Of a stretch of DNA of 64,000 nt, positions 1 through 64,000 are shown piece by piece. The position numbers were made by a program, and so were the translations under genes. A model generated the notes under the pieces. That model did no database searches, had not been told where the DNA came from, and saw nothing but the letters and a program-made list of their open reading frames with translations. The stretch is from Bdellovibrionales bacterium. GTDB taxonomy: Bacteria > Bdellovibrionota > Bdellovibrionia > Bdellovibrionales > CAYMLA01. Where the stretch lies: contig OZ244239.1 in NCBI GenBank assembly GCA_965217115.1, positions 384,001 through 448,000 on the forward strand, given 5' to 3'. Position 1 is the first letter of the stretch. Each line of letters starts with the position of its first letter.

Positions 1-810
1 ATTATCTAATATTGCACCACCACCAGCGCCGCCAGGATAACCTGCTCCACCACTGCCGCCATGGCCTCCCGTTGTGCAGGAAGAACTTCCCTGGCTAACA
101 GCCAAGCCTCCGGTGCCACCACCGCCACCGCCATAAATACGCCCGTAATTATTAATTGTCAGAGGGACAGAGGTTTCAATCGCAACTCCTCCATCGCCCG
201 GTTTTTTTAAATTGCTCGACGTGTAGGCAGCACCACCCTGGCCGCCTTTACCAGAAATTGTTCCTAGATTGACAATGTTCACTTCAGAACCCCTCGGAAG
301 ATCCCCCGTCGCAAACGCCGCAACACCGGTGCTCTCTGAACCTAGGTTCACATCTACACCCACAATAATCGTGTATCTAGCTTTTAAGCTATGTCCAAAA
401 TGATCATGTACATTGAAGTTTTGTGTGTGGGAATCAATTTGGTACTGGTGATAATCTTGCTGTCCATAGTTGTTCTCATACCCAGAGCGTTCACCACTCC
501 CACTCGATGAATCGCCAAACGATGAACCACTCCCACTCGATGAACTGCCAGACGATGAATCGCCAAACGATGAACCACTTCCACTCGATGAACTGCCAAA
601 CGATGAATCACCAAACGATGAATCACCAAACGATGACCCACTTCCCCCTGATGAGGACGCAGACGACAAATAGGAACAGCCACTGCCCTCACATTCATCC
701 AATAATTCCTCAGGGACATAAGACCCACAGTTCTCAAATAAAACGACACAAACCGACATTCCTAGCAAAATAAAGAAGATTCGAATATTATGTCGCTTAT
801 TTATACCCAC
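1..810 (-). CDS. Lipoprotein with Ser/Gly repeat linker and Gly-rich phage-adhesin (gp38)-like domain; truncated at window edge
   Basis: Manual translation from GTG at 810 (GGAGG upstream): VGINKRHNIRIFFILLGMSVCVVLFENC, then SSFGD/SSSGSG repeats, then IVNLGTISGKGGQGG...LTINNYGRIYGGGGGG; frame continues to position 1. Absent from the ORF track. Confidence 0.8.
   Translation of the reverse strand, partial: MGINKRHNIRIFFILLGMSVCVVLFENCGSYVPEELLDECEGSGCSYLSSASSSGGSGSSFGDSSFGDSSFGSSSSGSGSSFGDSSSGSSSSGSGSSFGDSSSGSGERSGYENNYGQQDYHQYQIDSHTQNFNVHDHFGHSLKARYTIIVGVDVNLGSESTGVAAFATGDLPRGSEVNIVNLGTISGKGGQGGAAYTSSNLKKPGDGGVAIETSVPLTINNYGRIYGGGGGGTGGLAVSQGSSSCTTGGHGGSGGAGYPGGAGGGAILDN
490..655. repeat. Degenerate 15-bp-based coding tandem repeat (Ser/Gly linker)
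   Basis: Repeated cgatgaatcrccaaa / cgatgaaccactyccact units. Confidence 0.85.
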
Positions 811-916
811 TAAATCCCCTCCCCACAGCGAATCACTCTCTATTATATCGCGACTAATAGGAGATAAGAAAATCTATTTGTTGCTTTGTTGCAAAATGAA
901 ACACTTAAGAGTGTTT

Positions 917-2263
917 TTAGAGGGTAAAGGTGAAGTCATCCACCAACATGCCAGGGCAACGACTGCCACCAATTCCCCTCTCACCATAGGTCATGTTTTC
1001 GGGGTGTGTCTCAGAAAAATGAGTTAAGTCCACTAATTTTTCTCCCCAAAATTGAAAATAACTCTCATCAAAACGGAGATCTTTGATAGGAGCGATAACT
1101 TCTCCATCTTCAACCCAAAAACAAGCGTAACGAGTCATGCCCGTAACCCGTGCTCCCATAATATTAGACCAATTCAGGTAATGTAAATTAGACAGATACA
1201 ACCCCGTCCCTAATTTATTTAGAATATCATCTTTACTCAAACTCCCCGCACCTAAAACAGGGGAGCGCATCATCTCTCTAGCATTGGCATAATTGGTTTC
1301 AATACTAAACTCTTTGGCTGTTTTTCTAGAAGTGAGTAACTGTAAGTTTCGTCCTTTTTCAATCAGAGTCGTTTTTTCATTAAACATTTCTCCGAGTTCA
1401 TTAAATCTCTCACTCATACCAAGAGAGAAGTCCTCATAAATATTTATTCTACTATTAAATGTCCTATTCCCCTTGAAAATATCTGTTAGCGCGCAGTGCC
1501 CCTGCTCATAGGCAGATCGACTCATTCCGCCCCAAGATAATATTCGAAGTAGGTCATTAACCGCACTCGGGGTAAAATAAGTTTTATAATTTCCCCGAGG
1601 AATTTTCATCCTAGGTCGCTTCATTAACTGTAATGACTCACTCGTCTCCTTGATCTTCTCTCTATAAATATCTTGTTCCCAGTTGGTCCCTGCATAGGCC
1701 CCTTTAGCCGCATTTTGCGAAGAATCATAGAGAGAATAATCCACGGAGAAATTCTCTGATTCAAACCAATGATACTGCCCCTCACTATTTGCACTGCCTC
1801 TAAATACAGGGCCTGATGTGAATATTCCAGCTGCATCTTCGTCTTTCATCTCTGAAAGGACACTGTGAATTATCTCTTCAGTCTCAAGGAGCTGACCTGA
1901 ATAACTCTCCCGACTATGATCGTTGTTCTTTGGGCGAATTAAAAATAAGTCCTCAGGTAAAGACTGGGCCCTCTTTCTCAAATCAAATAAAGCTTCCTTC
2001 CATTTGTTTTTATTTTGTTCAATACTCTCGGTAAAAGGAATTGCCATTCTCACTGTTTTATTGCCCTTAATAAACTCTATACTCAGTGAGCCCTGCTCCA
2101 CAAAAGTTGCTTGACGAACCTTAGAAGAGTTAAAACGCATGAAATAAGTTTTCTCAGCACTCAAGAACAGAGTACACATCTCATCTGCAATTAAATCAGA
2201 AAAAAAGGCTTCATGACATTTTTTAAACGTCTCTTCAATTCCTGTTAACTGAGATAGGCTCAC
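917..2263 (-). CDS. tldE: TldE/PmbA family protein
   Basis: TldD/PmbA-type C-terminus (TGMTRYACFWVEDG), no HExxxH, overlaps the tldD stop. Confidence 0.85.
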   Translation of the reverse strand: MSLSQLTGIEETFKKCHEAFFSDLIADEMCTLFLSAEKTYFMRFNSSKVRQATFVEQGSLSIEFIKGNKTVRMAIPFTESIEQNKNKWKEALFDLRKRAQSLPEDLFLIRPKNNDHSRESYSGQLLETEEIIHSVLSEMKDEDAAGIFTSGPVFRGSANSEGQYHWFESENFSVDYSLYDSSQNAAKGAYAGTNWEQDIYREKIKETSESLQLMKRPRMKIPRGNYKTYFTPSAVNDLLRILSWGGMSRSAYEQGHCALTDIFKGNRTFNSRINIYEDFSLGMSERFNELGEMFNEKTTLIEKGRNLQLLTSRKTAKEFSIETNYANAREMMRSPVLGAGSLSKDDILNKLGTGLYLSNLHYLNWSNIMGARVTGMTRYACFWVEDGEVIAPIKDLRFDESYFQFWGEKLVDLTHFSETHPENMTYGERGIGGSRCPGMLVDDFTFTL

Positions 2264-3699
2264 TCTGCACCACCAAAGATTTCTATATTCTTAAATAAAC
2301 AAGTTGGCGTGGCATGACCCACACGTATAACCTGATTCGGTTCCCCCTTCCCACAATAGGGTGAACCGTAGACTTTAAAAGTTTCACGATCTCCAACCAT
2401 TGAGAGGTTATTCCAAAATGGATTACTCACACCTCGATAATTAGGATTCTTAACAACCTTTGTTATTTCCCCGTTTTCAATCAATCGTCCATACTCGCAA
2501 CCAAATTGAAATTTATTACGGTAGTCATCGATAGACCAAGATTTATTCCTCATCATATAAACACCTCTTTGGATGGATGAAATCATTTCATCAAAAGAAG
2601 ATTCCCCTGGTTCAATATTGATATTCGCCATTCTATCTATAGGGGGACGATTCCAGAACTCTGTACGAGAACTAGCGACACCCGCAATCTGAGAACGGGC
2701 TTGACTCTCTAACCCCCCTATACCTCGTAAGAGTTTTCCTTCTTTAATAAGATATTCTCTCTTTGCGCGATCACCAGTATCATCAAATAAATAACTCGCC
2801 ATCTCGCCCTCAACAGTTGGGTCAAAGGTGACGTTGAGCAAGGGCGAACCATACTGTAGTTTTCCAAAGTCCTCTTTTTGCACAAAAGACCACCCTGCGT
2901 AATTTCTTTCATCACCCAGTATGCGATCCAACTCCAAGGGATGCCCTATGGACTCATGAATTTGTAAATAGAGTTGATCTGGGTGAAGCAAGAGGTCACA
3001 AGTCTCTGCCGGACACTCTTGAGCCTCAAGAAGTTCCACCGCCTCCTGGCCGACCCTTTTAGCTTCATCTGTCCACAAGGAGCGATCATAAACTTCCAAA
3101 CCCACTTGAGCCGTTCCATTACCGCCTGAACGAATTTGATTATCCACCCCATCGGTTGCGGTCGCTGAAATATTTAAATCATGCATTAAAAATCTCTGTT
3201 CAAAACAAGAACCACTGCTTGATACAAATTGAACTCGACGGTCAATTTCCATGGCGGCAGCCGCTGTTTCTTTAATGGCACTTCCGACTTTGAGCTGTCC
3301 ACTCACATCCATTAAGACATCAAATATCTCAGCCTCAGATAAGGAATCCACATCCTGTTTATAGGTCGAATTAAATTCTCCCTGAGCAGAAGGTCTCTGC
3401 CTCCCATCAAATTTGAACAGAGAGTATTTAGAGGCTCTCTTAGCTAATTGGCTGGCCTTTTCTGCAATATTCTTAATTCCATCGAAATCATCACTATCGG
3501 TCGCCCCGTAAGCAATTTGACCGTTGAGCATCACTTCAACCATTAGCCCTTGGCTATAGTATTTATTAAAATCATCCATCCGTTGATTACGAGCCACTCT
3601 TCTTGTCACGGTATTGTCGATCTTTCTTATGGAGAGCCAATCAGCTTCAACTTCGATCTTATCCAAGGTTTTTTTCAGGTGAGTCAGTTCTAAAGACAT
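2260..3699 (-). CDS. tldD: TldD metalloprotease
   Basis: HESIGH zinc motif and CGKGEP motif. Confidence 0.92.
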   Translation of the reverse strand: MSLELTHLKKTLDKIEVEADWLSIRKIDNTVTRRVARNQRMDDFNKYYSQGLMVEVMLNGQIAYGATDSDDFDGIKNIAEKASQLAKRASKYSLFKFDGRQRPSAQGEFNSTYKQDVDSLSEAEIFDVLMDVSGQLKVGSAIKETAAAAMEIDRRVQFVSSSGSCFEQRFLMHDLNISATATDGVDNQIRSGGNGTAQVGLEVYDRSLWTDEAKRVGQEAVELLEAQECPAETCDLLLHPDQLYLQIHESIGHPLELDRILGDERNYAGWSFVQKEDFGKLQYGSPLLNVTFDPTVEGEMASYLFDDTGDRAKREYLIKEGKLLRGIGGLESQARSQIAGVASSRTEFWNRPPIDRMANINIEPGESSFDEMISSIQRGVYMMRNKSWSIDDYRNKFQFGCEYGRLIENGEITKVVKNPNYRGVSNPFWNNLSMVGDRETFKVYGSPYCGKGEPNQVIRVGHATPTCLFKNIEIFGGAE

Positions 3700-3735
3700 C
3701 CAAGGTTTCTAACAGAATAAAAGCACTAAATCAAC

Positions 3736-4131
3736 TTAATGGACTAAATAACGTGGTTGAAAAACAGCTAGCTGGAGCCCATTATAGGGAAGCATCTCTC
3801 TCGTATTACTTTCACACTGAACATCGAGTTTCTCCATCTCATCAGTCTCAAGATTTGTAATCTCTAATCCCCCATTCAAATCTTCTAAAAGGGACAACTT
3901 CATTTCAAAGGATTTAGAGTAATCAGACGTCACTCCCTCTATGATCAGATCAGAGCCTAACTTATAAACTTCAGAGATACGAAATCGATCTTTATTAATT
4001 TTAAGCGCGCTATTAACATATAAGAGCCCAGCAATAGAACTCTCCTCTTCATCTCCTGACCAACAATCTATGGCCAAAGAAGTATTGGATACAAGCATCA
4101 CCATCAAAATCGTTCCCATAAAATTTTTCAT
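3736..4131 (-). CDS. Hypothetical secreted protein
   Basis: ATG at 4131 after GAGGA; signal peptide ending SLA; two Cys. Confidence 0.7.
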   Translation of the reverse strand: MKNFMGTILMVMLVSNTSLAIDCWSGDEEESSIAGLLYVNSALKINKDRFRISEVYKLGSDLIIEGVTSDYSKSFEMKLSLLEDLNGGLEITNLETDEMEKLDVQCESNTREMLPYNGLQLAVFQPRYLVH

Positions 4132-4164
4132 ATCATTCCTCACTACGTTAATGTTTGTAGTAAA

Positions 4165-4180
4165 AGCATATTATGTGCCA
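4165..4180 (-). promoter_or_regulatory. Sigma54-type promoter
   Basis: Minus strand TGGCACATAATATGCT with exact GG-N10-GC spacing, upstream of 3736..4131. Confidence 0.65.
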
Positions 4181-4328
4181 ATTTCATATTAGACTGTCTT
4201 AGTTTGTATTGCCCCTGGGGCAGAAAACCTCTGCAAGACGGTTCCAGACTGTGTCCACGGGTAGTTCCAAAAGAGAACCAGAAGGAGAAAACCTAAAAAA
4301 AAACTCTTTCTTATATCCCTAGCCGAAC

Positions 4329-5603
4329 CTATTTCTCACTTGGGCTTTGATCATGACCCCTTATTTCTTCCATACCTGAACTCAGGTTCTTAAGGCGCTC
4401 GTGGAGCTTCTTCTTGAAGCTGTCATTTTCTTCTCCCGATTGGTGGGATTTCATAAAGTCATACTGTTCCTGATCAAACTGAAACAAACTCTGACCATCC
4501 TGGGATTTTATCAAACCCTTCTGCCGATGGGCCTTTATCTCCAATTTCAAATGGGCCATCTCCTTTTGAAGCTCTTCATTATGATCAGACAACTGTTTCT
4601 GAGAGACTGAGAAACTCTCTATCTTGGCCTGTAATTTTTTATTCTGAACAGAGATCCCTTCGAATTTTTCCTGCAATTCGAGAAAACCCTTCTTTTCCAG
4701 ATTTTGCTGATGGGAGAGTTCTTTTAAATTCTGACACTCATTGGTCATCTTTTGCAGACGACCTAAAACCAAATCTCTCTGCTCAACCAACTCTGATTTG
4801 ACATCGGCCCACTGTTTCTGACGCTCTCTAAGAACAAGGGTTCCTGCCTTTTTAGACTCTAAAGCAGCATTGAAATTATTACGACTCTCTACTGATTCCC
4901 TCTCTGTCTGTGCAAGACTCGAAGAGAGGAGACTGTTTTGCTCCTCAAGTTGCGACTTTGTCTCATTCCACTGTCTCTGTTTCTCTTCTAAAATAGCCAA
5001 GCCCACTTTTTTAGATTCTAATGCCGCCTTGAAGTTATCTTTACTCTCTAATAACTGGTTTTGTACCTCCGATAGACGACTCGATAATTTAGCCTTTTCC
5101 TCAACCAGATTTGTGCGCTCTCCATGGAACTTCAAATTTCTCTGGCTGTCATTTTCCCTCTCTTTTCTGATGCTTTTCATGTACTGAAAAATTCTCTGGC
5201 GATGCTTCCTAAGTCTTTCAAGCTCACCCTCAAGAGTCTTTAACTCTCTGGCATGGCGAGTCTCTTGACTATTTAAATCCTCTCGCAATGTCTCGCACTC
5301 CTTAGTGCGCTCCTCAAGTTTTTTCTCTTCCAGACGTAGAAGACTTAACGAATCCCTAAGACTATTATTCTCAGTCTCAATAGAGCTATAACGATTTTCA
5401 GCATGGTTCTTCTTCTCAGTCAGATTTCCCATCTGCATCTTAAGATCACAAACCTCTGTCTCCAGCTGTCCCAAACGCTTAATACTGCGATGGTAGGCCT
5501 GGGCCATATCCTTGGATCGCTGGATAAATTCACCCAAAAACGGAGGAGGTGTCTCCATGTCCAAATCTGTATTTTCTTCTTCTAAATTTACCTTGTTGTC
5601 CAT
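4329..5603 (-). CDS. Long coiled-coil protein
   Basis: E/K/L/Q-rich heptads, internal repeat (ESKDNFKAALESKK / ESRNNFNAALESKK); ATG 5603 with GGAG. Confidence 0.75.
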   Translation of the reverse strand: MDNKVNLEEENTDLDMETPPPFLGEFIQRSKDMAQAYHRSIKRLGQLETEVCDLKMQMGNLTEKKNHAENRYSSIETENNSLRDSLSLLRLEEKKLEERTKECETLREDLNSQETRHARELKTLEGELERLRKHRQRIFQYMKSIRKERENDSQRNLKFHGERTNLVEEKAKLSSRLSEVQNQLLESKDNFKAALESKKVGLAILEEKQRQWNETKSQLEEQNSLLSSSLAQTERESVESRNNFNAALESKKAGTLVLRERQKQWADVKSELVEQRDLVLGRLQKMTNECQNLKELSHQQNLEKKGFLELQEKFEGISVQNKKLQAKIESFSVSQKQLSDHNEELQKEMAHLKLEIKAHRQKGLIKSQDGQSLFQFDQEQYDFMKSHQSGEENDSFKKKLHERLKNLSSGMEEIRGHDQSPSEK

Positions 5604-5732
5604 CACCGCTCCATCGTTATTCACGCCCAACAAATAACCTCTGGAATAATAGTCTCGTAAATACCGATAAAGGTCCAGTTTTGATGCAAGCCTTCCGTGC
5701 GACGCGTCAACGCCGTCTGACCGCCCCTCTCT

Positions 5733-6122
5733 TTATTTGTCTGTAAAATCCCAAATATGAAATCCCCTCTCAGAAGCCTCATCCACACGATCTCTTTTAA
5801 TCAAGTAGACATTTGCATCCCCCGTGGAAATCCCACAGCGTGCTATTCTTATAAGACCATCATGTCTTCTCTCCGACTTAAACACTTTAATTCCCTCAAG
5901 CTCTTTCTCCATGGATTTCAAGGTCGATTCCTTCCCACTGTCAGAACAGCCGATCTTACCAGTGTATTTATAGATCCAAACACTTGCAGAAGAGTTGTCC
6001 AACACCTTTTGAGAAATAGCTCTACTCTTTTTTTCATAGCAATTCCCTGAAACACAGGACGTCGAAACAATCACGAGATACACAAGAAAGATAACTCTTT
6101 GAAAGAACATGGTTCGTGTCAC
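5733..6122 (-). CDS. Hypothetical lipoprotein
   Basis: Hydrophobic N-terminus ending STSC; additional Cys; overlaps the bamB stop. Confidence 0.65.
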   Translation of the reverse strand: MTRTMFFQRVIFLVYLVIVSTSCVSGNCYEKKSRAISQKVLDNSSASVWIYKYTGKIGCSDSGKESTLKSMEKELEGIKVFKSERRHDGLIRIARCGISTGDANVYLIKRDRVDEASERGFHIWDFTDK

Positions 6123-7243
6123 CGGCCAGCAGATTTCTTTTTATGCAATAACTTCAGAGAAAATAAATTCCCTCCATTGGACATCAGGTAAACACTTCCA
6201 CCCTTTAACGCAGGAGTTGCCACTAGACCAAGTCCTGGAGAAAAACTCCCCCTCAAGGCTCCATTTGTTTTATCCATAAGGAGTAGACCTCTCTGAGAGC
6301 TTCCCACTAAAAGAAAAGACTTAAACAGCACAGGGGAAGTCAGCAGCCCCCCCTTCGTCTTCACTTCCCAATTTATCTTCCCCGTTTTTTTATTAGCACT
6401 TAAAACTGATCCTTCATTAGAAACCACATAAATCAGCTCACCTGAAAGGACAGGGGGGGAGTAAATACCTCGATGAATTTTCCACACAGTCGCACCTGAG
6501 GATGCCTTTAACTTGTACAGGCTACCATCAAAACCTCCAACATAAACAAATCCACCTTCAAGGAGAGGTTTTGCATCTATATCACGAAATTTATTTTGAG
6601 AGCCCAGACTCTTTTCCCAAATCACATCACCTGTTTCCTTATTCAAGGCGAGAAGATAACCATCACTAAAACCAATAAAGAGCTGCGCCCCCCAAATTGT
6701 TGGTGAGCTTGAACCGCGAATGGAAAAGAATGAGGGATCTTTTCGCGCATACACCCATCTCTTCTTTCCAGTTTTTTTATCTAAAGCATAGAGAACGCGG
6801 GCACTCGATTGAAAATAAACAGTCCCCCCTTCAATCAACGGCGCCGAAAACCCCTCGGCTCTCGTTAAAAAGCTCCATACCACTTCCCCTGTAGAGGCAA
6901 TAAGGCAATAAAAGAGACCATCATTTGCAGAAAAATACAGGCGATCTTCTGACACAACTCCCCCGCCTTCAACTCCTCCTGCAACGTTTTTTCTCCAAAC
7001 CTGAGAGCCGGACCGTCGGTCATAGGCAACAATTCCGTCGACTCCATTCCCCTGAATCACCAGGTTTTGATAAAACACGGGGCTCATATGATGGATGCCC
7101 TTGGTAGCCCTCCCCTCAAGAGTCGTTTTGCGCACCCAATTCTTATGAAAAGAGAGGGCCGATTCTGACAGGGGAAGCCCCTGGGAGATTGAACCTAAAA
7201 ACAGACAAAATAAAACTGTCAGCAACTCAAGTTGTCGTGTCAC
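6119..7243 (-). CDS. bamB: PQQ-like beta-propeller protein, BamB-like
   Basis: Repeated (A/L)xDxxTGxxxW blades; downstream of a yfgM-like gene; no obvious lipobox. Confidence 0.75.
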   Translation of the reverse strand: MTRQLELLTVLFCLFLGSISQGLPLSESALSFHKNWVRKTTLEGRATKGIHHMSPVFYQNLVIQGNGVDGIVAYDRRSGSQVWRKNVAGGVEGGGVVSEDRLYFSANDGLFYCLIASTGEVVWSFLTRAEGFSAPLIEGGTVYFQSSARVLYALDKKTGKKRWVYARKDPSFFSIRGSSSPTIWGAQLFIGFSDGYLLALNKETGDVIWEKSLGSQNKFRDIDAKPLLEGGFVYVGGFDGSLYKLKASSGATVWKIHRGIYSPPVLSGELIYVVSNEGSVLSANKKTGKINWEVKTKGGLLTSPVLFKSFLLVGSSQRGLLLMDKTNGALRGSFSPGLGLVATPALKGGSVYLMSNGGNLFSLKLLHKKKSAGR

Positions 7244-7261
7244 AAATAAACCGCCTTTCCA

Positions 7262-8059
7262 TTAGAGGGGAAGAGTTCTCAAATACTTATCCGCCATTTT
7301 ACTCATAGCCGAATCTTTTTTTTCACCCTTCACCTCTTCGTATAATTTTTTTGCCATTCCAAACTTTTTTAGAGACTCATAGCAAACACCCATCTTAAGA
7401 CGTGTCTGAGCCTGTAGAAACTTCCAATTCACTCTATTTAAAACTTCCTGCCATTGGGCAATAGCCTTATTGCACTGACCCCCTTGAGCGTAGAGATTAC
7501 CAACTTGAGCTGTCAATAACCCGTTAAAAAGCCCTTTGCCCTTTTTTTGCTTCTCAAAGAGGTTTATTTTCTTAAGACCAACCCCAGCCTGGCTATACTC
7601 GTTATATAAATCTATCATATTAATCGCTGCCAACTGGCTCGCCACAGTGCCTTGATGTTTTTTCATTAAATCTTCTAGCCGTGTCAGTTCACGGCCATAG
7701 TCTTTTTGCAAATCCCCAGAGGCCGACACAAACTTTTTCTCTGCCTTGTTTTTCTTTAGCTTGTTTTTCTTTGGTTTGTTCTTCTCTGCCTCTTCCTGCT
7801 GAAGTTTTGCATTTAAGAAGCCAGATTTTTTCTTGATAAGACTCTTCTCCACTTGAAAGTAATCTTCTTGCGCGCTCTCTTCGATACTGCTTTGATAAAA
7901 ATCATTGCCAGTAATAAAGACGCCTGAAATAACAAGAATGGCACCCACAGCCTTAACCAATCCAGAGTTCTGCTCTATCTTCTTCCCCAAAAAACCCATG
8001 AGTCTTCTAAAAACATCAGGCTCTCTGATCTCTTTTTTTGTTAGTTTTTTTTTACCCAT
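7262..8059 (-). CDS. YfgM-like membrane-anchored TPR protein
   Basis: Basic N-terminus, one TM helix, C-terminal TPRs; upstream of the bamB-like gene. Confidence 0.75.
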   Translation of the reverse strand: MGKKKLTKKEIREPDVFRRLMGFLGKKIEQNSGLVKAVGAILVISGVFITGNDFYQSSIEESAQEDYFQVEKSLIKKKSGFLNAKLQQEEAEKNKPKKNKLKKNKAEKKFVSASGDLQKDYGRELTRLEDLMKKHQGTVASQLAAINMIDLYNEYSQAGVGLKKINLFEKQKKGKGLFNGLLTAQVGNLYAQGGQCNKAIAQWQEVLNRVNWKFLQAQTRLKMGVCYESLKKFGMAKKLYEEVKGEKKDSAMSKMADKYLRTLPL

Positions 8060-8169
8060 AACACACCTCACTTTTCTAAAGAAATGCTATAAAGATGTCA
8101 GGGCTAAGTCAATCTTACATAAAACCGCTGGCGGGTTTAAATCAAGAACCTCAGCTGAACTCTTTTTGA

Positions 8170-9285
8170 TTAACGCTTAAAGACCTCTCGCAAATTTGTA
8201 AAAGAACGGGTGCTGCGACCAGGGTGTCGCATGTGGAGCTTACCGATCGTGGAAATTCTCTCTTCAGCCAACAAATCAGCCGCTTTATGGGTTCCCAGGT
8301 TTCTCTCCTCTGCTATTTTAAATATACTCATCAAATGATGGTAAACTTCTATTGTTTTGTCTTTTGCACGGGAGCCCGAATACCCTTCTAGTTCGACAAC
8401 GACATTCATTAATCCCCCGGCGTTCACCACGTAATCAGGAGCGTAGAGAATACCCCTCTCTCTGAGCATATCCCCGTGACGGTCTTCCTCAAGTTGGTTG
8501 TTCGCACCGCCACAAACCACTTTGCACTTGAGATTCTCAATCGTTTCATCGTTTATAACCGACCCCATGGCACAAGGAGCTAATATATCACAACTTGTCG
8601 TTATCACTTCACTGGGATTAACGACCTCCAAATCATGTTTCTTAGAGTAGAGCGTCACTCGCTCTTTATCAATATCGGCAATTTTAACTTTCGCCCCTTC
8701 TTCCACCAAATAATCCACCAAGTAACCGCCCACACTTCCCAAACCTTGCACGGCAATTTTTATCCCTTTGAGGCTATCTGCTTTAAACTGATACTTGGCC
8801 GAGGCCTTAATTCCCTGAAGAACTCCATAGGCCGTATAGGGACTTGGATCACCTGAGCCTCCAAAAGCCTTTGGAATTCCTGTGACATAGGGAGTCTCTG
8901 TAAAAGCATACTCCATATCACGAACAGTCGTTCCCACATCTTCAGCAGTAAAATAACGACCATTCAAAGAGTTTACAAACTGACCAAAAGCTCGAAACAG
9001 CCCCTCTGTCTTCTGGGTCTTAGGGTCGCCAATGATCACAGCTTTCCCCCCCCCTAAATTTAGACCGGAGGCCGCCGCCTTATAAGTCATTCCCCTTGAA
9101 AGACGCAAGACATCCACCAGAGCGTCCTCTTCACTGGCATAATCAAACATTCGACAGCCACCAAGAGCTGGCCCGAGATTTGTGTTGTGAATAGCTATGA
9201 TCGCTTTAAGACCTGTATCCCTGTCATTGCAAAAAACAACTTGCTCGTGGTCACCATACTCTTCAATTATTTTAAATGTCGACAT
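8170..9285 (-). CDS. ldh: Leu/Phe/Val dehydrogenase
   Basis: GPALGGCRM, LSRGMTYK, GGGKAVI, GLGSVG motifs; ATG 9285 with GGAGGTG. Confidence 0.92.
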   Translation of the reverse strand: MSTFKIIEEYGDHEQVVFCNDRDTGLKAIIAIHNTNLGPALGGCRMFDYASEEDALVDVLRLSRGMTYKAAASGLNLGGGKAVIIGDPKTQKTEGLFRAFGQFVNSLNGRYFTAEDVGTTVRDMEYAFTETPYVTGIPKAFGGSGDPSPYTAYGVLQGIKASAKYQFKADSLKGIKIAVQGLGSVGGYLVDYLVEEGAKVKIADIDKERVTLYSKKHDLEVVNPSEVITTSCDILAPCAMGSVINDETIENLKCKVVCGGANNQLEEDRHGDMLRERGILYAPDYVVNAGGLMNVVVELEGYSGSRAKDKTIEVYHHLMSIFKIAEERNLGTHKAADLLAEERISTIGKLHMRHPGRSTRSFTNLREVFKR

Positions 9286-9409
9286 AACACCTCCACTATC
9301 AAGAACAGCTATGGAGGGCAAAGGGAATTTGACATTGACCTTATTTGAGAAGTGCGTCATCACGGGGAACACCGCTGGTAAAGTCGCTGTACTCTCCATG
9401 GTTTAGGGT

Positions 9410-9442
9410 AAAAAAAAAGGATACAGCCCCAAACCATATCCT
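9410..9442 (-). terminator. Intrinsic terminator upstream of ldh
   Basis: Minus strand AGGATATGG-tttgggg-CTGTATCCT running into a T-tract. Confidence 0.7.
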
Positions 9443-9672
9443 CTATTCCATTTGAACCACCAGGAGAGAATCCCAGACAAGCTCAGTATAGCCTAGATCT
9501 TGCTATTATGCCACTTTTTGTTACACCCATTGAAAAAATTATAACTTTGACGTGAGGCCACTAAAACTATAGTAACGTTCCAAGCTAGATAAATTCTTAA
9601 AAACAATTCTTCCCTCAGCTGGGAACTCTGGTTGGTGGATGTTTTGTTCTTAACCAATTCAGTCGTTAACAG

Positions 9673-10572
9673 ATGCCTCTACCTATAGCAGTGACCGCTA
9701 TTATTCCCACGCACAATCGTTCATGGATCTTGGAGAGATCTATCCTGTCTGTGTTCTCACAAGAGTATCCCCACCTAGAATTAATTGTCATTGATGATGG
9801 TTCAACAGACCAAACCGATGGAGTCATTGAAAATCTTCAAAGCAAATGTCCCTCTCACATCGACTTTCAATACTATAAACAGACAAATCAAGGTGTTAGT
9901 TCCGCCCGCAATTTTGCCGCTCGTAAAGCTCGAGGAGAACTCTTGGCTTTCCTTGATTCCGATGATGAGTGGTTACCAGATAAGACAGCCCGCCAAAGTC
10001 AGTTCCTCAAAGAGGCCCCCCACATTCCCCTTGTCCATGGAGAAGAGATATGGGTGCGAGACGGCAAGCGCGTGAACCCTAAAAAGAAACATCGAAAATC
10101 TGGGGGGAGGCTCTTTCAAGAATCTTTAAAACTCTGTCTGATCAGTCCCTCCTGCTCAATGATAAGAAGAGAAAGCTACTGGGAGCTGGGTGGGTTTAAC
10201 GAAAAATTCACAGTCTGCGAAGATTATGACTTTTGGTTGCGCTTAACTGTGCAACAGGAAGTGGGATTCATTCAAGACCCCCTCATTATCAAGTACGGTG
10301 GTCACCACGATCAACTCTCCCAGAGATACAAGGCCATGGATTACTGGAGAGTTTTATCCATGTGGAATCTTATCAACTCCCAAAGCATTGACAGCAGAGA
10401 GGATCACAGAGCTTGCCTCGACGAAATTCTCCACAAATCTCAAATTCTTATGAAGGGGTACAAGAGACATCAAAACTTGACCCATTTGCAGGAGATCGAA
10501 AATATTCACAGGCAAGCAACTGCACAGAGAGATGGCCCAAATCACCAGACAATGGAACCCCCCACAAAATAA
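9673..10572 (+). CDS. GT2 glycosyltransferase
   Basis: IIPTHNR, IDDGSTD, FLDSDD, EDYDFWLR. Confidence 0.9.
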   Translation: MPLPIAVTAIIPTHNRSWILERSILSVFSQEYPHLELIVIDDGSTDQTDGVIENLQSKCPSHIDFQYYKQTNQGVSSARNFAARKARGELLAFLDSDDEWLPDKTARQSQFLKEAPHIPLVHGEEIWVRDGKRVNPKKKHRKSGGRLFQESLKLCLISPSCSMIRRESYWELGGFNEKFTVCEDYDFWLRLTVQQEVGFIQDPLIIKYGGHHDQLSQRYKAMDYWRVLSMWNLINSQSIDSREDHRACLDEILHKSQILMKGYKRHQNLTHLQEIENIHRQATAQRDGPNHQTMEPPTK

Positions 10573-10638
10573 ATCATACTTCTTGATATTTACCGTATTT
10601 TTTGTAATCTCGTCAGAACGATCGAATAAGGATAATCT

Positions 10639-11805
10639 ATGGCAGCTTATACTTCTCTTAATTTTATGGACTCTGATGACCTCTTCACAGAAGAGGAGAT
10701 TATGGTTCGCGACACTGTTCGCGACTTTGTCAGCAAAGAAATTATTCCAACCCTACAGACAAGCAACCGAACCGAGCGATTTCCCACCCAACTCATCCCC
10801 CGCTTTGGTGAATTAGGGCTTATGGGTTCGACCATACAAGGTTACGGATGCCCTGGTATTAGCGCCGTTTCCTACGGACTCGTCATGCAAGAGTTAGAGC
10901 GGGGCGACTCAGGCATACGCTCTTTCTGCTCTGTGCAGGGGGGATTGGTGATGTTCCCCATTTACACCTACGGTTCAGAAGAACAAAAAGAAAAATATCT
11001 CCCTCGATTGGCAACAGCAGAGATCATTGGTTGTTTTGGTCTCACAGAACCCGATGCAGGCTCCAACCCTGGAGGAATGTTAACTCGAGCTGAAAAAGTC
11101 AAAGGTGGCTACAAGCTCAACGGCAACAAGATGTGGATCACCAACGGCTGCATCTCTGATATCGCCGTTGTCTGGGCAAAACTAGACGGAGAGGTCAGAG
11201 GTTTTATTATTGAAAAAGATTTCAAGGGGTTCTCCACCAGTAAAATGGAGGGCAAGTTTTCCCTCAGAGTGAGTGTCACTTCAGAACTTCACATGGAGGA
11301 TTGCTTCGTCCCTGAAGAAAATATCTTACCCAAAGGCATTGGCCTAAAAGCGCCCCTATCCTGTCTCTCACAGGCAAGATATGGAATCGCCTGGGGAGTT
11401 CTCGGCGCAGCCAATGCCTGTTACCACCAAGCCCTTAACTATTCCAAAGAGAGAACAATCTTTGATAAACCACTGGCCGCCTATCAATTGGCCCAAGCTA
11501 AACTGGTTAAGATGGTTCAAGAGATCACCAAGGGGCAACTCCTGGCTCTACAACTGGGCCGTCTTAAGGAAAAAGGCTCCCTGCAACACCATCAAATATC
11601 CTTAGCTAAAATGAACAACTGTAAAATCGCTCTAGAAGTCTCCAGAGAGGCCCGTGATATGCTCGGAGCCAATGGAATTATTGACGAGTATCCCGTCATT
11701 CGACACATGATAAACCTAGAGACAGTCAACACCTATGAAGGCACTGAGGATATCCATCGGCTCATCATTGGCCGAGAGATCACTGGCGAAAACGCCATTA
11801 TGTGA
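10639..11805 (+). CDS. gcdH: Acyl-CoA dehydrogenase (glutaryl-CoA dehydrogenase-like)
   Basis: CFGLTEPDAGS, KMWITNG, NTYEGTEDIH. Confidence 0.85.
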   Translation: MAAYTSLNFMDSDDLFTEEEIMVRDTVRDFVSKEIIPTLQTSNRTERFPTQLIPRFGELGLMGSTIQGYGCPGISAVSYGLVMQELERGDSGIRSFCSVQGGLVMFPIYTYGSEEQKEKYLPRLATAEIIGCFGLTEPDAGSNPGGMLTRAEKVKGGYKLNGNKMWITNGCISDIAVVWAKLDGEVRGFIIEKDFKGFSTSKMEGKFSLRVSVTSELHMEDCFVPEENILPKGIGLKAPLSCLSQARYGIAWGVLGAANACYHQALNYSKERTIFDKPLAAYQLAQAKLVKMVQEITKGQLLALQLGRLKEKGSLQHHQISLAKMNNCKIALEVSREARDMLGANGIIDEYPVIRHMINLETVNTYEGTEDIHRLIIGREITGENAIM

Positions 11806-11847
11806 ATTTTTTAAGCCGTCTGCCGTTGGCGTAGCTACTGACAAAAT

Positions 11848-13458
11848 CTAAAGCCGCTCTTTTTTACTTATAAATGAGATGGGAACTTCTTCAAGGGTTT
11901 TCAAAACATCCAAGTAAAAATCTAAGAAATCCTTATTATCCAAAGAGTAACGAAGCATTTTTCTCACCTGTGCCTGAGGGATCACACCTATACGATAACC
12001 ATCGTAGAGCTGCTCTCCCATCAACCCACCTAGAAGTTTAGCCACCTGCCAATAACTTATTTTAAGCTTTGGTTTAAATAACTTCTTTTTTCTCTTCTTC
12101 CCCTCCAACAAATAGAGGTCATCCATACGGCGATCTAGAGCTAGAGAAAAAACTTCCTTCTCTTCATCTGAACCAGAATCCATCAATAAAAAACTACGGA
12201 TGTCTTGCAAGGTTTCTGTCTTGCGACGATGGTTAATTAATTTACTACAAAAATAAGCTATCACCTCAAGCCAGACGAGCCGCCTAAAGTCCCGTGGTAG
12301 ATTCCAACACAACGAGCTCTGCTTAGACAATCTTGCATGGATGTAATAACCCGCCAGAGTCGCGCCATGATTTATCGTGTGTTGGGACAAATAGCCCACG
12401 CCTGTTTGTGGGATAAGGAATGTTCTGTTCATCTCTGCCAATTTACACGCCAGGAGAGCTTCTTTTTTTTCTAAAGATTTAACAAAAATCTCCATTATCT
12501 TCTCATCTTCAGCCCCATAAACTGACAGCGTATTTAAGTTTAAGCGTAAATTCAGATCATCCATTATCCAACGGCACAGACCTGTCACACGGTCTGTGTA
12601 ATCCGTCTCTTCTTTCATCTCACGGTCATAGGCGCTCTCAAGGTGTAAGAGGTAGCTCTGCCACTTAACCCACGGCGGTGACCCCAGAACACAGTACACA
12701 TCATCACGCAAACGAACCAAATCCACCTGATTCTCTAATCCTAATCGAGCCAATTGAAAATAAATTTTCTCGGAATTCTGATGAATCGTTATCGTTTGAC
12801 AACTCTTCTTAAGACGCTTTTCAACCTCTTTAGGCAAGTGGTCCTGTGCTAAATGAAAATCACCAAAAATGATGAATAACAAATTTCCATCATGGCTCTC
12901 TCTGAGTTTAGCGATACACAGAGCCGCATGGGAATCCCGCTGACTCAAGCTGCCTCCATCCTTGCTACGAAAACGCTTATTGAGGCCATAGACTTGAATT
13001 CCATTATTGCGGGCATAATTTAATATGGGCCGATAATGGCTCCAATTAAATCCCCATCTCTTCTCCCATTGAATTTTCTGCAGAAATTCAGTTTCTGAAA
13101 GCTCTCCTTTAAGAAACTCGTCTAACTCCTTTTGAAACGCACTCTCTAAGAACTCCACACCCAGAGTCAGCTTGCGCTTTTTACCCACAGATCTCAACAG
13201 ACGCAGGTGAAGCCTTTGGGATTGATTCAGGGCGTGAAAGTCACTGACATAGGCAATATCACAAGTTAAAAAGCGATTGACCAACTCAACCTTCGTCGAA
13301 GCTCGCCATTTACTTGTAAACTCTTTTTTATAGTGTTGTTGATAGTGCAGAACTTCTTCGGATAAATGCCCCAAGTGCAGTTTAACCCTCTTTTTTATAT
13401 CTCTAAGAAGCCTCTTACGCATTGCCAACCACTGTGCTTCTATTTTTAAAGAACTCAT
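11848..13458 (-). CDS. ChaN-like (EreA/ChaN fold) domain protein
   Basis: DFH, LGVEF, W..Y.PI, RD..AA, GDFH pattern in the N-terminal half. Confidence 0.65.
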   Translation of the reverse strand: MSSLKIEAQWLAMRKRLLRDIKKRVKLHLGHLSEEVLHYQQHYKKEFTSKWRASTKVELVNRFLTCDIAYVSDFHALNQSQRLHLRLLRSVGKKRKLTLGVEFLESAFQKELDEFLKGELSETEFLQKIQWEKRWGFNWSHYRPILNYARNNGIQVYGLNKRFRSKDGGSLSQRDSHAALCIAKLRESHDGNLLFIIFGDFHLAQDHLPKEVEKRLKKSCQTITIHQNSEKIYFQLARLGLENQVDLVRLRDDVYCVLGSPPWVKWQSYLLHLESAYDREMKEETDYTDRVTGLCRWIMDDLNLRLNLNTLSVYGAEDEKIMEIFVKSLEKKEALLACKLAEMNRTFLIPQTGVGYLSQHTINHGATLAGYYIHARLSKQSSLCWNLPRDFRRLVWLEVIAYFCSKLINHRRKTETLQDIRSFLLMDSGSDEEKEVFSLALDRRMDDLYLLEGKKRKKKLFKPKLKISYWQVAKLLGGLMGEQLYDGYRIGVIPQAQVRKMLRYSLDNKDFLDFYLDVLKTLEEVPISFISKKERL

Positions 13459-13608
13459 AACTACATCTTAAAGGAAGTTTTAAAAAGGAACAACTCTGTT
13501 GGTCCTGCTTGATTTTTAAGAATTTATTATATTTAATGTTATCATTTAAGAATTCTAATGAACTGCACTAATAACAACACTAATAACAAAACTGTGGAGC
13601 TTTTACCT

Positions 13609-14874
13609 ATGAGTGATCAACACCAGAATGACCAACACCAGAGTGACCAACATCAAAATGACCCGCACCAGAGTGAAAAAGCATCGACCAGTCTCTGGGT
13701 CTCCTGCCTCTCCGCTCTCTGCTCTGCCGGGGTTCATCTCTATCTCACCCTTCACTATTATCAGCTTAAAGCGGGGGCCTTCACTGGACAAAGTGCCTGC
13801 AATATCAATCAGACCTTCAATTGCGATGTCGTGAGCCTCAGTTCCTACGCTCAAATTTTCACCACTCCCATAGCCCTCCTTGGAATGGTCACGGCTCTGA
13901 TGACCATCGTCTTTATTCTTATTTATCAATGGAATATGACCTTCAGTCGCCAGCTACTTGCAAAAGCTATTTCAACACTCACTGCTCTGACTTTATTAGC
14001 TTCCCTCGTCATGGCTGTTATTTCATTTACAAAGCTAAACACCTACTGCCTCTTCTGTCTGATCACTTACGCTCTCTCCATTGTCACATTCATCGGGGTC
14101 TGGAGAGGACTTCAAGGAGTGCACCTTATTACAAGGGATGACCTAAAGAGTTTCATTGGAACCAGTCGTTGGATCACTGTGTGTCTTCTTCTTATTCCCG
14201 GTGCAGGATTACTGGGAAATCAAATGTTTCGCCACCATTACAAGCTAGACAAAATCGAGGAGTTTATCGCCGAAGCTGTTTTCATCTGGCAGGGGAATCC
14301 CGTAGAGAGCTTCTCTAGCAGGGGATTAAAAAGTCAGAAGAACCTTAAAAACCCCAAGATCACCGTTGTTGAATTCGCTGATTTTAAGTGTGGCCATTGC
14401 CAACAAGCCGTTCCCGTCTTTGCTAAGTTCAAGAAATCACACCCTGATGTTCAATTCATTTTTAAAAGCTACGCCCTTGATGGCACTTGCAATAGCGCTA
14501 TCACTGATCGCAACGGCGAGATTTACATAGGGGATGGAACTCGATGTCTACTAGCCCAACTCACCTATTGCGCCGACAAACAAGAAAAAGGCTGGCAGTT
14601 CCATGATTGGATTTTTAATAACTCTAATTCCCTCTATTCTAAAACTGAAATTGAAACTCAAGCCAGGTCTTTTGCTTCTACACAGGGAATCCATCCAGAT
14701 AAACTTATCTCCTGTATGAACTCCCAAGAGGCGTTTGAGGAAATTAAGAAGCAGACCTCAGAGGGTTCAGAGGCGGGGATATCTGGCACTCCGTCTACTT
14801 TCATAAATGGGCGCAAAGTTCCCGGAGGACAGAGTTCTATGACTCTAGAAGCTATTTACCGAATTTTAAAATAA
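13609..14874 (+). CDS. VKOR-DsbA (thioredoxin) fusion
   Basis: VKOR loop Cys pair and CLFC; CGHC and GTP in the thioredoxin domain; ATG 13609 with GGAG. Confidence 0.88.
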   Translation: MSDQHQNDQHQSDQHQNDPHQSEKASTSLWVSCLSALCSAGVHLYLTLHYYQLKAGAFTGQSACNINQTFNCDVVSLSSYAQIFTTPIALLGMVTALMTIVFILIYQWNMTFSRQLLAKAISTLTALTLLASLVMAVISFTKLNTYCLFCLITYALSIVTFIGVWRGLQGVHLITRDDLKSFIGTSRWITVCLLLIPGAGLLGNQMFRHHYKLDKIEEFIAEAVFIWQGNPVESFSSRGLKSQKNLKNPKITVVEFADFKCGHCQQAVPVFAKFKKSHPDVQFIFKSYALDGTCNSAITDRNGEIYIGDGTRCLLAQLTYCADKQEKGWQFHDWIFNNSNSLYSKTEIETQARSFASTQGIHPDKLISCMNSQEAFEEIKKQTSEGSEAGISGTPSTFINGRKVPGGQSSMTLEAIYRILK

Positions 14875-14996
14875 TCGGGGGAGATTCTGGCTAAAAGTCG
14901 AGTTTTCTGTGTAACAGCACTTATCTTTTTAGCTATTCCAGATTAAAGTGTTGTTTAAGGCGCTCTTAAATTTGAGGCCCTAGTAAGGAGGCTTTA

Positions 14997-16124
14997 ATGG
15001 GAAATGGACTTTCCTCAGAAACTCACACCAAAGAAAACTCCTCTTTAGAAGATGGGCCGTTAGACGCTTCATCAGAGAGTTCCTCTTTTTATTTTAAAGC
15101 ACCAGATCTCTCTGACATCCCTGATAGCATTCTTCACACAGCAACTGTTGAGGCTTTGATTTCTCAAAATGAAGATCTCATGGCACATATTAAGGTCCAT
15201 ATTCGTCGCGATATCCTTTTAGAACAAGAGATACTCACGTTGCAAAAGAGAATCCACCAGCACAACCAGTCACAACAGAATCAAGAAGACCGCTCTTTGA
15301 TCTGGAAAGAAAAAGACCGGGCGTGGAAAGAAAAACTACACAAACTCGAAGTCTCTTTAAAGAACCACCACACACAGAGCGAATTAACTGAAGTCCGTTA
15401 CGCCGAGCTTTACGAAGCCTTTCAACAAAAACAAAAACAACTCTCTGAAGAGAAGAAGACCCTGCGACAAGAGGTTGAAAAAAAGAAAGCCGAAGTAGAG
15501 ATTAAAAAAATTGAACTCTCTGAGCAGAACAAAAAGCTTCAGCGCAATATCACAAGCCTAACGGAGCATATCACCAATCAAAAGAAAAAATATGAACGCG
15601 ATCAAAATGAGCTTACATCCATCTATGAAAAAGAGAGGACTCAGCTCTCAGGCACGGTTAAACAACTCACCTCCGACACGAAATATCTCAGAGAACGGGT
15701 TGATCAATTAGAACCCCTCGTTGAGGAGAAGGTTCTCTTAAACAATCAGATTATTCTCGCAGAGAGAGGCAAGAGCGAAATCACAAAGCAATTAAATGTC
15801 GAAACAAAGAAACTCCAAGAGCAGGTGGCGTTTTATCGAAAAGAGGCAAAAATACAGGCCTTAGAGCTCAATGCCCTTCGAGAAAAGAACTCAGATTACG
15901 AAAAACGTTTCCACGAAATGAGGGATGACCAAGGTAAAAACCTCTCTCAGATCGAAAGCCTACAACTTCTTTGGAAAGAGAAACACGGTGAAATCGAAAA
16001 GCTCCAGGAAAAGAACAAGTCCCTCAATAATATTAATAGTCATCTGAGTAAAAATCTCTCTGATTTAAGAAAAGAGTCGGAATCGTCCTCGAAATCACCG
16101 TCGAAATCACCGTCGAAATCATAG
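14997..16124 (+). CDS. Long coiled-coil protein
   Basis: Heptad-rich E/K/Q/L sequence; AAGGAGG RBS. Confidence 0.75.
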   Translation: MGNGLSSETHTKENSSLEDGPLDASSESSSFYFKAPDLSDIPDSILHTATVEALISQNEDLMAHIKVHIRRDILLEQEILTLQKRIHQHNQSQQNQEDRSLIWKEKDRAWKEKLHKLEVSLKNHHTQSELTEVRYAELYEAFQQKQKQLSEEKKTLRQEVEKKKAEVEIKKIELSEQNKKLQRNITSLTEHITNQKKKYERDQNELTSIYEKERTQLSGTVKQLTSDTKYLRERVDQLEPLVEEKVLLNNQIILAERGKSEITKQLNVETKKLQEQVAFYRKEAKIQALELNALREKNSDYEKRFHEMRDDQGKNLSQIESLQLLWKEKHGEIEKLQEKNKSLNNINSHLSKNLSDLRKESESSSKSPSKSPSKS

Positions 16125-16160
16125 AGCTTCGAAATCATAGAGCTTCGGAATCATAGAGCT
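16080..16160. repeat. Short tandem repeats (12-bp gaaatcaccgtc, 16-bp gaaatcatagagcttc)
   Basis: Seen directly at the junction of two convergent genes. Confidence 0.85.
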
Positions 16161-16920
16161 AAAGAGTTTTCTTCTCCCATAATTTAGCAAATTTCAAAAA
16201 GAGAGAGTAAGCTGCGCCCACAGCAATAATAAATCCAGGAATCCCATCTAAAAAACCCCGTTTTAAGACATAAACTTCTAAAAATTTAAACGGTGGTTTA
16301 AAAAACAATTTAAACACAGAGGCCTTCTTCCCTCTATCCACTAAATCCTCCGCACCCAGAGATGAATATTCATTATTGGTTCTAACATTATGTGATAGGT
16401 CTTTGAAGACCCAGTGTTTTATATTATTTTCTAATCGGCCAATCTCATCTGCTTGGATATGTTCATGGACATGGCCCGCCGACCAACGAGCCCGTGTTTT
16501 ATCAAAAAGGCGGGTTTGGTAATCAGGATACCACCCTCCATGGTGAATCCACCGGCCTAAATGAAAGGAGATACGAGGAATTCTATAGGCATCTAACTCG
16601 GGAAGCCTATTTGCGAATAAACTCTCTATCTCTCCAGCAAGTTCTTCACTCAGAGCCTCATCAGCATCCAAGGATAAAACCCAAGGGTTTTTCCCTAATT
16701 CCGCCGCTCGGGTTTTTTGATCACGATACCCACGCCAGTGTTCCTCAAAAACCCTTGCTCCCAAGGATCGTGCGATCTCCACCGTTCGATCTTTACTGCC
16801 ACTGTCTACAACCACGATGTCATCTACAAAATCCACAGAACGCAAACAGCGCTCAATATTGTCTTCCTCATTCAAGGTAATTATCGCTAGAGTTAATGGA
16901 TACGTATTTTTCCCATCCAT
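16159..16920 (-). CDS. GT2 LPS glucosyltransferase (WaaE/KdtX-like)
   Basis: IITLNEE, VDSGSKD, LDADE, GGWYPD, VHE. Confidence 0.88.
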   Translation of the reverse strand: MDGKNTYPLTLAIITLNEEDNIERCLRSVDFVDDIVVVDSGSKDRTVEIARSLGARVFEEHWRGYRDQKTRAAELGKNPWVLSLDADEALSEELAGEIESLFANRLPELDAYRIPRISFHLGRWIHHGGWYPDYQTRLFDKTRARWSAGHVHEHIQADEIGRLENNIKHWVFKDLSHNVRTNNEYSSLGAEDLVDRGKKASVFKLFFKPPFKFLEVYVLKRGFLDGIPGFIIAVGAAYSLFLKFAKLWEKKTL

Positions 16921-16993
16921 GCTTTAAGTCTCCTTGATCATCATAAGATGCTAAGTTAACCTTAACTTAACCCAAAGAAAAGGAGTCATCAAC

Positions 16994-17611
16994 ATGATCA
17001 AAACACTCTTTGCATTATCTATTTTATTTCTCTTATCACCAGCCCATGGTTATCAATCTGTGTTAGACACAGGGGATATACTGCCGAAAGACAATTACCG
17101 TGCGACCTTGGAGCCTCAATTCGTGCTCTCTGGAGATAGTGGGGTTAATTTTATTGGGCGCTTAGACGCTGCAATAGATGACACTTCGGAGTTTGGCGCC
17201 CTTCTAGGAGCGGGAGCAACAGATTTCCACACGGGATTTTATTACAAAATGGTTCCTTTCCCTGATTACAGGAACCAACCTGCTCTCGCCTTAAAATTTG
17301 GTTTTGAATATGGAAAGCGGGATGAAGAAACTGAGTTCATCTTTCGAGTTGTGCCTATTGCCAGTAAAAAGTTTAAGACAGAGCTCGGTCATTTTAATGC
17401 CTATGTCTCTGCCCCCGTCGGGATAGGCCAAAAGGATCAAGCCACAGCCCTGTCTATGCAACTTGTGGGAGGATCAAAATTTAACGTTCCACAGTTTAAG
17501 AACATTGATTTTGCCGCAGAAGCGGGGTTCAGCGTCAACCAGAGTATCTCGTACATCAGCTTTGCCGCTATTTTTTATATTGATGATGTCAACGGACTCC
17601 TGCTTAATTAA
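16994..17611 (+). CDS. Hypothetical outer-membrane beta-barrel protein
   Basis: Signal peptide; alternating beta-strand pattern with aromatics. Confidence 0.6.
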
Positions 17612-19511
17612 TATCCTGGAAATCAGCATCAATCACATCATCCTCTTTTTTCTCAGACGCTGCTGGAGCTGGCCCCTCTTCTGGCGTCCCACCCTCTTGG
17701 GCTGATTCGGCTGATTGTTTCTTATAGAGTTCTTCACTTAACTTGTGACTAATATTTGTCAGTCGTTCAGTGATCGATTTTAACTCTTCAATACCAGGCT
17801 TTTCTGTGACAGCTTTCTTCGCATTTTCAACCACTTCTTTGGCTGTTTTCACATCTTCGCTTGGCAGGTCCTTCTCGTTTTCAGAGAACATTTTCTCTGT
17901 TTGATAGATGAGATTATCCAAATTATTCAGTGCCGTGATCTGTTCTTTGCGCTGACTGTCTTCTTCGGCAAAGGCTTCGGCGTCTTTCACCATGCGATCA
18001 ATCTCATCATTTGATAATCCCGATTGATTCGTGATTTTGATCTCCTGCTTCTTATTGGTCGCTTTATCTAGAGCGGACACATTCAAGATACCATTGGCGT
18101 CAATATCAAAAGTCACTTCAACCTGGGGAGTTCCACGGGGAGCTGGCGCAATTCCCACCAACTCAAAACGACCGAGGGTTTTATTGTCCGTAGACATCTC
18201 TCTCTCACCTTGAAGAACATGGACATCCACCGCGGGTTGGTTGTCCGCAGCCGTTGAAAATATCTGGGACTTTTTCACAGGGATGGTTGTGTTACGATCA
18301 ATCAATTTCGTCATAACTCCACCCAGAGTTTCAATACCCAAAGACAATGGAGTCACGTCAAGAAGAAGAACATCTTTCACATCTCCTGAAAGAACTCCCC
18401 CTTGAACTGCCGCCCCAATAGCAACCACTTCATCGGGGTTCACACTTTTATTAGGCTCTTTATTAAAATACCCTTTCACCGCTTCAGCAACGGCGGGGAT
18501 TCTTGTCGAACCACCCACTAAAATAATTTCATCGATATCTGATATGTTTAAACCAGAGTCTTTCATCGCCTTCTTGCAGGGTTTTAGACTTCTCGCCACA
18601 AGCTCCTCAGTCATTTGCTCAAACTTAGACCGAGAGAGGCTTATGTTTAAATGTTTGGGACCCGAAGCATCGGCAGTGATAAATGGAAGATTGATCTCTG
18701 TGTCTTGCTTAGAGCTTAACTCAATCTTAGCCTTCTCTGCCGCTTCTTTTAAACGTTGGAGGGCCATATTGTCAGACAAGAGGTCGATCCCTTGATCTTT
18801 TTTAAATTCAGCAATCAAAAACCTTAAAATAGCTTCGTCAAAATTATCTCCACCAAGATGGGTGTCTCCACTGGTCGCCAAAACTTCAACAACATTGTCG
18901 CCGACTTCTAGGATGGAAATGTCAAAAGTTCCTCCACCTAAATCATAAATAGCGATTTTCTGGTCTTCCTTCTTATCCATACCGTAAGCCAGCGCCGCCG
19001 CTGTTGGTTCGTTAATAATTCGTTTAACTTCTAAGCCAGCAATGCGGCCAGCGTCTTTTGTCGCTTGTCTCTGGGCATCATTAAAGTAAGCAGGCACAGT
19101 GACAACCGCTTCTGTCACCTCTTGTCCTAGGTAATCTTCAGCTACTTTTTTCAACTTGGTCAAAACACTGGCAGAGATCTCTTCTGGCGAAACCTTCTTG
19201 CTATCAATTTCAAAGGCACAGTCATTGCCCTTTTTAAGAATAGTAAAAGGCATCAATTCAGTTTCATTGGCCATCTCTTCAAATTTTCGCCCAATGAATC
19301 GTTTGGCAGAGTAGATTGTCTTCTCAGGGTTCGTCACAGCCTGGCGCTTAGCCACCTGTCCCACCAGCTTTTCACCGTCTTTGGTGAAGGCCACGATGGA
19401 GGGAGTTGTTCTTGCCCCTTCCTCATTAACTAAAACTTGGGGGTCTCCGCCTTCCATCACAGACACACAAGAGTTCGTTGTTCCCAGATCGATTCCGATA
19501 ATTTTTCCCAT
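17604..19511 (-). CDS. dnaK: Chaperone DnaK
   Basis: [28 protein letters not shown] 19511 after AGGAG. Confidence 0.98.
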
Positions 19512-19545
19512 CTCTTCCACTCCTTTTCAAATAGCTACACCTTTA

Positions 19546-19573
19546 ATATGTGGTCAGAATAACGTCCGTCAAG
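19546..19573 (-). promoter_or_regulatory. Sigma32-type heat-shock promoter of dnaK
   Basis: Minus strand CTTGAC-N14-CCACATAT versus consensus CTTGAA-N13-15-CCCCATNT. Confidence 0.7.
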
Positions 19574-19880
19574 CCACTGTCTGGATAAAAAAAATATTTG
19601 CTTTTCTTTAGTATTTACAGCTGATTACGGCGACTCCCCCATCTTGACCCAGCCGGGACCTGCCCCGCGATGGAAAAAAACCTGTCCCTGGCCCAGGCCA
19701 GGGGTGTTGTCAAAACGGGCGAATTGGCTCATAAATAATCACACCGAAAAGGCCTAGGGTAGAATATAATTACACCAAATGTCTCTATCTTTTTCTAAAT
19801 TTAATAAACTAGCTAGTTGTTAAATCTAGGCCTTTAGTGAAACTTTTTTAACTTATCTTTAAGGGCATGGTTTTATAAAT

Positions 19881-19913
19881 AAAAAAGATACTGCTCATTA
19901 AAACAGTATCTTT
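19881..19913 (-). terminator. Putative intrinsic terminator
   Basis: aaagatactg...cagtatcttt hairpin with a T-run on the minus strand. Confidence 0.5.
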
Positions 19914-20005
19914 ATCTTTCCCTAGCCTTGATGAGCTAGTTAGTTATTTAAATCTAGTGACAGAGGTGTAAAACTTTCTTTTTCAGAAAAAGATGGCAAT
20001 AATTA

Positions 20006-20461
20006 TTATATTTCATATTGCACAGTGCATCTAGCCTTAGAATAATCGAAATTACTACCATGTCGACTTATCTCAACCTGCAGCAGGTTATTTTCTTTCT
20101 TTTTTATTGTTAAAATTCTTCTAGCATAATAATAAACCCCACCTGCCTGTAACACTGACACGGTAAGTGTATCACCTACGATTGAACAAGATTCAGTCGT
20201 CTCCGTTGCAAGCTCATCTGTAAGCATAGGTACATAGTGTCGATCATCTAATTCAACGCGAGTATGAGGAACGTCGAAACGTACTTTTACTCTACAGCTT
20301 CTATGTTTATGAACGCTTTCAAAAACAGTGTCTTCAGTTTCACTAATACTGAAATTTGTAAATTGAAGGAATTTATTTGCACAATTTTTTGTAGAACTTG
20401 TGGCTAATGCCGACGTACTAAATGCGAAAAAAAACACTAGCCTTGGTAATAAATTTTTCAT
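20006..20461 (-). CDS. Hypothetical secreted protein (AT-rich gene)
   Basis: Signal peptide ending ALA; four Cys; GGAG RBS. Confidence 0.7.
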   Translation of the reverse strand: MKNLLPRLVFFFAFSTSALATSSTKNCANKFLQFTNFSISETEDTVFESVHKHRSCRVKVRFDVPHTRVELDDRHYVPMLTDELATETTESCSIVGDTLTVSVLQAGGVYYYARRILTIKKKENNLLQVEISRHGSNFDYSKARCTVQYEI

Positions 20462-20654
20462 TTTTCTCTCCAATCTGTATCGCTCATCTGAGCAATGGCT
20501 TTATCACAAGCTCTACCCATGATTTCTTTAATTAAATAGACTTCTACCCCTCCCCCGCAAATAGTCAATAAAATTATTTGACTTGGACTTTTTTACTTAT
20601 GAGTCAATACGCGGGTCTAAATTCAGGCCTTAATTATTTTTTGATACAAACTAG

Positions 20655-20698
20655 TACAGTCCAAATTACAGTCCAAATTACAGTCCAAATTACAGTCC
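20655..20698. repeat. 12-bp tandem repeat tacagtccaaat
   Basis: About 3.5 copies seen directly. Confidence 0.9.
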
Positions 20699-20836
20699 CA
20701 TTTCATAGGGTCACTTCAGCTAGTTTTGGCAAAAAAAAGAGGACTCCCATCCGTTGTTTTTCGATCCTAAAAGAGAATCGAAAATGAAATTAAAACTCAC
20801 TGGTTTTTGAACGAATTTAACACAAGAGCCAGCTAT

Positions 20837-20868
20837 TTCTTGACATTTCATGAATTATCAAGAATACT
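20837..20868 (+). promoter_or_regulatory. Sigma70 promoter with overlapping operator for the TA operon
   Basis: TTGACA-N17-AATACT with inverted repeat TTCTTGA...TCAAGAA; ATG 6 nt after the -10. Confidence 0.7.
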
Positions 20869-20874
20869 GTAAAA

Positions 20875-21087
20875 ATGAAAGCTAAAAAATTCGCAACCCA
20901 AATTGATACAGAGGTCTTTGAGAACTTAAAAACCTTCGTTAAGAAAACGGATCGAAGTATCTCAAAAGTAGTTAATGAAGCAATTAAAGACTATATAAAA
21001 CGTTCCCAGGTCAGACCGGCTTTTTCATCATCTATGGATGAGATTATCAATGACCACAGTGAACTTCTTAAACGTCTTGCTAAATGA
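20875..21087 (+). CDS. Ribbon-helix-helix antitoxin
   Basis: 70 aa, RHH pattern, C-terminal LLKRLA typical of Doc-associated antitoxins; overlaps the toxin. Confidence 0.75.
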   Translation: MKAKKFATQIDTEVFENLKTFVKKTDRSISKVVNEAIKDYIKRSQVRPAFSSSMDEIINDHSELLKRLAK

Positions 21088-21464
21088 AAATCACGCTTTA
21101 TCCAACATTGAATGAAGTTTTATCTCTTCACAAAAAGCTCATAGAACTTTTTGGAGGGCCATCTGGAGTTAGGGACCTAGGGCTCCTTGAAAGTGCGTTG
21201 ATGAGGCCTCAAACAGGTCACTATGGGTCTCTTTCCCTTGAAGCAGCGGCCTTAATCCAAAGTCTTTGTCAAAATCACTGTTTTATTGATGGAAATAAGA
21301 GGGTCGCTTTTGCAACGACAGCTATTTTTTTAAGGATGAATGGTTACCGTTTAAAGAGCGCTCCAGCTAGCGGCGAAAGATTCATTATCGATGAAGTTAT
21401 AGAAAACAATGTTTCTATTGAAGTCATTGCAGATTGGCTTGAAAAACATATGATCGAAGTTTGA
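21084..21464 (+). CDS. doc: Doc/Fic family toxin
   Basis: GVRDLGLLESAL and HCFIDGNKR motifs. Confidence 0.9.
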   Translation: MKITLYPTLNEVLSLHKKLIELFGGPSGVRDLGLLESALMRPQTGHYGSLSLEAAALIQSLCQNHCFIDGNKRVAFATTAIFLRMNGYRLKSAPASGERFIIDEVIENNVSIEVIADWLEKHMIEV

Positions 21465-21701
21465 TCCCATATTGTTGGGATTATTTTTTTGAGTCATTTA
21501 AAACTTCATTCTCTGCTTTTTTGAAATATCCGAAAACTGATTCCACGTCGCCAAATAAAGCAGCTTCTACACTTTGACCACGTAACCCACGCCCAATTAT
21601 ACACTTTTCATCAAGGGTTTCAATTTTATTGGGAACATTAGCTATTGACTGTTTAATTTATATCGCTCTTGGCGACTCACCATACTAAGTCAGGCAGGCA
21701 A

Positions 21702-22808
21702 TCAGACAAATTTATTGAATATTCCGCCCGTTTTAGAGGATTTTGATGGGGGTGGTTCAGTGGTGTTTTTTTCTGCCAACTTCTTTAGGAGTTCTTCCTC
21801 TTCCTTTGAAATCCGATGGGGGATTTTCACCTCGATTTGACAAAACAAGTTCCCCTGACTTTTTCCTTGGAGCGTCGGCAATCCCGCCTTTAGAATTTTC
21901 AAGGTCTGTCCCGGCTGAGTTCCACGGGGAATTTTTAAAGTTTCAACTCCCTGCACATTTTCCACTTCAACGCTGCCCCCTAAAATCGCCTGTAGATAGG
22001 AGATGGAAACGGTTGTTAACAAATGCTCTCCCTCCCGTTCAAATCTCCTGTCCTCTTGGACAATGATTTCCACATAGAGATCTCCATCGGGACCGCCGTG
22101 CAATCCGCCCTCTCCTTCACCATTGACGCGCAACCTTGTTCCCGTGCTAACGCCCTTGGGGATATTGACTTTGATTTTCTTCGGGAGTTTCTCCCGCCCC
22201 TGTCCATGGCAGCTACGGCAGGGCTGTTTGATCTTCTTGCCCTTCCCGTGGCAGCTTGAACAAGTGCTGGCCATGGAGAAAAAACCCTGGGCTCTAACGA
22301 CCTGACCCGATCCTCCGCAGGTGGAGCAGGTCTCTGGTTTTGTGCCTCTCTTAGCTCCACTGCCATCACATTTTTGACATTCCCCATCGGTTTCAAATTC
22401 AATATTCTGTTCGACGCCCTCTAAAACTTCGCTGAGACTTATCTCTGTGCGGTAGCGCAGGTCTGCCCCTTTGCGGGGACCCGTAGAGCGGTGACTGGAG
22501 GAACCCCCTCCAAAAAAATCACCAAAAATATCTCCAAAGCTGGAAAAAATATCTTCGTGACTGCTAAATCCCTGGCTCTGCCCACTCACACCTGCATGGC
22601 CGTATTGATTGTACCTCTGCCTCTTCTGATCATCGCTTAAAATCTCATAGGCCTCCGCGGCTTCACGGAATTTTTCTTCCGCCCCTTGATCGTCAGGATT
22701 TTTATCCGGATGATGCTCCATCGCCAACTTGCGATAGGCTTTTTTAATGGCGCCCTTCTCCGCATCTTGGGAGACCCCTAAAACTTCGTAATAATCACGC
22801 TTGGACAT
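21702..22808 (-). CDS. dnaJ: Chaperone DnaJ
   Basis: HPD motif, G/F region, four CxxCxGxG. Confidence 0.97.
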   Translation of the reverse strand: MSKRDYYEVLGVSQDAEKGAIKKAYRKLAMEHHPDKNPDDQGAEEKFREAAEAYEILSDDQKRQRYNQYGHAGVSGQSQGFSSHEDIFSSFGDIFGDFFGGGSSSHRSTGPRKGADLRYRTEISLSEVLEGVEQNIEFETDGECQKCDGSGAKRGTKPETCSTCGGSGQVVRAQGFFSMASTCSSCHGKGKKIKQPCRSCHGQGREKLPKKIKVNIPKGVSTGTRLRVNGEGEGGLHGGPDGDLYVEIIVQEDRRFEREGEHLLTTVSISYLQAILGGSVEVENVQGVETLKIPRGTQPGQTLKILKAGLPTLQGKSQGNLFCQIEVKIPHRISKEEEELLKKLAEKNTTEPPPSKSSKTGGIFNKFV

Positions 22809-22859
22809 TTAAATTCACCTTGTTTTTCCCATTTTAATAAACTCGTTGGAATCTAAAGG

Positions 22860-23501
22860 TCAAGGATGTTTAATTCTCTGGCGAACTTTCTTAACGATTT
22901 CAGGATCGTACCCCTCTTTTTCCAGATTTTCCGCCATCGCCTCTCCCAGTTCGGCCTTTCCCGCCTTGGTGTAGAGCCTTGAAGCCAGGGAGAACACCCA
23001 CTTTGGGGCCCCGTGAAGCCCTGCATTCTTTAACAACTGGGCCGCCTTTAATTCATTGGGGCGTTCATAAATATAGTAGTAGGCCGCCTTGTAGGATAAA
23101 TGCCAGTCGTGGGGGAAGTTCGCAATGGCTTTTTCATAGAGCCGCCCCGATCCCTCTTGGTCATCGAGGATGATGGAGAGATACACTGTCCCCAAACTGT
23201 AGATACTCCGGTAATTGGGCAGGAGGTCCGTCGCCTTATCCATCATATGAAAGGCCCACTGGTTGAGACACCCCGCTGTTTTTTTATGGCTTTTCTTTTC
23301 GCAGTAATCCAGATCTTGAATCGTTCTGATCCACATGGTGTGGGCGGCCACTTCTCTATACCCAAAGACGGCGTGTTCTAAAAAATCCGGGGGTTTTACA
23401 AACAGAGGTTCCAGGTTTCTCCGTTGGGTGCTGGCCTCGTGACTTTGAAAAATCGCAAAGCCACCCATTAAGAAAAAAACAAGCCCCTTGATCATCACCA
23501 C
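22860..23501 (-). CDS. Pilus-cluster hypothetical protein (TPR-like, N-terminal hydrophobic segment)
   Basis: Helical TPR-like pattern (LYEKAIANFPHDW); overlaps the pilin stop. Confidence 0.65.
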   Translation of the reverse strand: MVMIKGLVFFLMGGFAIFQSHEASTQRRNLEPLFVKPPDFLEHAVFGYREVAAHTMWIRTIQDLDYCEKKSHKKTAGCLNQWAFHMMDKATDLLPNYRSIYSLGTVYLSIILDDQEGSGRLYEKAIANFPHDWHLSYKAAYYYIYERPNELKAAQLLKNAGLHGAPKWVFSLASRLYTKAGKAELGEAMAENLEKEGYDPEIVKKVRQRIKHP

Positions 23502-24079
23502 TTCTTACCCCAGATGGATGGGTTGGTGTCATTTGCCAAAACATTGCGCTCGTTGATACTCCAGACATCGTCCATCCCCTCACTATCCACGTTCCCCGCC
23601 GCCTTGGCAACAAAGGTTCCCGAACTCCACGTGGCATCGTTGAGCGCCCCCGCAAAAAAGAAATCCTCAGTGCAGCTGATAAATCGAGTGCCACAACCTG
23701 ATGTGCTGATGTGGGTCTCTGTGACCTCCCTCAATTCTGTGGAACTCACGGCCACGGGAACCGCAGGAGCCCCCACCGAGCCTGAAAAACCCAGGCGATA
23801 ACGGAGCTTCCCAAGTGGTTCATAGCCAATCGCTTTAAAATTTCCGTGGTAAACCCCGTGCTCTTGAACAAAAGACTTCATCCCCACGTAGACACCCCCC
23901 AAACCAGCCTTGGCTTCAGTCTGCCTCGCTTTGACGATGTAGCGGGTGTATGTGGGCAGGGCCACGGCCGACAACACACCGATGATCGCCACCACGGCCA
24001 TCAATTCAAGGAGGGAGAACCCCGCTTCTGATGGGGTTCCTGTTGTCCCTTTCCATTTTTCCATGATTTCAGCGGTCAT
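23495..24079 (-). CDS. Type IV pilin (copy 3)
   Basis: G|FSLLELMAVVAIIGVL prepilin motif; start at 24079 or 24064. Confidence 0.9.
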   Translation of the reverse strand: MTAEIMEKWKGTTGTPSEAGFSLLELMAVVAIIGVLSAVALPTYTRYIVKARQTEAKAGLGGVYVGMKSFVQEHGVYHGNFKAIGYEPLGKLRYRLGFSGSVGAPAVPVAVSSTELREVTETHISTSGCGTRFISCTEDFFFAGALNDATWSSGTFVAKAAGNVDSEGMDDVWSINERNVLANDTNPSIWGKKW

Positions 24080-24164
24080 CTCCTCACCCTTCTTCCATTC
24101 ATTGCAAAACGGCAGTGATGATGGCTCTAATGACAAACAATATCTCTCCATTGGAGGCCCGCCC

Positions 24165-24240
24165 CGTGACTTTGAAAAATCGCAAAGCCACCCATTAAGA
24201 AAAAAAACAAGCCCCTTGATCATCACCACTTCCTACCCCA
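24165..24240 (-). pseudogene. Frameshifted duplicate of the 5' end of 22860..23501
   Basis: Near-identical to about 23438..23512, with T8 instead of T7. Confidence 0.8.
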
Positions 24241-24276
24241 GGTTACACCAGATTTTACACCAGATTTCATACCAGA

Positions 24277-24873
24277 TTATAGATTACTGGAGTCATTTGC
24301 CAGAACATTGCGCTCGTTGATGCTCCAGACATCCTCCACCCCCTCACTATCCACGTTCCCCGCCGCCTTGGTAACAAAGGTCTCTGAACTCCACGTGGCA
24401 TCGCTGATCACCCCCGCAAAAAAGGCCTCCTCAGTGCAGCTGGTGAACCGAGTGCCACAACCTGATGTGCTGATGTAGGTCGCTGTGATCTCCCTCAATT
24501 CTGTGGAACTCAGGGCCACGGGAATCACGGGAGCCCCCACCGAGCCTGAAAAACCCAGGCGGTAACGGAGCTGCCCATCTGGTTCATAGCCAATCGCTTT
24601 AAAGTTTCCGTGGTAAACCCCGTGCTCTTTAATAAAAGCCTTCATCGCCACGTAGACACTCCCCAAACCAGCCTTGGCTTCAGTCTGCCTCGCTTTGGCG
24701 ATGTAGCGGGTGTATGTGGGCAGGGCCACGGCCGTCAACACACCGATGATCGCCACCACGATCATCAACTCAACCAGAGAGAATCCCGCTTCTGATGGCG
24801 GCTCTGATGACGGCTTTGATGGCAGCATTGCCCCTTTCCATTTTTCCATGATTTCAACGATCATCTTCTCCAC
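24277..24873 (-). CDS. Type IV pilin (copy 2)
   Basis: G|FSLVELMIVVAIIGVL; close paralogue of copy 3; start uncertain. Confidence 0.9.
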   Translation of the reverse strand: MEKMIVEIMEKWKGAMLPSKPSSEPPSEAGFSLVELMIVVAIIGVLTAVALPTYTRYIAKARQTEAKAGLGSVYVAMKAFIKEHGVYHGNFKAIGYEPDGQLRYRLGFSGSVGAPVIPVALSSTELREITATYISTSGCGTRFTSCTEEAFFAGVISDATWSSETFVTKAAGNVDSEGVEDVWSINERNVLANDSSNL

Positions 24874-24997
24874 CTTCTCCCTTCATTGCAAAACGACGGT
24901 GATGATTCCAATGATAAACGGTGATCCCGGGGAAGTTCAAACCTATAAGCCCAACGGCCCATGGGATCAGGCCTTTCGTCCCTTTTGACTCACCCAC

Positions 24998-25040
24998 AAA
25001 AAAAATCCCCTTGGCCGTCTTAAAACATCCAAGGGGAAAA
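24998..25040 (-). terminator. Intrinsic terminator after pilA
   Basis: tccccttgg...ccaagggga hairpin with T8 on the minus strand. Confidence 0.75.
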
Positions 25041-25081
25041 CATCACATTCAAAATTTAAGGGTTATACTAGCAAATCAACC

Positions 25082-25657
25082 CTATAAATCTGACGAAGGA
25101 CTGGACAAGACTTTAACATGGGACATTGTCCAGGTGTCAGTAGCATCATCACTATCAATATTACCCGTCGCTTCTACAAGGAATTCGTCACCGGCAGCGG
25201 AATTAGTCCATCCACTACTAACCCCGGTAACCGAGCCAAAATTACTATCAACATTTGTGTCTACAGTATCGGTGCAGTTGGTGTAACTAGTACCACAACC
25301 TACCGAACTTATACTTTCAGCAGTGTCACCATCTTTATGAGTGTCAGGTATTGGTAAAGTAGAGTCAGCACCAGCCGCAAAACCAATTCTATATTTCAAT
25401 TGTCCTTCAGGCTCAAAACCAATGGCTTTAAAGTTTCCATGGTAATTTTGATACTCAGCATGGAACGCCTTCATGCCTGTGTAAACAGCACCCAGATTCG
25501 CTTTTGCTTCCGACTGTTTTGCTTTGGCCACAAACTTTGTGTACTGAGGGACAGCCACGGCTGCCAAGACACCGATAATAGCCACCACGACCATCAACTC
25601 CACCAGTGAGAAACCAGACTCATTTGTTAATTTTTGTTTTCCTTGATTTAATTTCAT
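25082..25657 (-). CDS. pilA: Major type IV pilin
   Basis: G|FSLVELMVVVAIIGVLAAVAVPQY; AGGAG RBS; own terminator. Confidence 0.9.
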   Translation of the reverse strand: MKLNQGKQKLTNESGFSLVELMVVVAIIGVLAAVAVPQYTKFVAKAKQSEAKANLGAVYTGMKAFHAEYQNYHGNFKAIGFEPEGQLKYRIGFAAGADSTLPIPDTHKDGDTAESISSVGCGTSYTNCTDTVDTNVDSNFGSVTGVSSGWTNSAAGDEFLVEATGNIDSDDATDTWTMSHVKVLSSPSSDL

Positions 25658-25803
25658 AATAACTCTCCTTGAACATCTCTGTTCTTTAAAATTAATCTTA
25701 AACTGCATTTTTAACTTATAAAGACAGTCTAAAAAATAAAACTCCCCTATAAATCTAACATAATTTATTGCAAATAACCAAAAAATCTTTATAATAGTCC
25801 TCT

Positions 25804-26193
25804 ATGGATCACATTGAAACAATACCTTGGTCCTGCCCCGTTTATTTAACTCAGTTTGAGACAGAGCCAGAGACTCAAAATCCCATTGCAGAAGATCAGA
25901 GAGATCAGTCGAAGAATTATCGCCCCAGGAAATACCAAGTCTTTCTTCTCAATGATGATTACACACCCATGGATTTTGTCGTTATCATCCTCCAACAGGT
26001 CTTTTCTAAAACCCTCGAAGAAGCCCAGGTTATTATGCTCTCTGTTCACCACCGAAAAAAGGGGTTGGCGGGCATCTACAGCAGAGAGGTGGCCGAGACA
26101 AAAATAAACAAGGTCCATCAAGCGGCCCGGGAAAACCTGTTTCCCCTCACCTGCTCCATGGAAGTCAACGACGACACGGGGGGAACCCAATGA
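25804..26193 (+). CDS. clpS: ClpS adaptor
   Basis: LLNDDYTPMDFV motif. Confidence 0.95.
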   Translation: MDHIETIPWSCPVYLTQFETEPETQNPIAEDQRDQSKNYRPRKYQVFLLNDDYTPMDFVVIILQQVFSKTLEEAQVIMLSVHHRKKGLAGIYSREVAETKINKVHQAARENLFPLTCSMEVNDDTGGTQ

Positions 26194-28532
26194 ACCTCTC
26201 CCCTGAACTCGAAGGCCAGTTTCAAGACATTCACACACAGGCCCTCCAAACGGGTTGTGAACACATTGGCATTGACCATCTCTTTTTGTGCATTCTCAAA
26301 ACCCCCGAAGGACAGAAAACACTCAGCGCCCTCGGCACTCACACCGCCGACCTAGAAAAAAAAATCACAGCCTATCTCCAGGAAAATTCCCCTTCTAGTG
26401 ACACCCCCGGTGAATCCCTTGACGAAGAACTCTTCCCTGAGTGGACTCTGGCCAGCCAGAGAGTTCTGGAACAGGCGGGCCTCCAAGCCCTGAGCTCGGG
26501 AAGAAAAGAAATCTCCCCAGGCCATCTCCTCGTCGCCCTCTTTGAAGAAGACGAGTCCCAGGGTCTCTATCTTCTGAGTCAGCAGGGAATTAGCCAGTTT
26601 GATGTTATCTCCTACATCTCCCACGGAGAGCCATCGGAGGTCACACCCAGCACCCCATCAAAGACGAACCCCCTGGAAGCCTACACCACTGACCTCAACG
26701 GGAAAGCCCAACAGGGCCTTGTCACCCCCCTCATCGGACGGGGCCGAGAGTTCAAACGTCTCGAACAAATTCTAGCTCGACGGACTAAGAACCACCCCCT
26801 TTTGATCGGAGAACCGGGAGTTGGTAAGACGGCGCTTATCGAGGGCTTGGCTCTAAAGATCGTGGAAAAACAAACCTCCCCCCATCTCCGGGGAACGGTG
26901 ATCTACTCCCTTGATATGGGCGCACTCTTGGCTGGTTCTAAGTATCGTGGGGATTTTGAACAGAGGTTTAAATCTTTAATCCAAGGGTTGGAGGAACAAC
27001 ACCCGGCCATTCTCTTTGTCGATGAGATCCACACCATCTCAGGGGCAGGGGCCACGGGTTCTGGCACCAGCGATGCCAGTCAGTTGATAAAACCGCTGCT
27101 CACAAATGGCAGAGTTCGGGTCATCGGTGCAACAACACATAAAGAGTACCGCAGTCACATTGAAAAAGATCAGGCCCTGGCCAGAAGATTTCAAACCTTG
27201 GACATCGCCGAACCGTCGGAGCAAGAGACGTTGGAAATCCTCATAGGAGTGCAAGATAAGTTTGCAGATCATCATCAGGTCAAATACTCCCTGAACTCCC
27301 TGAAAAAAGCCGTGGAACTCTCCAAGAAATACATCAACGACAAACGTCTTCCCGATAAAGCCATCGATGTGATCGACGAGGCCGGCGCCCATGCCAAATT
27401 AGCCCAACCCCAGGAAGTGAAGACGTCTGTTAAAACGTCTACTAAAACGTCTATTAAGACCTCTGTTAAGACACCTATGAAGACCACCATCAAAACCTCC
27501 CACATCTCCAAGGTCGTCTCCGAAATGGTGCGCATTCCCCTTGAGTCCATCTCATCGGATGATCGTCAACTCTTGAGCCGCCTTGAAGGCCAACTCAAGT
27601 CTGTGATCTTCGGACAAGACAAAGCCGTCGATCATGTGTGCGCCGCCATTAAAATGTCACGCAGTGGACTCTCCCGCGAAGAAAAACCCGTGGGGAGTTA
27701 TCTCTTTGCAGGGCCGACAGGAGTTGGTAAAACCGAAGTCTGTAAACAGCTCGCCCACTTCCTAGGAACCACGTTTCTGCGTTTTGATATGAGTGAGTAC
27801 ATGGAGAAACACTCTGTCTCCAAACTCGTCGGCGCCCCTCCGGGGTATGTCGGTTTTGACGACGGCGGCCAACTCACCGAAGCCATCAATAAAAACCCCT
27901 ATTGCGTTCTTCTATTGGATGAAATCGAAAAGGCCCACCCCGATCTTATCTCCATTCTCTTACAAGTTATGGACAGTGGTCGATTGACAGACTCCAATGG
28001 CCGCACCACCGATTTTCGCAACTCCATCTTAATCATGACCACCAATGCAGGGGCCATGGATCGTTCACAAAACATCGGCATCATCCCTGAATCCAATAAA
28101 GGCATCTCTTTGGCCGCCATCAAGAAGACCTTCACCCCCGAATTTCGCAATCGCCTGGATGCTGTCATCACCTTTGATGAACTCAGTGAAGATATTATCC
28201 TCGATGTGATTGAAAAGTTCTTGCAAGAACTCTCCCTCCAACTCAAAAAGAAAAAAGTCCAACTCTCCTACACCGACGAAGTCAAAAAATACCTCCTAAA
28301 AAAAGGCTACGACCCCGCCTACGGAGCAAGACCCCTGGAGAGAACCATCAATGACACCGTAAAACAACCCCTCGTAGACGAACTCCTCTTCGGAAAACTC
28401 ACCCAAGGCGGCAAAGTCCACCTCAATGTCACAGACAAACCCACAGACACACCCACAGACACACCCACAGACACCCCCACAGACACCCCCACAGACACAC
28501 CCACTAAAGAACTCACCTTCCTTTTCTCATAA
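26190..28532 (+). CDS. clpA: ATP-dependent Clp protease ATPase ClpA
   Basis: Two AAA+ modules (GEPGVGKT, GPTGVGKT), no M-domain, follows clpS. Confidence 0.95.
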   Translation: MNLSPELEGQFQDIHTQALQTGCEHIGIDHLFLCILKTPEGQKTLSALGTHTADLEKKITAYLQENSPSSDTPGESLDEELFPEWTLASQRVLEQAGLQALSSGRKEISPGHLLVALFEEDESQGLYLLSQQGISQFDVISYISHGEPSEVTPSTPSKTNPLEAYTTDLNGKAQQGLVTPLIGRGREFKRLEQILARRTKNHPLLIGEPGVGKTALIEGLALKIVEKQTSPHLRGTVIYSLDMGALLAGSKYRGDFEQRFKSLIQGLEEQHPAILFVDEIHTISGAGATGSGTSDASQLIKPLLTNGRVRVIGATTHKEYRSHIEKDQALARRFQTLDIAEPSEQETLEILIGVQDKFADHHQVKYSLNSLKKAVELSKKYINDKRLPDKAIDVIDEAGAHAKLAQPQEVKTSVKTSTKTSIKTSVKTPMKTTIKTSHISKVVSEMVRIPLESISSDDRQLLSRLEGQLKSVIFGQDKAVDHVCAAIKMSRSGLSREEKPVGSYLFAGPTGVGKTEVCKQLAHFLGTTFLRFDMSEYMEKHSVSKLVGAPPGYVGFDDGGQLTEAINKNPYCVLLLDEIEKAHPDLISILLQVMDSGRLTDSNGRTTDFRNSILIMTTNAGAMDRSQNIGIIPESNKGISLAAIKKTFTPEFRNRLDAVITFDELSEDIILDVIEKFLQELSLQLKKKKVQLSYTDEVKKYLLKKGYDPAYGARPLERTINDTVKQPLVDELLFGKLTQGGKVHLNVTDKPTDTPTDTPTDTPTDTPTDTPTKELTFLFS

Positions 28533-28712
28533 CCCCTTTTCCCAATAAGCCCTTTCTTTTTTTTTCTTTTCTTTTTTTTCCTTTTTTTTTCTTTCTTTCT
28601 TTTTCTTTTTTTCCTTTCTTTCTTTTTTTTCCTTTCCTTACTTACTTACTTTTTCCTTTTTCCCTTTTCCCTTTTCCCTTTTTTTTCCTTTCCCCTTTTT
28701 TTTCTCCTCACA
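28533..28712. repeat. Polypyrimidine low-complexity tract
   Basis: Almost only T and C on the plus strand. Confidence 0.9.
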
Positions 28713-28721
28713 CCCCCAAAA

Positions 28722-28856
28722 AACCCGTCGCCTGGGGGGAGGGGCTCTTTACTTTCACGCGCAGTTCTTTCGGTGCGATGCTCGCAAAGCGAGCGCCGCA
28801 GCCGCAAGCATGTCTGAGCATGAAAGCAAAGAGCCCCTCCCCCCAGCCGACAGGTT
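28722..28856 (-). repeat. Long hairpin element, stem type A
   Basis: 39-bp inverted repeat (4 mismatches) around gcgcagttc...gctcgc-aaa-gcgagc...atgtctgagc. Confidence 0.9.
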
Positions 28857-28883
28857 CACCAACGTGAGCATAAAAGCCCCCCA

Positions 28884-29546
28884 TCATGTTTGAGTAAAAA
28901 AAAACCCCAACTTAACCCCATCTTGCTCCCAAACACACCCGCATCCCAGTTGCCCCAAGGAGCTTTGGAGAGATTGTGATTCTCTAGATTGTGATTTTCC
29001 AGATTGTGATTTCCCAGATTGTAAGTCCACAGACTGCAGGCGAAACATCTCTAGCCCGCCACTTAATCTATCGTTCATCTCCCAGTCGCCCACCTCTATT
29101 TGTGAGAGAACTCTGATATCATAGATCGAAGAGATCGCCTTGTAGGTTGACTCTTTTGCCACCCATAGGGAACTGGCTGAAGGGGCCTCTCTGTGTTCTT
29201 TCTGCGAGTGGACGACCCTCTCTATATGTGAAGACTTCACTCTCCCTGTCTCCTCCATATCAAAACCCATCAACCCATCACCTTGATGACAGGCGTACCC
29301 CCCGGCTTTTTTACAATGGGACACCGATATTTGAAACCCCTCCACTCTAGGTCTCATGTTTAAATCCAAAAGTTCCTCTTCCCTTCTCTTATCCAGAGAA
29401 GACAACCCCGCTGTCTTGTTGATGTGACGCAGAATTCCCCCACGAATAAGGGAGCGGTGATTTTCACAATCGCTCGCCCACTTAGAGAGCACTTCAAAAT
29501 AAAGACCTGGAAGATCTAGGGCTTCACTGATTTTTTCTATCTTCAT
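28884..29546 (-). CDS. 4'-phosphopantetheinyl transferase (Sfp/EntD-like)
   Basis: ISVSH, GFDME, WVAKESTYKA motifs. Confidence 0.8.
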   Translation of the reverse strand: MKIEKISEALDLPGLYFEVLSKWASDCENHRSLIRGGILRHINKTAGLSSLDKRREEELLDLNMRPRVEGFQISVSHCKKAGGYACHQGDGLMGFDMEETGRVKSSHIERVVHSQKEHREAPSASSLWVAKESTYKAISSIYDIRVLSQIEVGDWEMNDRLSGGLEMFRLQSVDLQSGKSQSGKSQSRESQSLQSSLGQLGCGCVWEQDGVKLGFFFTQT

Positions 29547-31026
29547 TGGACACTCTCATCTCTTTAATGGCCTGATAAAAATCTTGGGCCAATTTATCTT
29601 GCGCAAAATGCTTGCCCTCTTTGGCGACCACACGTCCACGACTTAAAACCTTGGAGTGAGCACTCCCGTTTAAGGCATAGATCAGCGTTGAGAGTTTATC
29701 ACTATCACTGGACGCATCCATTAGGGGATGATTCACAACCACTCCTGATAACGGTCTTCCTTCACCCGCTGGTGCGTTTAAAACTTGGGCTATCCCCGCC
29801 GCTCTCTCCCCGCCGTTAAAAGCGAATAAAAAAACCTGCTCTCCACTTGAAAACTGTGTCTGCAAATTGTCAGAGCGCATTGGAGGGTTTACAGACGAGC
29901 GCGCCGATAAAACATTTCTCTTCTTATTATTCAACCTCGCCCCATAATCCAACCACCGAAGTTCTTCATAGGGATTCAAACCAATCTGGCTATCAGAACC
30001 CACTGCCCAACTTCCCCGGGCTTTTATATATTCAGAGATCGGAAAAAACCCATCGCCCAAATTCCCCTCCGTCGAAGGACAGAGAATCACATTCACATTT
30101 TTTTCTAAAACCCCATCAAACTCCTCTTTGGTCATGTGGGTGCTGTGAATAAAATTAACGCCGTGGTGGCCGTCATTTAAATGAACTTCGTCCAAAAACC
30201 ACTGGACAGGGCGCTTGCCGTAAAATTCCACGCAATCTTCAACCTCTTTGACCTGCTCAGCAATGTGCAAATGAAACGGTCGGTTCAGACAATGGGAGTA
30301 AATCTTTTTTATGTCTTCCCTATCAGCTGCACGTAGAGAGTGGACACCCATCCCTAAAAAAATCTGCTCCTCTTGATTGATAAGTTTTCCATACCCATCC
30401 ACCAAGTCTAAATACTCGCCCACATCTTCAAATAAAAAACGTCGCTGCTCTTGCAAACCCCTCTGTCCAAAATGACTTTGTTTATAGTAAACAGGAACCA
30501 GGGTCATTCCCATGCCCACTTCTCTGGCGGCCTCTATCAATATCTCTCCCAACAGAGTCGGTGTCCCATAGGGTTTCCCATCCAAGTTTTTATGTAAGTA
30601 ATGGAATTCCACCACATGACTGTAACCAGAACAGAGCATCTGTGAATACAGATAAGCCGCAACGGATTTCAAGGCTTCAGGGGAGATCTTTAATGCCACA
30701 CTGTACATCTTCTCTCGCCAAAACCAAAAATCATCATCCTCTTGATTCATCTTCAGAGAAACACTCTCCGCCAAACCAGCCATTCCATACTGAAAGGCGT
30801 GGGAGTGGGCATTGACTAAGCCCGGAACAAAATGACCTGGGATCGTCTCTTCTTCTTCATAATCCCATGCCGTCACACCCTGGGGATTCTCACTCACAGC
30901 GCAGGTCAACCCCTTCGTGTCTGTCAGAACGTAGTACGGAGAGAACCACCTCTTCTGTGTCACAGAAAAAAAAGCTTCAAACTTCCACTTTTTCTTTTTT
31001 AACACACCTCGAAGCCCCTTTGTCAC
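29524..31026 (-). CDS. hutF: Formimidoylglutamate deiminase
   Basis: NAHSHAFQ, EFHYLH, HSLRA, HIAEQ, CPSTEGNLGDG; start uncertain. Confidence 0.92.
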   Translation of the reverse strand: MTKGLRGVLKKKKWKFEAFFSVTQKRWFSPYYVLTDTKGLTCAVSENPQGVTAWDYEEEETIPGHFVPGLVNAHSHAFQYGMAGLAESVSLKMNQEDDDFWFWREKMYSVALKISPEALKSVAAYLYSQMLCSGYSHVVEFHYLHKNLDGKPYGTPTLLGEILIEAAREVGMGMTLVPVYYKQSHFGQRGLQEQRRFLFEDVGEYLDLVDGYGKLINQEEQIFLGMGVHSLRAADREDIKKIYSHCLNRPFHLHIAEQVKEVEDCVEFYGKRPVQWFLDEVHLNDGHHGVNFIHSTHMTKEEFDGVLEKNVNVILCPSTEGNLGDGFFPISEYIKARGSWAVGSDSQIGLNPYEELRWLDYGARLNNKKRNVLSARSSVNPPMRSDNLQTQFSSGEQVFLFAFNGGERAAGIAQVLNAPAGEGRPLSGVVVNHPLMDASSDSDKLSTLIYALNGSAHSKVLSRGRVVAKEGKHFAQDKLAQDFYQAIKEMRVSNEDRKNQ

Positions 31027-31029
31027 TTG

Positions 31030-31505
31030 CTTGCACTCTCTTTCTTATTTATTTGTTTGTTTCTTTGTTTTTTTGTTTCTTTGTTTCTTTGTTTCTTTGT
31101 TTTCTTATTTATTTATTTATTTGTTTTCTTGCTTGCTTGTTTTCTTCTTTGTTTTTTATTTGCTTACTTGTTTCTTGGCTTATTTATTTACTTGCTTTTT
31201 ATTTGCTTGTTTTTTATTTATTTCTTTGTTTTTTTGTTTCTTTGTTTCTTTACTTATTTGTTTATTTTTGTTTATTTATTTTCTTACTTATTTATTTACT
31301 TGTTTCTTTTTTTATTTGCTTGTTTCTTATTTGTTTCTTTATCTCTTTGTTTTTTTGTTTATTTGTTTATTTTTGTTTATTTATTTGCTTATTTATTTAC
31401 TTGTTTTTTGTTTCTTTATCTCTTTGTTTGCTTATTCATTTGCTTTCTTGTTTGCTTGTTTGTTTTTTATTTGCCTCTTTGTTTGCTTGTTTATTTGCTT
31501 TTTAT
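31030..31505. repeat. T-rich mosaic microsatellite
   Basis: Shuffled TTGT/TTAT/TTGC/TTCT/TTAC units over about 480 bp. Confidence 0.9.
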
Positions 31506-32335
31506 TGTTTGCTCTTTAATAAAGCGATCAACTCTGTAAACATTTCCTTTAATGGCTCACTGATAACCTCTGCCCGTTGCCTATCGTATCTCTTTTGATT
31601 GTCTTCCATATAAACTGATTGGGACATCTCCAATTGCAAACTGTGCACACCCGCATCTGGACGACCAAAAAACCGTGTGAAATGACCGCCCTTAAATGGT
31701 TTATTCACTCCCAAATCCCAAATAATTTCTCCGCTCTCCAAAACAGACTTCGCTTTAAGCAGAACTTCCTCAGCACAGGTTTTACCATCATTGTCTCCCA
31801 ACATAAGATCAGGAAAAATTTCTTCAGATATAGAGGGAATGAAATCTTTAATAGAATGGGCATCAAAGAAGAGAACTTGGGAAAAGTCTGATTGCAGATC
31901 TAATAGAATCTCCTCTATTTTTTGATAATACGGCAAGTAGTACTCATTGTAACGCCGTTCAATCTCACTCTCTCCGGGAGTTTGACCAACACGGTATAAC
32001 TCTTCACCTGAAAAACTTTTAACAGGAACCAGAGACGTCTCCGGTCGACCATCTTTGTACAAAGACTTGGATTTGGGGTCTCTATTTAAATCAATCACAT
32101 ACCGACTGTAATTTGCTTTTATCAGAGTGATTCCCAAACTTGAAACAAACCCATCATATAACTGATCCACAAACCAATCCGTATCTTCAGGATGATTGAC
32201 AACGCCCTCTCCATAGGAAGACTCCATCCCAGGGGGAAACATCGTTCCGCTATGGGGACTACTGATGAGAATAGGAACTCTCTTCTCTTTTTCTGGAGCA
32301 TTGACTTCAAAAACAGCATTCTTCATTCCGAACAA
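31502..32335 (-). CDS. hutG: N-formylglutamate amidohydrolase
   Basis: SSPHSG, DTDW, SRYVIDLNR, DAHS, PFKGG, LQLE. Confidence 0.92.
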   Translation of the reverse strand: MFGMKNAVFEVNAPEKEKRVPILISSPHSGTMFPPGMESSYGEGVVNHPEDTDWFVDQLYDGFVSSLGITLIKANYSRYVIDLNRDPKSKSLYKDGRPETSLVPVKSFSGEELYRVGQTPGESEIERRYNEYYLPYYQKIEEILLDLQSDFSQVLFFDAHSIKDFIPSISEEIFPDLMLGDNDGKTCAEEVLLKAKSVLESGEIIWDLGVNKPFKGGHFTRFFGRPDAGVHSLQLEMSQSVYMEDNQKRYDRQRAEVISEPLKEMFTELIALLKSKQ

Positions 32336-32379
32336 ATACCTTATATTCCTAAATATTTAAATCTAATTTTACCATTTTT

Positions 32380-32965
32380 TCCCCCAAATCCCTTCTCTCT
32401 CTCCCCCTAACCCCTTTTTCTCTCTCCCCCAAATCCCTTCTCTCTCCCCCAATCCCTTCTCTCTCCCCCAATCCCTTCTCTCTCCCCCAATCCCTTCTCT
32501 CTCCCCCAATCCCTTCTCTCTCCCCAAATCCCTTCTCTCCCCTAAATCCCTTCTCTCTCCCAAATCCCTTCTCTCTCCTAAATCCCTTCTCTCTCCTAAA
32601 TCCCTTCTCTCTCCTAAATCCCTTTCTCTCCCCTAAACCCTTTCTCTCCCCTAAACCCTTTCTCTCCCCCAAATCCCTTCTTTCCCCCAAATCCCTTCTT
32701 TCCCCTAAATCCCTTTCTCTCCCCTAAACCCTTTCTCTCCCCCAAATCCCTTCTTTCCCCCAAATCCCTTCTTTCCCCTAAATCCCTTTCTCTCCCCTAA
32801 ATCCCTTCTCTCCCCTAAATCCCTTCTCTCTCCCAAATCCCTTCTTTCCCCTAAATCCCTTCTTTCCCCTAAATCCCTTCTCCCCTCTAAATCCCTTCTT
32901 TCCCCTAAATCCCTTCTCTCCCCTAAACCCCTTTTTCTCCCCCCCCCCTTCCCCCCCTTAAATCC
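32380..32965. repeat. 17-19-bp minisatellite (aaatcccttctctcccct consensus), roughly 30 copies
   Basis: Seen directly; G-rich on the minus strand. Confidence 0.92.
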
Positions 32966-32982
32966 CCCACCAAAAAACACAC

Positions 32983-33128
32983 GCCTTAAACCAGTGTGCC
33001 TTTTAAATAGAACCCTATCCCCAAGCGCAGTTCTTTTGGCGCGATGCTCGCAAAGCGAGCGCCGCAGCCGAAAGCATGTTTGAGCATTGGGGATAGGGTT
33101 CTATTTAAAAGGCACACTGGTTTAAGGC
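32983..33128 (-). repeat. Long hairpin element, stem type B
   Basis: Perfect 42-bp inverted repeat around a core nearly identical to the one at 28759..28819. Confidence 0.92.
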
Positions 33129-33218
33129 ACACTGAGATTTAAGCCACCACAACTCAATTAATTAATTAATTAATTACTCAATCATCATCAATCAATTAAT
33201 TAATCACCCAATCCCACC

Positions 33219-34277
33219 CTAAGCCTTAACTCTCCAATACTGCTCTTCTATTCCCATAGAAAAAACAAGAGGATCACTCCCCTTCTGTCGATCTACAAAA
33301 TCAGATTTCCCCTTTATCCCCGCCCATTCCAAGTCCACCAGCACCTGCCCGATAACACCTCCGAGGGAGTTTCCTGGCCCTAAAATAATAACACAATCTG
33401 GATTGTACTCTTTAAGCCCCTTGGTGATGGCTTGGGTAAAATCATAGGGCTTATAAACTTGATGCCCCAGAGTGTAATCGTAAATAGCTTGGCCGCCAGA
33501 GCGATTCGATAGATAAAACTTCCACACATACCCTCGCCCATCTATAAGGTCACAGTCGCGATCAGGGGGGCCAAAAGACTCCACCCGAAGAGATGCAAAG
33601 GCCTTCTCTGAAACTTCCCGTAGCAAAGACGTGTGAAAAGCACCGTGATTAATTAATTGCAAAGGGTAGTTCTCGTTCTTAGGGAGATTTTTAAGAAGAA
33701 ACCCCATTCCCTCTTTGTCGGCACCGATAACAACGTATCCCCCTAGGAAAATCGAGATCTCAGCAAAACCAGATGTTCTATTGGCTTCTTCAATTAATTT
33801 AAGAACCTCTTCCCTCTTCTCTTCTTGGAGTTTCCAGTTTTCATCGACTAAGGGGTAAATAAGTTGACCACCAATAAGGCGCTCTTTCATCATCGACCCC
33901 ATCGTCTCAATCACTTCAAAACCCGCCATCGGATTAAGAACTTTTGCCAGGACACAGGCGCTGTACCAACCCATCGAGTTTCCAGTGATCGCCACTGGTT
34001 CGTACTTCTTAAAATTAATCTGTGAGTAATCAGCATAGGAGCAGGCGTAAATCAGAGAAGATGCATGTTCACCCTTGGTGTGTAGAGAGGGTTTGAATTT
34101 CTCCATTGAATCCAGTTCCGTGATCTTAGGTCTGCCGAGGTCCTGTCTCTTCCTATCAATCTCTTCTAAGAGAGATGTCACCTTCTGTCCCCGTCTCTGT
34201 AGATAACCTAAGGACTCCTTGGTGTAGGACCCCCGTCCTGGGCAAACAATCAGGGCTCGTTTTTTATTATCACTCAT
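33219..34277 (-). CDS. FabD-like acyltransferase (ACP S-malonyltransferase family)
   Basis: CPGRG, GNSMG nucleophile elbow, AFHT, LGPG. Confidence 0.8.
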   Translation of the reverse strand: MSDNKKRALIVCPGRGSYTKESLGYLQRRGQKVTSLLEEIDRKRQDLGRPKITELDSMEKFKPSLHTKGEHASSLIYACSYADYSQINFKKYEPVAITGNSMGWYSACVLAKVLNPMAGFEVIETMGSMMKERLIGGQLIYPLVDENWKLQEEKREEVLKLIEEANRTSGFAEISIFLGGYVVIGADKEGMGFLLKNLPKNENYPLQLINHGAFHTSLLREVSEKAFASLRVESFGPPDRDCDLIDGRGYVWKFYLSNRSGGQAIYDYTLGHQVYKPYDFTQAITKGLKEYNPDCVIILGPGNSLGGVIGQVLVDLEWAGIKGKSDFVDRQKGSDPLVFSMGIEEQYWRVKA

Positions 34278-36538
34278 CTCTCTTCTCTCATTAGTTTTTT
34301 TGCTTTTAAGACAATAGACTCACAGCTTGGCAAACCCTTTGTGGCCGCAACCCCTAAAGGGATTAAACAATCATAACCCACATCCACCTCTATTTTTGGT
34401 TGTGTCGGTAATTTCCTCACAATAAAGGATGTTATCTCCTCGTGAATTCCCCCGCCCGTTTCACGACACTCATCCACAATCAAGATGTTCTTGGCTGACT
34501 GTATTTCTGATTTTAATTGCTCTTTATTATAATCTTTTAACCAGCGAAGGTTCAGTATTTTTATCGAGAAGCCCTCTTGATCTCTTAAAATTTTGGCTGC
34601 CTTATGGGAGAGATAATTCCCGTTGCCATAGGTGATGATTGTTAGGTCGTCTTCCTCTCTCTGACTCTCTCTCTGACTATAATCTTTACAAACTTCTATC
34701 TCTCCTAAAGGAATTTCATTTTCTAAATCTGGGTACTCGAAACTCCAAAGTTTATCATCCTCGTCGTGAAGATCGCGAATCATGTAGAGGGCAATGGGTT
34801 CTAAGAAAACACTGACTCTGCCCTTCTCATGGGCCACGCGCACACAGGTCCTCAACATCTCAGCCGCCTCTCTTCCATTGCTGGGACAAGCTAATATCAA
34901 CCCCGGAATATCACGGAGGACTGCAAAGGAGTTGTCATTGTGAAAGTGTCCCCCAAAACCTTTTTGATAGGCCAAACCTGCAACACGAATCACCATCGGA
35001 TTTGTGTACAAACCTTGGGAGAAAAAAGGCAGGGTCGCCGCCTCTCCACGAATCTGATCTTCGGCGTTGTGGATATAAGCTAAGAACTGAATTTCAGGGA
35101 TGGGAACAAAACCGTTATGGGCCATTCCCATGGATACACCTAGAATAGATTGTTCATCTAATAGAGAATTCAAAACTCTCTTACCACCAAAGCGCTCCTG
35201 CAAGCCTTCGGTCACATGGTACACGCCGCCTTTTTTACCAACGTCCTCACCCAAGATCAGCGTGTTCTCATAGCGAAGCATTATATCGGTTAAGGCGTAG
35301 TTTATAAGCTTGGCCATGTGCATTTTCTGACCGAGGCGTTTAAACTCTCTCTGTGTAAAAACATTTTCCCTCTTTTTTTCTATCGGCTGTGGCGGGCTTA
35401 AACGGCGATGGGTGCAAGAGGTCAAAGACTCACTCACCTCTCCAATCGTCTCCAGCTTAGGTCTTCGTGTCTCGCCTTGGGTCACTCCCCGTGCCACCGC
35501 CTGAACTTGATGGCGTATTTTTTCATAGACAAAAACCAAATCTTCTTTTGAAATTAAATTGCCTTCTAAGGCGATCCGAGCCGAATGCAATAGCGGGTCA
35601 TCAAACTCCGTCTTTTCAATTTTTTCCATGGGACGATAACTCCCCTCTATGTCTGATCCCGCATGTCCTAAGAGGCGAACCGTTTTCATGTGCAAGAAAA
35701 CAGGTTGCTTTCTTTGACGAGCGATTTGTAATGCTTTGATGCCCTTCTCTGTGCAATCATTGATGTTCAAACCATCACAGGCGATGTAATGTAAACTGGG
35801 TCTATTTTTAAAAGATTCTTGAATCCAATCTCTCGGAGTCGGAACAGAAATCCCCACTCCATTGTCCTCACAAATAAACACAATCGGCAGGGGAAGGCCT
35901 TGATAGGCTATCCAACTGGCTGTGTTGATCGCGCCTTGAGCCGTTGAGTGATTGGCCGAAGCATCGCCGAAGTTACACACAATAACACTGTCATTAGAAA
36001 GTGACCTATCCCCTATTGATAGATCATTGGCCCTAACAATGGAAAACGCGGCCCCCACGGACTTGGGCAAATGGGAGGCAATCGTGCTTGTCTGGGGAGG
36101 AGTGAAAAAACGCTCACTGCCAAAAACCTTATGCCGTCCTCCAGAGATGGGATCATCCGCCGAAGCCGTCAAGGACAGGCAGATATCATAAATCGGAGTG
36201 CTGTCAGCCAAATGCTTCTGACGCTGAATAAAAAAAGCTCCGCTGCGATAGTGGAGGAAAGCCATATCTGTGTGACGGAATATCCGACCAAAAGCTGCGT
36301 TGCCCTCATGGCCTGAGCTTCCTATGGTGTAAAAGCACTCACCCCCACTCTTGAGTTGACGGGCGACAATATCCAAGTGACGGCTTATCATTTGAGTCTC
36401 AAACAGGTCCATGAAATCATCGCCACTCAAAGCGCTCTCTTTTAGACCTGTATTGCTCTTCGCAGAGGGAAGCCTTCCCCCACGGACAAACTCCGTGAAA
36501 TTTTTATCGACAACCGCCGCTCGATTAAACACATCCAT
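34274..36538 (-). CDS. Fused alpha/beta E1 TPP-dependent 2-oxoacid dehydrogenase
   Basis: GDA...N TPP motif, RLLGHAGSD, GEDV.KKGGV, EIQF. Confidence 0.88.
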   Translation of the reverse strand: MDVFNRAAVVDKNFTEFVRGGRLPSAKSNTGLKESALSGDDFMDLFETQMISRHLDIVARQLKSGGECFYTIGSSGHEGNAAFGRIFRHTDMAFLHYRSGAFFIQRQKHLADSTPIYDICLSLTASADDPISGGRHKVFGSERFFTPPQTSTIASHLPKSVGAAFSIVRANDLSIGDRSLSNDSVIVCNFGDASANHSTAQGAINTASWIAYQGLPLPIVFICEDNGVGISVPTPRDWIQESFKNRPSLHYIACDGLNINDCTEKGIKALQIARQRKQPVFLHMKTVRLLGHAGSDIEGSYRPMEKIEKTEFDDPLLHSARIALEGNLISKEDLVFVYEKIRHQVQAVARGVTQGETRRPKLETIGEVSESLTSCTHRRLSPPQPIEKKRENVFTQREFKRLGQKMHMAKLINYALTDIMLRYENTLILGEDVGKKGGVYHVTEGLQERFGGKRVLNSLLDEQSILGVSMGMAHNGFVPIPEIQFLAYIHNAEDQIRGEAATLPFFSQGLYTNPMVIRVAGLAYQKGFGGHFHNDNSFAVLRDIPGLILACPSNGREAAEMLRTCVRVAHEKGRVSVFLEPIALYMIRDLHDEDDKLWSFEYPDLENEIPLGEIEVCKDYSQRESQREEDDLTIITYGNGNYLSHKAAKILRDQEGFSIKILNLRWLKDYNKEQLKSEIQSAKNILIVDECRETGGGIHEEITSFIVRKLPTQPKIEVDVGYDCLIPLGVAATKGLPSCESIVLKAKKLMREER

Positions 36539-36622
36539 GGCGAAAATTATCCTCCATCACTGTAGCCCAGACAACCAAAAATATAATGACCATTGAGTGT
36601 GTTTTTGTGGTACTGTCTCCCC

Positions 36623-37204
36623 ATGAAAATCAATCTCAATGAAATATCTGAAGAAGGCGTCCATTTCTGTCTCACTAGAGAGAGTGGTGAGCTTGGAACG
36701 TCCCTCACTGATTTAATTTCTACAAAGCCCTATCGATTTAAGGCCCATCTGAGAAGTATCGGCTGTGGGAGCTATCAACTCATCGGAACCATGGAGACCT
36801 CTCTAGAGACTGTTTGCTCCAGATGTGGGCAAGAGACCACCCACTCTCTAAATACAAAATTTAATGACCTCCTTCTCAATAAAAATCTTGATAGCCCCTC
36901 TGACCAGTCTTCTCCCACTGGAGAGACACAGGGAAAGTCCACTGGCCAGCCCCTAGAGATAGATAGCTCTGCTCTAGATGTCTCCTATTATGAAGAAAAT
37001 CACATCTTCTGTCTGGGAGCGTTTGCCCATGAAGTCATCGCGTTATCAGAACCCTATAAAATCTACTGCGACGACTGCTTGGAGCCTGGTGCAGATTTGA
37101 GTCAGCCTGTCTACACGGACCCCGCTGGAAAAGCCGATCCTGATTTTGACAAAAGAAATTCCCCTTTCTCCGCCCTAAAAGATCTCAATCTGGACGGGAA
37201 ATAG
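36623..37204 (+). CDS. yceD: YceD/DUF177 protein
   Basis: CSRC, C..C, SPFSALK; upstream of rpmF. Confidence 0.85.
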   Translation: MKINLNEISEEGVHFCLTRESGELGTSLTDLISTKPYRFKAHLRSIGCGSYQLIGTMETSLETVCSRCGQETTHSLNTKFNDLLLNKNLDSPSDQSSPTGETQGKSTGQPLEIDSSALDVSYYEENHIFCLGAFAHEVIALSEPYKIYCDDCLEPGADLSQPVYTDPAGKADPDFDKRNSPFSALKDLNLDGK

Positions 37205-37270
37205 GAGATAAAGGTTGATTTATTCTTATTTTAAGATAACTTCTCTGAGTTAAATTAAAACGAGGTAACA

Positions 37271-37453
37271 ATGCCACAGCCAAAAAGTAGAATAACACGT
37301 TCAAGAAGGGGTATGAGACGCTCCCATGATGGAATCTCTGCTGGAGCTTCTGTTAATTGCCCCAACTGTGGCGCTGTCGCCAGACCCCACAGAGTTTGTG
37401 GCAGTTGTGGACACTACAAGGGTCGAGAAATCATCACCCAAAAAGATTCATAG
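37271..37453 (+). CDS. rpmF: 50S ribosomal protein L32
   Basis: MPQPK...RRSH, CPNC, HRVC..CGHY. Confidence 0.97.
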   Translation: MPQPKSRITRSRRGMRRSHDGISAGASVNCPNCGAVARPHRVCGSCGHYKGREIITQKDS

Positions 37454-37466
37454 ACCACTTCTCTCC

Positions 37467-38387
37467 ATGGAAAAATTCCAAGATCCCGACTGGACAGCCA
37501 AAAATAGCCCACGCGCTTCAGTCCAACCCCGTTCTCTGCAAACCCTCTGGTTTAATACAGGCACGCTGTGTAATCTCCAATGCGAGAACTGCTACATAGA
37601 ATCCAGCCCCAAGAATGATCGCTTCACCTATATAACCACAAGTGAGGTCGAGACATATCTCCAAGAGGCCGAAACTGAAAACATGGCCCCCCAAGAAATC
37701 GCCTTCACGGGCGGAGAACCTTTTATGAACCCGGAGTTTATCCAGACTCTCCACATCTGCCTCGAACGTGGTTATCAAGTTCTCGTTTTAACAAATGCCA
37801 TGAAGCCCATGGAAAAAAAGAAGTTGGAGTTATTGGAAATCCTCTCCCGATTTCCCACACAGCTCACGATACGAGTCTCCATGGACCATTACACCCAAGA
37901 ACTCCACGCCAAAGAGAGGGGGCCTAAGGCATGGCTGCCAGCCCTAAAAGGTCTCAAGTGGCTCTCTACAAATAAATTTCCCATCAGTGTTGCAGGTCGA
38001 ACTCTTTGGAATGAATCAGAGACGCAAATGCGTCAAGGGTATCGCGATCTTTTCACCCGAGAGGGGATCAACATTGATTCCTCCAATCCTGAGGCTCTTA
38101 TCCTCTTTCCTGAAATGGACGAAAATGTCGATGTCCCTGAAATCACCACAGAGTGCTGGGAACTTTTGAAATTAAACCCTGATGATATGATGTGTGCCTC
38201 TTCTAGAATGATCGTAAAGAGAAGAGACGCTCCCTCGCCATCGGTTGTCGCCTGCACGCTTCTTCCCTACGACGAACAATTTGATTTTGGACACAGTCTT
38301 AAGAAATCATGGAAAACTGTAAAACTTAACCATCCCCATTGCGCAAAATTCTGCGTTCTCGGCGGAGGCTCTTGTAGCCAAAACTAA
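37467..38387 (+). CDS. Radical SAM protein (ArsS-related candidate)
   Basis: CNLQCENC, TGGEPF, Cys-rich C-terminus; directly upstream of arsM. Confidence 0.8.
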   Translation: MEKFQDPDWTAKNSPRASVQPRSLQTLWFNTGTLCNLQCENCYIESSPKNDRFTYITTSEVETYLQEAETENMAPQEIAFTGGEPFMNPEFIQTLHICLERGYQVLVLTNAMKPMEKKKLELLEILSRFPTQLTIRVSMDHYTQELHAKERGPKAWLPALKGLKWLSTNKFPISVAGRTLWNESETQMRQGYRDLFTREGINIDSSNPEALILFPEMDENVDVPEITTECWELLKLNPDDMMCASSRMIVKRRDAPSPSVVACTLLPYDEQFDFGHSLKKSWKTVKLNHPHCAKFCVLGGGSCSQN

Positions 38388-38401
38388 ACGAGGTCATACC
38401 T

Positions 38402-39442
38402 ATGCAAAACGAAATCATTGAAAATGTAAAAAACTACTACGGACAAACTCTCGACTCATCAGACGATCTCAAGACGAGTGCCTGTTGCGTGGAAGAAGAA
38501 ATCCCCTCCTACTTAAAGCCTATTCTAAAAGATATTCATGGCGAAGTGATGACCAAATTTTACGGATGTGGCTCTCCTATCCCCCTCGAACTTGAAGGCA
38601 GAACAGTCTTAGATCTTGGATCTGGATCAGGGCGTGACAGTTTTGTGATGTCAAAACTTGTCGGACCCAACGGGCGTGTTATCGGTGTTGATATGACCGA
38701 TGAACAACTGCAAGTGGCGGAAAAACATGTGACCTATCACACTGAAAAATTTGGCTACACGAAACCAAATGTCGAATTTCGTAAAGCCTATATCGAAGAT
38801 CTAAGAACCGCCAATATCGCCGATAACTCCATAGATGTCATAACATCTAATTGCGTGTTAAACCTCTCGACCAACAAAGAAAAAGTTTTTTCTGAAATTT
38901 TCCGTGTTCTTAAACCTGGTGGAGAACTTTATTTCTCAGATGTTTTCTCTGACAGACGTATTCCAGAAGAGTTAACCAAAGACCCTGTGCTTCACGGTGA
39001 ATGTCTCAGTGGCGCACTCTACAAGGAAGATTTCCGACGTCTCCTCGGCAAAATCGGATGTGCCGATGTGCGTGTAGATAAAGAACGTATTCTAGAAGTC
39101 ACAGATCCTGATATTCACCGTAAGATAGGCATGATTACTTTCTATTCAATGACGGTTCGTGCCTTTAAATTGGAACTCGAAGATCAGTGTGAAGATTACG
39201 GTCAAGTCGCCTACTATCAAGGAAGCATTGCAGGGAATTCCCACGAGTTTGCTCTCGACGATCACCATGTTTTCAAAACCAATCAACCCACACTTGTGTG
39301 TTCCAACACGGCTCGCATGCTCACTCAAACCCGCTACCAAAAACATTTCAAAGTTGTCGGAGATGAGTCCACACACTTTGGTCTCTTTGCCTGTAATACA
39401 GATTCACAGAGCCCCGATGAAACCACGACGGGTTGCTGCTGA
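38402..39442 (+). CDS. arsM: Arsenite S-adenosylmethionine methyltransferase
   Basis: YYG, LKTSACC, YGCG, LDLGSGSG, SNCV, GEC, terminal CC. Confidence 0.88.
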   Translation: MQNEIIENVKNYYGQTLDSSDDLKTSACCVEEEIPSYLKPILKDIHGEVMTKFYGCGSPIPLELEGRTVLDLGSGSGRDSFVMSKLVGPNGRVIGVDMTDEQLQVAEKHVTYHTEKFGYTKPNVEFRKAYIEDLRTANIADNSIDVITSNCVLNLSTNKEKVFSEIFRVLKPGGELYFSDVFSDRRIPEELTKDPVLHGECLSGALYKEDFRRLLGKIGCADVRVDKERILEVTDPDIHRKIGMITFYSMTVRAFKLELEDQCEDYGQVAYYQGSIAGNSHEFALDDHHVFKTNQPTLVCSNTARMLTQTRYQKHFKVVGDESTHFGLFACNTDSQSPDETTTGCC

Positions 39443-40299
39443 TGAAGCCCATGTTTTTTTTCAGAGGGAGCTTCAGTTTTGCGCTCACCCTCTTTACAGC
39501 TATCGGTGTCTCTGCAACAAAGAAACTTGTTATTACAGGTTCTAGCACTGTGGCTCCCCTTGTGTCTGAGATTGCTAAATCCTTTGAGAAAAAACATCCT
39601 CAAACTCGCGTTGAAGTGCAGACAGGTGGTTCCACCCGTGGCCTTATAGAAGCCCGCCAAGGTGTTAACGACATTGGTATGATCTCTAGAAATTTAAAAA
39701 ACAATGAAAAGAATCTGGAGCAATACACTCTGGCAAAAGATGGCATTGCCATTATTGTCAACGCTCAGAATCCCATTGAGAGTCTCTCTAAGGCGCAAAT
39801 TAAAGGGATCTTCCAAAAGAGCACCAACTCTTGGAAAGATGTCGGTGGCCTTCCGTCGCCAATAACTGTTATCCATAAAGCCGAGGGGAGATCGACACTG
39901 GAACTCTTCTTAAATTTTTATCAACTCAAAAACAATCAGATAAAACCTGATATTATTATTGGCGATAACGAACAGGGAATTAAATCCATCGCTAACAATC
40001 CCAACGCCATTGGCTATGTCTCCATTGGAACCGCTGAATATCACATCAAACAGAAAGTCCCCATAAAAATGCTTCCCATGAACGGCGTTAGAGCGTCCAC
40101 GGAATCTCTGCGCCAAGGAATATATCCACTTTCACGAAATCTCAATTTAATCATTCAACGAAGCCCATCGAAAAGATCAGAGAAAAGATCAGAGAACATT
40201 TCAGAGAACTTAAAAGATCACTTTATCCAATTTGCCACCTCAAAGGATGTCCATGCTCTCATCCAGCAACAAGGCTTCATCCCCTACAAAAAAAATTGA
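39442..40299 (+). CDS. pstS: PstS-family oxyanion-binding protein
   Basis: GSSTV, GGSTRG, DIGMISR, DGIAIIVN; TGATG coupling to arsM. Confidence 0.85.
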   Translation: MKPMFFFRGSFSFALTLFTAIGVSATKKLVITGSSTVAPLVSEIAKSFEKKHPQTRVEVQTGGSTRGLIEARQGVNDIGMISRNLKNNEKNLEQYTLAKDGIAIIVNAQNPIESLSKAQIKGIFQKSTNSWKDVGGLPSPITVIHKAEGRSTLELFLNFYQLKNNQIKPDIIIGDNEQGIKSIANNPNAIGYVSIGTAEYHIKQKVPIKMLPMNGVRASTESLRQGIYPLSRNLNLIIQRSPSKRSEKRSENISENLKDHFIQFATSKDVHALIQQQGFIPYKKN

Positions 40300-41131
40300 A
40301 ACATCCTTGTGGGGTTTTCTTACTCTAGGCACCATTGTCTCTGGTCTCTTGTCTCTTATGATTTTCACTTTTCTCTTCAAAGAGTCTATTCCTTTTATAA
40401 AATTCTTAAGCTCTTATGAGGGGATTTTATCACGCTCATGGTTTCCTCTGGAAGGAGAATTCAATTTTCTGCCCATCATCGTCGGCTCACTCCTGGCGAC
40501 AGTGGGGAGTTTTTTACTCACAGTTCCCCTGGGAGTTCTTCTTGCGCTCTTTCTTTGTTATTACTCTCCAAAAACTCTCACTAAAGTCCTCGAACCGTTC
40601 ATTGAAGTTTTTTCTGGACTGCCTTCAGTGGTCATTGGACTCTGGGGACTTGTTGTTCTGGTCCCCTACATTCTTCAGTGGACACCGCCTGGCGCCAGCC
40701 TTCTTGCCGCCATTGTTATTCTCAGTATCATGACCCTACCCACTGTAACACTCATCATTAAGAATCGCCTAGAGGCCATTCCTAGGGAACGCCTCATCAC
40801 AGCCCAAGCACTTGGGCTTCCTAAGACGACCACTCTTCTAAAAATATTTCTGCCAGAAGTTCGTTCAGGCATTATCAAGGCCTCCGTTCTTCAAGTGGGC
40901 CGGGCCATGGGAGAAACCATGGCCGTGCTTATGGTCTGTGGTAATATTCCGCAAATACCAAAGAGTCTGTTTGCCCCCATAAGAACTCTCACAACGAACA
41001 TCGCCCTAGAGATGTCCTATGCAACCGACATTCATCGTTCCAGTCTTTTCTTTAGTGGATTTATCTTGGCGATCATCGCAACTCTCTTAGCCCTTCTCGC
41101 CCATCGCTACCAAAAAGACGGGGTCCTATGA
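40232..41131 (+). CDS. pstC: Phosphate ABC permease PstC
   Basis: GLPSVVIG, GRAMGETMAV; true start probably further downstream. Confidence 0.88.
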   Translation: MPPQRMSMLSSSNKASSPTKKIETSLWGFLTLGTIVSGLLSLMIFTFLFKESIPFIKFLSSYEGILSRSWFPLEGEFNFLPIIVGSLLATVGSFLLTVPLGVLLALFLCYYSPKTLTKVLEPFIEVFSGLPSVVIGLWGLVVLVPYILQWTPPGASLLAAIVILSIMTLPTVTLIIKNRLEAIPRERLITAQALGLPKTTTLLKIFLPEVRSGIIKASVLQVGRAMGETMAVLMVCGNIPQIPKSLFAPIRTLTTNIALEMSYATDIHRSSLFFSGFILAIIATLLALLAHRYQKDGVL

Positions 41132-41988
41132 GTTTGATGTTATGGAAAAAAAATCTTCGCCGAACATTCAGCGATGGGCTGCTGCCAGCACTCACTGTCC
41201 TTGTTTTTCTTGCCGTTTTTTCAATCTATGGTCATATCCTCTGGGATATTTTCGCAATTGGCCTTAAGGGAATCTCGTGGGATTTTTTAAGTCAAGAAAC
41301 TCTCAATTCAGGAAAAGCGGGGGGAATCTTTCCCATCATTATCTCTACTCTATGGATTTTGTTAATCTGTATGCTTGCTTCCGTCCCCATTGGCTTAGGG
41401 ACTTCGATCATTCTTGCAAATATTTTCTCTTCTAAAAAACATCATTTTCTCACATCAACAGTCAGAGTCAGTCTTGATATCTTATCTGGATTGCCTTCCA
41501 TTGTTTTTGGACTTTTTGGCAACATCTTCTTTTGTAAAATTCTAGGCATGGGGTTCTCTATCATGTCTGGTGGGTTGACCCTTGCCTGTATGGTTCTGCC
41601 GATTTTTATTAAAATCTCAGAAGAGAGCCTGCGAAAGGTCCCCTCAGAATATCGCCTTGCAGGTTTAGCCTGTGGGCTTAGTCGTGTCTCCCTCTTGCGT
41701 CACATTGTTCTTCCAAACGCTTTATCTGGCATCACTGTCGGCTTCATCCTAAGTGTGGGAAGAGCGCTTGCCGAAACTGCCGCGCTGATCTTCACCAGTG
41801 GTTATGTCGATCGCATACCTGAGAGCGTTTGGGATTCTGGGCGAAGCGCTTCAGTTCACATTTACGATCTGTCCATGAATATTCCTGGAGGTAACCAAAA
41901 TGCCTATTCCACGGCACTTGTTCTTGTCTTTATTCTTATTTTCTTAAATAGTCTCGTTAAACTCATCACTAGAAGGTTCGCTCTATGA
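41128..41988 (+). CDS. pstA: Phosphate ABC permease PstA
   Basis: GLPSIVFGLFG, GRALAETAAL. Confidence 0.88.
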   Translation: MSLMLWKKNLRRTFSDGLLPALTVLVFLAVFSIYGHILWDIFAIGLKGISWDFLSQETLNSGKAGGIFPIIISTLWILLICMLASVPIGLGTSIILANIFSSKKHHFLTSTVRVSLDILSGLPSIVFGLFGNIFFCKILGMGFSIMSGGLTLACMVLPIFIKISEESLRKVPSEYRLAGLACGLSRVSLLRHIVLPNALSGITVGFILSVGRALAETAALIFTSGYVDRIPESVWDSGRSASVHIYDLSMNIPGGNQNAYSTALVLVFILIFLNSLVKLITRRFAL

Positions 41989-42779
41989 CAGTCGTTGAAA
42001 AAAAACCTCTCATGAAAATCCAGAACCTCTCCCTAAATTATAAAAACAGCTCTGCTTTTTCTAATATTAATCTAAATATTCTTCCCCAAGAAGTTCTTGC
42101 CCTCATCGGACCTTCTGGCTCTGGTAAATCTAGTTTTCTAAATTGTTTAAATCAACTCTTCCTCTCTGTCCCCTGTTGCACAGTTGAGGGAAGTATCGAG
42201 TTTGAAGGGCGAGTTATATTAGGGGGAGAGACCACTTCGGCTAAACTGAATCTACAGCATCTCAGGAGAAACATTGGTATGGTCTTTCAAAGACCCCATC
42301 CCTTTCCCAATTCTATTTACAAGAACATGTCCATCCCACTCAAGGAAGTTGGTATTAAGAGTAAAGATTCTATCGATGAAACAATCCATAGAACTTTCTC
42401 AGATGTTGGCCTGTGGGATGAACTAAAAGATCGTCTCCAATCTTCGGCCCTCGAACTCTCAGGAGGTCAGCAACAGAGACTCTGTATTGCCCGAGCCATT
42501 GCTCTTAAACCTAAGCTATTGCTGATGGATGAACCAACAAGTTCACTCGACCCCATCGCCGCGCAAACGATCGAGTCACTCATCACGGAACTCAAGAAAA
42601 AATATGCAGTCGTCATGGTCACACACAATCTTGCCCAAGCTAGACGTATCTCAGATAAATTGGCCCTCATCTACCCTATCAACGGAATAGGTCATTTGAT
42701 TGAATACGGTGAAACAGCCCATCTCTTTAAATCTCCACAGGAAGATCTCACTAAAGAGTATTTTTCAAGGGAACTTTAA
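41985..42779 (+). CDS. pstB: Phosphate ABC ATPase PstB
   Basis: GPSGSGKS, LSGGQQQRLCIARA, MDEPTSSLDP, VTHN. Confidence 0.92.
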   Translation: MTVVEKKPLMKIQNLSLNYKNSSAFSNINLNILPQEVLALIGPSGSGKSSFLNCLNQLFLSVPCCTVEGSIEFEGRVILGGETTSAKLNLQHLRRNIGMVFQRPHPFPNSIYKNMSIPLKEVGIKSKDSIDETIHRTFSDVGLWDELKDRLQSSALELSGGQQQRLCIARAIALKPKLLLMDEPTSSLDPIAAQTIESLITELKKKYAVVMVTHNLAQARRISDKLALIYPINGIGHLIEYGETAHLFKSPQEDLTKEYFSREL

Positions 42780-42783
42780 ACAT

Positions 42784-43491
42784 ATGAAAACTGTCAGTGT
42801 TATTTTCAGCACCCACAACGATGCTAAGAATGGGTTTCTCAAGAAAAGTCTCACCTCCCTATGTGATGAGTCCTCTTGTGAAATCATTGTCGTCAATAAA
42901 AGTGACGAGATCCCCGAACTCTTAAACACACTTCCTGTGAAACTGATCTCCTCCAAAGACCCATCACGGGCAGTGAGACAAAATCTTGGTATTAAAGCCG
43001 CTCAAGGTGATATTATTCTGCTCCACCATCCACGCAGTGTTCTAGAGAGAGGAGCGATTCAGGAACTGACCGAAGCCATGGAAAATCAGATGATCACATG
43101 GGGCTGCTTCACCCATGGGTTTAACATAAAACATCCCCTTCTGCAGTTCACCTCATGGTATTCTAATAAAGTTCGCTGCGATCAAAAGAGCATTGCTTAT
43201 TTAGACCATTGTGTCTTCTTCCGACGCAGCCTACTTGAGAATGACCCCACCCCTGTCCCCGAGGTGGATATCTTTGAAGACACAGAGCTGAGTTTAAAAC
43301 TTAAGAAACTCGGCAAACCGGTACGACTCTCTAAACAGTCTACAACCTCTGCCATTCGTTTTCAAAAGAACGGTGTTTATAGGCAATCTCTTCTCAATCA
43401 AGTGCTTAAGGTGGGTTATGGGTTGGGGGTTTCTGATGGGTGGATGAATCGTCTCTACGAGAAAGGCCTCTCTCTTAATTCTAAATATTAG
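42784..43491 (+). CDS. GT2 glycosyltransferase resembling the TIGR04283 family
   Basis: RAVRQNLG, WGCF, FED, TSAIRF..NG, YGLGVS pattern, matched by eye. Confidence 0.65.
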   Translation: MKTVSVIFSTHNDAKNGFLKKSLTSLCDESSCEIIVVNKSDEIPELLNTLPVKLISSKDPSRAVRQNLGIKAAQGDIILLHHPRSVLERGAIQELTEAMENQMITWGCFTHGFNIKHPLLQFTSWYSNKVRCDQKSIAYLDHCVFFRRSLLENDPTPVPEVDIFEDTELSLKLKKLGKPVRLSKQSTTSAIRFQKNGVYRQSLLNQVLKVGYGLGVSDGWMNRLYEKGLSLNSKY

Positions 43492-43990
43492 GAGCCGTTT
43501 TTAAAATGCCTCTTTATTCTTTAGCTCAGACATTCGGTTGGCAGCGGCGCTCGCTTAGAATATCGGTCGGCTGAAGCGACCGGTATTCTAGGCGAGCATC
43601 GCACCAATCCGAACTCGCTAAAGAACAAAGAGGCATTTTAAAAACTCTCTTTGAACATCTGCGACTGACTGGGCACAACGGGGAAGGGGGATAACGGAGA
43701 GCTTAGAATATCGGTCGGCTGAAGCGCCTGGTATTCTAGGCGAGCATCGCACCAACCGAACTCGCTAAAGAACAAAGAGGCATTTTAAAAACTCTCTTTG
43801 AACATCTGCGACTGACTGGGCACAACGGGGAAGGGGGATAACGGAGAGCTTAGAATATCGGTCGGCTGAAGCGGCTGGTATTCTAGGCGAGCATCGCACC
43901 AACCGAACTCGCTAAAGAACAAAGAGGCATTTTAAAAACTCTCTTTGAACATCTGCGATGGGCTGGGAACAACGGAGGGGGTAGGATGTC
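43492..43990 (+). repeat. Hairpin element stem type C (full copy 43497..43645) plus two tandem right-half copies (period 147-148 bp)
   Basis: 29-bp inverted repeat gtttttaaaatgcctctt...; units restart at 43553, 43701 and 43848. Confidence 0.92.
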
Positions 43991-44012
43991 GGTGCGATCC
44001 ATCGTTAGGACT

Positions 44013-44048
44013 AAAAAAAAATGCCCTCGAGTGAATATCGAAGGCATC
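44013..44048 (-). terminator. Intrinsic terminator of cassette gene A
   Basis: atgccctcga...tcgaaggcat hairpin with a T-run on the minus strand; duplicated at 45325. Confidence 0.75.
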
Positions 44049-44144
44049 TTAATTTTTAACTTGGGCCTTTTATTAACCTGTCCCATTTTTGGGGTACAGA
44101 TCATTAAATTATAGCCTTTTTTTTAAATAAGAAAGTTAATATGC

Positions 44145-44678
44145 TTAATAAACTTTTTTAAAGTAATAGCAATGTCCATAAATATTAGAATTTATCTCTG
44201 GATAACGAGAAACCCGACCCACAAAAAAATCGCTATATTTTTTTAATGAGAAGATTGGAATTCCATCTGTAGATGCTAAAGAGCCCTCCCGTTCCTCGGT
44301 GGTAAAGGTCTGATTATCAGGGCTCCTCATAATTTGTACTATAGCATCCTTAAAATTTGACAAATCATTATCATAATAGTTCGCTGGTACTTTTTTCGCG
44401 TGAAAAAACATCATTTGATGTGCTGTCTTTGGGGGGAAATCGCCACCATTAGCTGGGTCTATATTTATGCGAGATGCTAATAGGCCAGCTATTGGCTTGC
44501 TTGGCGCTTTTGCTGCGTAACATCTTCCAGACCACCAACCAAAAGTTTCTTCTTCTGTAGGTAGGGTTCCTTGGTCATACATCTCTCCGAGTTCTTCAAA
44601 ATTAGTGGGAAACTCTGATGCTCCATGGACATTGCTAAATGCTAGGCATGCTAAGATAACAATAGATAGAAACTTCAT
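44145..44678 (-). CDS. Secreted hypothetical protein, paralogue A
   Basis: Signal peptide, GWWSGRCY and CYYFKKVY; AAGGAG RBS. Confidence 0.85.
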   Translation of the reverse strand: MKFLSIVILACLAFSNVHGASEFPTNFEELGEMYDQGTLPTEEETFGWWSGRCYAAKAPSKPIAGLLASRINIDPANGGDFPPKTAHQMMFFHAKKVPANYYDNDLSNFKDAIVQIMRSPDNQTFTTEEREGSLASTDGIPIFSLKKYSDFFVGRVSRYPEINSNIYGHCYYFKKVY

Positions 44679-44900
44679 TGCAACTCCTTATTTATATTGC
44701 CTATTTGGGCAATGGTTTTATTACGAGCTTTACCGCCCATAAAGTTATTGCGCTTTATTTAAAACACACAGTCTATTTAACAGTTTTTCTATGAATGTCT
44801 ATAATTATAACAATAAATTGACTCGTTCCTAAAAAACCTGCGGTGCGGGAAACTAGGTAAAAACAAGTGTTTAAACAAGGCATTTGATTCTAAATGTTCG

Positions 44901-45245
44901 AAGCCGTTTTTAAAATGCCTCTTTGTTCTTTAGCTCAGACATTCGGTTGGCAGCGGCGCTCGCCTAGAATATCGGTCGCTGGAGCGACCGGTATTCTGAG
45001 CGAGCATCGCACCAATCCGAACTCGCTAAAGAACAAAGAGGCATTTTAAAAACTCTCTTTGAACATCTGCGATGGGCTGGGAACAACGGAGAGCTTAGAA
45101 TATCGGTCGCTGGGGCGATCGGTATTCTAGGCGAGCATTGCACCAACCGAACTCGCTAAAGAACAGAGAGGTATTTTAAAAACTCTCTTTGAACATCTGC
45201 GATGGGCTGGGAACAACGGAGAGCTTAGAATATCGGTCGCTGGAG
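44901..45245 (+). repeat. Hairpin element stem type C (full copy 44906..45053) plus partial tandem copies (period about 130 bp)
   Basis: Same sequence family as 43497..43645. Confidence 0.92.
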
Positions 45246-45324
45246 GGGATAAGACAATTGAAGATGTAAAAAAAATACCGGAGAAAATAAAGTATTATAA
45301 CCATAGCGATTCATCGTTAGGACT

Positions 45325-45359
45325 AAAAAAAATGCCCTCGAGTGAATATCGAAGGCATC
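45325..45359 (-). terminator. Intrinsic terminator of cassette gene B
   Basis: Same hairpin as 44013..44048. Confidence 0.75.
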
Positions 45360-45453
45360 TTAATTTTTAACTTGGGCCTTTTATTAACCTGTCCCATTTT
45401 TGGGGTACAGATCATTAAATTATAGCTTTTTTTAGATAGGAAAGTTAATACAC

Positions 45454-46002
45454 TTAATAAACTTTTTTAAAGAAATAGCAATTTGAATAAACATCACCAG
45501 CGCGCCATCTGTGCTTACCATTGGATGTAGAACCATCTTGATTAACAATAGCTTGGCCTATAAAATAATTTTCATATTTTCTTAGTGCAAAATCTAAATT
45601 AAGTGGTGTATATGCATATAAAGAATTGTCTCTTTTTTTAACAATAATTCTTCTGTTTTCTTCAGTGTTTATAAGTTCTTCTACCTCAACCTTAAATTCT
45701 AATAAATTATTGTCAAAGTAGTCAGCTGCTTGTTTTGATCCATGACGAAGAAAGACCATTTGATGCGTCTTTGAAGGTTCATCTGTAATCATCCTAGATA
45801 CTAATAGGTTAGGTAATGGATTACTTGGCATTAATACATCGTAACATCTTCCAGACCACCAACCAAAAGTTTCTTCTTTTGTAGGCAGGGTTCCTTGGTC
45901 AAACATCTCTCCCAGTTCTTCAAAATCAGTGGAAAGCTCTGATGCTCCATGGACACTGCTAAATGCTAGGCATGATAAGATAACAATAGATAGAAACTTC
46001 AT
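45454..46002 (-). CDS. Secreted hypothetical protein, paralogue B
   Basis: Near-identical N-terminus to A, CYFFKKVY end. Confidence 0.85.
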   Translation of the reverse strand: MKFLSIVILSCLAFSSVHGASELSTDFEELGEMFDQGTLPTKEETFGWWSGRCYDVLMPSNPLPNLLVSRMITDEPSKTHQMVFLRHGSKQAADYFDNNLLEFKVEVEELINTEENRRIIVKKRDNSLYAYTPLNLDFALRKYENYFIGQAIVNQDGSTSNGKHRWRAGDVYSNCYFFKKVY

Positions 46003-46224
46003 TGCAACTCCTTATTTATATTGCCTATTTGGGCAATGGTTTTATTACGAGCTTTACCGCCCATAAAGTTATTGCGCTTTATTTAAAACACACAGTCTAT
46101 TTAACAGTTTTTCTATGAATGTCTATAATTATAACAATAAATTGACTCGTTCCTAAAAAACCTGCGGTGCGGAAAACTAGGTAAAAACAAATATTTAACC
46201 AAGGCCTTTGATTCTAAATGTTAG

Positions 46225-46470
46225 ACGCCGTTTTTAAAATGACTCTTTATTCTTTAGCTCAGACATTCGGTTGGCAGCGGCGCTCGCTTAGAATATCGGT
46301 CGCTAAAGCGACCGGTATTCTAAGTGAGCATCGCACCAATCCGAACTCGCTAAAGAACAAAGAGGCATTTTAAAAACTCTCTTTGAACATCTGCGACTGA
46401 CTGGGCACAACGGAGAAGGGGGACAACGGAGGGGGTAGAATATCGGTCGCTGGGGGGACTGGTATTCTAA
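46225..46470 (+). repeat. Hairpin element stem type C (full copy 46230..46377) plus a degenerate partial copy
   Basis: Same family; followed by a poly-G/GAAA purine tract to about 46530. Confidence 0.9.
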
Positions 46471-46542
46471 GGGGGGGGGGGGGAGAGGGAGGGAAAGAAA
46501 GAGAAAGAAAGAAAGAAAGAAAGAAAAAGAGATATATAAAAT

Positions 46543-47541
46543 TTAGGGGGTGAGGAAGCCGGTTTTTTTGTAGACGTTTTTTAGGGTTTTGTGGGCGATT
46601 TCTTTTGCTCGTAGGGCGTTTGTTTTTAGCATTGACTCTAGATAAGTTTGATCCTGTATAAGTTTGTCGTACTCTTCACGCACGGGGCGTAACACATCAC
46701 AAACTAGGTCCGCCGTGGCCACCTTGAAATGTCCATAGAGTTTTCCTGAAAACTCTTTTTCTATCTCAGGTAAACTCATTCCCGATAGACAGGAGTAAAT
46801 CGTCATTAAATTAGCAATGCCCGCCTTGCCCTCAAGGTCATAGGTGACCTCCTCTCCGGAGTCTGTAACGGCGGATTTAATTTTCTTTTGAATTTTGTTT
46901 TCTGGATCAATCACTGATACGTAGGCCCCAGGCAAACAGTCTGATTTAGACATCTTAGACATCGGGTCCTTCAGAGACATCACCCTTGCCCCCAATTTAT
47001 TAATCAAAGGTTCTGGGATAACAAAGGCCTGGCCATGGCGTTTATTAAACTGCTCCGCCAAATCGCGGGTCAACTCCAAGTGTTGCTTTTGATCTTCTCC
47101 CACGGGAACCAAATTTGTCTGATAAAGTAATATATCTGCAGCCATCAATACAGGATAAGTAAAGAGCCCTGTATTGATGTTTTTAGGGTCACTCTCTGAT
47201 TTATCCTTAAACTGTGTCATTCTCCTTAGAGAACCCATCGGAGTTAAGCAACTCAAAACCCAAGCAAGCTCCGTGTGTTCACTCACATGGGACTGCATGA
47301 AAATAATATTTTTCTCTGGGTCTAAACCGCAGGCCAAATACTGAGCAATAAAGGACAAACTCCTCTGGCGCAACTCCTTAGGGTCCTGCCTCACAGTGAT
47401 TGAATGGAGATCCGCCGCCATATAGAGACAGCTATACTCATCCTGCATCTTCGCCCAATTAGAAACAGCGCCGATGTAATTGCCTATGGTCAGAACACCT
47501 GTGGTCGTACTCGCACTTAGAACTGTTTTTTTATCTGCCAT
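46543..47541 (-). CDS. trpS: Tryptophanyl-tRNA synthetase
   Basis: TIGN, YPVLMAADIL, VPVGEDQ, KMSKS. Confidence 0.96.
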   Translation of the reverse strand: MADKKTVLSASTTTGVLTIGNYIGAVSNWAKMQDEYSCLYMAADLHSITVRQDPKELRQRSLSFIAQYLACGLDPEKNIIFMQSHVSEHTELAWVLSCLTPMGSLRRMTQFKDKSESDPKNINTGLFTYPVLMAADILLYQTNLVPVGEDQKQHLELTRDLAEQFNKRHGQAFVIPEPLINKLGARVMSLKDPMSKMSKSDCLPGAYVSVIDPENKIQKKIKSAVTDSGEEVTYDLEGKAGIANLMTIYSCLSGMSLPEIEKEFSGKLYGHFKVATADLVCDVLRPVREEYDKLIQDQTYLESMLKTNALRAKEIAHKTLKNVYKKTGFLTP

Positions 47542-47650
47542 AAATACACCTTAAACTGTTTTTTATCTGTCGTAAATACACCTTACTCATTCCAGGGAAA
47601 TCTTTCAAGAAAAGGATGTTAGAAGTTTTCCATCTCCATTCTTTAAGCCA

Positions 47651-48490
47651 TCACAACCAACGGCGCACTAACTCATAACCGCAAACACTGGCGCAGACGG
47701 CAACGTTTAGAGAGTTTTTCTGACCAAAAACAGGCACCTCGATAATTTGATCCACTAAATCCAACACCCTCTGCTCTAAACCAAAGTACTCGTTGCCAAA
47801 AACAAGGGCTAACCTAGGCATGGACTCTGTCTGCGGAAAATCCAAATCGTAAATACTCACGGCTCCCTCAACAGTCTCCAAACCCAAGATCTGATATTTA
47901 TCCGCCTTGAGCCCTTCGATCACGTTTTCAATGGAAGCATCATAGGTCCATTTCATATTCTCACTTGTTCCCATTGATGTCTTCTGCACCCCCAGGTGAT
48001 CTGCGGTCGCCGTGTAACCACAGAGATATATTTGTTCACACCCCAAGCACTCGGCCGTTCTAAAAAAGCTCCCTATATTAAATGTCGATCGAATATTGTG
48101 CAAAACAAAAATCAGAGGACGCTTCACCCGGTTTTCCTCTCTGTCTAAATTCCGCACAGGCACTTCATGCTCTTTAACTATTCTATAATAACGCCGCTCA
48201 AGAGGAACCACAGATGCCACAAAATCTTTGAGAAGAACAACATCTAGATCATTGTGGTCATTGTGATCATTATGACCACTTCGATACTTATCTATTTCCT
48301 GTAATTGTTTCTGAAGAGGGGAGAACGCATCATAGCCTGCAACAACAGAGAGGTCCGTGTATTTTTTAAGCTGAAGAAAACTCCCACCGTCTCTCCAGTT
48401 TTTCTCCACATGGTGGGCCCACTCGACAATGATCTTTCCCTGCTTATTCTCACTGAAACGAGAAAAAATAGCTTCAGGAAAATTCTTCAT
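47651..48490 (-). CDS. TrmH/SpoU RNA methyltransferase
   Basis: NIGSFFRTA, FGNE, SLNVAV. Confidence 0.88.
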   Translation of the reverse strand: MKNFPEAIFSRFSENKQGKIIVEWAHHVEKNWRDGGSFLQLKKYTDLSVVAGYDAFSPLQKQLQEIDKYRSGHNDHNDHNDLDVVLLKDFVASVVPLERRYYRIVKEHEVPVRNLDREENRVKRPLIFVLHNIRSTFNIGSFFRTAECLGCEQIYLCGYTATADHLGVQKTSMGTSENMKWTYDASIENVIEGLKADKYQILGLETVEGAVSIYDLDFPQTESMPRLALVFGNEYFGLEQRVLDLVDQIIEVPVFGQKNSLNVAVCASVCGYELVRRWL

Positions 48491-48493
48491 GGA

Positions 48494-50212
48494 TCACTTC
48501 GCCTTTGCGTGAGTCTTAGCTTCAGCCTTAGTCTTAGTTTTAGTTTTAGTTTTAGTTTTAGCTGGCTCTTGAGCAAAATTGCTCTTCCCCTCTTCGATGA
48601 TATCAGCCAGGGATTCTTTTTTCACTCGGACAGCTAAATGTTCAAAAACCGCCAATTCTCTGTTTTCGAGACAGGTCTCACGGGATTTCCAGCTATAGGG
48701 TTCCTCGTTAAAGAGTTTCTCAACCTTCTCAACATAGCTAGGGATAATGGGCTTTAAATACACCGCCAACACACGGAATAAATTCAACGTGTCAGTTAAA
48801 ACACGACGGGTCTCTTCCACATCTTGTTTAATCAGATTCCAAGGGGCGATCCCATCAAAATATTTATTGGCTTCATCAGCTAAAGCCCGGACCTCATTAA
48901 CTCCTTTAGCAAAATCTCTATTCTCATAGTGCCTCGCTATTTCATCACCCTTATCCAAAGACTGTTGCCACAGAGAACGACCCTTTGGGGTCATTTCACC
49001 CATTCGCCCGTCAATGTGTTTTTGTAACATCTGTGCTCCACGGGACGCCAGATTAGTGATCTTCCCCACTAGCTCGGAATTCACTCGCCCACAGAAATCA
49101 TCAAAATTTAAATCAACATCATCCTGACCCGAATTCAGTTTAGCCCCATAATAATAACGCAAATACATTGGCTCCAGATGATTCAAAAATGTCCTCGCCA
49201 TAACAAAAGTCCCCTTGGACTTACTCATCTTCACCCCGTTCACCGTAAGATAGCCGTGGACAAAAACATGGTTGGGAGTTTTATAACCCGCATTCTTCAA
49301 CATTGCTGGCCAGAATAACGTGTGAAAATACACAATGTCTTTACCAATGAAATGATAAAGCTCGCTCTGAGTGTCAGAGCCCCAGAAATCTAAGAAATTC
49401 CCATTGTTTTTCTCTACCCACTCCTGAGTGGTTGAAATATAACCCATCGGCGCATCTACCCACACATAGAAATACTTCCCCTCAAGATCGGGAATGGGAA
49501 AACCAAAATAAGGTTCGTCACGGGAGATATCCCAATCCTTCAGCGTCTCTTTCAACCACTCTTGCAATTTATTGCACACGGCTTTTTCCGTATGCTCCGC
49601 CACCCATTTCTTTAGAAATTCTCTGAAACTTTCTAATTTAAAAAATACGTGCTCGCTCTTTTTCTCAACAGGCTTATTGCCACAAAGTGAACACTCAGGA
49701 GCCGTCATGTCTAGAGGAGAGTAGGTCGCCCCACACTGATCACAAGAATCCCCATACTGCTCTTCTGCCGAACATTTAGGACAAACTCCTTTCACAAAAC
49801 GATCGGGCAGAAACATTTTGTCATGTTCACAATACGCCTGATTAATCCAGCGAATATCAATGTGACCGTTGTCTTTCATTTTTTTATAGAATTCCGCCAC
49901 CAACTCTTTATTCGTTTCAGAATCAGTGGTCGAAAAATGATCAAACTCAATATTGAAATCAGAAAAGTCTCTCTCATGCCGAGCCTGTGCCTGGGAGATC
50001 AGCTTTTCAGGGGCGATGTTTTTTTCGCGGGCGCTGACCATGATCGGTGTTCCATGGGAGTCAGAGGCACAAAAATACCGACACTCATGTCCCTTCATTT
50101 TATGAAATCGAGTCCAAAAATCTGCCTGGAGATACTCCACAAGATGCCCTAGGTGAATATCCCCGTTGGCATAGGGCAGGGCTGCGGTCACTAGGATTTT
50201 TCTCTGCTCCAT
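48494..50212 (-). CDS. metG: Methionyl-tRNA synthetase (no C-terminal tRNA-binding domain)
   Basis: ALPYANG, HLGH, zinc knuckles, KMSKS; ATG 50212. Confidence 0.96.
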   Translation of the reverse strand: MEQRKILVTAALPYANGDIHLGHLVEYLQADFWTRFHKMKGHECRYFCASDSHGTPIMVSAREKNIAPEKLISQAQARHERDFSDFNIEFDHFSTTDSETNKELVAEFYKKMKDNGHIDIRWINQAYCEHDKMFLPDRFVKGVCPKCSAEEQYGDSCDQCGATYSPLDMTAPECSLCGNKPVEKKSEHVFFKLESFREFLKKWVAEHTEKAVCNKLQEWLKETLKDWDISRDEPYFGFPIPDLEGKYFYVWVDAPMGYISTTQEWVEKNNGNFLDFWGSDTQSELYHFIGKDIVYFHTLFWPAMLKNAGYKTPNHVFVHGYLTVNGVKMSKSKGTFVMARTFLNHLEPMYLRYYYGAKLNSGQDDVDLNFDDFCGRVNSELVGKITNLASRGAQMLQKHIDGRMGEMTPKGRSLWQQSLDKGDEIARHYENRDFAKGVNEVRALADEANKYFDGIAPWNLIKQDVEETRRVLTDTLNLFRVLAVYLKPIIPSYVEKVEKLFNEEPYSWKSRETCLENRELAVFEHLAVRVKKESLADIIEEGKSNFAQEPAKTKTKTKTKTKAEAKTHAKAK

Positions 50213-50344
50213 TCCCCTCTCCATAGGTCTTAAAACGATAGGACCCACTGTACATTTTGGGCCTCTCAAAGGCAAGTCACTTAGCAGTGTAATTATTAAT
50301 TTCAAGTGGAAGATTCTCAAAGAATATGTTAGTTAACAAGTGAT

Positions 50345-51151
50345 ATGAACATCACCATTGCATTTTTATCTTGGCTTTTAGACACCGTTTTCGCGATCAT
50401 TCCGAGAGCCACGCCCGCAAGAGAGAAACTCTCACAAGTGCGCATTGTCGCCCACAGAGGGTGTCATAATTCCCATGCTAAAGAAAACACGATGCCCGCC
50501 TTCAGCAGAGCTGCTATCAACGGCGTTTGGGGGATCGAGTTTGATGTTCGCTGGACAAGGGATTTTGTTCCCGTTATTAGCCACGATGAAAACCTCAAAA
50601 GAGTTTTTAATAGAGATCTCAACATCTCTGATACAGATTTTTCTGAACTGAGAAAACAAGCCCCGGAAGTCCCCTCTCTGAGAGAACTCGTCGAAGCACA
50701 CGGTCAGCAAATTCATTTTATGATCGAGATCAAAAATGAACTCACCACAGACACCCATGCTAAACTCAACAACTTTTCGTCTGCCCTAAGTCGTCTCACG
50801 CCAAAGGTCGATTTTCATATTCTTAGCCTTGAACCACAAGTCACATTCCCTTTGCTCAAAGATGTTTACGCTCCTAATGTTTTTCTTCCCACCTCTTTAA
50901 TGAACGCGAAGACCCTCCACAAGCAGACATTGCATCTAAACTACGCCGGCCTTCTGGGCTCTTATTTTCTTGTGACAGATAAGATGCTAAAAAATTATCT
51001 GGATAATAACCAAGGGATTGGAACTGGGTTTGTTCGTTCTAAAATGGCTCTCTACCGAGAAGTTAACCGTGGAACGACTTGGGTCTTCTCCAACCACGCC
51101 GATCAATTGCAACAATATCTCCATTGCGATTCCAAGAAGAAAACTTCTTGA
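50345..51151 (+). CDS. Glycerophosphodiester phosphodiesterase family protein
   Basis: AHRG, ENT, IEFDV, HD. Confidence 0.88.
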   Translation: MNITIAFLSWLLDTVFAIIPRATPAREKLSQVRIVAHRGCHNSHAKENTMPAFSRAAINGVWGIEFDVRWTRDFVPVISHDENLKRVFNRDLNISDTDFSELRKQAPEVPSLRELVEAHGQQIHFMIEIKNELTTDTHAKLNNFSSALSRLTPKVDFHILSLEPQVTFPLLKDVYAPNVFLPTSLMNAKTLHKQTLHLNYAGLLGSYFLVTDKMLKNYLDNNQGIGTGFVRSKMALYREVNRGTTWVFSNHADQLQQYLHCDSKKKTS

Positions 51152-51331
51152 TCACTCCTTGAATACCCACCTAAATTGAAAAAAAAATAGACACAAGCCC
51201 TCTCTTTGCTGATAGGCCTTGCCCGATTTAAGTCCAGTTTTCAGCCAAAAGTCTATTAGACCTAAAGCAAGAAAACCCGACCTCCGAATGAGACTAAGAA
51301 CCTGACAAAAACAACCAGAGAGGTCTTAGTT

Positions 51332-52405
51332 ATGGCAAAGAAACTCTTCATCTATTTAGGCGTTCTCCTCTTTACCTCAATGAGTTGGTCCCTGTCCTAT
51401 TACATTCCCTACACTGGTCAAGCCAATGACGAAGTTGTGCTCATTGCTCAAAATAACAGTTCAGTACCACTCACGTTTTGGCTGCAACATCGTCATTCAG
51501 CCAGCGGCAAACTTATAGAAGACTCCTTTTTTTTGAGGGGCCAAGAGAAGCTCTCGCTCTTCCTTCATAGGAAAACTGCGCCCAGCATCTGGGCCGTCGT
51601 AACATTGGCATTTCAATCTTCCCCACGGGTTAGTTTTAAACTCAAAACTGCAGGGAGAACCCACGATCTTCTTCCCCACACTGCCAATGGTTATAAGATA
51701 TCGAAAAATAAACAAATAAAAAAAGTTTTTATTGCTAATACAAGTGCCATGGGTAATGACATTAGAATGTACGATGGTAAAAATCGTCTTTTGAAAAAAA
51801 TCACGATTAAACCACACGGAAGTTATTGGTTAAATCATTCTTCCTTAAAAGAGAATCTTCACAAGGTCACCTCTAGTTACCCCTCTCTAATGAGCACCTA
51901 TGCAAGCACGACAAACACTCAGGAAGGCAATGTTTATAAAAATGTCTCCCCCCCTTCCTACCACTGGGACTGGCAGCATAAGCCCATTCGTCGTCCACTT
52001 TCACCCGACCCCCGTCACCACTATTTTCTTATTGGCCGACAAAATCAGCCGTCTTCTCAGGAAACATTTGTTATTCCCATGGATGACCCTGCCCTTATTG
52101 AGGAAGCTCGTTACCTTATTAATCATCCTGAAGTTCAATGGGGAAGAATCATCTCTGCGAGAATTGCTTTAGGACACGGAGGTTTTAATCGACACTTTAA
52201 GGCTTCACAACAACCAGTTTGGTCTTGGCACGTCAATCAAGTGACCAGCCTTGGAGATTTTGGTTCACAATTCTGTGATGGCTCTCCTACACAGGTCGAA
52301 CTTCTGGCCCAAGAATGGGTGGACAACATTGGGATTATCTGCTTCTGGAACTTCACCTTTATAAGAGAACTCAAACCTAAAGAGCTCTCTTTAAAAAATC
52401 AATAA
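51332..52405 (+). CDS. Secreted protein with C-terminal BP74-like domain
   Basis: Signal peptide; FVI..DPALIEEAR, WSWH, CDG.P..VE, C.W...REL. Confidence 0.55.
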   Translation: MAKKLFIYLGVLLFTSMSWSLSYYIPYTGQANDEVVLIAQNNSSVPLTFWLQHRHSASGKLIEDSFFLRGQEKLSLFLHRKTAPSIWAVVTLAFQSSPRVSFKLKTAGRTHDLLPHTANGYKISKNKQIKKVFIANTSAMGNDIRMYDGKNRLLKKITIKPHGSYWLNHSSLKENLHKVTSSYPSLMSTYASTTNTQEGNVYKNVSPPSYHWDWQHKPIRRPLSPDPRHHYFLIGRQNQPSSQETFVIPMDDPALIEEARYLINHPEVQWGRIISARIALGHGGFNRHFKASQQPVWSWHVNQVTSLGDFGSQFCDGSPTQVELLAQEWVDNIGIICFWNFTFIRELKPKELSLKNQ

Positions 52406-52456
52406 CTCTAAAAAATATATGGTTCTCCCAATTTGTTTTCCCATAGATGCCCTTTA

Positions 52457-52954
52457 CTACTTTGACACTGACGTTTGAGCCGACTGTCCTTGGGTTTCTT
52501 CAACTTCCACTCCTATCTTCTCTACCCCCAAAGGAGAGAGTCTCTGTAAAAGATCAATGGCCAACAGTTTTGAAAGTTCCTCAACACTTGTGTTCATCGT
52601 ATTAAGCCTCTCCACCTCGTTAATGGGAAAAGCGTAATAACGATCTCGAAAATGAACATGCAGAGTGCCTCCCTCTTCACGAAATTTAAAGTCACTATGA
52701 TTTGCAGGTAACAAAACCTTTTCATCCCAAATAGATATTAATTTTTCCGCTTCTTTTTTTATTTTAGAGAAATCTATGTAAAGCCCGCCAGATAACTGAC
52801 CAACGTCCTTCTCAGGCACTGGGATCTCAATTCTAACTCGATAATTATGCCCATGGAGTCTCTCAGCTCGCTTCCCGTCAAAAATAAGAAAATGGGCCGC
52901 AGAGAATTTGAATCTCTCTTTATAAAGCTTTAAAACAATCCCTTCGATTTTCAT
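52457..52954 (-). CDS. 6-pyruvoyl-tetrahydropterin synthase family protein, PTPS-III type
   Basis: FSAAH, ERLHGH (Glu, no Cys), EET. Confidence 0.8.
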   Translation of the reverse strand: MKIEGIVLKLYKERFKFSAAHFLIFDGKRAERLHGHNYRVRIEIPVPEKDVGQLSGGLYIDFSKIKKEAEKLISIWDEKVLLPANHSDFKFREEGGTLHVHFRDRYYAFPINEVERLNTMNTSVEELSKLLAIDLLQRLSPLGVEKIGVEVEETQGQSAQTSVSK

Positions 52955-53065
52955 AAACACCCTCAACACGTAAAATTCTACTGAAGATAGCTATTTGGCA
53001 ATGCTTTCACCATACACCCCCGTCTTATCATTGACTACTGATAAGCGATCAATTAATCCATTACT

Positions 53066-53461
53066 ATGGATTTTGAACTCAGCCAAAGCTTTACTATTGA
53101 ATCAGCGCGTTTTTTGCCCCATTTACCCCAAGAACATCCTTGCTCACGCATCCACGGCCACAGCTTTCTTATAAGGCTTATCATCCGCGGCCCCGTTGAT
53201 CAGAAAATCGGCTGGGTCATGGATTATTCAGACATTCAAAAAGCCATGGAGCCTATTTTAAAATTAACCGATCACCAACAACTCAACAAAGTCCAGGGGC
53301 TGGAAAATCCAACCACCGAAACCCTCTGCCAATGGATTTATAATAAATTAAAAAACCAACTGCCTCTATTGCACCAAGTTGAGATTAAAGAAACTGCCAC
53401 CACCTCTTGTGTGTACCCTATACCAAGAGCAAACTCTGACCCATCAAGACAGAGCCTCTGA
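53066..53461 (+). CDS. queD: QueD-like 6-carboxytetrahydropterin synthase
   Basis: CSRIHGH, DH..LN, NPTTE, KET. Confidence 0.8.
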   Translation: MDFELSQSFTIESARFLPHLPQEHPCSRIHGHSFLIRLIIRGPVDQKIGWVMDYSDIQKAMEPILKLTDHQQLNKVQGLENPTTETLCQWIYNKLKNQLPLLHQVEIKETATTSCVYPIPRANSDPSRQSL

Positions 53462-54284
53462 AGCTAAGAGATTTATCATTGAGAACATCTCCATAGGAGC
53501 TTGGATAAAGCACCACAGCAGAACTGCCCATATGAAAAATCCCGGCTTCCTCTCCCGCAGCCATAGAAATGCCTTGTTCGTATTTTTTACTCACCATCTT
53601 CTTGGATTGTCCCACCCGATTGGTCACCAATGTTTTATCATAAGACATTGTTATCTTGCCCACATTTGTTGCGCCAATCATAATTAAAGCGACTGTCCCC
53701 TTTGCTGTCTCTATGTAAGTAACAACACGTTCATTCACTGCAAATAAATTATCAATGTTGTTCACGCTCCAAGAATTAACAGGCCACAGTGAACCCGGAA
53801 TGTGGGCTGCCCCGCGAATAACTCCCGTCACTGGAGAGTGAACTCTATGGTAATCCGTCGGACACAGATAGTATGTACAATAAAACCCACTGTGATATTT
53901 CTGGGCTTTTTCTCTACTCCCCAACAAACTCTCTACAGAATAACTCTTTCCTTTGCACTGAATTAATTGTCCGCCGCTGGATTTATCATCTTCAATGAAC
54001 CCTCCCCCTTGAGTCATCTCAGAATCGGCTGGATGGACTAAATCCCCCTCAACTGGTCGTAGGCCTTTTTTTAACTTGCGAGTGAAGAGATCACCAATGC
54101 TGTGATAATGTTCCAGAGGATACTCAGCCTCTTCCATATTGATATTGTATTTATTGGCAAAGGCCCTCAAACTCCAAGACCTCAGTGCCCCTGGAAGATT
54201 TAAGTGCACTAGATAACCCACCAAATGACTCAACCATATTTTAGGAACAGTACGAATAAATAAGCTAAACAGCGACTCTTTCAT
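53418..54284 (-). CDS. psd: Phosphatidylserine decarboxylase
   Basis: FTRKLK, YLCPTDYHRVH, GATNVG, FHMGSS self-cleavage site. Confidence 0.93.
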   Translation of the reverse strand: MKESLFSLFIRTVPKIWLSHLVGYLVHLNLPGALRSWSLRAFANKYNINMEEAEYPLEHYHSIGDLFTRKLKKGLRPVEGDLVHPADSEMTQGGGFIEDDKSSGGQLIQCKGKSYSVESLLGSREKAQKYHSGFYCTYYLCPTDYHRVHSPVTGVIRGAAHIPGSLWPVNSWSVNNIDNLFAVNERVVTYIETAKGTVALIMIGATNVGKITMSYDKTLVTNRVGQSKKMVSKKYEQGISMAAGEEAGIFHMGSSAVVLYPSSYGDVLNDKSLSFRGSVLMGQSLLLV

Positions 54285-54390
54285 CTACACTCACTTTTTT
54301 AGAGATCAAATATCATAGGACTTGAACATACTACCTATTTTATGACAAGCTGCCAACATTAAGGAAAAAACTCCTTCTAAAAGATTTAAT

Positions 54391-55929
54391 ATGCCAAAAA
54401 AGATCGACAACATACAAATACCTCTCGGAGAATCCTTAGAAGAAAAACTCCAACTTCTCTCCCCTGACTGGAGTGACTATCGCATTCTACGCAAATCTAT
54501 AGATGCACGTAAGAGACGTCAATTGCAGTTCATATACTCTGTCGAGGTGGCTGGTCCCGGAGAAACCCTCTCTGAGCCCCTCTTCTGTCTGGAAAAAATC
54601 AAAACCAATGAAAGACCAATCATCATCGGCGCTGGACCTGCTGGACTCTTTGCCGCCCTTCGTTTCGTCGAGAGAGGAGTCCCCTGTACTCTTATAGAGA
54701 GGGGCTCTCAAGCAGAAAAACGCCTCTTTGCCATCAACCGTTTTTGGCGCTCTGGAGAGCTTGACCCTGACAACAATATCTACTTTGGCGAAGGGGGCGC
54801 GGGTCTTTACTCTGATGGAAAACTTATCACGCGTATTAAATCACCACACATTCCCTACGTTATGAATCGTCTTGTTCAATTTGGCGCACCTAAAGAAATT
54901 CAATATCTAGCCAACCCCCATGTCGGGTCTGATCGCCTCCGAAGAGTTATTCCCCACTTGCGTCAGTTTCTTATCCAGAATGGTTGTCAAATTCACTTTG
55001 ACACAGAGATCACAGACTTTCTCACCCACACATCCACAACGCCCCGTCATGTCACAGGAGTTAAAAGTAAAAAGGGAGATGTCTTCTATGCCCATCATAT
55101 TATTTTAGCCACTGGCACCGCTGCCCGTCCCTTATATGAAAACCTACAAAATCTTGGCGCCGAGATAAAAAATAAATCCTTTGCCATGGGATTTCGTATT
55201 GAGCATCAACAGAGTGCGATTAATAAGATTCAATACCGCCAGCATGCTGAACATCCAGAATTAGAGGCCGCGAACTACAAACTCACCCATCACGATCACT
55301 CCACAGGGTTAGGTGTGTTTAGTTTCTGTATGTGTCCTGGAGGTTACGTCCTCTCCTGTGGTACAGAACCTGACGGTGTCGTGTGTAACGGCATGAGTAA
55401 TTACAAAAGGAATTCCGGCTACGCCAATTCTGCCGTCGTTATCACCATTGACCATGAAAAGAACTTTACCAAAACATGGGATGGCTATAACCTCACCCGT
55501 CACATAGAAAAATCAGCCTGGAATATGACAAAGAAACATGGTGCTAGTAAACAGCTACCTGCTCAGATCGTCAGTGAATTTTTCTCGGGAAAGGCCACGG
55601 ACATCTTGCCCCACTCCTCCCCTTCAGGCTGTGTACCAGCCAGACTTGATCAACTTTTCAATGACACTCTGACTGGGCAAATTAAAGAAGCACTGGAAAA
55701 ATTCAACCAAAAAATGCCTGGATTTGTCTCCAATAAAGCTCTCTTGTATGGAGTCGAATCACGGACATCTAGCTCCATACAAATTTGCCGTGATAAAGAA
55801 TCACTGGAAAGCACCACACTAAAAGGCATCTACCCTTCAGGAGAAGGCGCAGGATACGCTGGGGGCATCACTAGCGCCGCCTGTGATGGAATACGCATTG
55901 CCGAAAAAATTATTACTCAATTGCAATGA
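54391..55929 (+). CDS. FAD-dependent oxidoreductase
   Basis: GAGPAG, GEGGAG..SDGK, FCMCPGG, GEGAGYAGGI. Confidence 0.88.
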   Translation: MPKKIDNIQIPLGESLEEKLQLLSPDWSDYRILRKSIDARKRRQLQFIYSVEVAGPGETLSEPLFCLEKIKTNERPIIIGAGPAGLFAALRFVERGVPCTLIERGSQAEKRLFAINRFWRSGELDPDNNIYFGEGGAGLYSDGKLITRIKSPHIPYVMNRLVQFGAPKEIQYLANPHVGSDRLRRVIPHLRQFLIQNGCQIHFDTEITDFLTHTSTTPRHVTGVKSKKGDVFYAHHIILATGTAARPLYENLQNLGAEIKNKSFAMGFRIEHQQSAINKIQYRQHAEHPELEAANYKLTHHDHSTGLGVFSFCMCPGGYVLSCGTEPDGVVCNGMSNYKRNSGYANSAVVITIDHEKNFTKTWDGYNLTRHIEKSAWNMTKKHGASKQLPAQIVSEFFSGKATDILPHSSPSGCVPARLDQLFNDTLTGQIKEALEKFNQKMPGFVSNKALLYGVESRTSSSIQICRDKESLESTTLKGIYPSGEGAGYAGGITSAACDGIRIAEKIITQLQ

Positions 55930-55931
55930 AC

Positions 55932-56336
55932 TCAAAAATTCACGGTGTTGTTATCCCAAACTGAAACCTCTACTTCGTGACCTGTTGGATCTTTCACGTA
56001 CCAAGAAGTTGAATGAGGATAAGAAATTGGGCTTGAGTAAAATGTCTTTAAAGAATTTGCCTTGATCGTCTCTTCCCACTCTCCCTGATCTTGGACAGAA
56101 ATACCAAAGTGATAAGTCTGATGAAATTCATCTCCCTTAGGGAAAGTTTTTTCAGGAAGCTCTGTTATGGCCAACATACTATCGCCACTTCTCAAAATTC
56201 CCCATTTACTGCCAGAGTCATTAGTCCCTTCCTCAACCAAATCAAAGTTAAAGACCTTTCCATACCATTCAACACTCTCATTAAAATTATTCACACTGAA
56301 ATTCACATGATCTATACTAGAAATTTTATTTTTCAT
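55932..56336 (-). CDS. VOC/glyoxalase family protein
   Basis: IDHVN, HFG, YVKDPTGHEVE; ATG 56336 with AGGAGG. Confidence 0.85.
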   Translation of the reverse strand: MKNKISSIDHVNFSVNNFNESVEWYGKVFNFDLVEEGTNDSGSKWGILRSGDSMLAITELPEKTFPKGDEFHQTYHFGISVQDQGEWEETIKANSLKTFYSSPISYPHSTSWYVKDPTGHEVEVSVWDNNTVNF

Positions 56337-56346
56337 CTCGACCTCC

Positions 56347-57390
56347 TTAAGAGACATCTTCCCCCTCTTCATATGAGCCCCAGGGTTTCTTACTTGCCGT
56401 GAAACCATCCGCATCTACGGGACTATCCTCGTCATTCTCAAAAGCCTCTAAGGCTTCGATCACTTCAGGGTCTATTTTCGATTCATCATAGCGAGCTAAC
56501 CAACGCTGGTCCTTACTTTGGACCTCTTCATCCAAGGCCAAACGATCACGAATGTCCTGGGCTCGTTCACTGTCTCTCTTTTCTTTTTGCCGTAGCTTCT
56601 CCTCTTCAAAAAAATCAGAGGATGTACTAATTTCTTGCAGCTGATCTGTAATATTGCTTAAGTCCATGTCTCCTTGGGAATAATTAGCGGACACCTCCTC
56701 AGACAAGGTCTCTGTAATATCAGAGAGTTTACGTTTCTCTCCCTCTTCCTCTATAATTCCCTCAGGAATTAATTCATCAATCTCACTCAACGTAGGCAGT
56801 TCTCTTAAATTACGCAGCCCAAAAATCTCAAGAAACTTTTTTGTCGAGCTGTACTGCATTGGTTTGCCTGGTAAATCACTCTTGCCATCAAATTTAACCA
56901 AACTCCTCTCCATCAGAGAGCGCAATAAATGCCCACTCTCAACTCCACGGATTTCATCCACTTCCATTTTCACAACAGGTTGTTTATAGGCAACGATTGC
57001 CAAAACCTCTAACGCAGGTCCTGACAGTCTAAAAGGACGACCCTTAACCATGCGTCTAAGGTAATCCATATTATCAGTTTTTGTGCGTAGTTGATAACCC
57101 CCTGTCACTTCTTCTAAGCAGACACCCCTGCAAGCACCAGCAAGTTCGACCTCCAACGCCTCCAAGGCCCTCTTGATCTTATCTGATTTAATATCAGTGC
57201 CTTTGAAGATTTGTTTAAATGTCGCTAAACTCACTGGCTTCTCTGTGGAAAACAAAACGCTCTCTATAATTGATTCCAATTTCTCAGCCTCAATACACTC
57301 AACGTCCTCTATCTCCACCGATTCAAATTCATCTAGCTCTGACCCCTTAAGCTTCTGCTGTTTTTCTTTCACTTGATTTTTGTCCATCAT
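56347..57390 (-). CDS. scpB: SMC-Scp complex subunit ScpB
   Basis: LSGPALEVLAIVAYKQP, IRGV, FLEIFGL. Confidence 0.93.
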   Translation of the reverse strand: MMDKNQVKEKQQKLKGSELDEFESVEIEDVECIEAEKLESIIESVLFSTEKPVSLATFKQIFKGTDIKSDKIKRALEALEVELAGACRGVCLEEVTGGYQLRTKTDNMDYLRRMVKGRPFRLSGPALEVLAIVAYKQPVVKMEVDEIRGVESGHLLRSLMERSLVKFDGKSDLPGKPMQYSSTKKFLEIFGLRNLRELPTLSEIDELIPEGIIEEEGEKRKLSDITETLSEEVSANYSQGDMDLSNITDQLQEISTSSDFFEEEKLRQKEKRDSERAQDIRDRLALDEEVQSKDQRWLARYDESKIDPEVIEALEAFENDEDSPVDADGFTASKKPWGSYEEGEDVS

Positions 57391-58181
57391 ATCCTCGCTG
57401 CGGCTTCTAAGTTTGTCTCGTATTCTTCAACACGACTAATGGCATCGGTATTAATTTCTTGGCAACCCTCCACATAAATTTCTTCATAGGTCGCACTTTG
57501 AAAGATTTTAATCATTTGCAACTTACCCAACTCTAGAATCGACAAAAATGTAATCAAGCTTTCTTTTAATCGCGACTCACTCTCTTTTGATTGAATTAAA
57601 GAAGACATTGGCACTTGCTTACCCAGCAAGAGCCGATCTTTAATCTCTATAATTCGACTAGCAACAGATTGCGTCTTAATAGCCACCTTGTGAACCTGTC
57701 TCTTCATAGAGTGCATCGCTCTACGATAGGAAGAGATCAAAGAAAATAGAGCATTGTCTTCCACGACAATTCCCCCTTCAACTTGAGGCAAGCTCTCACA
57801 AGAGCCTCTCACCCAAATATCTCGACCTAACAAAGGACGTTCATAGAGAACTTTAGCCGCCTCTTGGTATTTTTCATATTCTAAAAGTTTTTGCACGAGC
57901 TCGCGGCGTGGGTCCCCACCCTCAATCTCTTCCCCAGCTTCATTATAAGTTGGTAAAAGCATCCTCGCCTTGATCTGAATAAGAGTGGCGGCCATCGCTA
58001 CAAAATCCCCAGCGAATTCTAAATCCAATTCCTTCATGACTTTAATGTATTCAAAATACTGTTTAGTGATTTCATTGATATTAATATCCAGCACATCCAT
58101 CTCTTCTTTACGTATTAAATAAAGAAGAAGTGCTAGAGGACCTTCAAATTTTTGGAGCTGTACATTAATCAATGCCGTCAC
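57387..58181 (-). CDS. scpA: Segregation and condensation protein ScpA
   Basis: FEGPL.LLL, MAATL..IK.RMLLP, DPR, FLSILEL. Confidence 0.93.
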   Translation of the reverse strand: MTALINVQLQKFEGPLALLLYLIRKEEMDVLDININEITKQYFEYIKVMKELDLEFAGDFVAMAATLIQIKARMLLPTYNEAGEEIEGGDPRRELVQKLLEYEKYQEAAKVLYERPLLGRDIWVRGSCESLPQVEGGIVVEDNALFSLISSYRRAMHSMKRQVHKVAIKTQSVASRIIEIKDRLLLGKQVPMSSLIQSKESESRLKESLITFLSILELGKLQMIKIFQSATYEEIYVEGCQEINTDAISRVEEYETNLEAAARI

Positions 58182-58454
58182 TCCTTCTGATAAGATATTG
58201 AAATATCATAACCATCAAACCCCATCTAGCGCTCCGCCCTATCTCTGTCGTCTTCCTCGACCTAGGGCTGACACTCATAATTCAATCAACACCCCGCCTC
58301 TTTTTCAACCTTCTTTTCAAGGCTCCCCATGAACATCGGTGCAACTATCTAATATTAGTTGAAACCACCCCATTCATCAACAGAAGATATCCCTGGAGAA
58401 GAGCCCATTGTCCACAAAACAACGCAGCGCGTTGCTCTGCGGTCCTCCCCTGGA

Positions 58455-59129
58455 TCACCCTAACGTCACAGCAATGAAATTTGAAATTTTCAATAGACCC
58501 TCATTAATTTGATACAGAGGCAGAAACAGATACCGTAGCTGTCCTGTGAACATCAAGATAAAAAACACAATCAAAATTGTCCGATTGTTCTGATAAACCC
58601 ACTGATTAGCTCGGTAGGAAAGAAATCTCTCTAAAATCTTCCCCCCGTCCAAAGGGTGAATGGGAAGTAAATTAAAAAAAGCGAGGAATAAATTAATCAA
58701 AATAAAAAACTGGAAAAAACTCACCACTAAATTATAGTAGTTTCCACCGAAGAAAATATTCGCTAGAACACCTAACAAAACAGTGCCACTCAGGGCCAAA
58801 AATATATTCGATGCGGGGCCAGCCAACGCCACCCAGAACATATCTTCCTTAGGGTTATCTAATTTTCTCACATCAACAGGAACAGGCTTTGCCCAACCAA
58901 ACAAGAACCCACCTGGAAACATAAAGGCCATTAAAGGAAAAATAACAGTCCCCAACCAATCAATATGGGCCATGGGGTTCATACTCAAACGCCCCATTGA
59001 TTCTGCCGTGTCATCTCCCTTTCTTTTAGCCATCCAAGCATGGGCGGCTTCATGGAAACACATAGCAAAAAGAAATGCGATATACTTAGGGAGTGCCTGT
59101 GCAATTGTGCCCAATAAATCCATAGACAC
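58455..59129 (-). CDS. Site-2 protease (M50) family protein
   Basis: HEAAH, ALAGP, NLLPIHPLDG. Confidence 0.92.
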   Translation of the reverse strand: MSMDLLGTIAQALPKYIAFLFAMCFHEAAHAWMAKRKGDDTAESMGRLSMNPMAHIDWLGTVIFPLMAFMFPGGFLFGWAKPVPVDVRKLDNPKEDMFWVALAGPASNIFLALSGTVLLGVLANIFFGGNYYNLVVSFFQFFILINLFLAFFNLLPIHPLDGGKILERFLSYRANQWVYQNNRTILIVFFILMFTGQLRYLFLPLYQINEGLLKISNFIAVTLG

Positions 59130-59207
59130 ATCCTACATTAAGCCGACAGCCTAGTCCAGAAGATCGTATTGTAAATTCTAAAGACTTTCTAAAATACTGA
59201 CCGATGA

Positions 59208-60824
59208 CTAAGGTTTTAACTTGTTTTTGTACTTATAAGCATGATTAGAGATCAAGCTCGATACTCTTCGATATTCACTCAATAAATCTAAGTGAATAGA
59301 GCTTGTGTTGATCGACTCCCGCATTCCTTGATTCAAGCGCTCTATGTGGGATTGACGTAAATTATTTTCTAGTTTACGCAATGCTCGTTTTGAATTAATA
59401 ACATTCTCAGCTAATTCGTGACGAATAAAACAATTCACACCTAAGGCGCATACATTTAACATCTCTGTGTGCATTTTCTTAATCTCTCTCCAGCCCTCTT
59501 CACTAAACTCTAGTTTGAGATAATTCTTTTTCCGTGAAAGGTCTAACACAGTGTGGTCGATAATATCCGCAGCGCTTTCCAAATCACTGGCAAACATAAT
59601 CATCTCCATAACAGATTTGTTCACTTCATCATTTTGATCGACCCCCTCTTCCCCAAGAAGAAAGTCTTTTATCTCGCGGAATAAATGATCGACCATATTA
59701 TCCCGTTCTTCTATGGACTCTCTAATTTCTTGATCATCTTCTTCAAAAAGACGAATAGAATCTCTAGCCATACTCATGACAATATCCGCCATGCGCATAA
59801 TCTCACGACTGGCATAAGTTTCAGCTATTGCAGAGGAACTATAGGTTTCTCTTCTTAAGAACTTAGCTCCAAACACTTTATCACCACTTCCCTTTGGAAA
59901 TAAAAATTCAATGAAACGGGCGACCCATCTAATGAACGGGAAAAACAAAATCGCCGAAACCACGTTCAACACAAGGTGTGCATTCGCAATAGCTCGCACT
60001 TCGTTCACCGAAAAAGACATCACCCAATTCACCCCAGAGATTGCAAAATAAGAAAATATCAGTACGCTCACCGCTTTGTAGAAAAAATGAGCCCAAGCCA
60101 CTTGCCTACCGATATAATTGCCACCAATGGATGCCATCAAGGCCGTCGATGTCGTACCGATATTGGCTCCCAAGACCCAAAAAAAAGCGTCGTACATAGA
60201 AATCATTCCCGCCTGCGTAAAACCCATAGCCAAACCAATGGTCACAGCACTGCTGTGCACAAAACCACTAAAGCATGTCGCTACAAGCAACGAAGCCCAA
60301 GGGTTGCCTGAGAGATTTTTAAATATCTCGGTCACAAAAGGAACTTTAGCAATAGCGTTTGCCCCTAAACCAATAAGTTCCATACCAAAAAACAACAGGC
60401 CAAAACCCATGAGAACACCCATGACTTTTTTTATAAAATCTTTCTTGGCGATAAAATAAACACTAAAGGCCCCGATAAATACAAGTAAGCCCCATTGAGC
60501 AATATTGAAACTGATCAGTTGCACCGTCAACGTCGAGCCAACCGCAGAGCCTATAATGACTCCCATCACTTCCGACAAAGTGATCACTCCTGCCGACCCC
60601 AAACCTACTAACATCGACGTCACAGCTCCAGAGCTCTGCAAAAGAACCGTTAACGCCGCTCCAACTAAAATTGCTAAAAATGAATTTGTTGATAATTTAT
60701 TCAGAAGTAATCGTACACGATTAATCATCAATTTTTCTAAAAAATGACTACACAGGCTCATACCATACATAAAAAAAGCAACACCGCCTAAGAGAAGCAC
60801 CAAATCATTATGTTGCAACATCAA
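59208..60824 (-). CDS. Na+/phosphate cotransporter with PhoU-like C-terminus
   Basis: LQSSGA and VHSSA repeats, GANIGT, PhoU-like helical tail. Confidence 0.9.
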   Translation of the reverse strand: MMLQHNDLVLLLGGVAFFMYGMSLCSHFLEKLMINRVRLLLNKLSTNSFLAILVGAALTVLLQSSGAVTSMLVGLGSAGVITLSEVMGVIIGSAVGSTLTVQLISFNIAQWGLLVFIGAFSVYFIAKKDFIKKVMGVLMGFGLLFFGMELIGLGANAIAKVPFVTEIFKNLSGNPWASLLVATCFSGFVHSSAVTIGLAMGFTQAGMISMYDAFFWVLGANIGTTSTALMASIGGNYIGRQVAWAHFFYKAVSVLIFSYFAISGVNWVMSFSVNEVRAIANAHLVLNVVSAILFFPFIRWVARFIEFLFPKGSGDKVFGAKFLRRETYSSSAIAETYASREIMRMADIVMSMARDSIRLFEEDDQEIRESIEERDNMVDHLFREIKDFLLGEEGVDQNDEVNKSVMEMIMFASDLESAADIIDHTVLDLSRKKNYLKLEFSEEGWREIKKMHTEMLNVCALGVNCFIRHELAENVINSKRALRKLENNLRQSHIERLNQGMRESINTSSIHLDLLSEYRRVSSLISNHAYKYKNKLKP

Positions 60825-60852
60825 TCACTTCCTTCATCTTCATTGCTAAGAA

Positions 60853-61356
60853 CTAGAAATACTGCTCTTTAATCCCTTTGGCAATAGCTGAAAAAAAATC
60901 TGTATAGGATTCCCCAAGAACAAACATGGGAATAAAATAAAGGCTTACCATCCAAAAAAATGCAACGGATACCAATTTGTACAGTAGCCACTTAATAGAT
61001 AACATTTTCAATTTCGATACTAACAATGACCGTATTACTATGAAACTAAGCCAAAAAGCCCCCTGGGCTATAAAGAAATTCTCCCAATTAGAAAATTTAG
61101 AGAGCTCTTCCACAGATTCGAGCACTTTGTCATCAGTGGCGATAGCTATTATCTTTTGCATCTCCTCATTATTAGAAAATCTTTTGACTTTCTCTGCCAT
61201 TTTCTGGCTCGCCCACTCTATCTTTTGAATTTGCTCATAGTCTAAATCTTTAACGACGTTCAACCACATCTTATCACCCTCTTTTAATTTCCTGGCCTCT
61301 ATTGCTCTACCTGGCAATTTTAGACGCCATACGCTACTCTCGTCTAGCAATAACAT
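60853..61356 (-). CDS. Hypothetical membrane protein
   Basis: Two C-terminal hydrophobic helices; start uncertain. Confidence 0.55.
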   Translation of the reverse strand: MLLLDESSVWRLKLPGRAIEARKLKEGDKMWLNVVKDLDYEQIQKIEWASQKMAEKVKRFSNNEEMQKIIAIATDDKVLESVEELSKFSNWENFFIAQGAFWLSFIVIRSLLVSKLKMLSIKWLLYKLVSVAFFWMVSLYFIPMFVLGESYTDFFSAIAKGIKEQYF

Positions 61357-61477
61357 CTAAGGCTAACTGACTCAGGCATTCAAGACAACTCTTTCTCCCT
61401 CAATCAATGAATTCCTTTACTGTTTGCCGAGGACTTTGTATGCTCAGAAAATAAATTTTCTCTAAGGACTTTTTTAA

Positions 61478-62134
61478 GTGAAGAGTTTCGTATTTGGCCA
61501 TACCTACAACTCCCTTCCCATCATCGCCCACGAATTTGGCAGTCAGGGACCGAGTGTTCTTATTCTTGCTGGAGTTCACGGAGATGAAAGCGAGGGCGTC
61601 ATTGCAGCCCATGGCTTGCTCGATAGCTTCACACAGAGTTTCCCCTATAAGCTCCACCTCACGATCATTCCCGCTTTCAACCTAGATGGCGTCATCGCCG
61701 GCCAAAGGAAAAATGCCAACGGTGTCGATCTCAACCGCAACCTCCCAACTTCAGATTGGTCCCCAGAAATAGCTTCTGAACGCTACCATCCTGGAGGTGA
61801 AGCGGGGAGTGAACCTGAGACTCAGGCCCTTCTGAGGTTCTTGGATAGATGCAAGCCTCGTTTTATCATCTCTCTCCACTCGTGGAAACCCATGCTCAAT
61901 ATCAATGGAAAATGTGATCAGGAGGCCCAGATCATCTCTGAATTGACAGGTTACGAAATCAAAGAGAGTATCGGCTATCCCACGCCTGGATGCCTGGGCA
62001 CCTACTCTGGCTTGGAACGAAACACCCCCACACTCACCTATGAAATCGAGCGAGGACTCTCTACTGAGGAGACCCTGCGAGTACACCCTCCTGCTATATT
62101 AGAAGCTTTAAAAATAACGGAATCCATCACTTAA
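61478..62134 (+). CDS. mpaA: Murein tripeptide amidase (M14, MpaA-like)
   Basis: HGDE, NANGVDLNRN, SEPET, SLH, GYPTPG. Confidence 0.85.
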   Translation: MKSFVFGHTYNSLPIIAHEFGSQGPSVLILAGVHGDESEGVIAAHGLLDSFTQSFPYKLHLTIIPAFNLDGVIAGQRKNANGVDLNRNLPTSDWSPEIASERYHPGGEAGSEPETQALLRFLDRCKPRFIISLHSWKPMLNINGKCDQEAQIISELTGYEIKESIGYPTPGCLGTYSGLERNTPTLTYEIERGLSTEETLRVHPPAILEALKITESIT

Positions 62135-62148
62135 AATAAGGACAAAAC

Positions 62149-62958
62149 GTGAACTCTCTACAAGACACAATCGAAACAGCTTTTAACAAAGAGTCACTCT
62201 CCCCCCAAGATATAGAATCTGTCCAATCAGTCTTGGCAGCTTTAAATAATGGAACTCTGCGTGTTTGTGAAAAAAGAGATGACCAGTGGACTATCAACGA
62301 GTGGACTAAAAAGGCGATCTTACTTTATTTTCGTATACAGAAAATGACTATTATCCAAGCTGGAGATCTGCAGTTCTTTGATAAAATCCCTTTAAAGAGA
62401 TGGACTGAGCATGACGGTGTTCGTGTCGCCCCCCATGCCTTGGCCCGTTATGGCAGTCATGTGGAGGCTGGAGCTGTGCTTATGCCGTCCTATGTCAACA
62501 TCGGAGCCTATGTGGGAAGTGGCAGTCTTATTGATACTTGGGCCACGATAGGCTCTTGCGCCCAAGTTGGCAAAAACGTTCACATCTCTGGAGGGGTTGG
62601 TTTAGGAGGAGTCATGGAACCCCTGCAAGCCAGACCTGTCATCATTGAAGACGATGTTTTTATTGGCAGCCGCTGTATCATTGTCGAAGGAACTATTATT
62701 GAATCAAAAGCCGTCTTAGGAGCGGGGGTCACAATAACAGCCAGCACTAAGATTATTGACGTTACAAAGAGCGAACCCGAAATCCATCAAGGCCGTGTGC
62801 CCGCCAACTCCGTTGTGATTCCTGGAGTCACCAACAAAAAATTTCCCTCTGGAGAATACGGCGTCTCTGCCGCTCTCATCATTGGTCAGCGCAAGGCGAG
62901 CACAGATATTAAAACATCTTTAAACAATGCCCTCAGAGAGCATAATGTCTCTGTTTAG
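62149..62958 (+). CDS. dapD: Tetrahydrodipicolinate N-succinyltransferase
   Basis: KKAILLYF, MPSYVNIGA, GSCAQVG, hexapeptide repeats. Confidence 0.95.
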   Translation: MNSLQDTIETAFNKESLSPQDIESVQSVLAALNNGTLRVCEKRDDQWTINEWTKKAILLYFRIQKMTIIQAGDLQFFDKIPLKRWTEHDGVRVAPHALARYGSHVEAGAVLMPSYVNIGAYVGSGSLIDTWATIGSCAQVGKNVHISGGVGLGGVMEPLQARPVIIEDDVFIGSRCIIVEGTIIESKAVLGAGVTITASTKIIDVTKSEPEIHQGRVPANSVVIPGVTNKKFPSGEYGVSAALIIGQRKASTDIKTSLNNALREHNVSV

Positions 62959-63131
62959 CAAGCCCCTGTAAGCACTGCCTTGTGAGTCTTTAAAAAGGTC
63001 TTCTTTGAGGACAGATTTAAATAGCTTCCCTTTTTTTATTCCACTCTTTAGTTGTCTTGCTATATAGGGCCTTTTTCTGGTATGCATGTCTAAGTTCAAA
63101 CGATCTACAAAGTCCTCTTTTGAACACAAAT

Positions 63132-63218
63132 GCGCCAGTGCTGGAATTGGTAGACAGGCTGGTTTGAGGGATCAGTGCTCGTAAGGGCGTGGAGGTTCAA
63201 GTCCTCTCTGGCGCACCA
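63132..63218 (+). tRNA. tRNA-Leu(GAG)
   Basis: GCGCCAG/CTGGCGC acceptor stem, CTGGT-TTGAGGG-ATCAG anticodon arm, long variable arm, GTTCAAG, CCA end. Confidence 0.96.
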
Positions 63219-63408
63219 TTCATCAAGCTATTCGAAATGAAGAGGCACAAATAGTTACCTTCAGGAGACCAACCAAAACCGATCTCCTTTATTCTTCTGC
63301 CTGTGGCAGTCGTTAAGCCGTACAACTAAACTACTGCCCCAGGAAAAGCCTCTTTTAAAGGTTCTTTATGACAAACAATAGTGGAGCCAGTTTTTTCTGA
63401 TGAGCTGT

Positions 63409-63560
63409 TTTTTTTCTAGAGTCTCTCCCAAAAGAATCCAGCCCTTTTCTTGCTCAAACATCCGTTTGTCACCTTCCATTGCAGAAAAATGCAATGGAAG
63501 TCGCCAAGCCAAACTCGCCGAAAAGAACTGGATTCTTTTGGGAGAGACTCTAGAAAAAAA
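63409..63560 (+). repeat. Long hairpin element, stem type D
   Basis: Perfect 33-bp inverted repeat around gctcaaacat...cttccattgca/tgcaatggaag...aaactcgc. Confidence 0.85.
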
Positions 63561-64000
63561 GGCCGTATTCAATCAATGAATCAATAGTGTTGGTTTAGAA
63601 ATAGGTCATTTATTCTGGACAAATTCCCTCGAAAGTTTAAAACGAAGAATAATAAACCTGGGTTGGTTTAGAAAACTATGCTCCGTTAACTAGACAGATT
63701 TCCTCTATTTCTATGGCTGACCTCCATGTATAACAACGCTGTTATCCATGGATAGTTTTAGAAAGAGAGCCCTCAAGATGAGTCTCTTGGGAACAGTTCC
63801 ACTATTTATCACAAAGAACCAATCAGAACGGCTACGAATCGCACCCCAGACATTTTCTCAGCAGAGAAATAGCTTGCTTAATAATAAATAGAATACTGGT
63901 GTGAATCACACTATGAATGTATCTAACTCGCTACAACAGGAGTATGGAGAAACTACCTACAAGCACCTGTTAATTTACAATTTGGTATATATTTAGAAGA

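What the first reader, a model, noticed from the sequence alone, without database searches (positions are those of the whole stretch)
28722..63560. Dispersed hairpin family: conserved core inside four unrelated self-complementary stems
Seen: six complete elements at 28722-28856 and 32983-33128 (minus orientation) and at 43497-43645, 44906-45053, 46230-46377 and 63409-63560 (plus orientation). All read long stem - GCTCARACAT - branch hairpin - AACT(G)CGC - long stem. The outer stems (29-42 bp) fall into four unrelated sequences yet each pairs almost perfectly. The apical hairpin also varies (a 3-nt loop, an added TAGAATATCGGTCG stem, or CTTCCATTGCA). Inference: structure plus a small asymmetric loop is conserved rather than the terminal sequence, which is unlike a standard MITE with fixed transposase-binding ends. 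This fits a structured RNA motif or an ssDNA recombination/nicking substrate. No cognate enzyme is visible in the window.
Basis: partly seen in the sequence, partly recalled or inferred. Interest (0 to 1): 0.85.

Follow-up and report, generated by a model that had tools for sequence, protein, structure and literature searches.

The report
Bdellovibrio-group hairpin repeat with conserved loop
The six hairpins are real members of a roughly 100-copy family of palindromic repeats found only in Bdellovibrio-like bacteria, unusual because a small lopsided internal loop, not the ends, is what stays constant; what recognises that loop is still unknown.

Summary
All six elements fold as near-perfect rods (z -14 to -17), and a covariance model finds exactly these six in the window. 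The genome holds 106 sites.

The family occurs in 19 of 150 sampled genomes of the same order. In a scan of 185,579 species, confirmed hits came only from Bdellovibrionales-type records.

- **Stems:** they covary massively, with 38 of 42 pairs changed on both sides.
- **Loops:** the strands 5'-CUCRRACAK / 3'-RAACUS(N)G persist between genomes whose TrpRS is 32-36% identical.
- **Known families:** no Rfam family matches.
- **Enzymes:** no Y1/RAYT, IS110, TnpB or integron integrase is present.

The elements behave as DNA repeats. They show bursts, tandem arrays, partial copies, a flipped core and presence/absence between congeners. One window copy rides inside a MITE with terminal inverted repeats and 8-bp target duplications.

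My best reading is a new ERIC/Correia/REP-like repeat family recognised through its folded loop. A 3'-UTR RNA role remains a live rival.

The scan had noted this family before in this genome and a look-alike hairpin repeat in another Bdellovibrio-like genome.

The parts
28722..28856 (-). Type C hairpin copy 1 (3' loop AACTGCGC). It starts 43 nt behind the stop of the same-sense ORF 28884-29546, between convergent genes.
28600..28721 (-). Purine-only (G/A) simple-sequence tail on the 3' side of copy 1.
32983..33128 (-). Type C hairpin copy 2, behind the same-sense ORF 33219-34277 and ahead of ORF 32349-32690.
32870..32982 (-). G-run/purine tail on the 3' side of copy 2.
43475..43684 (+). Type A copy 1. 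The last codons and stop of the glycosyltransferase ORF 42700-43491 run into the left end. The hairpin is 43497-43645, with an extra apical stem, followed by the tail CTGCGACTGACTGGGCACAACGGGG.
43685..43993 (+). Two tandem partial copies (3' half of the hairpin plus tail, 147-bp period).
44884..45240 (+). Type A copy 2 (hairpin 44906-45053), with a decayed copy of the upstream gene's last codons, the tail and one partial copy.
46208..46420 (+). Type A copy 3 (hairpin 46230-46377) with tail. It is the end of the 1324-bp tandem unit.
44145..46002 (-). Two paralogous signal-peptide ORFs (44145-44678 and 45454-46002) lying antisense between the type A copies. Each has its own intrinsic terminator. 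Neither has a Pfam match.
63409..63560 (+). Type B hairpin, one of about 40 near-identical copies in the genome.
63364..63821 (+). Composite MITE that carries the type B hairpin. Its terminal inverted repeats read GGTTCTTTATGACAAACAATAGTGGA ... TCCACTATTTATCACAAAGAACC. It lies 145 nt downstream of tRNA-Leu (63132-63218).

Best explanation
The six hairpins belong to an interspersed palindromic repeat family restricted to Bdellovibrionales. It is of the same general kind as ERIC, Correia and REP elements.

**Unit.** Each unit is a rod of about 105-150 nt with three parts:
- an outer stem of 20-45 bp whose sequence is free as long as it pairs;
- an asymmetric internal loop, 5'-(C)UCRRACAK on one strand and 3'-RAACUS(N)(G) on the other, closed by a covarying C-G or U-A pair;
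- an inner hairpin of variable sequence and length.

**Shown.**
- The family multiplies as DNA, in bursts of near-identical copies.
- It hitch-hikes in a transposase-type MITE with terminal inverted repeats (type B).
- It amplifies locally in tandem, taking the end of the neighbouring gene along (type A arrays).
- It differs in presence between species of one genus.

**Inferred.**
- The constant loop is the docking or cutting site of a trans-acting factor that reads the folded form (extruded or single-stranded DNA, or the transcript). This would explain why only pairing is kept in the stems.
- New stem variants arise by drift followed by arm-to-arm correction (template switching within the palindrome).
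- The hairpins stall replication. That would explain the tandem arrays, the partial copies, the (GGGAACAGCG)n purine/G-run minisatellites on their 3' side in this genome, and the build-up of foreign genes beside them.
- In this genome the old type A copies are fixed directly behind stop codons, so they are probably co-transcribed as 3'-UTR hairpins.
For: **Copy number and spread.**
- 106 sites in 2.17 Mb: 66 type A/C and 40 type B.
- 8 of 61 and 19 of 150 sampled genomes of the order carry it, unevenly by family: f5 10/31, f10 2/31, f12 2/30, f2 0/26.
- Five further genomes hold 22-82 matches each.
- In the 185,579-species scan, 37 of the 80 fetched loci scored with the model, and all 37 are titled Bdellovibrionales, Bdellovibrionaceae, Pseudobdellovibrionaceae or Oligoflexia. 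None of the loci titled with other taxa scored.

**Behaviour as DNA.**
- Subfamilies with constant stems are dispersed in G061 and G064.
- Type B sits in a MITE with terminal inverted repeats and clean 8-bp target duplications.
- Tandem units of 169, 187, 273 and 1324 bp include the 3' end of the upstream gene. Arrays with 154-, 213- and 258-bp periods occur in other species.
- At 529 kb the core is inverted relative to its flanks.
- In G126 two inverted copies plus 880 bp lie between convergent genes that are 38 bp apart in its congener G130, which has no copy there.
- In G061/G064 only 1 of 40 copies abuts a stop codon, and 12 of the 34 with both neighbours called lie in divergent gaps.
- A.C mismatches are as common as G.U in the stems: 138 against 91, and 59 against 63.

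**Constraint on the loop.**
- Among 16 type A loci the loops are 91-96% identical and the arms 58.5%.
- The loops are kept between genomes with 32-36% TrpRS identity.
- The closing pair covaries: GC...GC becomes GT...AC.
Against: - **No mobilising enzyme.** G000 has no Y1/RAYT, IS110 or TnpB and no multi-copy transposase ORF. It has only XerC, XerD and one phage-type integrase, and homologues of that integrase are missing from the carriers G005 and G011.
- **Y1 does not track the element.** G061-G064, which are rich in copies, also lack Y1, while 116 of 150 genomes of the order have it.
- **Termini undefined.** No target duplication or defined end was found for the hairpin unit itself.
- **Not simple decay.** In this genome the old type A copies keep their cores at 88-96% identity while the arms have drifted to 58.5%. 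This asks for host-level selection or gene conversion.
- **Position rule.** About 20 of 21 type A loci start 8-35 nt behind a same-sense stop codon. Six of 16 loci in relatives lie within 50 nt of one. This looks like a function in the transcript or a targeting rule that I cannot explain.
- **Strand hint.** Next to the loop, only G.U is seen (24 G.U and 0 A.C at the closing pair), which hints that the sense strand is the one that folds.
Confidence: 0.45

Rival explanations
1. It is a cis-acting structured RNA in the 3' untranslated region. The hairpin is transcribed with the upstream gene. The conserved loop is bound or cut by a conserved RNA-binding protein or ribonuclease, as in an RNase III-type processing signal. 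This leaves a protective 3' hairpin or insulates convergent genes. The DNA repeat behaviour would then be secondary.
For: - In G000 about 20 of 21 type A loci begin 8-35 nt after a same-sense stop codon.
- The same position is seen behind rpoD, serS, fliA and other genes in relatives, at 6 of 16 loci within 50 nt.
- Covariation is very strong.
- Beside the loop, only G.U pairs occur in the sense strand: 24, 7, 7 and 6 G.U against 0 A.C at four pairs.
- The loop is conserved over deep divergence.
- Cores are held while arms drift within one genome.
Against: - In G061 and G064 there is no link to stop codons (1 of 40 copies), and 12 of 34 copies sit in divergent promoter gaps.
- Only 19 of 150 genomes of the order have it, and the one same-family genome has none.
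- Overall, A.C mismatches equal or exceed G.U.
- The two fixed C.A mismatches of type B would be wobble pairs only in the antisense strand.
- There is no U-tract and no sigma-70-like promoter per unit in the arrays.
- No Rfam family matches.
Confidence: 0.3
2. It is a folded single-stranded DNA recombination site, like an integron attC site or the forked hairpin used by XerCD with CTX phage. The site would delimit gene cassettes that are inserted and excised at the hairpin.
For: - Arrays occur in which unrelated accessory genes lie between copies of one locus-specific hairpin: 475-483 kb, 527-534 kb and the window at 43-46 kb.
- Earlier notes describe the same at 913-920 kb.
- A similar pattern is seen in G061.
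- The site is defined by structure and has an unpaired bubble.
- XerC and XerD are present.
Against: - No integron integrase: the best integron models score far below their cut-offs.
- The layout is the reverse of attC, with a conserved centre and variable outer boxes.
- The cassettes lie antisense and carry their own terminators.
- The repeats also copy the end of the upstream gene, and many arrays have no cassette at all. Both fit tandem duplication.
- The two window cassettes are paralogues from a 1324-bp duplication.
Confidence: 0.1
3. They are ordinary transcription terminators or chance palindromes that merely look alike.
For: The elements lie at gene ends, mostly in convergent gaps.
Against: - No T-tract follows the stem. 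The scan finds no terminator-like site in two arrays, while canonical terminators exist nearby.
- None of 200 shuffles folds as well.
- The identical loop strands recur in 106 sites here and in many genomes.
Confidence: 0.03

Closest known systems
ERIC/IRU (enterobacterial repetitive intergenic consensus) elements
   Same: - They are imperfect palindromes of about 127 bp, intergenic and often co-transcribed at 3' ends.
- Copy number differs greatly between related genera, they are restricted to a clade, and extra internal segments occur in some copies.
- Orientation-dependent effects on mRNA decay have been reported.

Source: passages read in PMC3184786. The internal insertions are recalled, not read.
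   Different: - There is no sequence relation.
- According to that review, ERIC-type copies have terminal inverted repeats, target duplications and TA at both ends. Here the termini vary and the internal loop is the constant part.
- The host clade is different.
- Tandem arrays and G-run tails are not ERIC features.
Correia repeat-enclosed elements (CREE/NEMIS) of Neisseria
   Same: - They are 100-157-bp inverted-repeat elements with a conserved core and hundreds of copies.
- They show mobility between strains.
- As RNA, the hairpin is bound or cut by RNase III.

Source: abstract of PMC2649163 seen in the listing, and passages of PMC3184786.
   Different: - CREE have fixed 26-bp terminal repeats and a TA duplication (recalled).
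- No IHF site or end promoters were found here.
- Here the stems covary freely, and the family spans an order rather than a genus.
REP/REPIN elements with RAYT (Y1 HUH) transposases
   Same: - They are hairpin-forming extragenic repeats clustered in arrays at gene ends.
- They are thought to be recognised as folded single strands by a domesticated enzyme.
- A short tag is conserved across wide distances.

Source: abstract of PMC3733652 in the listing.
   Different: - REPs are 20-40 bp with a GTAG or CGTC tag at one end. Here the unit is 105-150 nt with an internal 8 x 5-6 nt loop.
- No Y1 gene is present in G000 or in G061-G064. Y1 genes are common in element-free relatives.
Integron attC sites and clusters of attC sites without an integrase
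   Same: - The site is defined by structure, with unpaired bases.
- Sequence varies between sites.
- Arrays separate accessory genes.
   Different: - attC has conserved outer boxes and a variable centre, which is the reverse of this element.
- No integron integrase is present.
- The cassettes here lie antisense with their own terminators, and the repeats include copies of the upstream gene's end.

Membership tests
REP/REPIN-RAYT | Short (20-40 bp) palindromic unit with a GTAG or CGTC tag at one end | tested here: not met
   The alignments show units of 105-150 nt whose ends vary. The constant part is the internal loop (GCTCARACAT / CCGAACTCG).
REP/REPIN-RAYT | A RAYT (Y1 HUH) gene in the same genome | tested here: not met
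   PF01797 gives 0 matches in G000 (6 control genomes matched). It gives 0 matches in G061-G064. It is present in 116 of 150 genomes of the order regardless of the element.
MITE (hairpin unit itself) | Conserved terminal inverted repeats shared with an autonomous insertion sequence | tested here: not met
   The outer arms are 58.5% identical between loci while the loops are 91-96% identical. No multi-copy transposase ORF is present.
MITE (hairpin unit itself) | Target-site duplication at the ends | tested here: inconclusive
   The flanks of 18 G064 copies show only T-runs and A-runs that continue the stem. No clear direct repeat is visible.
MITE (carrier of type B) | Terminal inverted repeats plus target-site duplication | tested here: met
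   Both ends were found for 23 copies of 212-522 bp, and many have clean 8-bp duplications. The window copy spans 63364-63821.
Integron attC | An integron integrase gene in the genome | tested here: not met
   Three tyrosine recombinases are present: XerC-like, XerD-like and one phage-type. The integron models score 46-121 bits against cut-offs of 265 and 435.
Integron attC | Conserved outer R''/R' boxes around a variable centre | tested here: not met
   The layout is the reverse: a conserved centre with variable outer arms.
Described RNA family (Rfam 15) | A match at or above a family's gathering score | tested here: not met
   There are 0 matches in the window. Only sub-threshold matches to generic miRNA-type hairpins appear, for example 43 bits against a gathering score of 84.
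Intrinsic terminator | GC-rich stem followed by a T/U tract | tested here: not met
   There are 0 terminator-like sites in the arrays L005 and L165. No T-run follows the stems.
Structured RNA (generic) | Compensatory base-pair changes | tested here: met
   38 of 42 pairs changed on both sides, and 0 of 500 shuffles reach the observed values. A DNA palindrome would give the same result.
Structured RNA (generic) | Discrete transcript | not testable with these tools
   No RNA run is listed for this organism.
ERIC/Correia-type interspersed palindromes | Imperfect palindrome of 100-150 bp, intergenic, multi-copy and restricted to a clade | tested here: met
ERIC/Correia-type interspersed palindromes | Sequence homology to ERIC or CREE consensus | not testable with these tools
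   No library of such repeats (ISfinder or REP collections) is held. Nothing recalled resembles the core.

The most novel reading that the evidence does not exclude
The constant lopsided loop may be the recognition site of an undiscovered structure-reading enzyme of Bdellovibrionales. This could be a new kind of hairpin-specific transposase or nickase, or an RNA-processing factor unrelated to Y1/RAYT, IS110, TnpB or integron integrases. It would copy or cut the folded element and, as a side effect, seed cassette-like arrays of foreign genes behind housekeeping genes. Look-alike 'inside-out' hairpin repeats noted by this scan in Omnitrophota and Moranbacteria would then point to a wider, unrecognised class.
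Probability: 0.25. Interest if true: 0.8.

Novelty: new variant of a known kind. Interest (0 to 1): 0.55.

Why it matters
Interspersed palindromes such as REP, ERIC and Correia elements shape gene expression and genome plasticity, yet how most of them move is unknown. This family offers an unusually clean handle on that question:
- a 9 + 6 nt loop held constant across an order while everything around it covaries;
- about 100 copies per 2-Mb genome;
- genomes with and without it in the same genus.

That makes the responsible factor findable by phylogenetic profiling. In this genome the elements also mark the sites where tandem arrays, G-run minisatellites and accessory genes for secreted proteins accumulate, so they probably drive local genome change in these predatory bacteria.

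If instead the loop is an RNA processing signal, it would be a new 3'-UTR element for a poorly studied phylum.

Tried and rejected
- **RNA evidence:** no RNA holder is listed for the organism.
- **Laying contigs of four DNA runs of one sample:**
  - The short-read contigs simply break at the repeats.
  - Most joints come from paralogous copies.
  - One contig (depth 2.5, run X4) skips 28743-28877 and has 36 other letters there. It is too weak to count as an empty site.
- **Viral contigs:** 16 pattern matches, and 0 confirmed by the model.
- **Enzyme searches in G000:**
  - Y1_Tnp, IS110 and the TnpB zinc ribbon: none.
  - IS91 Y2: none, but the control genomes were silent too, so this is uninformative.
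  - The single reverse transcriptase is a retron/Abi-like gene in a defence islet, with no link to the elements.
  - The self-BLAST of all ORFs of 90 aa or more found only spurious ORFs across type B and no transposase family.
- **Co-occurrence:** phage-type integrase homologues occur in 42 of 61 genomes and are missing from the carriers G005 and G011. Y1 does not track the element.
- **Positional conservation:** no element lies next to trpS in four other carriers. Only this one locus was tried.
- **The type B MITE:** it was not found in 300 other genomes of the order, apart from one 34-nt match, so no autonomous parent was identified.
- **Promoters:** no sigma-70-like promoter per array unit. 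Sigma-54-like spacing in the left end was checked by eye and does not fit consistently.
- **Known RNA motifs:** K-turn, sarcin-ricin/loop E and UAA/GAN readings of the loop were tried by eye against recalled consensus sequences, and none fits.
- **G-run tail:** it is not a family feature. It was absent from 39 copies in other species.
- **Earlier notes:** the look-up by sequence found nothing.

Full report
**1. Observation**

- Each folds as a single rod with MFE between -80.7 and -107.9 kcal/mol and z-scores of -13.75 to -16.99. None of 200 shuffles folds as well.
- The exact motif GCTCARACAT occurs six times in the window, once per element.
- A covariance model built later finds these six sites in the window and no others.

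**2. Anatomy**

From the outside in, a unit has four parts.
- **Outer stem:** 20-45 bp.
- **Closing pair:** a C-G pair that covaries to U-A in some loci (GCTCAGACAT...AACTCGC against GTTCAGACAT...AACTCAC).
- **Internal loop:** 5'-UCARACAU(K) on one strand, facing 5'-(R)AACUC on the other. Type C copies and G126 have AACUGC or AACUCC instead.
- **Inner hairpin:** bulged and of free length. The forms seen are a 3-nt loop, an added 21-bp stem in the three window copies at 43-46 kb, a different stem in type B, and only about 18 nt in one G005 copy.

In this genome most type A copies extend further.
- The left end TTGATTTGGGCAAA pairs with TTTGAAATC, leaving a GG(G) bulge.
- The right end carries an unpaired tail CTGCG..TGACTGGGAACARCGGGG.
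- 74 of the 90 genomic occurrences of GGGAACARCG lie within 400 nt downstream of a same-strand element.
- The tail is usually followed by purine/G-run minisatellites such as (GGGGGACAGCGA)n. In 43 of 66 type A/C copies there are four or more G3+ runs in the next 120 nt, against 2% of random windows.
- This tail is special to this lineage. It was not seen beside 39 copies from other species.

**3. Size and spread of the family**

- A regular-expression count gave 101 copies.
- Model R1 (25 representatives, 42 pairs) gave 140 matches, which reduce to 106 sites once reverse-strand echoes are removed. They divide into 66 type A/C and 40 type B.
- Among relatives, 8 of 61 genomes and 19 of 150 genomes of the order have matches, G000 included. 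By family the tallies are f5 10/31, f7 1/5, f8 1/3, f9 1/7, f10 2/31, f11 1/1, f12 2/30 and f2 0/26. The one same-family genome has none. These scans scored at most 26-64 candidates per genome, so the counts are lower bounds.
About a thousand chance matches are expected for that pattern by my own arithmetic. Of the 80 loci fetched, 37 scored with R1, and all 37 carry Bdellovibrionales, Bdellovibrionaceae, Pseudobdellovibrionaceae or Oligoflexia titles. None of the loci titled with other taxa (Streptomyces, Rhizobium, Listeria, Babeliales and others) scored.
- Five of those genomes hold 22-82 matches each.
- Viral contigs gave 16 pattern matches and no model match.
- Rfam has no such family.

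**4. What is conserved**

- Within G000, 28 of 34 predicted pairs show changes on both sides.
- Across species, 38 of 42 pairs do. 91.6% of cells are paired, against 60.5% (sd 0.8) in shuffles and 38-48% when partners are slid, and 0 of 500 shuffles reach any observed measure. That alignment was fitted to the model, and its loops were partly fixed by the search pattern.
- The 19 copies found by the model alone are not biased by the pattern. They also keep CUCRRACA(K) and (R)AACU(S).
- Among 16 type A loci of G000, the outer arms are 58.5% identical pairwise, the loop strands 91-96% and the inner hairpin 88-93%.
- TrpRS of G000 is only 32-36% identical to that of four other carriers. The loop has therefore survived very deep divergence, or it has moved between lineages.

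**5. Behaviour as DNA**

(a) *Bursts.* Type B has about 40 near-identical copies. G061 and G064 have dispersed subfamilies with constant stems.

(b) *Hitch-hiking.* Every type B hairpin sits at the same place inside a composite element.
- The element is bounded by GGTTCTTTATGA...TCACAAAGAACC. Both ends were found for 23 copies of 212-522 bp, many with clean 8-bp target duplications.
- The window copy spans 63364-63821.
- This carrier was not found in 300 other genomes of the order.

(c) *Local tandem amplification.*
- Units of 169 bp (six copies, 351 kb), 187 bp and 273 bp, and the 1324-bp unit in the window, repeat the hairpin together with the last codons of the upstream gene. The junctions lie at short microhomologies.
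- Arrays with periods of 154, 213 and 258 bp occur in other species.

(d) *Flipped core.* At 529 kb four copies have their core inverted relative to the flanks.

(e) *Presence and absence within a genus.* G126 has two inverted copies bracketing 880 bp of AT-rich non-coding DNA between convergent genes. In G130 those genes are 38 bp apart, and no copy is present.

(f) *Cassette-like islets.* Unrelated accessory genes lie between copies of one locus-specific hairpin at 475-483 kb and 527-534 kb, and in the window. They encode LRR, ankyrin, FG-GAP and secreted proteins; the domain names are my reading of the translations and were not checked against Pfam. Earlier notes describe the same at 913-920 kb.

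**6. Position**

- In G000 the first copy of about 20 of 21 type A loci starts 8-35 nt after the stop codon of a same-sense gene, and the tail side is far from the next gene.
- In the window the last codons and stop of the glycosyltransferase ORF lie inside the repeated unit.
- Six of 16 loci in relatives lie within 50 nt behind rpoD, serS, fliA, spoVR-like and other genes; these names are my reading of the translations.
- The rule is not general. In G061 and G064 only 1 of 40 copies is within 60 nt of an upstream same-sense stop. For the 34 copies with both neighbours called, the classes are 12 co-directional sense, 7 co-directional antisense, 12 divergent and 3 convergent.

**7. RNA or DNA?**

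- No RNA run exists for this organism.
- Stem mismatches give no strand signal overall. In G000 there are 91 G.T against 138 A.C, inflated by two fixed C.A mismatches of type B. Across species there are 63 against 59.
- At four pairs next to the loop, only G.U occurs (24, 7, 7 and 6, with no A.C), which hints that the sense strand folds.
- The arrays carry no sigma-70-like promoter per unit and no terminator-like site. Canonical terminators exist beside them.

**8. Enzymes**

- G000 is 99.4% complete in one contig.
- It lacks Y1/RAYT, IS110 and TnpB. The IS91 search was uninformative because the controls were silent.
- Its tyrosine recombinases are XerC-like, XerD-like and one phage-type integrase. 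Homologues of that integrase occur in 42 of 61 relatives and are missing from the carriers G005 and G011.
- The one reverse transcriptase is a retron/Abi-like defence gene.
- No ORF family is multi-copy except artefacts across type B.
- Y1 genes are common in the order (116 of 150 genomes) but absent from the copy-rich genomes G000 and G061-G064. The REP-RAYT model therefore fails.

**9. Reading**

The weight of evidence is patchy distribution, bursts, hitch-hiking, congener polymorphism, no general link to transcription units, and symmetrical mismatch spectra. Together these make this a family of selfish or semi-domesticated palindromic DNA repeats of the ERIC/Correia/REP kind (PMC3184786, passages read; PMC2649163 and PMC3733652, abstracts in the listings).

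It is unusual because conservation is inside-out.
- I infer that a trans-acting factor reads the loop on the folded strand.
- I also infer that the palindrome's arms are kept matched by arm-to-arm template switching. That mechanism is known for quasipalindromes (recalled, no paper read).
- I further infer that the arrays, partial copies, G-run tails and neighbouring foreign DNA are consequences of replication trouble at the hairpins.
- None of these three steps is shown.

The main rival is a 3'-UTR RNA signal. It is kept alive by the stop-codon rule in G000, by the G.U pairs next to the loop, and by cores that stay intact while arms drift.

An attC-like recombination site is the weaker rival. 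No integron integrase is present, the layout is reversed, and the cassettes have their own terminators.

**10. Relation to earlier notes**

Notes e1-2388045, e1-2388046 and e1-2388047 describe the 913-920-kb array of this genome. Note e1-2429716 describes a tandem hairpin-repeat pair which, by its offset, lies near the type B pair I found at 1.972 Mb. I saw both places in my own catalogues.

Note e1-5014959 reports a look-alike element in another Bdellovibrio-like genome. Notes e1-4980406 and e1-4579837 report inside-out hairpin repeats in Omnitrophota and Moranbacteria. I did not test those.

Noticed in passing
window 63364-63821; G000 genome-wide: The type B hairpin is a passenger in a composite MITE with terminal inverted repeats GGTTCTTTATGA... 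and 8-bp target duplications. Both ends were found for 23 copies of 212-522 bp. The ends and the 8-bp duplication recall ISL3-type elements (recalled, untested). No parent insertion sequence was found in this genome or in 300 relatives.
   Followed up: partly
window 63132-63218 and G000 179.7, 789.5, 813.1 and 1629.2 kb: 5 of 40 type B copies lie 76-211 nt downstream of a same-strand tRNA gene, although the genome has only 37 tRNA genes.
   Followed up: partly
G000 genome-wide: The sense strand of type B lies on the lagging strand in 29 of 38 copies (binomial p 0.0017), while 58% of genes are on the leading strand. Type A shows no such bias, at 38 of 65. This is unexplained.
   Followed up: partly
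window 28600-28721, 32870-32982; G000 1814.9, 1665.1 and 881.7 kb and other places: Purine-only and G-run minisatellites, such as (GGGGGACAGCGA)n, lie on the 3' side of type A/C copies. On the sense strand they could form G-quadruplexes. On the antisense transcript they would be C-rich and G-poor.
   Followed up: partly
window 44145-44678 and 45454-46002: Two paralogous ORFs of about 180 aa with signal peptides and no Pfam match. Further paralogues lie at G000 753 kb and 1561 kb, away from any hairpin.
   Followed up: no
L038 (G000 1,867,139-1,870,675): A 315-aa reverse transcriptase lies with an upstream HTH gene and a downstream membrane protein, next to a fragment that looks like a restriction enzyme. 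It looks like a retron/Abi-type defence module.
   Followed up: no
order-wide: Weak Y1_Tnp (PF01797) matches in open frames of 180-260 aa are very common in this order. They occur in 116 of 150 genomes, with up to 27 or more per genome. This suggests a large family of RAYT-like genes unrelated to the hairpin studied here.
   Followed up: no
L229 3990-5330 (G126) against G130:C33: Two inverted hairpins bracket 880 bp of AT-rich non-coding DNA between convergent genes. In the congener those genes are 38 bp apart.
   Followed up: partly
L020 (G007): One copy lies about 100 nt upstream of the RNase P RNA gene, on the opposite strand.
   Followed up: no

Follow-up and report, generated by a model that had tools for sequence, protein, structure and literature searches.

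The radical SAM (rSAM) enzyme ArsS of the cyanobacterial ArsM-ArsS pathway has been experimentally characterised (reference in PMC12159101, excerpt), and for ArsL of the ArsL-ArsM arsinothricin pathway of Burkholderia gladioli the C-terminal cysteines were proposed to hold arsenite (bioRxiv 10.1101/2024.02.01.577332, excerpt). The extra pst1 operon of arsenite-oxidase (aio) arsenic islands has been read as a 'more specific uptake system' (PMC3834237, excerpt), and the S-type class of PstS, from which the discriminating Asp is absent, is described as excluding arsenate far less well (PMC13614923, excerpt). Here, a window of 64,000 nucleotides from a Bdellovibrionales bacterium (contig OZ244239.1, positions 384,001 to 448,000) was analysed, in which genes for an rSAM enzyme, ArsM, PstSCAB and a glycosyltransferase (GT) lie together. 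With moderate confidence, the locus is read as a small gene module for arsenosugar-type organoarsenicals that has an oxyanion importer of its own, with arsenate as the likeliest cargo. New is the conserved linkage of a distinct PstS subfamily with arsenic-cassette genes; an importer type that stands beside arsenic genes in many microbes suggests that arsenic uptake may be deliberate in some bacteria.

Operon layout and arsenic gene inventory

The preliminary description had listed seven tightly coupled genes starting 13 bp past rpmF, with arsM and pstS joined by TGATG. Open reading frames, family scans and junction reading confirmed both points: seven co-oriented, closely packed genes follow rpmF in the order rSAM-arsM-pstSCAB-GT (Table 1), 14 bp separate rSAM from arsM and 4 bp pstB from the GT gene, arsM and pstS overlap within TGATG, and 4-nt ATGA overlaps lie at pstC/pstA and pstA/pstB. 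Candidate starts of pstC are ATG 40247 or 40253, both overlapping pstS, or TTG 40307, which lies 7 nt past the pstS stop and at which the match to the PstC model starts. In consensus scans the + strand showed no terminator-like site within the operon or between rpmF and rSAM, and the 13 promoter-like matches were not above shuffles (10.7 ± 3.8). Because the gap behind rpmF is so short and holds no terminator-like site, transcription probably reads through from yceD-rpmF, with yceD as the first gene of the likely unit. The 147-bp repeat downstream has 67 matches across the genome. It is reasonably likely that the seven genes form one operon for a compact version of the arsenosugar-type ArsM/ArsS module.

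Table 1. Features of the operon and its flanks (window coordinates).
Feature	Position	Strand	Evidence and remarks
yceD (DUF177)	36593..37204	+	Pfam YceD 39.7 bits; 66 bp before rpmF
rpmF, ribosomal protein L32	37271..37453	+	TIGR01031 76.8 bits, above cut-off
radical SAM enzyme, 306 aa	37467..38387	+	Pfam Radical_SAM 54.8 bits
arsM	38402..39442	+	PRK11873 193.7 bits (cut-off 263); Methyltransf_31 121 bits
pstS	39442..40299	+	TIGR02136 163.5 < 206.6
pstC permease	40232..41131, start uncertain	+	TIGR02138 214.6 > 196.45
pstA permease	41128..41988	+	TIGR00974 231.5 > 193.45
pstB ATPase	41985..42779	+	TIGR00972 305.7 < 343.2
GT2-family, TIGR04283-like glycosyltransferase	42784..43491 (longest ORF from 42700)	+	TIGR04283 119.4 bits < 182
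dispersed-repeat array, 2.9 copies x 147 bp	43553..43975	.	TRF; bounds operon 3' end

The genome is a single contig of 2.17 Mb (99.4% complete). As the preliminary description had stated, arsR, arsC, acr3 and phoU are missing alongside the operon. In the whole genome, no match was obtained at E ≤ 1e-5 to Acr3 (TIGR00832), ArsB (PF02040) or ArsC (TIGR02691, PF03960), and no ArsR was found by tblastn with two queries. The genome therefore has no classical reduce-and-export route, imported arsenate would need some other reductase, and arsenic-responsive control is not indicated. Scattered in the genome and unlinked to the operon are a TIGR04282-like (DUF2064) gene (64 bits, cut-off 134), an MTAP-like gene and a VTT(DedA)::FAD disulfide-oxidoreductase fusion (VTT::FADox) with 58% identity over 684 aa to the copy inside a related cluster, L073; the first two may be unrelated housekeeping genes.

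The radical SAM enzyme and its partners

The rSAM enzyme carries the CxxxCxxC cluster motif (here CNLQCENC) and ends in the tail H-x-C-x3-C-x6-C; C35, C39, C42, C230, C243, C263, C292, C296 and C303 (the cluster motif plus six more) are invariant in its family. The motif WFNTGTLCN..C..CYIESSP, picked out in the preliminary description, was confirmed and varies little among 20 family members. In the AF2 model (pLDDT 85) the nearest folds are twitch/SPASM enzymes. An assignment to ArsS was rejected: the score against TIGR04167 was 63.6 bits (cut-off 300), DUF3641 was not found by family scan, and hhalign aligned the two proteins over the radical SAM core only (178 columns), so that the subfamily had rightly been set apart from canonical ArsS and its chemistry may differ. 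ArsL was rejected as well, the RCCLKC tail being absent, and the Rv1681 family model reached 91.3 bits (cut-off 380). An H-x-C-x2-3-C-x6-7-S-C ending is common to ArsS, the operon's rSAM family and a third clade, which aligns with the operon's family over the full length (hhalign 100%). Taken together, the enzyme belongs to a large unnamed family and is, by context, a putative substitute for ArsS.

Coupling of this family to ArsM is partial: six of 19 genome loci adjoin TIGR04282, TIGR04283-like, MTAP and ArsM genes, with MTAP present in five of these six cassettes; TIGR04282 and MTAP there exceed their cut-offs (140.5 > 134 and 277.7 > 274.85). Canonical ArsS was missing from three of the four cassette genomes searched. 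Among five genomes with unlinked rSAM, an ArsM homologue (E ≤ 1e-30) was present in one and a TIGR04283-like gene in all. The rSAM gene is held by 3/60 order relatives; its context could be read in two, G002 and G054, where a homologue 38-41% identical to the operon's GT adjoins it, in G002 together with ArsM. In these rSAM-centred samples pst was adjacent in 0/19 loci and 0/3 relatives, and Pit/PHO4-like genes occupied the pst-equivalent place in half of the six cassettes. ArsS, the operon's rSAM family and the third clade interchange in otherwise equal operons, as comparison of L073 (TIGR04282-TIGR04283-ArsM-rSAM-VTT::FADox-DUF547-PstSCAB) with G062 (ArsS-VTT::FADox-DUF547-TIGR04283-TIGR04282-ArsM-PstSCAB) shows. 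One related locus contained a gene of the selenium-associated oxidoreductase family TIGR03169.

The C-terminal domain of the operon's ArsM ends in Cys-Cys, and C28, C29, C56, C151, C201, C300, C345 and C346 are invariant among 10 cassette-linked ArsMs; by sequence, the protein is predicted to be an ArsM-type arsenite S-adenosylmethionine methyltransferase. Its best NCBIfam E-value was obtained with the arsinothricin-type ArsM model (194 bits, cut-off 500). The GT matches TIGR04283 over the whole model (positions 1-221 of 221) and Glycos_transf_2 with 31.6 bits. For ArsM, PstS, PstB and the GT alike, the respective NCBIfam cut-off is not reached.

It is very unlikely that the rSAM enzyme, instead of transferring 5'-deoxyadenosyl, forms another C-As bond or some other bond, for example by ArsL-like 3-amino-3-carboxypropyl transfer, giving an arsinothricin-like or still unnamed product, with the MTAP of related clusters clearing the by-product methylthioadenosine. 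Such chemistry would suit the C-terminal domain unrelated to DUF3641, the leading ArsM model, the frequency of MTAP in the cassettes, the release of methylthioadenosine by ArsL (bioRxiv 10.1101/2024.02.01.577332, excerpt) and the failure to find ArsM at the above threshold in four of the five genomes with unlinked rSAM; however, the tail that defines ArsL is missing, the arsinothricin ArsM score is far under its cut-off, the rSAM interchanges with true ArsS in clusters keeping TIGR04282 and TIGR04283, and sugar chemistry is a better match for a GT2 enzyme accompanied by a nucleotidyltransferase-like protein.

The PstS subfamily and its genomic neighbours

The separate canonical locus that the preliminary description had proposed to look for was found: pstS-pstC-pstA-pstB-phoU lie at G000:C1, about 2,009,300-2,013,500, all five above NCBIfam cut-offs, and the operon's pst is not the only one of the genome. 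The operon's PstB is the second-best PstB match in the genome (canonical copy, 394 bits). The operon's PstS, which has a signal peptide and, close to its C-terminus, an insertion of 12 residues, is 49-56% identical to subfamily members versus 25% to the canonical PstS. Aligned to 4gd5, it has Ser at the Asp discriminator position (S-type) and the anion loop K-A-E-G-R-S-T, in which the 21 subfamily members compared all keep K, G, S and T and nearly all keep R. The canonical PstS is also S-type, so that S-type alone is no marker of an arsenate carrier. These features place the operon's PstS in a distinct S-type subfamily linked to arsenic cassettes.

For the survey, 80 metagenome loci were selected by PstS motif alone. 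At least one cassette gene (ArsM, ArsS, ArsS-substitute rSAM, accessory) or ArsR-family gene was present in 61 of them, in 44/52 of those with at least 2.5 kb upstream and, after dereplication at 70% identity, in 18/21 groups. ArsM occurred in 32 loci, ArsS in 22, an rSAM of the operon's superfamily in nine and the operon-type rSAM in only three of the 80; core cassette genes lay on the pst strand in 75/75 cases. An ArsR-family gene was found in 22 loci (directly upstream of pstS in 15), and phoU in 0/80. The KAEGRST type is present in 5/60 order relatives; directly upstream of it lies an LMWPc-type ArsC homologue in two of the five, one also with ArsM, and a PNP-family phosphorylase in one. 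Together with the six rSAM cassettes and the GT beside rSAM in two relatives, the linkage is conserved.

The main rival to the biosynthetic reading is an arsenate-excluding phosphate importer serving detoxification: a phosphate-selective Pst would keep phosphate uptake going amid arsenate, while ArsM, rSAM and GT detoxify arsenic that leaks in. This is possible, though unlikely. It has a precedent in pst1 of arsenic islands, with a second pst elsewhere and ArsR-dependent pstS1 expression (PMC3834237, excerpt), and draws on the upstream ArsR-family genes, the ArsC homologues in two order relatives and the resemblance, by family scores, of all four Pst parts to working phosphate-transporter parts. 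Against it, the PstS is S-type, without the Asp of high phosphate/arsenate discrimination (PMC13614923, excerpt). The surveyed loci are also devoid of phoU, and a genome without ArsC, Acr3 and ArsB has no ordinary resistance system for Pst to assist. Moreover, Pit, a low-selectivity carrier, has relatives in the same place in three cassettes.

Distinctly less probable is phosphate scavenging, in which a second Pst admits some arsenate, the conversion genes are tied to it and arsenic uptake is a side effect. In many loci pst is on the same strand as ArsM, ArsS or rSAM, S-type proteins discriminate poorly (PMC13614923, excerpt), and the operon follows a gene for a ribosomal protein and has no arsenic regulator nearby; but a canonical Pho-type system is already present, and the ArsR-family genes upstream in 15/80 loci, with PhoU or a PhoU-like partner in none, suggest that the controlling signal is a metal or metalloid, not phosphate. 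It is highly improbable that the locus handles selenium, antimony or tellurium or modifies an unrelated sugar, its arsenic names being given by association. TIGR04282 and TIGR04283 indeed owe their 'arsenosugar' names to context, a TIGR03169 gene occurs in one related locus, and ArsR/SmtB regulators sense many metals; yet ArsM keeps every conserved cysteine, true ArsS shares this operon type with the PstS subfamily in 22/80 loci, and ArsC homologues lie upstream in two relatives.

Proposed route and comparison with known systems

In the favoured arsenosugar-type route, the Pst-type ABC importer would bring in a tetrahedral oxyanion, most likely arsenate, possibly with phosphate. The unlinked VTT::FADox fusion is a speculative candidate for arsenate reduction. 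As(III) would then be methylated by ArsM, as its family and conserved cysteines suggest, and the rSAM enzyme, which has a twitch/SPASM-like C-terminal domain, would, judged from context, form a further C-As bond, most likely by 5'-deoxyadenosyl transfer as in ArsS. The resulting arsenoriboside may be processed by the TIGR04283-like GT, possibly helped by the unlinked DUF2064/TIGR04282-like and MTAP-like proteins. The product would accordingly be of arsenosugar type rather than methylarsenicals alone, and the purpose biosynthetic.

The best solved-structure matches of the PstS were S-type C. perfringens PBP-1 (4gd5/4q8r), V. cholerae 1twy and Synechocystis SphX (E 1e-32 to 6e-29). Like these S-type binding proteins, it has Ser where the discriminating Asp would stand and keeps both N-terminal loops, S-S-T and G-S-T, whereas the S-G-T anion loop and Arg/Asp pair of 4gd5 (R-E-D-G-S-G-T) are replaced by K-A-E-G-R-S-T. 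Like the aio-island pst1 operons (PMC3834237, excerpt), the locus has an arsenic-linked second Pst with a canonical copy elsewhere, and the ArsR link reported there was seen in relatives of this Pst; unlike in those islands, the Pst here is accompanied by biosynthetic genes of the ArsM and ArsS type in place of aio or ars resistance genes, and phoU/pho genes are attached in 0/80 loci. The pairing of rSAM with ArsM recalls the ArsL-ArsM pathway, but the operon lacks the RCCLKC tail, shows no ArsQ-type exporter and has a GT and an importer instead. Compared with the cyanobacterial ArsM-ArsS pathway, the rSAM is not ArsS, ArsM, GT and the TIGR04282-like protein fall below family cut-offs, and the genes for the TIGR04282-like protein, the MTAP-like protein and VTT::FADox lie dispersed in the genome. 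In common with that pathway, an ArsM-type enzyme adjoins a CxxxCxxC rSAM with a terminal three-Cys motif and a TIGR04283-like GT2 is in the operon; this Pst subfamily also occurs in true ArsS operons, as do the accessory genes for VTT/DedA, FAD disulfide oxidoreductase and DUF547.

Layout of the operon and its flanks

The host genome is a single contig of 2.17 Mb, rated 99.4% complete. Genes in the window were placed by open reading frame (ORF) listing and family scans (table), and the preliminary description of seven tightly coupled genes behind rpmF, encoding a radical SAM enzyme (rSAM), ArsM, PstS, PstC, PstA, PstB and a GT2 glycosyltransferase, proved right in every detail that ORFs, family scans and junctions could check. 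From rpmF onwards the junctions were a 13-bp gap, a 14-bp gap, a TGATG overlap, two ATGA overlaps and a 4-bp gap; phoU was absent from the operon in the ORF listing and family scans. A consensus scan returned no terminator-like site on the plus strand from rpmF to the end of the glycosyltransferase gene, and promoter-like matches in the operon region stood at chance level; co-transcription with yceD-rpmF is the simplest reading of the sequence. Rfam gave no match at E ≤ 0.1 within 36000–47000, and the E. coli-type Pho-box pattern matched 6 times in the window (5.0 expected), with none upstream of the operon or of the canonical pst locus. Tandem copies of a dispersed repeat of ~147 bp (core ~92 nt; 67 matches across the host genome), itself containing an inverted repeat, directly follow the operon. 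Copies also flank each of two small paralogous genes; the N-termini of both products resemble signal peptides.

Coordinates of the operon and related features (window positions unless another sequence is named; yceD to GT2 from ORF listing and family scans)
Feature	Position	Strand
yceD	36593-37204	+
rpmF	37271-37453	+
radical SAM gene	37467-38387	+
arsM	38402-39442	+
pstS	39442-40299	+
pstC	end 41131, start ambiguous (sole ambiguous start in the operon)	+
pstA	41128-41988	+
pstB	41985-42779	+
GT2 gene	42784-43491	+
~147-bp repeat	43553-43975	
small gene, first paralogue	44145-44678	-
~147-bp repeat	44965-45245	
small gene, second paralogue	45454-46002	-
~147-bp repeat	about 46218-46373	
host VTT::FADox gene	G000:C1:265573-267732 (L035 5573-7732)	
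TIGR03169 gene, metagenome locus L087	L087 3493-4803	

The radical SAM enzyme and its associated genes

The rSAM has the CxxxCxxC motif and a Radical_SAM domain and scored above no NCBIfam cut-off; its best matches, the Rv1681 family (91 versus 380 bits) and the ArsS model TIGR04167, covered the N-terminal core only. Identity with ArsS was rejected, as TIGR04167 gave 63.6 bits against a cut-off of 300 at model positions 2–145 only, and DUF3641 (PF12345, E ≤ 0.01) was absent here and in the sister clade; the true ArsS of another genome, G062, reached 458 on TIGR04167, and DUF3641 scored 183.9 bits in two true ArsS proteins. Alignment of the rSAM family with ArsS by hhalign gave 98.4% probability over 178 core columns, with no match outside the core. 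Like ArsS, the rSAM combines CxxxCxxC (C35/C39/C42 invariant) with a cysteine-rich C-terminal end, although the tail cysteines are spaced C292-x3-C296-x6-C303 as against C-x2-C-x7-C in ArsS, and an H-x-C-x2-3-C-x6-7-S-C ending is common to ArsS, the rSAM family and a related group, the third clade, which is ~30% identical to the rSAM family and matches it across the full length (hhalign 100%). Nine cysteines are invariant in 20 members; three of them serve the SAM cluster and six lie within the C-terminal 80 residues. The closest folds to the AlphaFold model (pLDDT 85) are those of twitch/SPASM enzymes (e.g. BlsE, SuiB, SkfB and anSME), and an auxiliary cluster is therefore likely on the predicted fold; by sequence, only YydG/EpeE was found among solved structures (E 1e-6). 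The family is very large (at least 8000 relatives, all 8000 scored candidates being significant); the best 120 of these were mostly ~58–64% identical and named nothing more specific than 'radical SAM protein', and a protein atlas search with the rSAM returned only unnamed radical SAM clusters. Third-clade enzymes were seen at six loci (L048, L060, L062, L073, L086 and L120), with the tail H-H-R-C-Y-S-C-F-x-x-G-A-S-C and no score above an NCBIfam cut-off, always between ArsM and VTT::FADox (a VTT/DedA membrane domain fused to an FAD disulfide oxidoreductase) and upstream of Pst genes of the operon's own subfamily.

ArsS moves 5'-deoxyadenosyl to dimethylarsenite, and of its neighbourhood (ArsM, TIGR04282, TIGR04283) the window shares ArsM and a TIGR04283-like glycosyltransferase. 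Genes for TIGR04282 (140.5 > 134), a TIGR04283-like protein and ArsM were immediately convergent with the rSAM gene in 6/19 genome loci, five of these six cassettes also holding a methylthioadenosine phosphorylase (MTAP) family gene (277.7 > 274.85). Alongside the six lay a divergent gene pair, VTT/DedA (+DUF547) with an FAD disulfide oxidoreductase, and there were Pit/PHO4-like carriers in three, ArsC-like genes in two and an aquaporin in one; canonical ArsS was absent from three of the four cassette-bearing genomes, G062 having both ArsS and rSAM. Among 60 relatives of the window's order the rSAM was present in three: in G002 it follows arsM, in G002 and G054 a window-type glycosyltransferase gene is divergent from it, and in G001 it adjoins DUF547/VTT. 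The remaining 13/19 loci had unrelated neighbours, which counts against a strict tie to methylarsenic; a search of five genomes from these loci found an ArsM homologue in one and a TIGR04283-like gene in all five. A main rival explanation is that the rSAM performs ArsL-like or other chemistry. ArsL itself is excluded because the rSAM lacks the C-terminal RCCLKC motif (its tail reads H-x-C-A-K-F-C-V-L-G-G-G-S-C), a hallmark of ArsL according to bioRxiv 10.1101/2024.02.01.577332. On gene context and motif or fold features, the enzyme more likely than not makes a C–As bond as ArsS does.

The window ArsM scored below the NCBIfam cut-offs of three ArsM models (PRK11873 193.7 < 263; AsSugarArsM 128 < 400; arsinothricin ArsM 194 < 500) and matched the SAM-binding Rossmann domain Methyltransf_31 at 121 bits. 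C28/C29, C56, C151 and C201, which we take to be the As(III)-binding and known catalytic cysteines, were invariant across 10 ArsM sequences. Cassette-linked ArsMs, i.e. those found with ArsS or a substitute rSAM, have a C-terminal domain ending in an invariant Cys-Cys (alignment A6), which may serve to pass on trivalent arsenic. The window glycosyltransferase aligned over 1–221 of 221 positions of TIGR04283, yet below its cut-off (119.4 versus 182 bits). Elsewhere in the host genome were an MTAP-like gene, a TIGR04282/DUF2064-like gene beside mutS2 (TIGR04282 64.4 < 134; DUF2064 35 > 25.8) and a VTT::FADox gene of 719 aa (VTT/DedA plus a MerA-like FAD disulfide oxidoreductase) that shares 58% identity over 684 aa with a gene of metagenome locus L073 lying between rSAM and DUF547/PstS; these three unlinked genes are possible but uncertain members of the pathway. 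VTT::FADox recurs in arsenosugar-type clusters and is a candidate for the missing reductase. The host genome gave no family match to Acr3, ArsB or ArsC at E ≤ 1e-5, and two ArsR queries found no homologue there.

The transporter and its linkage to arsenic genes

The preliminary description had left it to be checked whether the host has a separate canonical Pst locus; pstS-pstC-pstA-pstB-phoU was found near 2.01 Mb with all five genes above cut-offs, in addition to the operon's pst genes. In the operon, PstC (214.6 > 196.45) and PstA (231.5 > 193.45) exceeded their cut-offs, and PstS (163.5 < 206.6) and PstB (305.7 < 343.2) fell below theirs. The operon PstS was 25% identical to the host's canonical PstS and 49–56% identical to cyanobacterial, planctomycete and many metagenome proteins. 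Its best solved relatives were the S-type binding proteins 4gd5/4q8r and 1twy, and S82, invariant in the subfamily, aligned with the Ser of the 4gd5 A-S-R, which places it in the S-type class, defined in PMC13614923 by a Ser replacing the low-barrier-hydrogen-bond Asp; the paper also gives the class's binding residues and those of SphX and PstS1. The anion loop is R-E-D-G-S-G-T in 4gd5 (S-G-T plus an Arg/Asp pair), in contrast to K-A-E-G-R-S-T in the operon's subfamily (KAEGRST). The host's canonical PstS is S-type as well. Residues ~243–256 of the window PstS contain a 12-residue Ser/Lys/Arg/Glu-rich insertion, absent from 20/20 aligned subfamily members.

A first sign of linkage was an operon with true ArsS in G062 (ArsS-VTT::FADox-DUF547-TIGR04283-TIGR04282-ArsM-PstS-PstC-PstA-PstB on one strand), whose PstS is 53% identical to that of the window. 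A metagenome scan with the window PstS as lone query returned no relatives; contigs scanned with the subfamily alignment and two PstS motifs yielded 570, of which the best 80 were kept. Since PstS motifs served as search patterns, loci were sampled for their binding protein, irrespective of gene context. Gene content was determined by tblastn and clustering for the KAEGRST subfamily alone. Of these best 80 of 570 loci, 32 had ArsM, 22 ArsS, 9 an rSAM of the window's superfamily (3 window type, 6 third clade), 22 an ArsR-family gene (immediately upstream of pstS in 15), about 20 one or more of VTT, FADox and DUF547, and none phoU. Core cassette genes, where found, lay on the pst strand (75/75). 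Conservation of the linkage, on which the earlier reading of a biosynthetic module with its own transporter depended, held up in this survey: pstS was accompanied by one or more cassette or ArsR-family genes in 61/80 loci and in 44/52 with ≥2.5 kb upstream, and after dereplication of PstS in 51/64 groups at 90% identity and 18/21 at 70%. At L073 the complete set stands in a single run (TIGR04282, TIGR04283 at 201 bits, ArsM, rSAM, VTT::FADox, DUF547, PstSCAB). Within the window's order a KAEGRST-type PstS occurred in 5/60 relatives, with an LMWPc-type ArsC homologue directly upstream in two (ArsM also in one), a PNP-family phosphorylase upstream in one and no arsenic context in two.

Near this Pst subfamily a ~440-aa protein matching no Pfam or NCBIfam model recurs (L046, L076, L078, L087, L096), at L078, L087 and L096 beside an AglJ/dolichyl-phosphate-hexose-transferase-like GT2; the pair hints at a lipid-linked glycosylation branch. 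L087 also carries a TIGR03169 'N-terminal to SelD' pyridine nucleotide-disulfide oxidoreductase gene (312.6 > 310 bits), a selenium-associated family inside an arsenic-type cluster.

Proposed pathway and relation to known systems

The operon is very probably a variant of the arsenic cassette with a dedicated importer. As gene context and motif or fold features suggest, the Pst system would import a tetrahedral oxyanion, for which arsenate is the leading candidate, though on its own a cargo somewhat short of probable. A reductase would, by conjecture, give As(III), ArsM would methylate it and, on the same kinds of feature, rSAM would add a carbon unit, for which 5'-deoxyadenosyl is most likely; conversion of the adenosyl arsenical to an arsenoriboside might then, again by conjecture, fall to a phosphorylase, a nucleotidyltransferase-like protein and GT2. 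An arsenosugar-type module with a dedicated importer, most likely for arsenate, is the best combined explanation and one to which we lean slightly. The two other main rivals concern the cargo. The importer may be phosphate-selective and protective, as is argued for pst1 operons of aio arsenic islands in PMC3834237; it would then be built on the S-type class, other proteins of which discriminate arsenate far less well (PMC13614923). Alternatively, it may be a plain phosphate scavenger, with the arsenate leak cleaned up.

Beyond the arsenosugar-type module itself, a broader and rather doubtful proposal is that the KAEGRST PstS is a dedicated arsenate importer tied to ArsM and ArsS-type enzymes in many phyla, with an ArsR-family regulator immediately ahead of it in many relatives, arsenic being deliberately acquired as feedstock for retained organoarsenicals and not merely expelled. 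The retained product would then be of arsenosugar or arsenolipid type, an envelope or storage compound, and the small host genome, without ArsC, Acr3 or ArsB, would have the module hard-wired behind a ribosomal-protein gene and therefore expressed during growth.

Why microbes make arsenosugars is an old open question, usually answered by detoxification of arsenate that leaks in via phosphate carriers. With a conserved importer in ArsM/ArsS-type operons, their purpose becomes directly testable through the PstS ligand and the transporter cargo: an arsenate cargo would mean purposeful uptake and an anabolic pathway, whereas a phosphate-selective importer would be a new way of telling phosphate from arsenate, based on a class thought poor at it. 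Either way, arsenic-cycling surveys limited to arsM, arsS and ars resistance genes overlook the substitute rSAM family and the transporter. In the literature searched, which excluded most subscription journals, no phoU-less PstS subfamily travelling with ArsM/ArsS-type genes across many lineages was found. The ArsM/ArsS cassette with its associated families is already known, as are extra pst operons in arsenic islands; the new result is the transporter linkage, a distinct PstS subfamily that accompanies ArsM/ArsS-type genes without phoU.

Follow-up and report, generated by a model that had tools for sequence, protein, structure and literature searches.

A common palindromic repeat beside a mosaic family of small secreted, predicted beta-barrel proteins in a Bdellovibrionales genome

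Imperfect palindromes of the REP/BIME, ERIC/IRU and Correia (CREE/NEMIS) kinds are present in many copies between genes, are restricted to particular lineages and are recombinogenic; their cognate enzymes are RAYT for REP and a transposase, acting with target duplication, for Correia. In integrons, the attC site carries conserved R'' and R' core sites at its base around a variable centre, and the cassettes are mostly co-oriented and mostly promoterless, with unrelated ORFs, one per cassette. A third point of comparison is provided by the Erp and Mlp lipoprotein families of Borrelia, which share an 'upstream homology box' and constant upstream and leader blocks, and which are mosaic by gene conversion. 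Here we describe a locus of a Bdellovibrionales genome that resembles each of these in part.

The locus lies in a window of 64,000 nucleotides (the whole stretch of DNA that was analysed), to which coordinates refer unless genome positions are stated. Its features are as follows.

42700-43491, plus strand: family-2 glycosyltransferase (GT) gene, an ORF (PF00535, 31.2 bits against a cut-off of 23.3)
43497-43645, no strand: H1, an imperfect palindrome of 149 nt (covariance model R1, 158.5 bits)
43553-43975, plus strand: tandem 147-nt repeat after H1, 2.9 copies, 97% matches
44018-44050, minus strand: terminator-like hairpin with T-run, 13 pairs, 3' of gene A
44145-44678, minus strand: gene A, an ORF of 177 aa
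44679-44905, minus strand: upstream region of gene A, conserved and continuing into the basal left arm of H2
44906-45053, no strand: H2, 148 nt, with a basal extension to about 44894-45064
44965-45245, plus strand: tandem 130-nt repeat after H2, 2.2 copies, consisting of partial hairpin copies
45329-45361, minus strand: terminator-like hairpin 3' of gene B, identical to the copy at 44018-44050
45454-46002, minus strand: gene B, an ORF of 182 aa
46003-46229, minus strand: conserved upstream region of gene B
46230-46377, no strand: H3, 148 nt (covariance model R1 and fold)
46378-46526, plus strand: flanking DNA to the right of H3 with its G-rich tail, plus a degenerate copy of the apex, a poly-G stretch and (GAAA)9
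46543-47541, minus strand: trpS

These coordinates bear out the order given in a preliminary description, in which hairpin, terminator, gene A and upstream region are followed by hairpin, terminator, gene B, upstream region and a last hairpin. The array comprises two tandem units of 1,409 and 1,324 bp, and the near identity claimed for their non-coding flanks was likewise found, at 80 of 80 positions for 44014-44093 against 45325-45404 and at 199 of 200 for 44661-44860 against 45985-46184. Within the gene middles, identity between A and B falls to 13-28 of 40 in 40-column windows, and indels are present. The last codons and stop of the GT gene overlap the left basal arm of H1. Among five relatives searched, the GT gene is not conserved (a single weak match, 22 bits), and model R1 detects no hairpin at the trpS loci of five relatives. 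Reads came from four runs of one sample in one study, as Logan contigs, which are broken at repeats. One contig joins 43555 to 44999 (side 29); we dropped its reading as a deletion, and it is best read as another hairpin copy without the apex. Separately, Logan contigs from two runs carry a variant in which 45493-45554 is replaced by 21 other letters.

The 29-nt arms of the hairpins are complementary at 93-100%. Folded as DNA, H1 with its flanks reaches -59.8 kcal/mol (z -9.7), a stability matched by none of 200 shuffles; H2 reaches -67.2 kcal/mol, with ATGTTCGAAG paired to CTTTGAACAT. The three hairpins are only 93-95% identical to one another. H1 is made up of the core of a palindrome family described below and a 37-nt apex hairpin that occurs only at this locus. 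Partial copies follow H1 and H2, with apex, right half and right flank in tandem, and each 147-nt copy after H1 comprises the apex hairpin, the right half of the palindrome, its right flank and a G-rich tail. The motif ATTCTAAAT(A/G)TT, earlier noticed before every full hairpin including a copy in the 3' end of the GT gene, is indeed present at H1, H2 and H3, in the longer form TT(A/G)ATTCTAAAT(A/G)TT and, at the first of them, within the last codons of the GT gene; the region before the hairpins that holds it forms a repeat family (D4) of 94-95% identity over 95 nt. The proposal that this motif is a target site regenerated at each cassette boundary did not survive. ATTCTAAAT(A/G)TT represents the left basal arm of the palindrome family in its local form, pairs with ...TTTGAACAT... 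on the right side, and is therefore not a target-site duplication.

The palindrome is a genome-wide feature: with model R1, 63 matches were obtained at 62 places in the 2.17-Mb genome, where the imperfect palindromes measure 110-175 nt, and iterated nhmmer finds 80 loci, 62 of them full copies. The copies sit between ORFs, most of them solitary and behind housekeeping-type genes, with gene-free tandem arrays at genome positions 118k, 351k, 717k and 1924k. For 20 of the 62 copies an ORF of at least 100 aa lies within 60 nt on the 5' side; all 20 are co-oriented with the palindrome and end there, and relatives show the same gene-then-palindrome arrangement at 6 of their 9 copies. An asymmetric core is conserved across the palindrome family, and the stems covary. 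In 29 aligned copies the invariant columns fall in the central core, and the variable stem of about 26 bp shows compensatory changes, which affect 28 of 40 predicted pairs. The better-folding strand is that of genes A and B in 54 of 62 copies (G-U pairs, 217 versus 85), and in this genome the G-rich tail contains GGGAACARCGG-type repeats, each about 11 nt long. Of 40 other genomes from the order, 5 contain the core. A collection scan, in which at least 113 stretches matched a loose pattern, served as a specificity check and sets a lower bound on taxonomic range; among the matches listed, 8 of 80 loci were R1-positive, all 8 with Bdellovibrionota-type titles, and none of the 72 others was.

Rfam returned no match at the gathering score across the whole window and, for five palindrome copies, only microRNA-precursor look-alikes far below that score. 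Judged by titles and the beginnings of abstracts, none of the papers listed by a literature search on Bdellovibrio and intergenic palindromic repeats describes such a repeat. We dropped sigma-54 or sigma-70 promoters as a reading of the palindrome flanks, and an intrinsic terminator as a reading of the palindrome itself, because spacings judged by eye are inconsistent and no T-run follows the stem. Most likely the palindrome belongs with the extragenic structured repeats of the REP/ERIC/Correia kind, and it may act at transcript 3' ends.

Its 62 places, its patchy spread over families of the order and its conserved inverted basal motifs, GATTTTGGCAAAG with CTTTGAAATC, which resemble terminal inverted repeats, would also suit a non-autonomous MITE-like transposable element, inserted independently beside each gene and leaving the array as a by-product of transposition. 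We regard this as very unlikely. The stems between base and core vary by cluster yet stay complementary, which is unexpected for one transposase with fixed ends, and no target-site duplication around the palindromes was seen in the flank listing. The sole transposase family searched, PF01797, had 0 matches in the genome (99.4% complete), so this search yielded no candidate transposase, neither a Y1 HUH enzyme nor a cognate RAYT/Y1. Moreover, the copies at the locus share flanks far beyond the palindrome, and the palindrome copies were therefore co-duplicated with the genes.

When arms were compared array by array, 46 of the 49 copies scored proved complementary at 23-29 of 29 positions; the other 3 reflect anchoring slips, and a further 13 copies lacked an anchor. 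Arms are alike within an array and different between arrays. The hairpin at genome position 529614 appears, by eye only, to have arms of two local types, the automated comparison having been mis-anchored at this copy. Other hairpin-bounded arrays hold tandem paralogs, namely a pair of 363 and 362 aa with 75% identity and a set at 1814-1823k, and the array at 474-483k is built of modules with unrelated genes. By eye, most module genes in hairpin arrays are oriented against the palindrome.

Such arrays could be taken to mean that a cassette system, attC-like or Xer-dependent, recombines at the hairpin, with A and B as two of its cassettes; circular modules of gene plus hairpin would integrate at hairpins behind stop codons and so build islets of secreted-protein genes. 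Several observations fit: direct copies of the hairpin flank the modules and bring with them about 30 nt from the end of the upstream gene, arrays begin at gene 3' ends, the palindrome core is asymmetric, conserved and bulged, one folding strand is preferred, the 474-483k modules carry unrelated genes, and the arm types seen by eye at 529614, where the automated check slipped, point the same way. The enzymes do not. The integron integrase model TIGR02249 reached at most 120.7 bits in the genome against a cut-off of 265, PF01797 found no Y1 transposase, and the three PF00589 tyrosine recombinase genes, which score best as XerC, XerD and, weakly, an archaeal XerA-type (74.9 bits, cut-off 220), lie near no array. 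The arm pattern agrees more with local copying than with movement of cassettes from array to array; a conserved palindrome centre with variable stems is the reverse of attC; the modules have promoter-like and terminator-like sites of their own; other members of the gene family lack hairpins; and there is no likeness by eye to the Bdellovibrio dif site as given in an excerpt of PMC2731167. We thus consider a cassette origin of A and B unlikely. Equally doubtful is the broader idea that the palindrome is the attachment and crossover site of a novel Bdellovibrionota recombination system without an integron integrase. If it were true, the system would stack secreted-protein modules, each self-contained, after the stop codons of genes already resident, with the A/B, 474k and 1814k arrays as its products, and the better-folding palindrome strand would be the recombined one.

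The proteins of genes A and B share 87 of 189 aligned positions, and their alignment agrees with what had been described: the first 54 residues differ at 7 positions, the CY(Y/F)FKKVY end is kept, and the middle is divergent with indels. Gene A encodes a signal-peptide-like N-terminus and a conserved leader to GWWSGRCY, with a barrel body of A type and a CYYFKKVY terminus; gene B has the same leader and C-terminal motif around a B-type body of a deep lineage. Each unit has its own promoter-like block and terminator-like site. The upstream regions, conserved in 7 of 8 paralogs, include a block with TATAAT and, in front of A, about 130 nt of 5'UTR. These eight members form a lineage-restricted family of small secreted beta-barrels in the genome, with 460 representative clusters in metagenomes; a metagenome scan for family loci returned one weak locus only. 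The other six paralogs have no hairpin within 450 nt, and the covariance model detects none in nine homologue loci of relatives or in the genome's own cluster at 1559-1562.5 kb. The suggestion that hairpins are the cassette boundaries of this family, and that its other members would be flanked by them, consequently fails in this genome and at these loci of relatives alike. A lack of hairpins at other homologues is also half of what had been named beforehand as refuting the cassette idea.

The AlphaFold2 model of the gene A protein (pLDDT 90.5) predicts a small eight-stranded up-and-down beta-barrel of calycin-type arrangement. It aligns with lipocalins, nitrobindin, PliC lysozyme inhibitors, potempins and staphostatins at Z 5-7 (VIA-align, best 7.0); with Z below 8 and a best Foldseek E of 0.02, only a common arrangement is indicated. 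Foldseek found no match in the PDB at E <= 0.001, a sequence-profile search of the PDB found no relative of the family, and Pfam and NCBIfam hold no family for A, B or their relatives. A GXWXG/DUF4334 identity (PF14231, PF14232) was rejected: it came from a language-model lead of 0.84, below the 0.9 line, plus the motif GWWSG only, and hmmscan detected neither family in A or B at E <= 1 or in 100 family members at E <= 0.01.

Trees of separate gene segments disagree. The upstream region with the leader groups A with B (support 99/99), as does the 3' end with the downstream sequence (99/97, with P753 and P1566 paired at 99/99), whereas the middle separates B and P788 from the other six (99/98). 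Branch lengths are 0.015-0.04 in the flanks and 0.45 for the B middle, and dS is 0.56-0.75 in the mature region of B versus 0.06-0.12 in the leader. The conflict is strongly supported, and pieces have therefore been exchanged between family members; the swapped middle first suspected at A and B is part of family-wide mosaicism. Of the earlier proposal of a cassette-gain or segment-exchange system, it is segment exchange that is supported, and a cassette system that is not, the hairpin being a general repeat at 62 places and neither an integron integrase above cut-off nor a Y1 transposase having been found. The exported protein is also diversifying, as had been supposed, with mature-region dN/dS of 1.1-2.3 among the six A-type paralogs and 6.1 for the closest pair, figures that are crude pairwise Nei-Gojobori estimates on short genes affected by recombination. 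A diversity-generating retroelement was ruled out as the source: the sole reverse transcriptase is retron-like and far away, all four bases take part in the 31 differences that separate the closest pair, and the genome holds no near-identical template for the A or B middle.

The body of gene B appears, from the sequence comparisons, to be an old lineage set within recently homogenised flanks. Alternatively, a very recent tandem duplication of A/B may have been followed by replacement of the middle of one copy with a B-type allele from another strain, through homologous recombination anchored in the conserved leader and C-terminal block; the flanks would then be 97-100% identical because the duplication is very recent. 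We consider this course of events the less likely one. The disparity of branch lengths between flanks and B middle suits it, and no donor for the B middle is present in the genome (nearest 62-65% nt), so that outside import is as possible as old divergence. B-type bodies do exist in other assemblies: the mature part of P0007 is 55% identical to B and 31-38% to A types. A strain-level swap confined to the leader also speaks for it, as P0003, from another assembly, differs from this genome's P1566 by 5 residues, all in positions 10-45, and by 0 in the other 134, a difference best read as leader conversion between assemblies. On the other hand, A-type P0006 and B-type P0007 each come from a 6,550-base contig, and if this is one contig, as is suggested by equal size only, the A-type/B-type pair predates the genome, which favours old paralogs with later homogenisation of flanks. 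The mutual identity of the three hairpins is also below the 99-100% of the flanks.

On balance, we think it probable that tandem duplication mediated by repeats, together with gene conversion, shaped the locus, and that its secreted beta-barrel family is under diversifying selection. Hairpin copies occur all over the genome, and we are therefore dealing with a recombination-prone gene family beside a common repeat rather than a dedicated cassette machine. Units A and B would be complete, self-sufficient modules of promoter-like block, 5'UTR, secreted-protein gene and terminator. The long direct repeats formed by palindrome and flanks could have promoted unequal crossing-over or template switching, giving hairpin-gene-hairpin-gene-hairpin, and the same processes could have left the partial hairpin copies beside H1 and H2. 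Anchors for gene conversion between paralogs would be provided on the 5' side by the constant upstream region, 5'UTR and leader of 54 residues, and on the 3' side by the equally constant CY(Y/F)FKKVY and terminator. Such conversion would account for the near identity of the flanks, and diversifying selection for the divergence of the barrel body between two conserved Cys; gene B would then carry an old B-type body in flanks recently homogenised with A. We infer the order of these events, and that general recombination alone was enough. Several points count against this reading. One simple duplication cannot give three hairpins around two genes, and a prior hairpin-gene-hairpin state is needed. 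The roughly 30 nt of GT gene end repeated before H2 and H3 are also the footprint of site-specific integration at a gene 3' end. By eye, module genes in hairpin arrays mostly share one strand, as integron cassettes do, and the position of genes A and B on the better-folding palindrome strand is not predicted by simple duplication.

In conclusion, the apparent cassette machine resolves into two separate things, a palindrome family and a secreted beta-barrel family, neither of which is categorically new. The palindrome family, previously undescribed as far as searched and without an Rfam match, occurs in some other Bdellovibrionota and borders small islets of secreted-protein genes; it marks these borders with strict position and orientation, and therefore offers a handle on secretome remodelling in predator-like bacteria. 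The beta-barrel family is uncharacterised, and its combination of unvarying regulatory and leader blocks with mosaic bodies and a dN/dS over 1 is an arms-race signature; its members may be binders or inhibitors directed against molecules of prey or competitors.

Like integron attC arrays, including CALINs without integrase, the hairpin arrays have structured imperfect palindromes in direct orientation between genes that are mostly co-oriented, one strand folds better, and the repeats are alike within an array. They differ in that the integrase is absent, the centre is conserved and the stems variable, A and B are paralogs with promoter-like and terminator-like sites of their own, and most palindrome copies are solitary behind housekeeping-type genes. 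The closer resemblance in kind is to REP/BIME, ERIC/IRU and Correia (CREE/NEMIS) repeats, which are also multi-copy, imperfect and 100-175 nt long, intergenic, often just 3' of stop codons and between convergent genes, single or in tandem clusters, lineage-restricted and recombinogenic. Unlike these, the palindrome described here combines a conserved asymmetric central core with a freely covarying stem, keeps a strict orientation to the upstream gene, and has a G-rich tail, no RAYT/Y1 gene and no Rfam family. The A/B family, for its part, recalls the Erp and Mlp lipoproteins of Borrelia in its near-identical block of promoter, 5'UTR and signal peptide, its divergent exported domain, its disagreeing flank and body trees and its tandem and dispersed copies. 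It differs from them in being chromosomal, in belonging to Bdellovibrionota, in encoding a small disulfide-capable beta-barrel without a Pfam family, and in a conserved C-terminal block that is also a 3' anchor.

The source genome is a single contig of 2,170,531 bp (39.6% GC), of which the window covers 384001-448000, and the locus is laid out in the window as follows.

Layout of the A/B locus
42700-43491, plus strand: family-2 glycosyltransferase gene (GT gene), left border of the locus
43497-43645: H1, imperfect palindrome of the 148-149 nt class
44050-44018, minus strand: terminator-like hairpin with a T-run, 3' of A
44145-44678, minus strand: A, ORF of 177 aa
44906-45053: H2, imperfect palindrome of the 148-149 nt class
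45361-45329, minus strand: terminator-like hairpin with a T-run, 3' of B
45454-46002, minus strand: B, ORF of 182 aa
46230-46377: H3, imperfect palindrome of the 148-149 nt class
46543-47541, minus strand: trpS, right border of the locus

The array of the preliminary description, in which hairpins bracket two paralogous genes with terminator-like sites, near-identical flanks, divergent middles and a shared leader and end, was borne out. H1-H3 have 29-nt arms with 93-100% complementarity, and the DNA fold of H1 plus flanks has an energy of -59.8 kcal/mol (z -9.7), which 0 of 200 shuffles equalled. The stretches 44014-44093 and 45325-45404 are identical at 80/80 positions, and 44661-44860 and 45985-46184 at 199/200; the gene middles of A and B contain indels and agree in only 13-28 of every 40 columns. 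At the protein level, 87/189 residues are identical, with 7 differences in the first 54 residues (the leader) and a C-terminal CY(Y/F)FKKVY common to both. The motif TT(A/G)ATTCTAAAT(A/G)TT stands before each of H1, H2 and H3, the copy before H1 lying within the GT gene's 3' end. Partial tandem copies adjoin H1 (period 147, 2.9 copies) and H2 (period 130, 2.2 copies), and after H3 come a degenerate copy, a run of ~13 G and then (GAAA)9; this last tract (46467-46526, between H3 and the trpS end) is likely prone to slippage. The conserved block 5' of A and B also contains a plus-strand, near-consensus sigma-70-like site (TTAACA, 17 nt, TATAAT; 11/12) at 44777-44805 and 46101-46129, directed to the hairpins and away from the genes, and forming a palindrome with the TATAAT that A and B themselves would use.

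The local hairpins belong to a genome-wide element. BLAST with H1 gave 106 matches in its own genome, single-sequence nhmmer 64 loci, and an iterated profile 80 loci, of which the 62 that reached 49 bits or more and covered 90 or more profile positions were taken as full copies. A covariance model, R1, built from 29 copies all outside the A/B locus (alignment A1), gave 63 matches at 62 places, including H1-H3 at 148-158 bits. A typical copy is ~110 nt long, and an additional 37-nt apex hairpin is found in the three A/B-locus copies and nowhere else in the genome. The centre is an invariant asymmetric core with conserved bulges; the stem of ~26 bp varies in sequence between clusters while keeping its pairing, with compensatory changes in 28/40 predicted pairs. 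Conservation extends into the flanks, where a TTGATTTTGGCAAAG-type motif lies on the left and a CTTTGAAATC...TGACTGGGAACARCGGGG-type motif on the right. On folding, the inner left and right motifs pair and lengthen the palindrome (ATGTTCGAAG with CTTTGAACAT in H2); ATTCTAAAT(A/G)TT is thus the form that the left basal arm takes at the A/B locus, rather than the target site regenerated at cassette borders that had been proposed. In the 100 nt past the right flank, the element strand contains 34.9% G versus 19.9% for the genome and carries ~11-nt repeats of the GGGAACARCGG type, which are similar to the hairpin core's left half. Of the 74 G4-type motifs in the genome, half (37) are located 3' of an element, on its strand and no more than ~250 nt away. 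Two further copies in the window (28743-28836 and 33002-33110, both minus strand) each lie 3' of a co-oriented gene, and the G-rich repeat tract after the second (~32349-32980) translates into spurious ORFs that contain repeats, for example GERRDLGERRDL.

The element has a preferred position and strand. ORFs of 100 aa or more end within 60 nt of the 5' side of 20/62 full copies and are co-oriented in 20/20, so that the element begins 5-40 nt past the stop codon or overlaps it slightly; by eye, the TGA in the left motif is often the stop codon itself. On the 3' side of the 62 copies only two ORFs are equally near, both on the opposite strand. Element copies in relatives show the same arrangement in 6/9 cases, without the G-rich tail. 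RNA folding favoured the strand opposite to the 5' gene in 54/62 copies, by a mean of 7.4 kcal/mol (217 versus 85 G-U pairs), and at the A/B locus the better-folding strand is that of A and B; either function or mutation bias could account for the difference. Some copies are solitary, some form tandem arrays without genes (genome 118k, 351k, 717k and 1924k), and some separate small gene modules; by eye, the proteins of these modules mostly have signal-peptide-like N-termini, and most of the genes are oriented against the element. A hairpin-bounded module at genome 1909295-1910883 holds another adjacent pair of secreted-protein genes with the same pattern as A and B, the N-terminus at 81% over 42 aa and the body diverged at 45%.

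The units of the A/B array measure 1,409 bp (H1 start to H2 start) and 1,324 bp (H2 start to H3 start), and their borders are long direct repeats comprising left arm, palindrome, right flank and tail. Read contigs of the single sample break at the repeats. The array would most likely have been made by unequal exchange between these repeats, or by template switching at the long palindrome, because the element also forms tandem arrays without genes, partial hairpin copies adjoin H1 and H2, and tandem paralogs sit in other hairpin arrays. Alternatively, a site-specific system could have inserted the genes as cassettes: the repeated ~30 nt of the GT gene end are equally what integration at a 3'-end site would leave behind, and repeat-mediated exchange leaves the first hairpin-gene-hairpin state unexplained. 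However, element arms are alike inside one array and different between arrays, which fits local copying better than cassettes moving between arrays, and we consider a cassette system improbable. In the arm comparison, the two arms of a copy matched at 23-29 of 29 positions in 46/49 scored copies; the three low rows resulted from anchoring slips, and a further 13 copies could not be anchored. By eye, the hairpin at genome 529614 looks as if it combined two local arm types; it was not counted, as the automated comparison mis-anchored there.

The genome encodes eight paralogs of the A/B protein family (tblastn). The expectation that hairpins would flank the other members failed: six of the eight have none within 450 nt, and R1 found no match at nine homologue loci of relatives, nor at five trpS loci of relatives or the genome's own 1559-1562.5 kb cluster. 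A word-based protein search returned only 10 close proteins; a profile search of 1.84 billion representatives returned 460 at E <= 0.001 and 166 at <= 1e-10. Members occur in 20/300 other genomes of the order (1-3 copies each), and neither Pfam nor NCBIfam has a family for the A and B proteins. An AlphaFold2 model of A (100 sequences; pLDDT 90.5, pTM 0.83) begins with a helix and continues as an antiparallel sheet, with the two conserved Cys on the first and last strands, where a disulfide may close the predicted barrel. The best structural matches to this model are small up-and-down barrels (Z 5-7), which would suggest a common arrangement and nothing more. A lead towards GXWXG/DUF4334 (score 0.84) found no backing in hmmscan.

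Leader conservation is family-wide rather than local: the first 165 nt of the coding sequence are 90-97% identical among seven paralogs, and their middles are 60-83% identical, with one pair at 94%. A ~130-nt 5'UTR (44679-44810 and its equivalents in six other paralogs) is likewise conserved in 7/8 paralogs, with a small hairpin (ATTGCC...GGCAAT) directly before the ribosome-binding site, and may be a shared regulatory leader. Partitioned trees of the family are in strongly supported conflict. A and B group together in the upstream region plus leader (99/99) and in the 3' end plus downstream region (99/97), whereas the middle separates B and the paralog P788 from the other six, including A (99/98). 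Among the remaining paralogs, P753 resembles P1561 in its upstream region (82/79) and P1566 in its downstream region (99/99), and P1560 and P1563 have a common middle (100/99) with different downstream regions. Synonymous divergence of B is 0.56-0.75 in the mature region versus 0.06-0.12 in the leader. In other assemblies, the protein P0007 has a B-type body, its mature part 55% identical to B and 31-38% to A types, and P0003 shows five residue differences from the P1566 of this genome, confined to positions 10-45. Taken together, the tree conflict, the dS contrast and these two proteins show that segment exchange between family members is real and ongoing. The proposal that such exchange diversifies the protein thus stands as to the exchange itself, but not as to the hairpins as its means, as it runs on the family's own conserved blocks. 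Mature-region dN/dS is 1.1-2.3 among the six A-type paralogs and 6.1 for P1560/P1563 (genome 1560497-1561027 and 1563505-1564035), with 27 of the pair's 31 nucleotide differences in codon positions 1-2. The differences, which are not adenine-specific, fall into four patches (aa 55-58, 94-98, 139-141 and 157-159) that are probably barrel loops.

Of 40 other genomes of the order, 5 contain the core (1-22 R1 matches per genome), and these come from five different families; the sole same-family genome (670 contigs) had no match. A pattern scan of the species collection gave at least 113 stretches; among the 80 loci listed, 8 were R1-positive, all with titles such as Bdellovibrionota, Bdellovibrionales, Bdellovibrionaceae or Pseudobdellovibrionaceae, and the other 72 were all negative. 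Rfam has no family for the element, and we found no account of such a repeat in the portion of the literature available to us. Our data agree with a comparison of the element to ERIC and Correia repeats. By eye, its core has no likeness to the B. bacteriovorus dif site as given in PMC2731167. No enzyme dedicated to the element came to light in its own genome: PF01797 (Y1/RAYT) had no matches, and one retron-like reverse transcriptase (1868366-1869313; NF038233, 130.6 bits, below the cut-off of 235) is remote from any hairpin array. PF00589 matched three genes, whose highest score for the integron-integrase model was 120.7 bits (cut-off 265), and whose best models are those of XerC, XerD and, weakly (74.9 bits, cut-off 220), an archaeal XerA-type protein.
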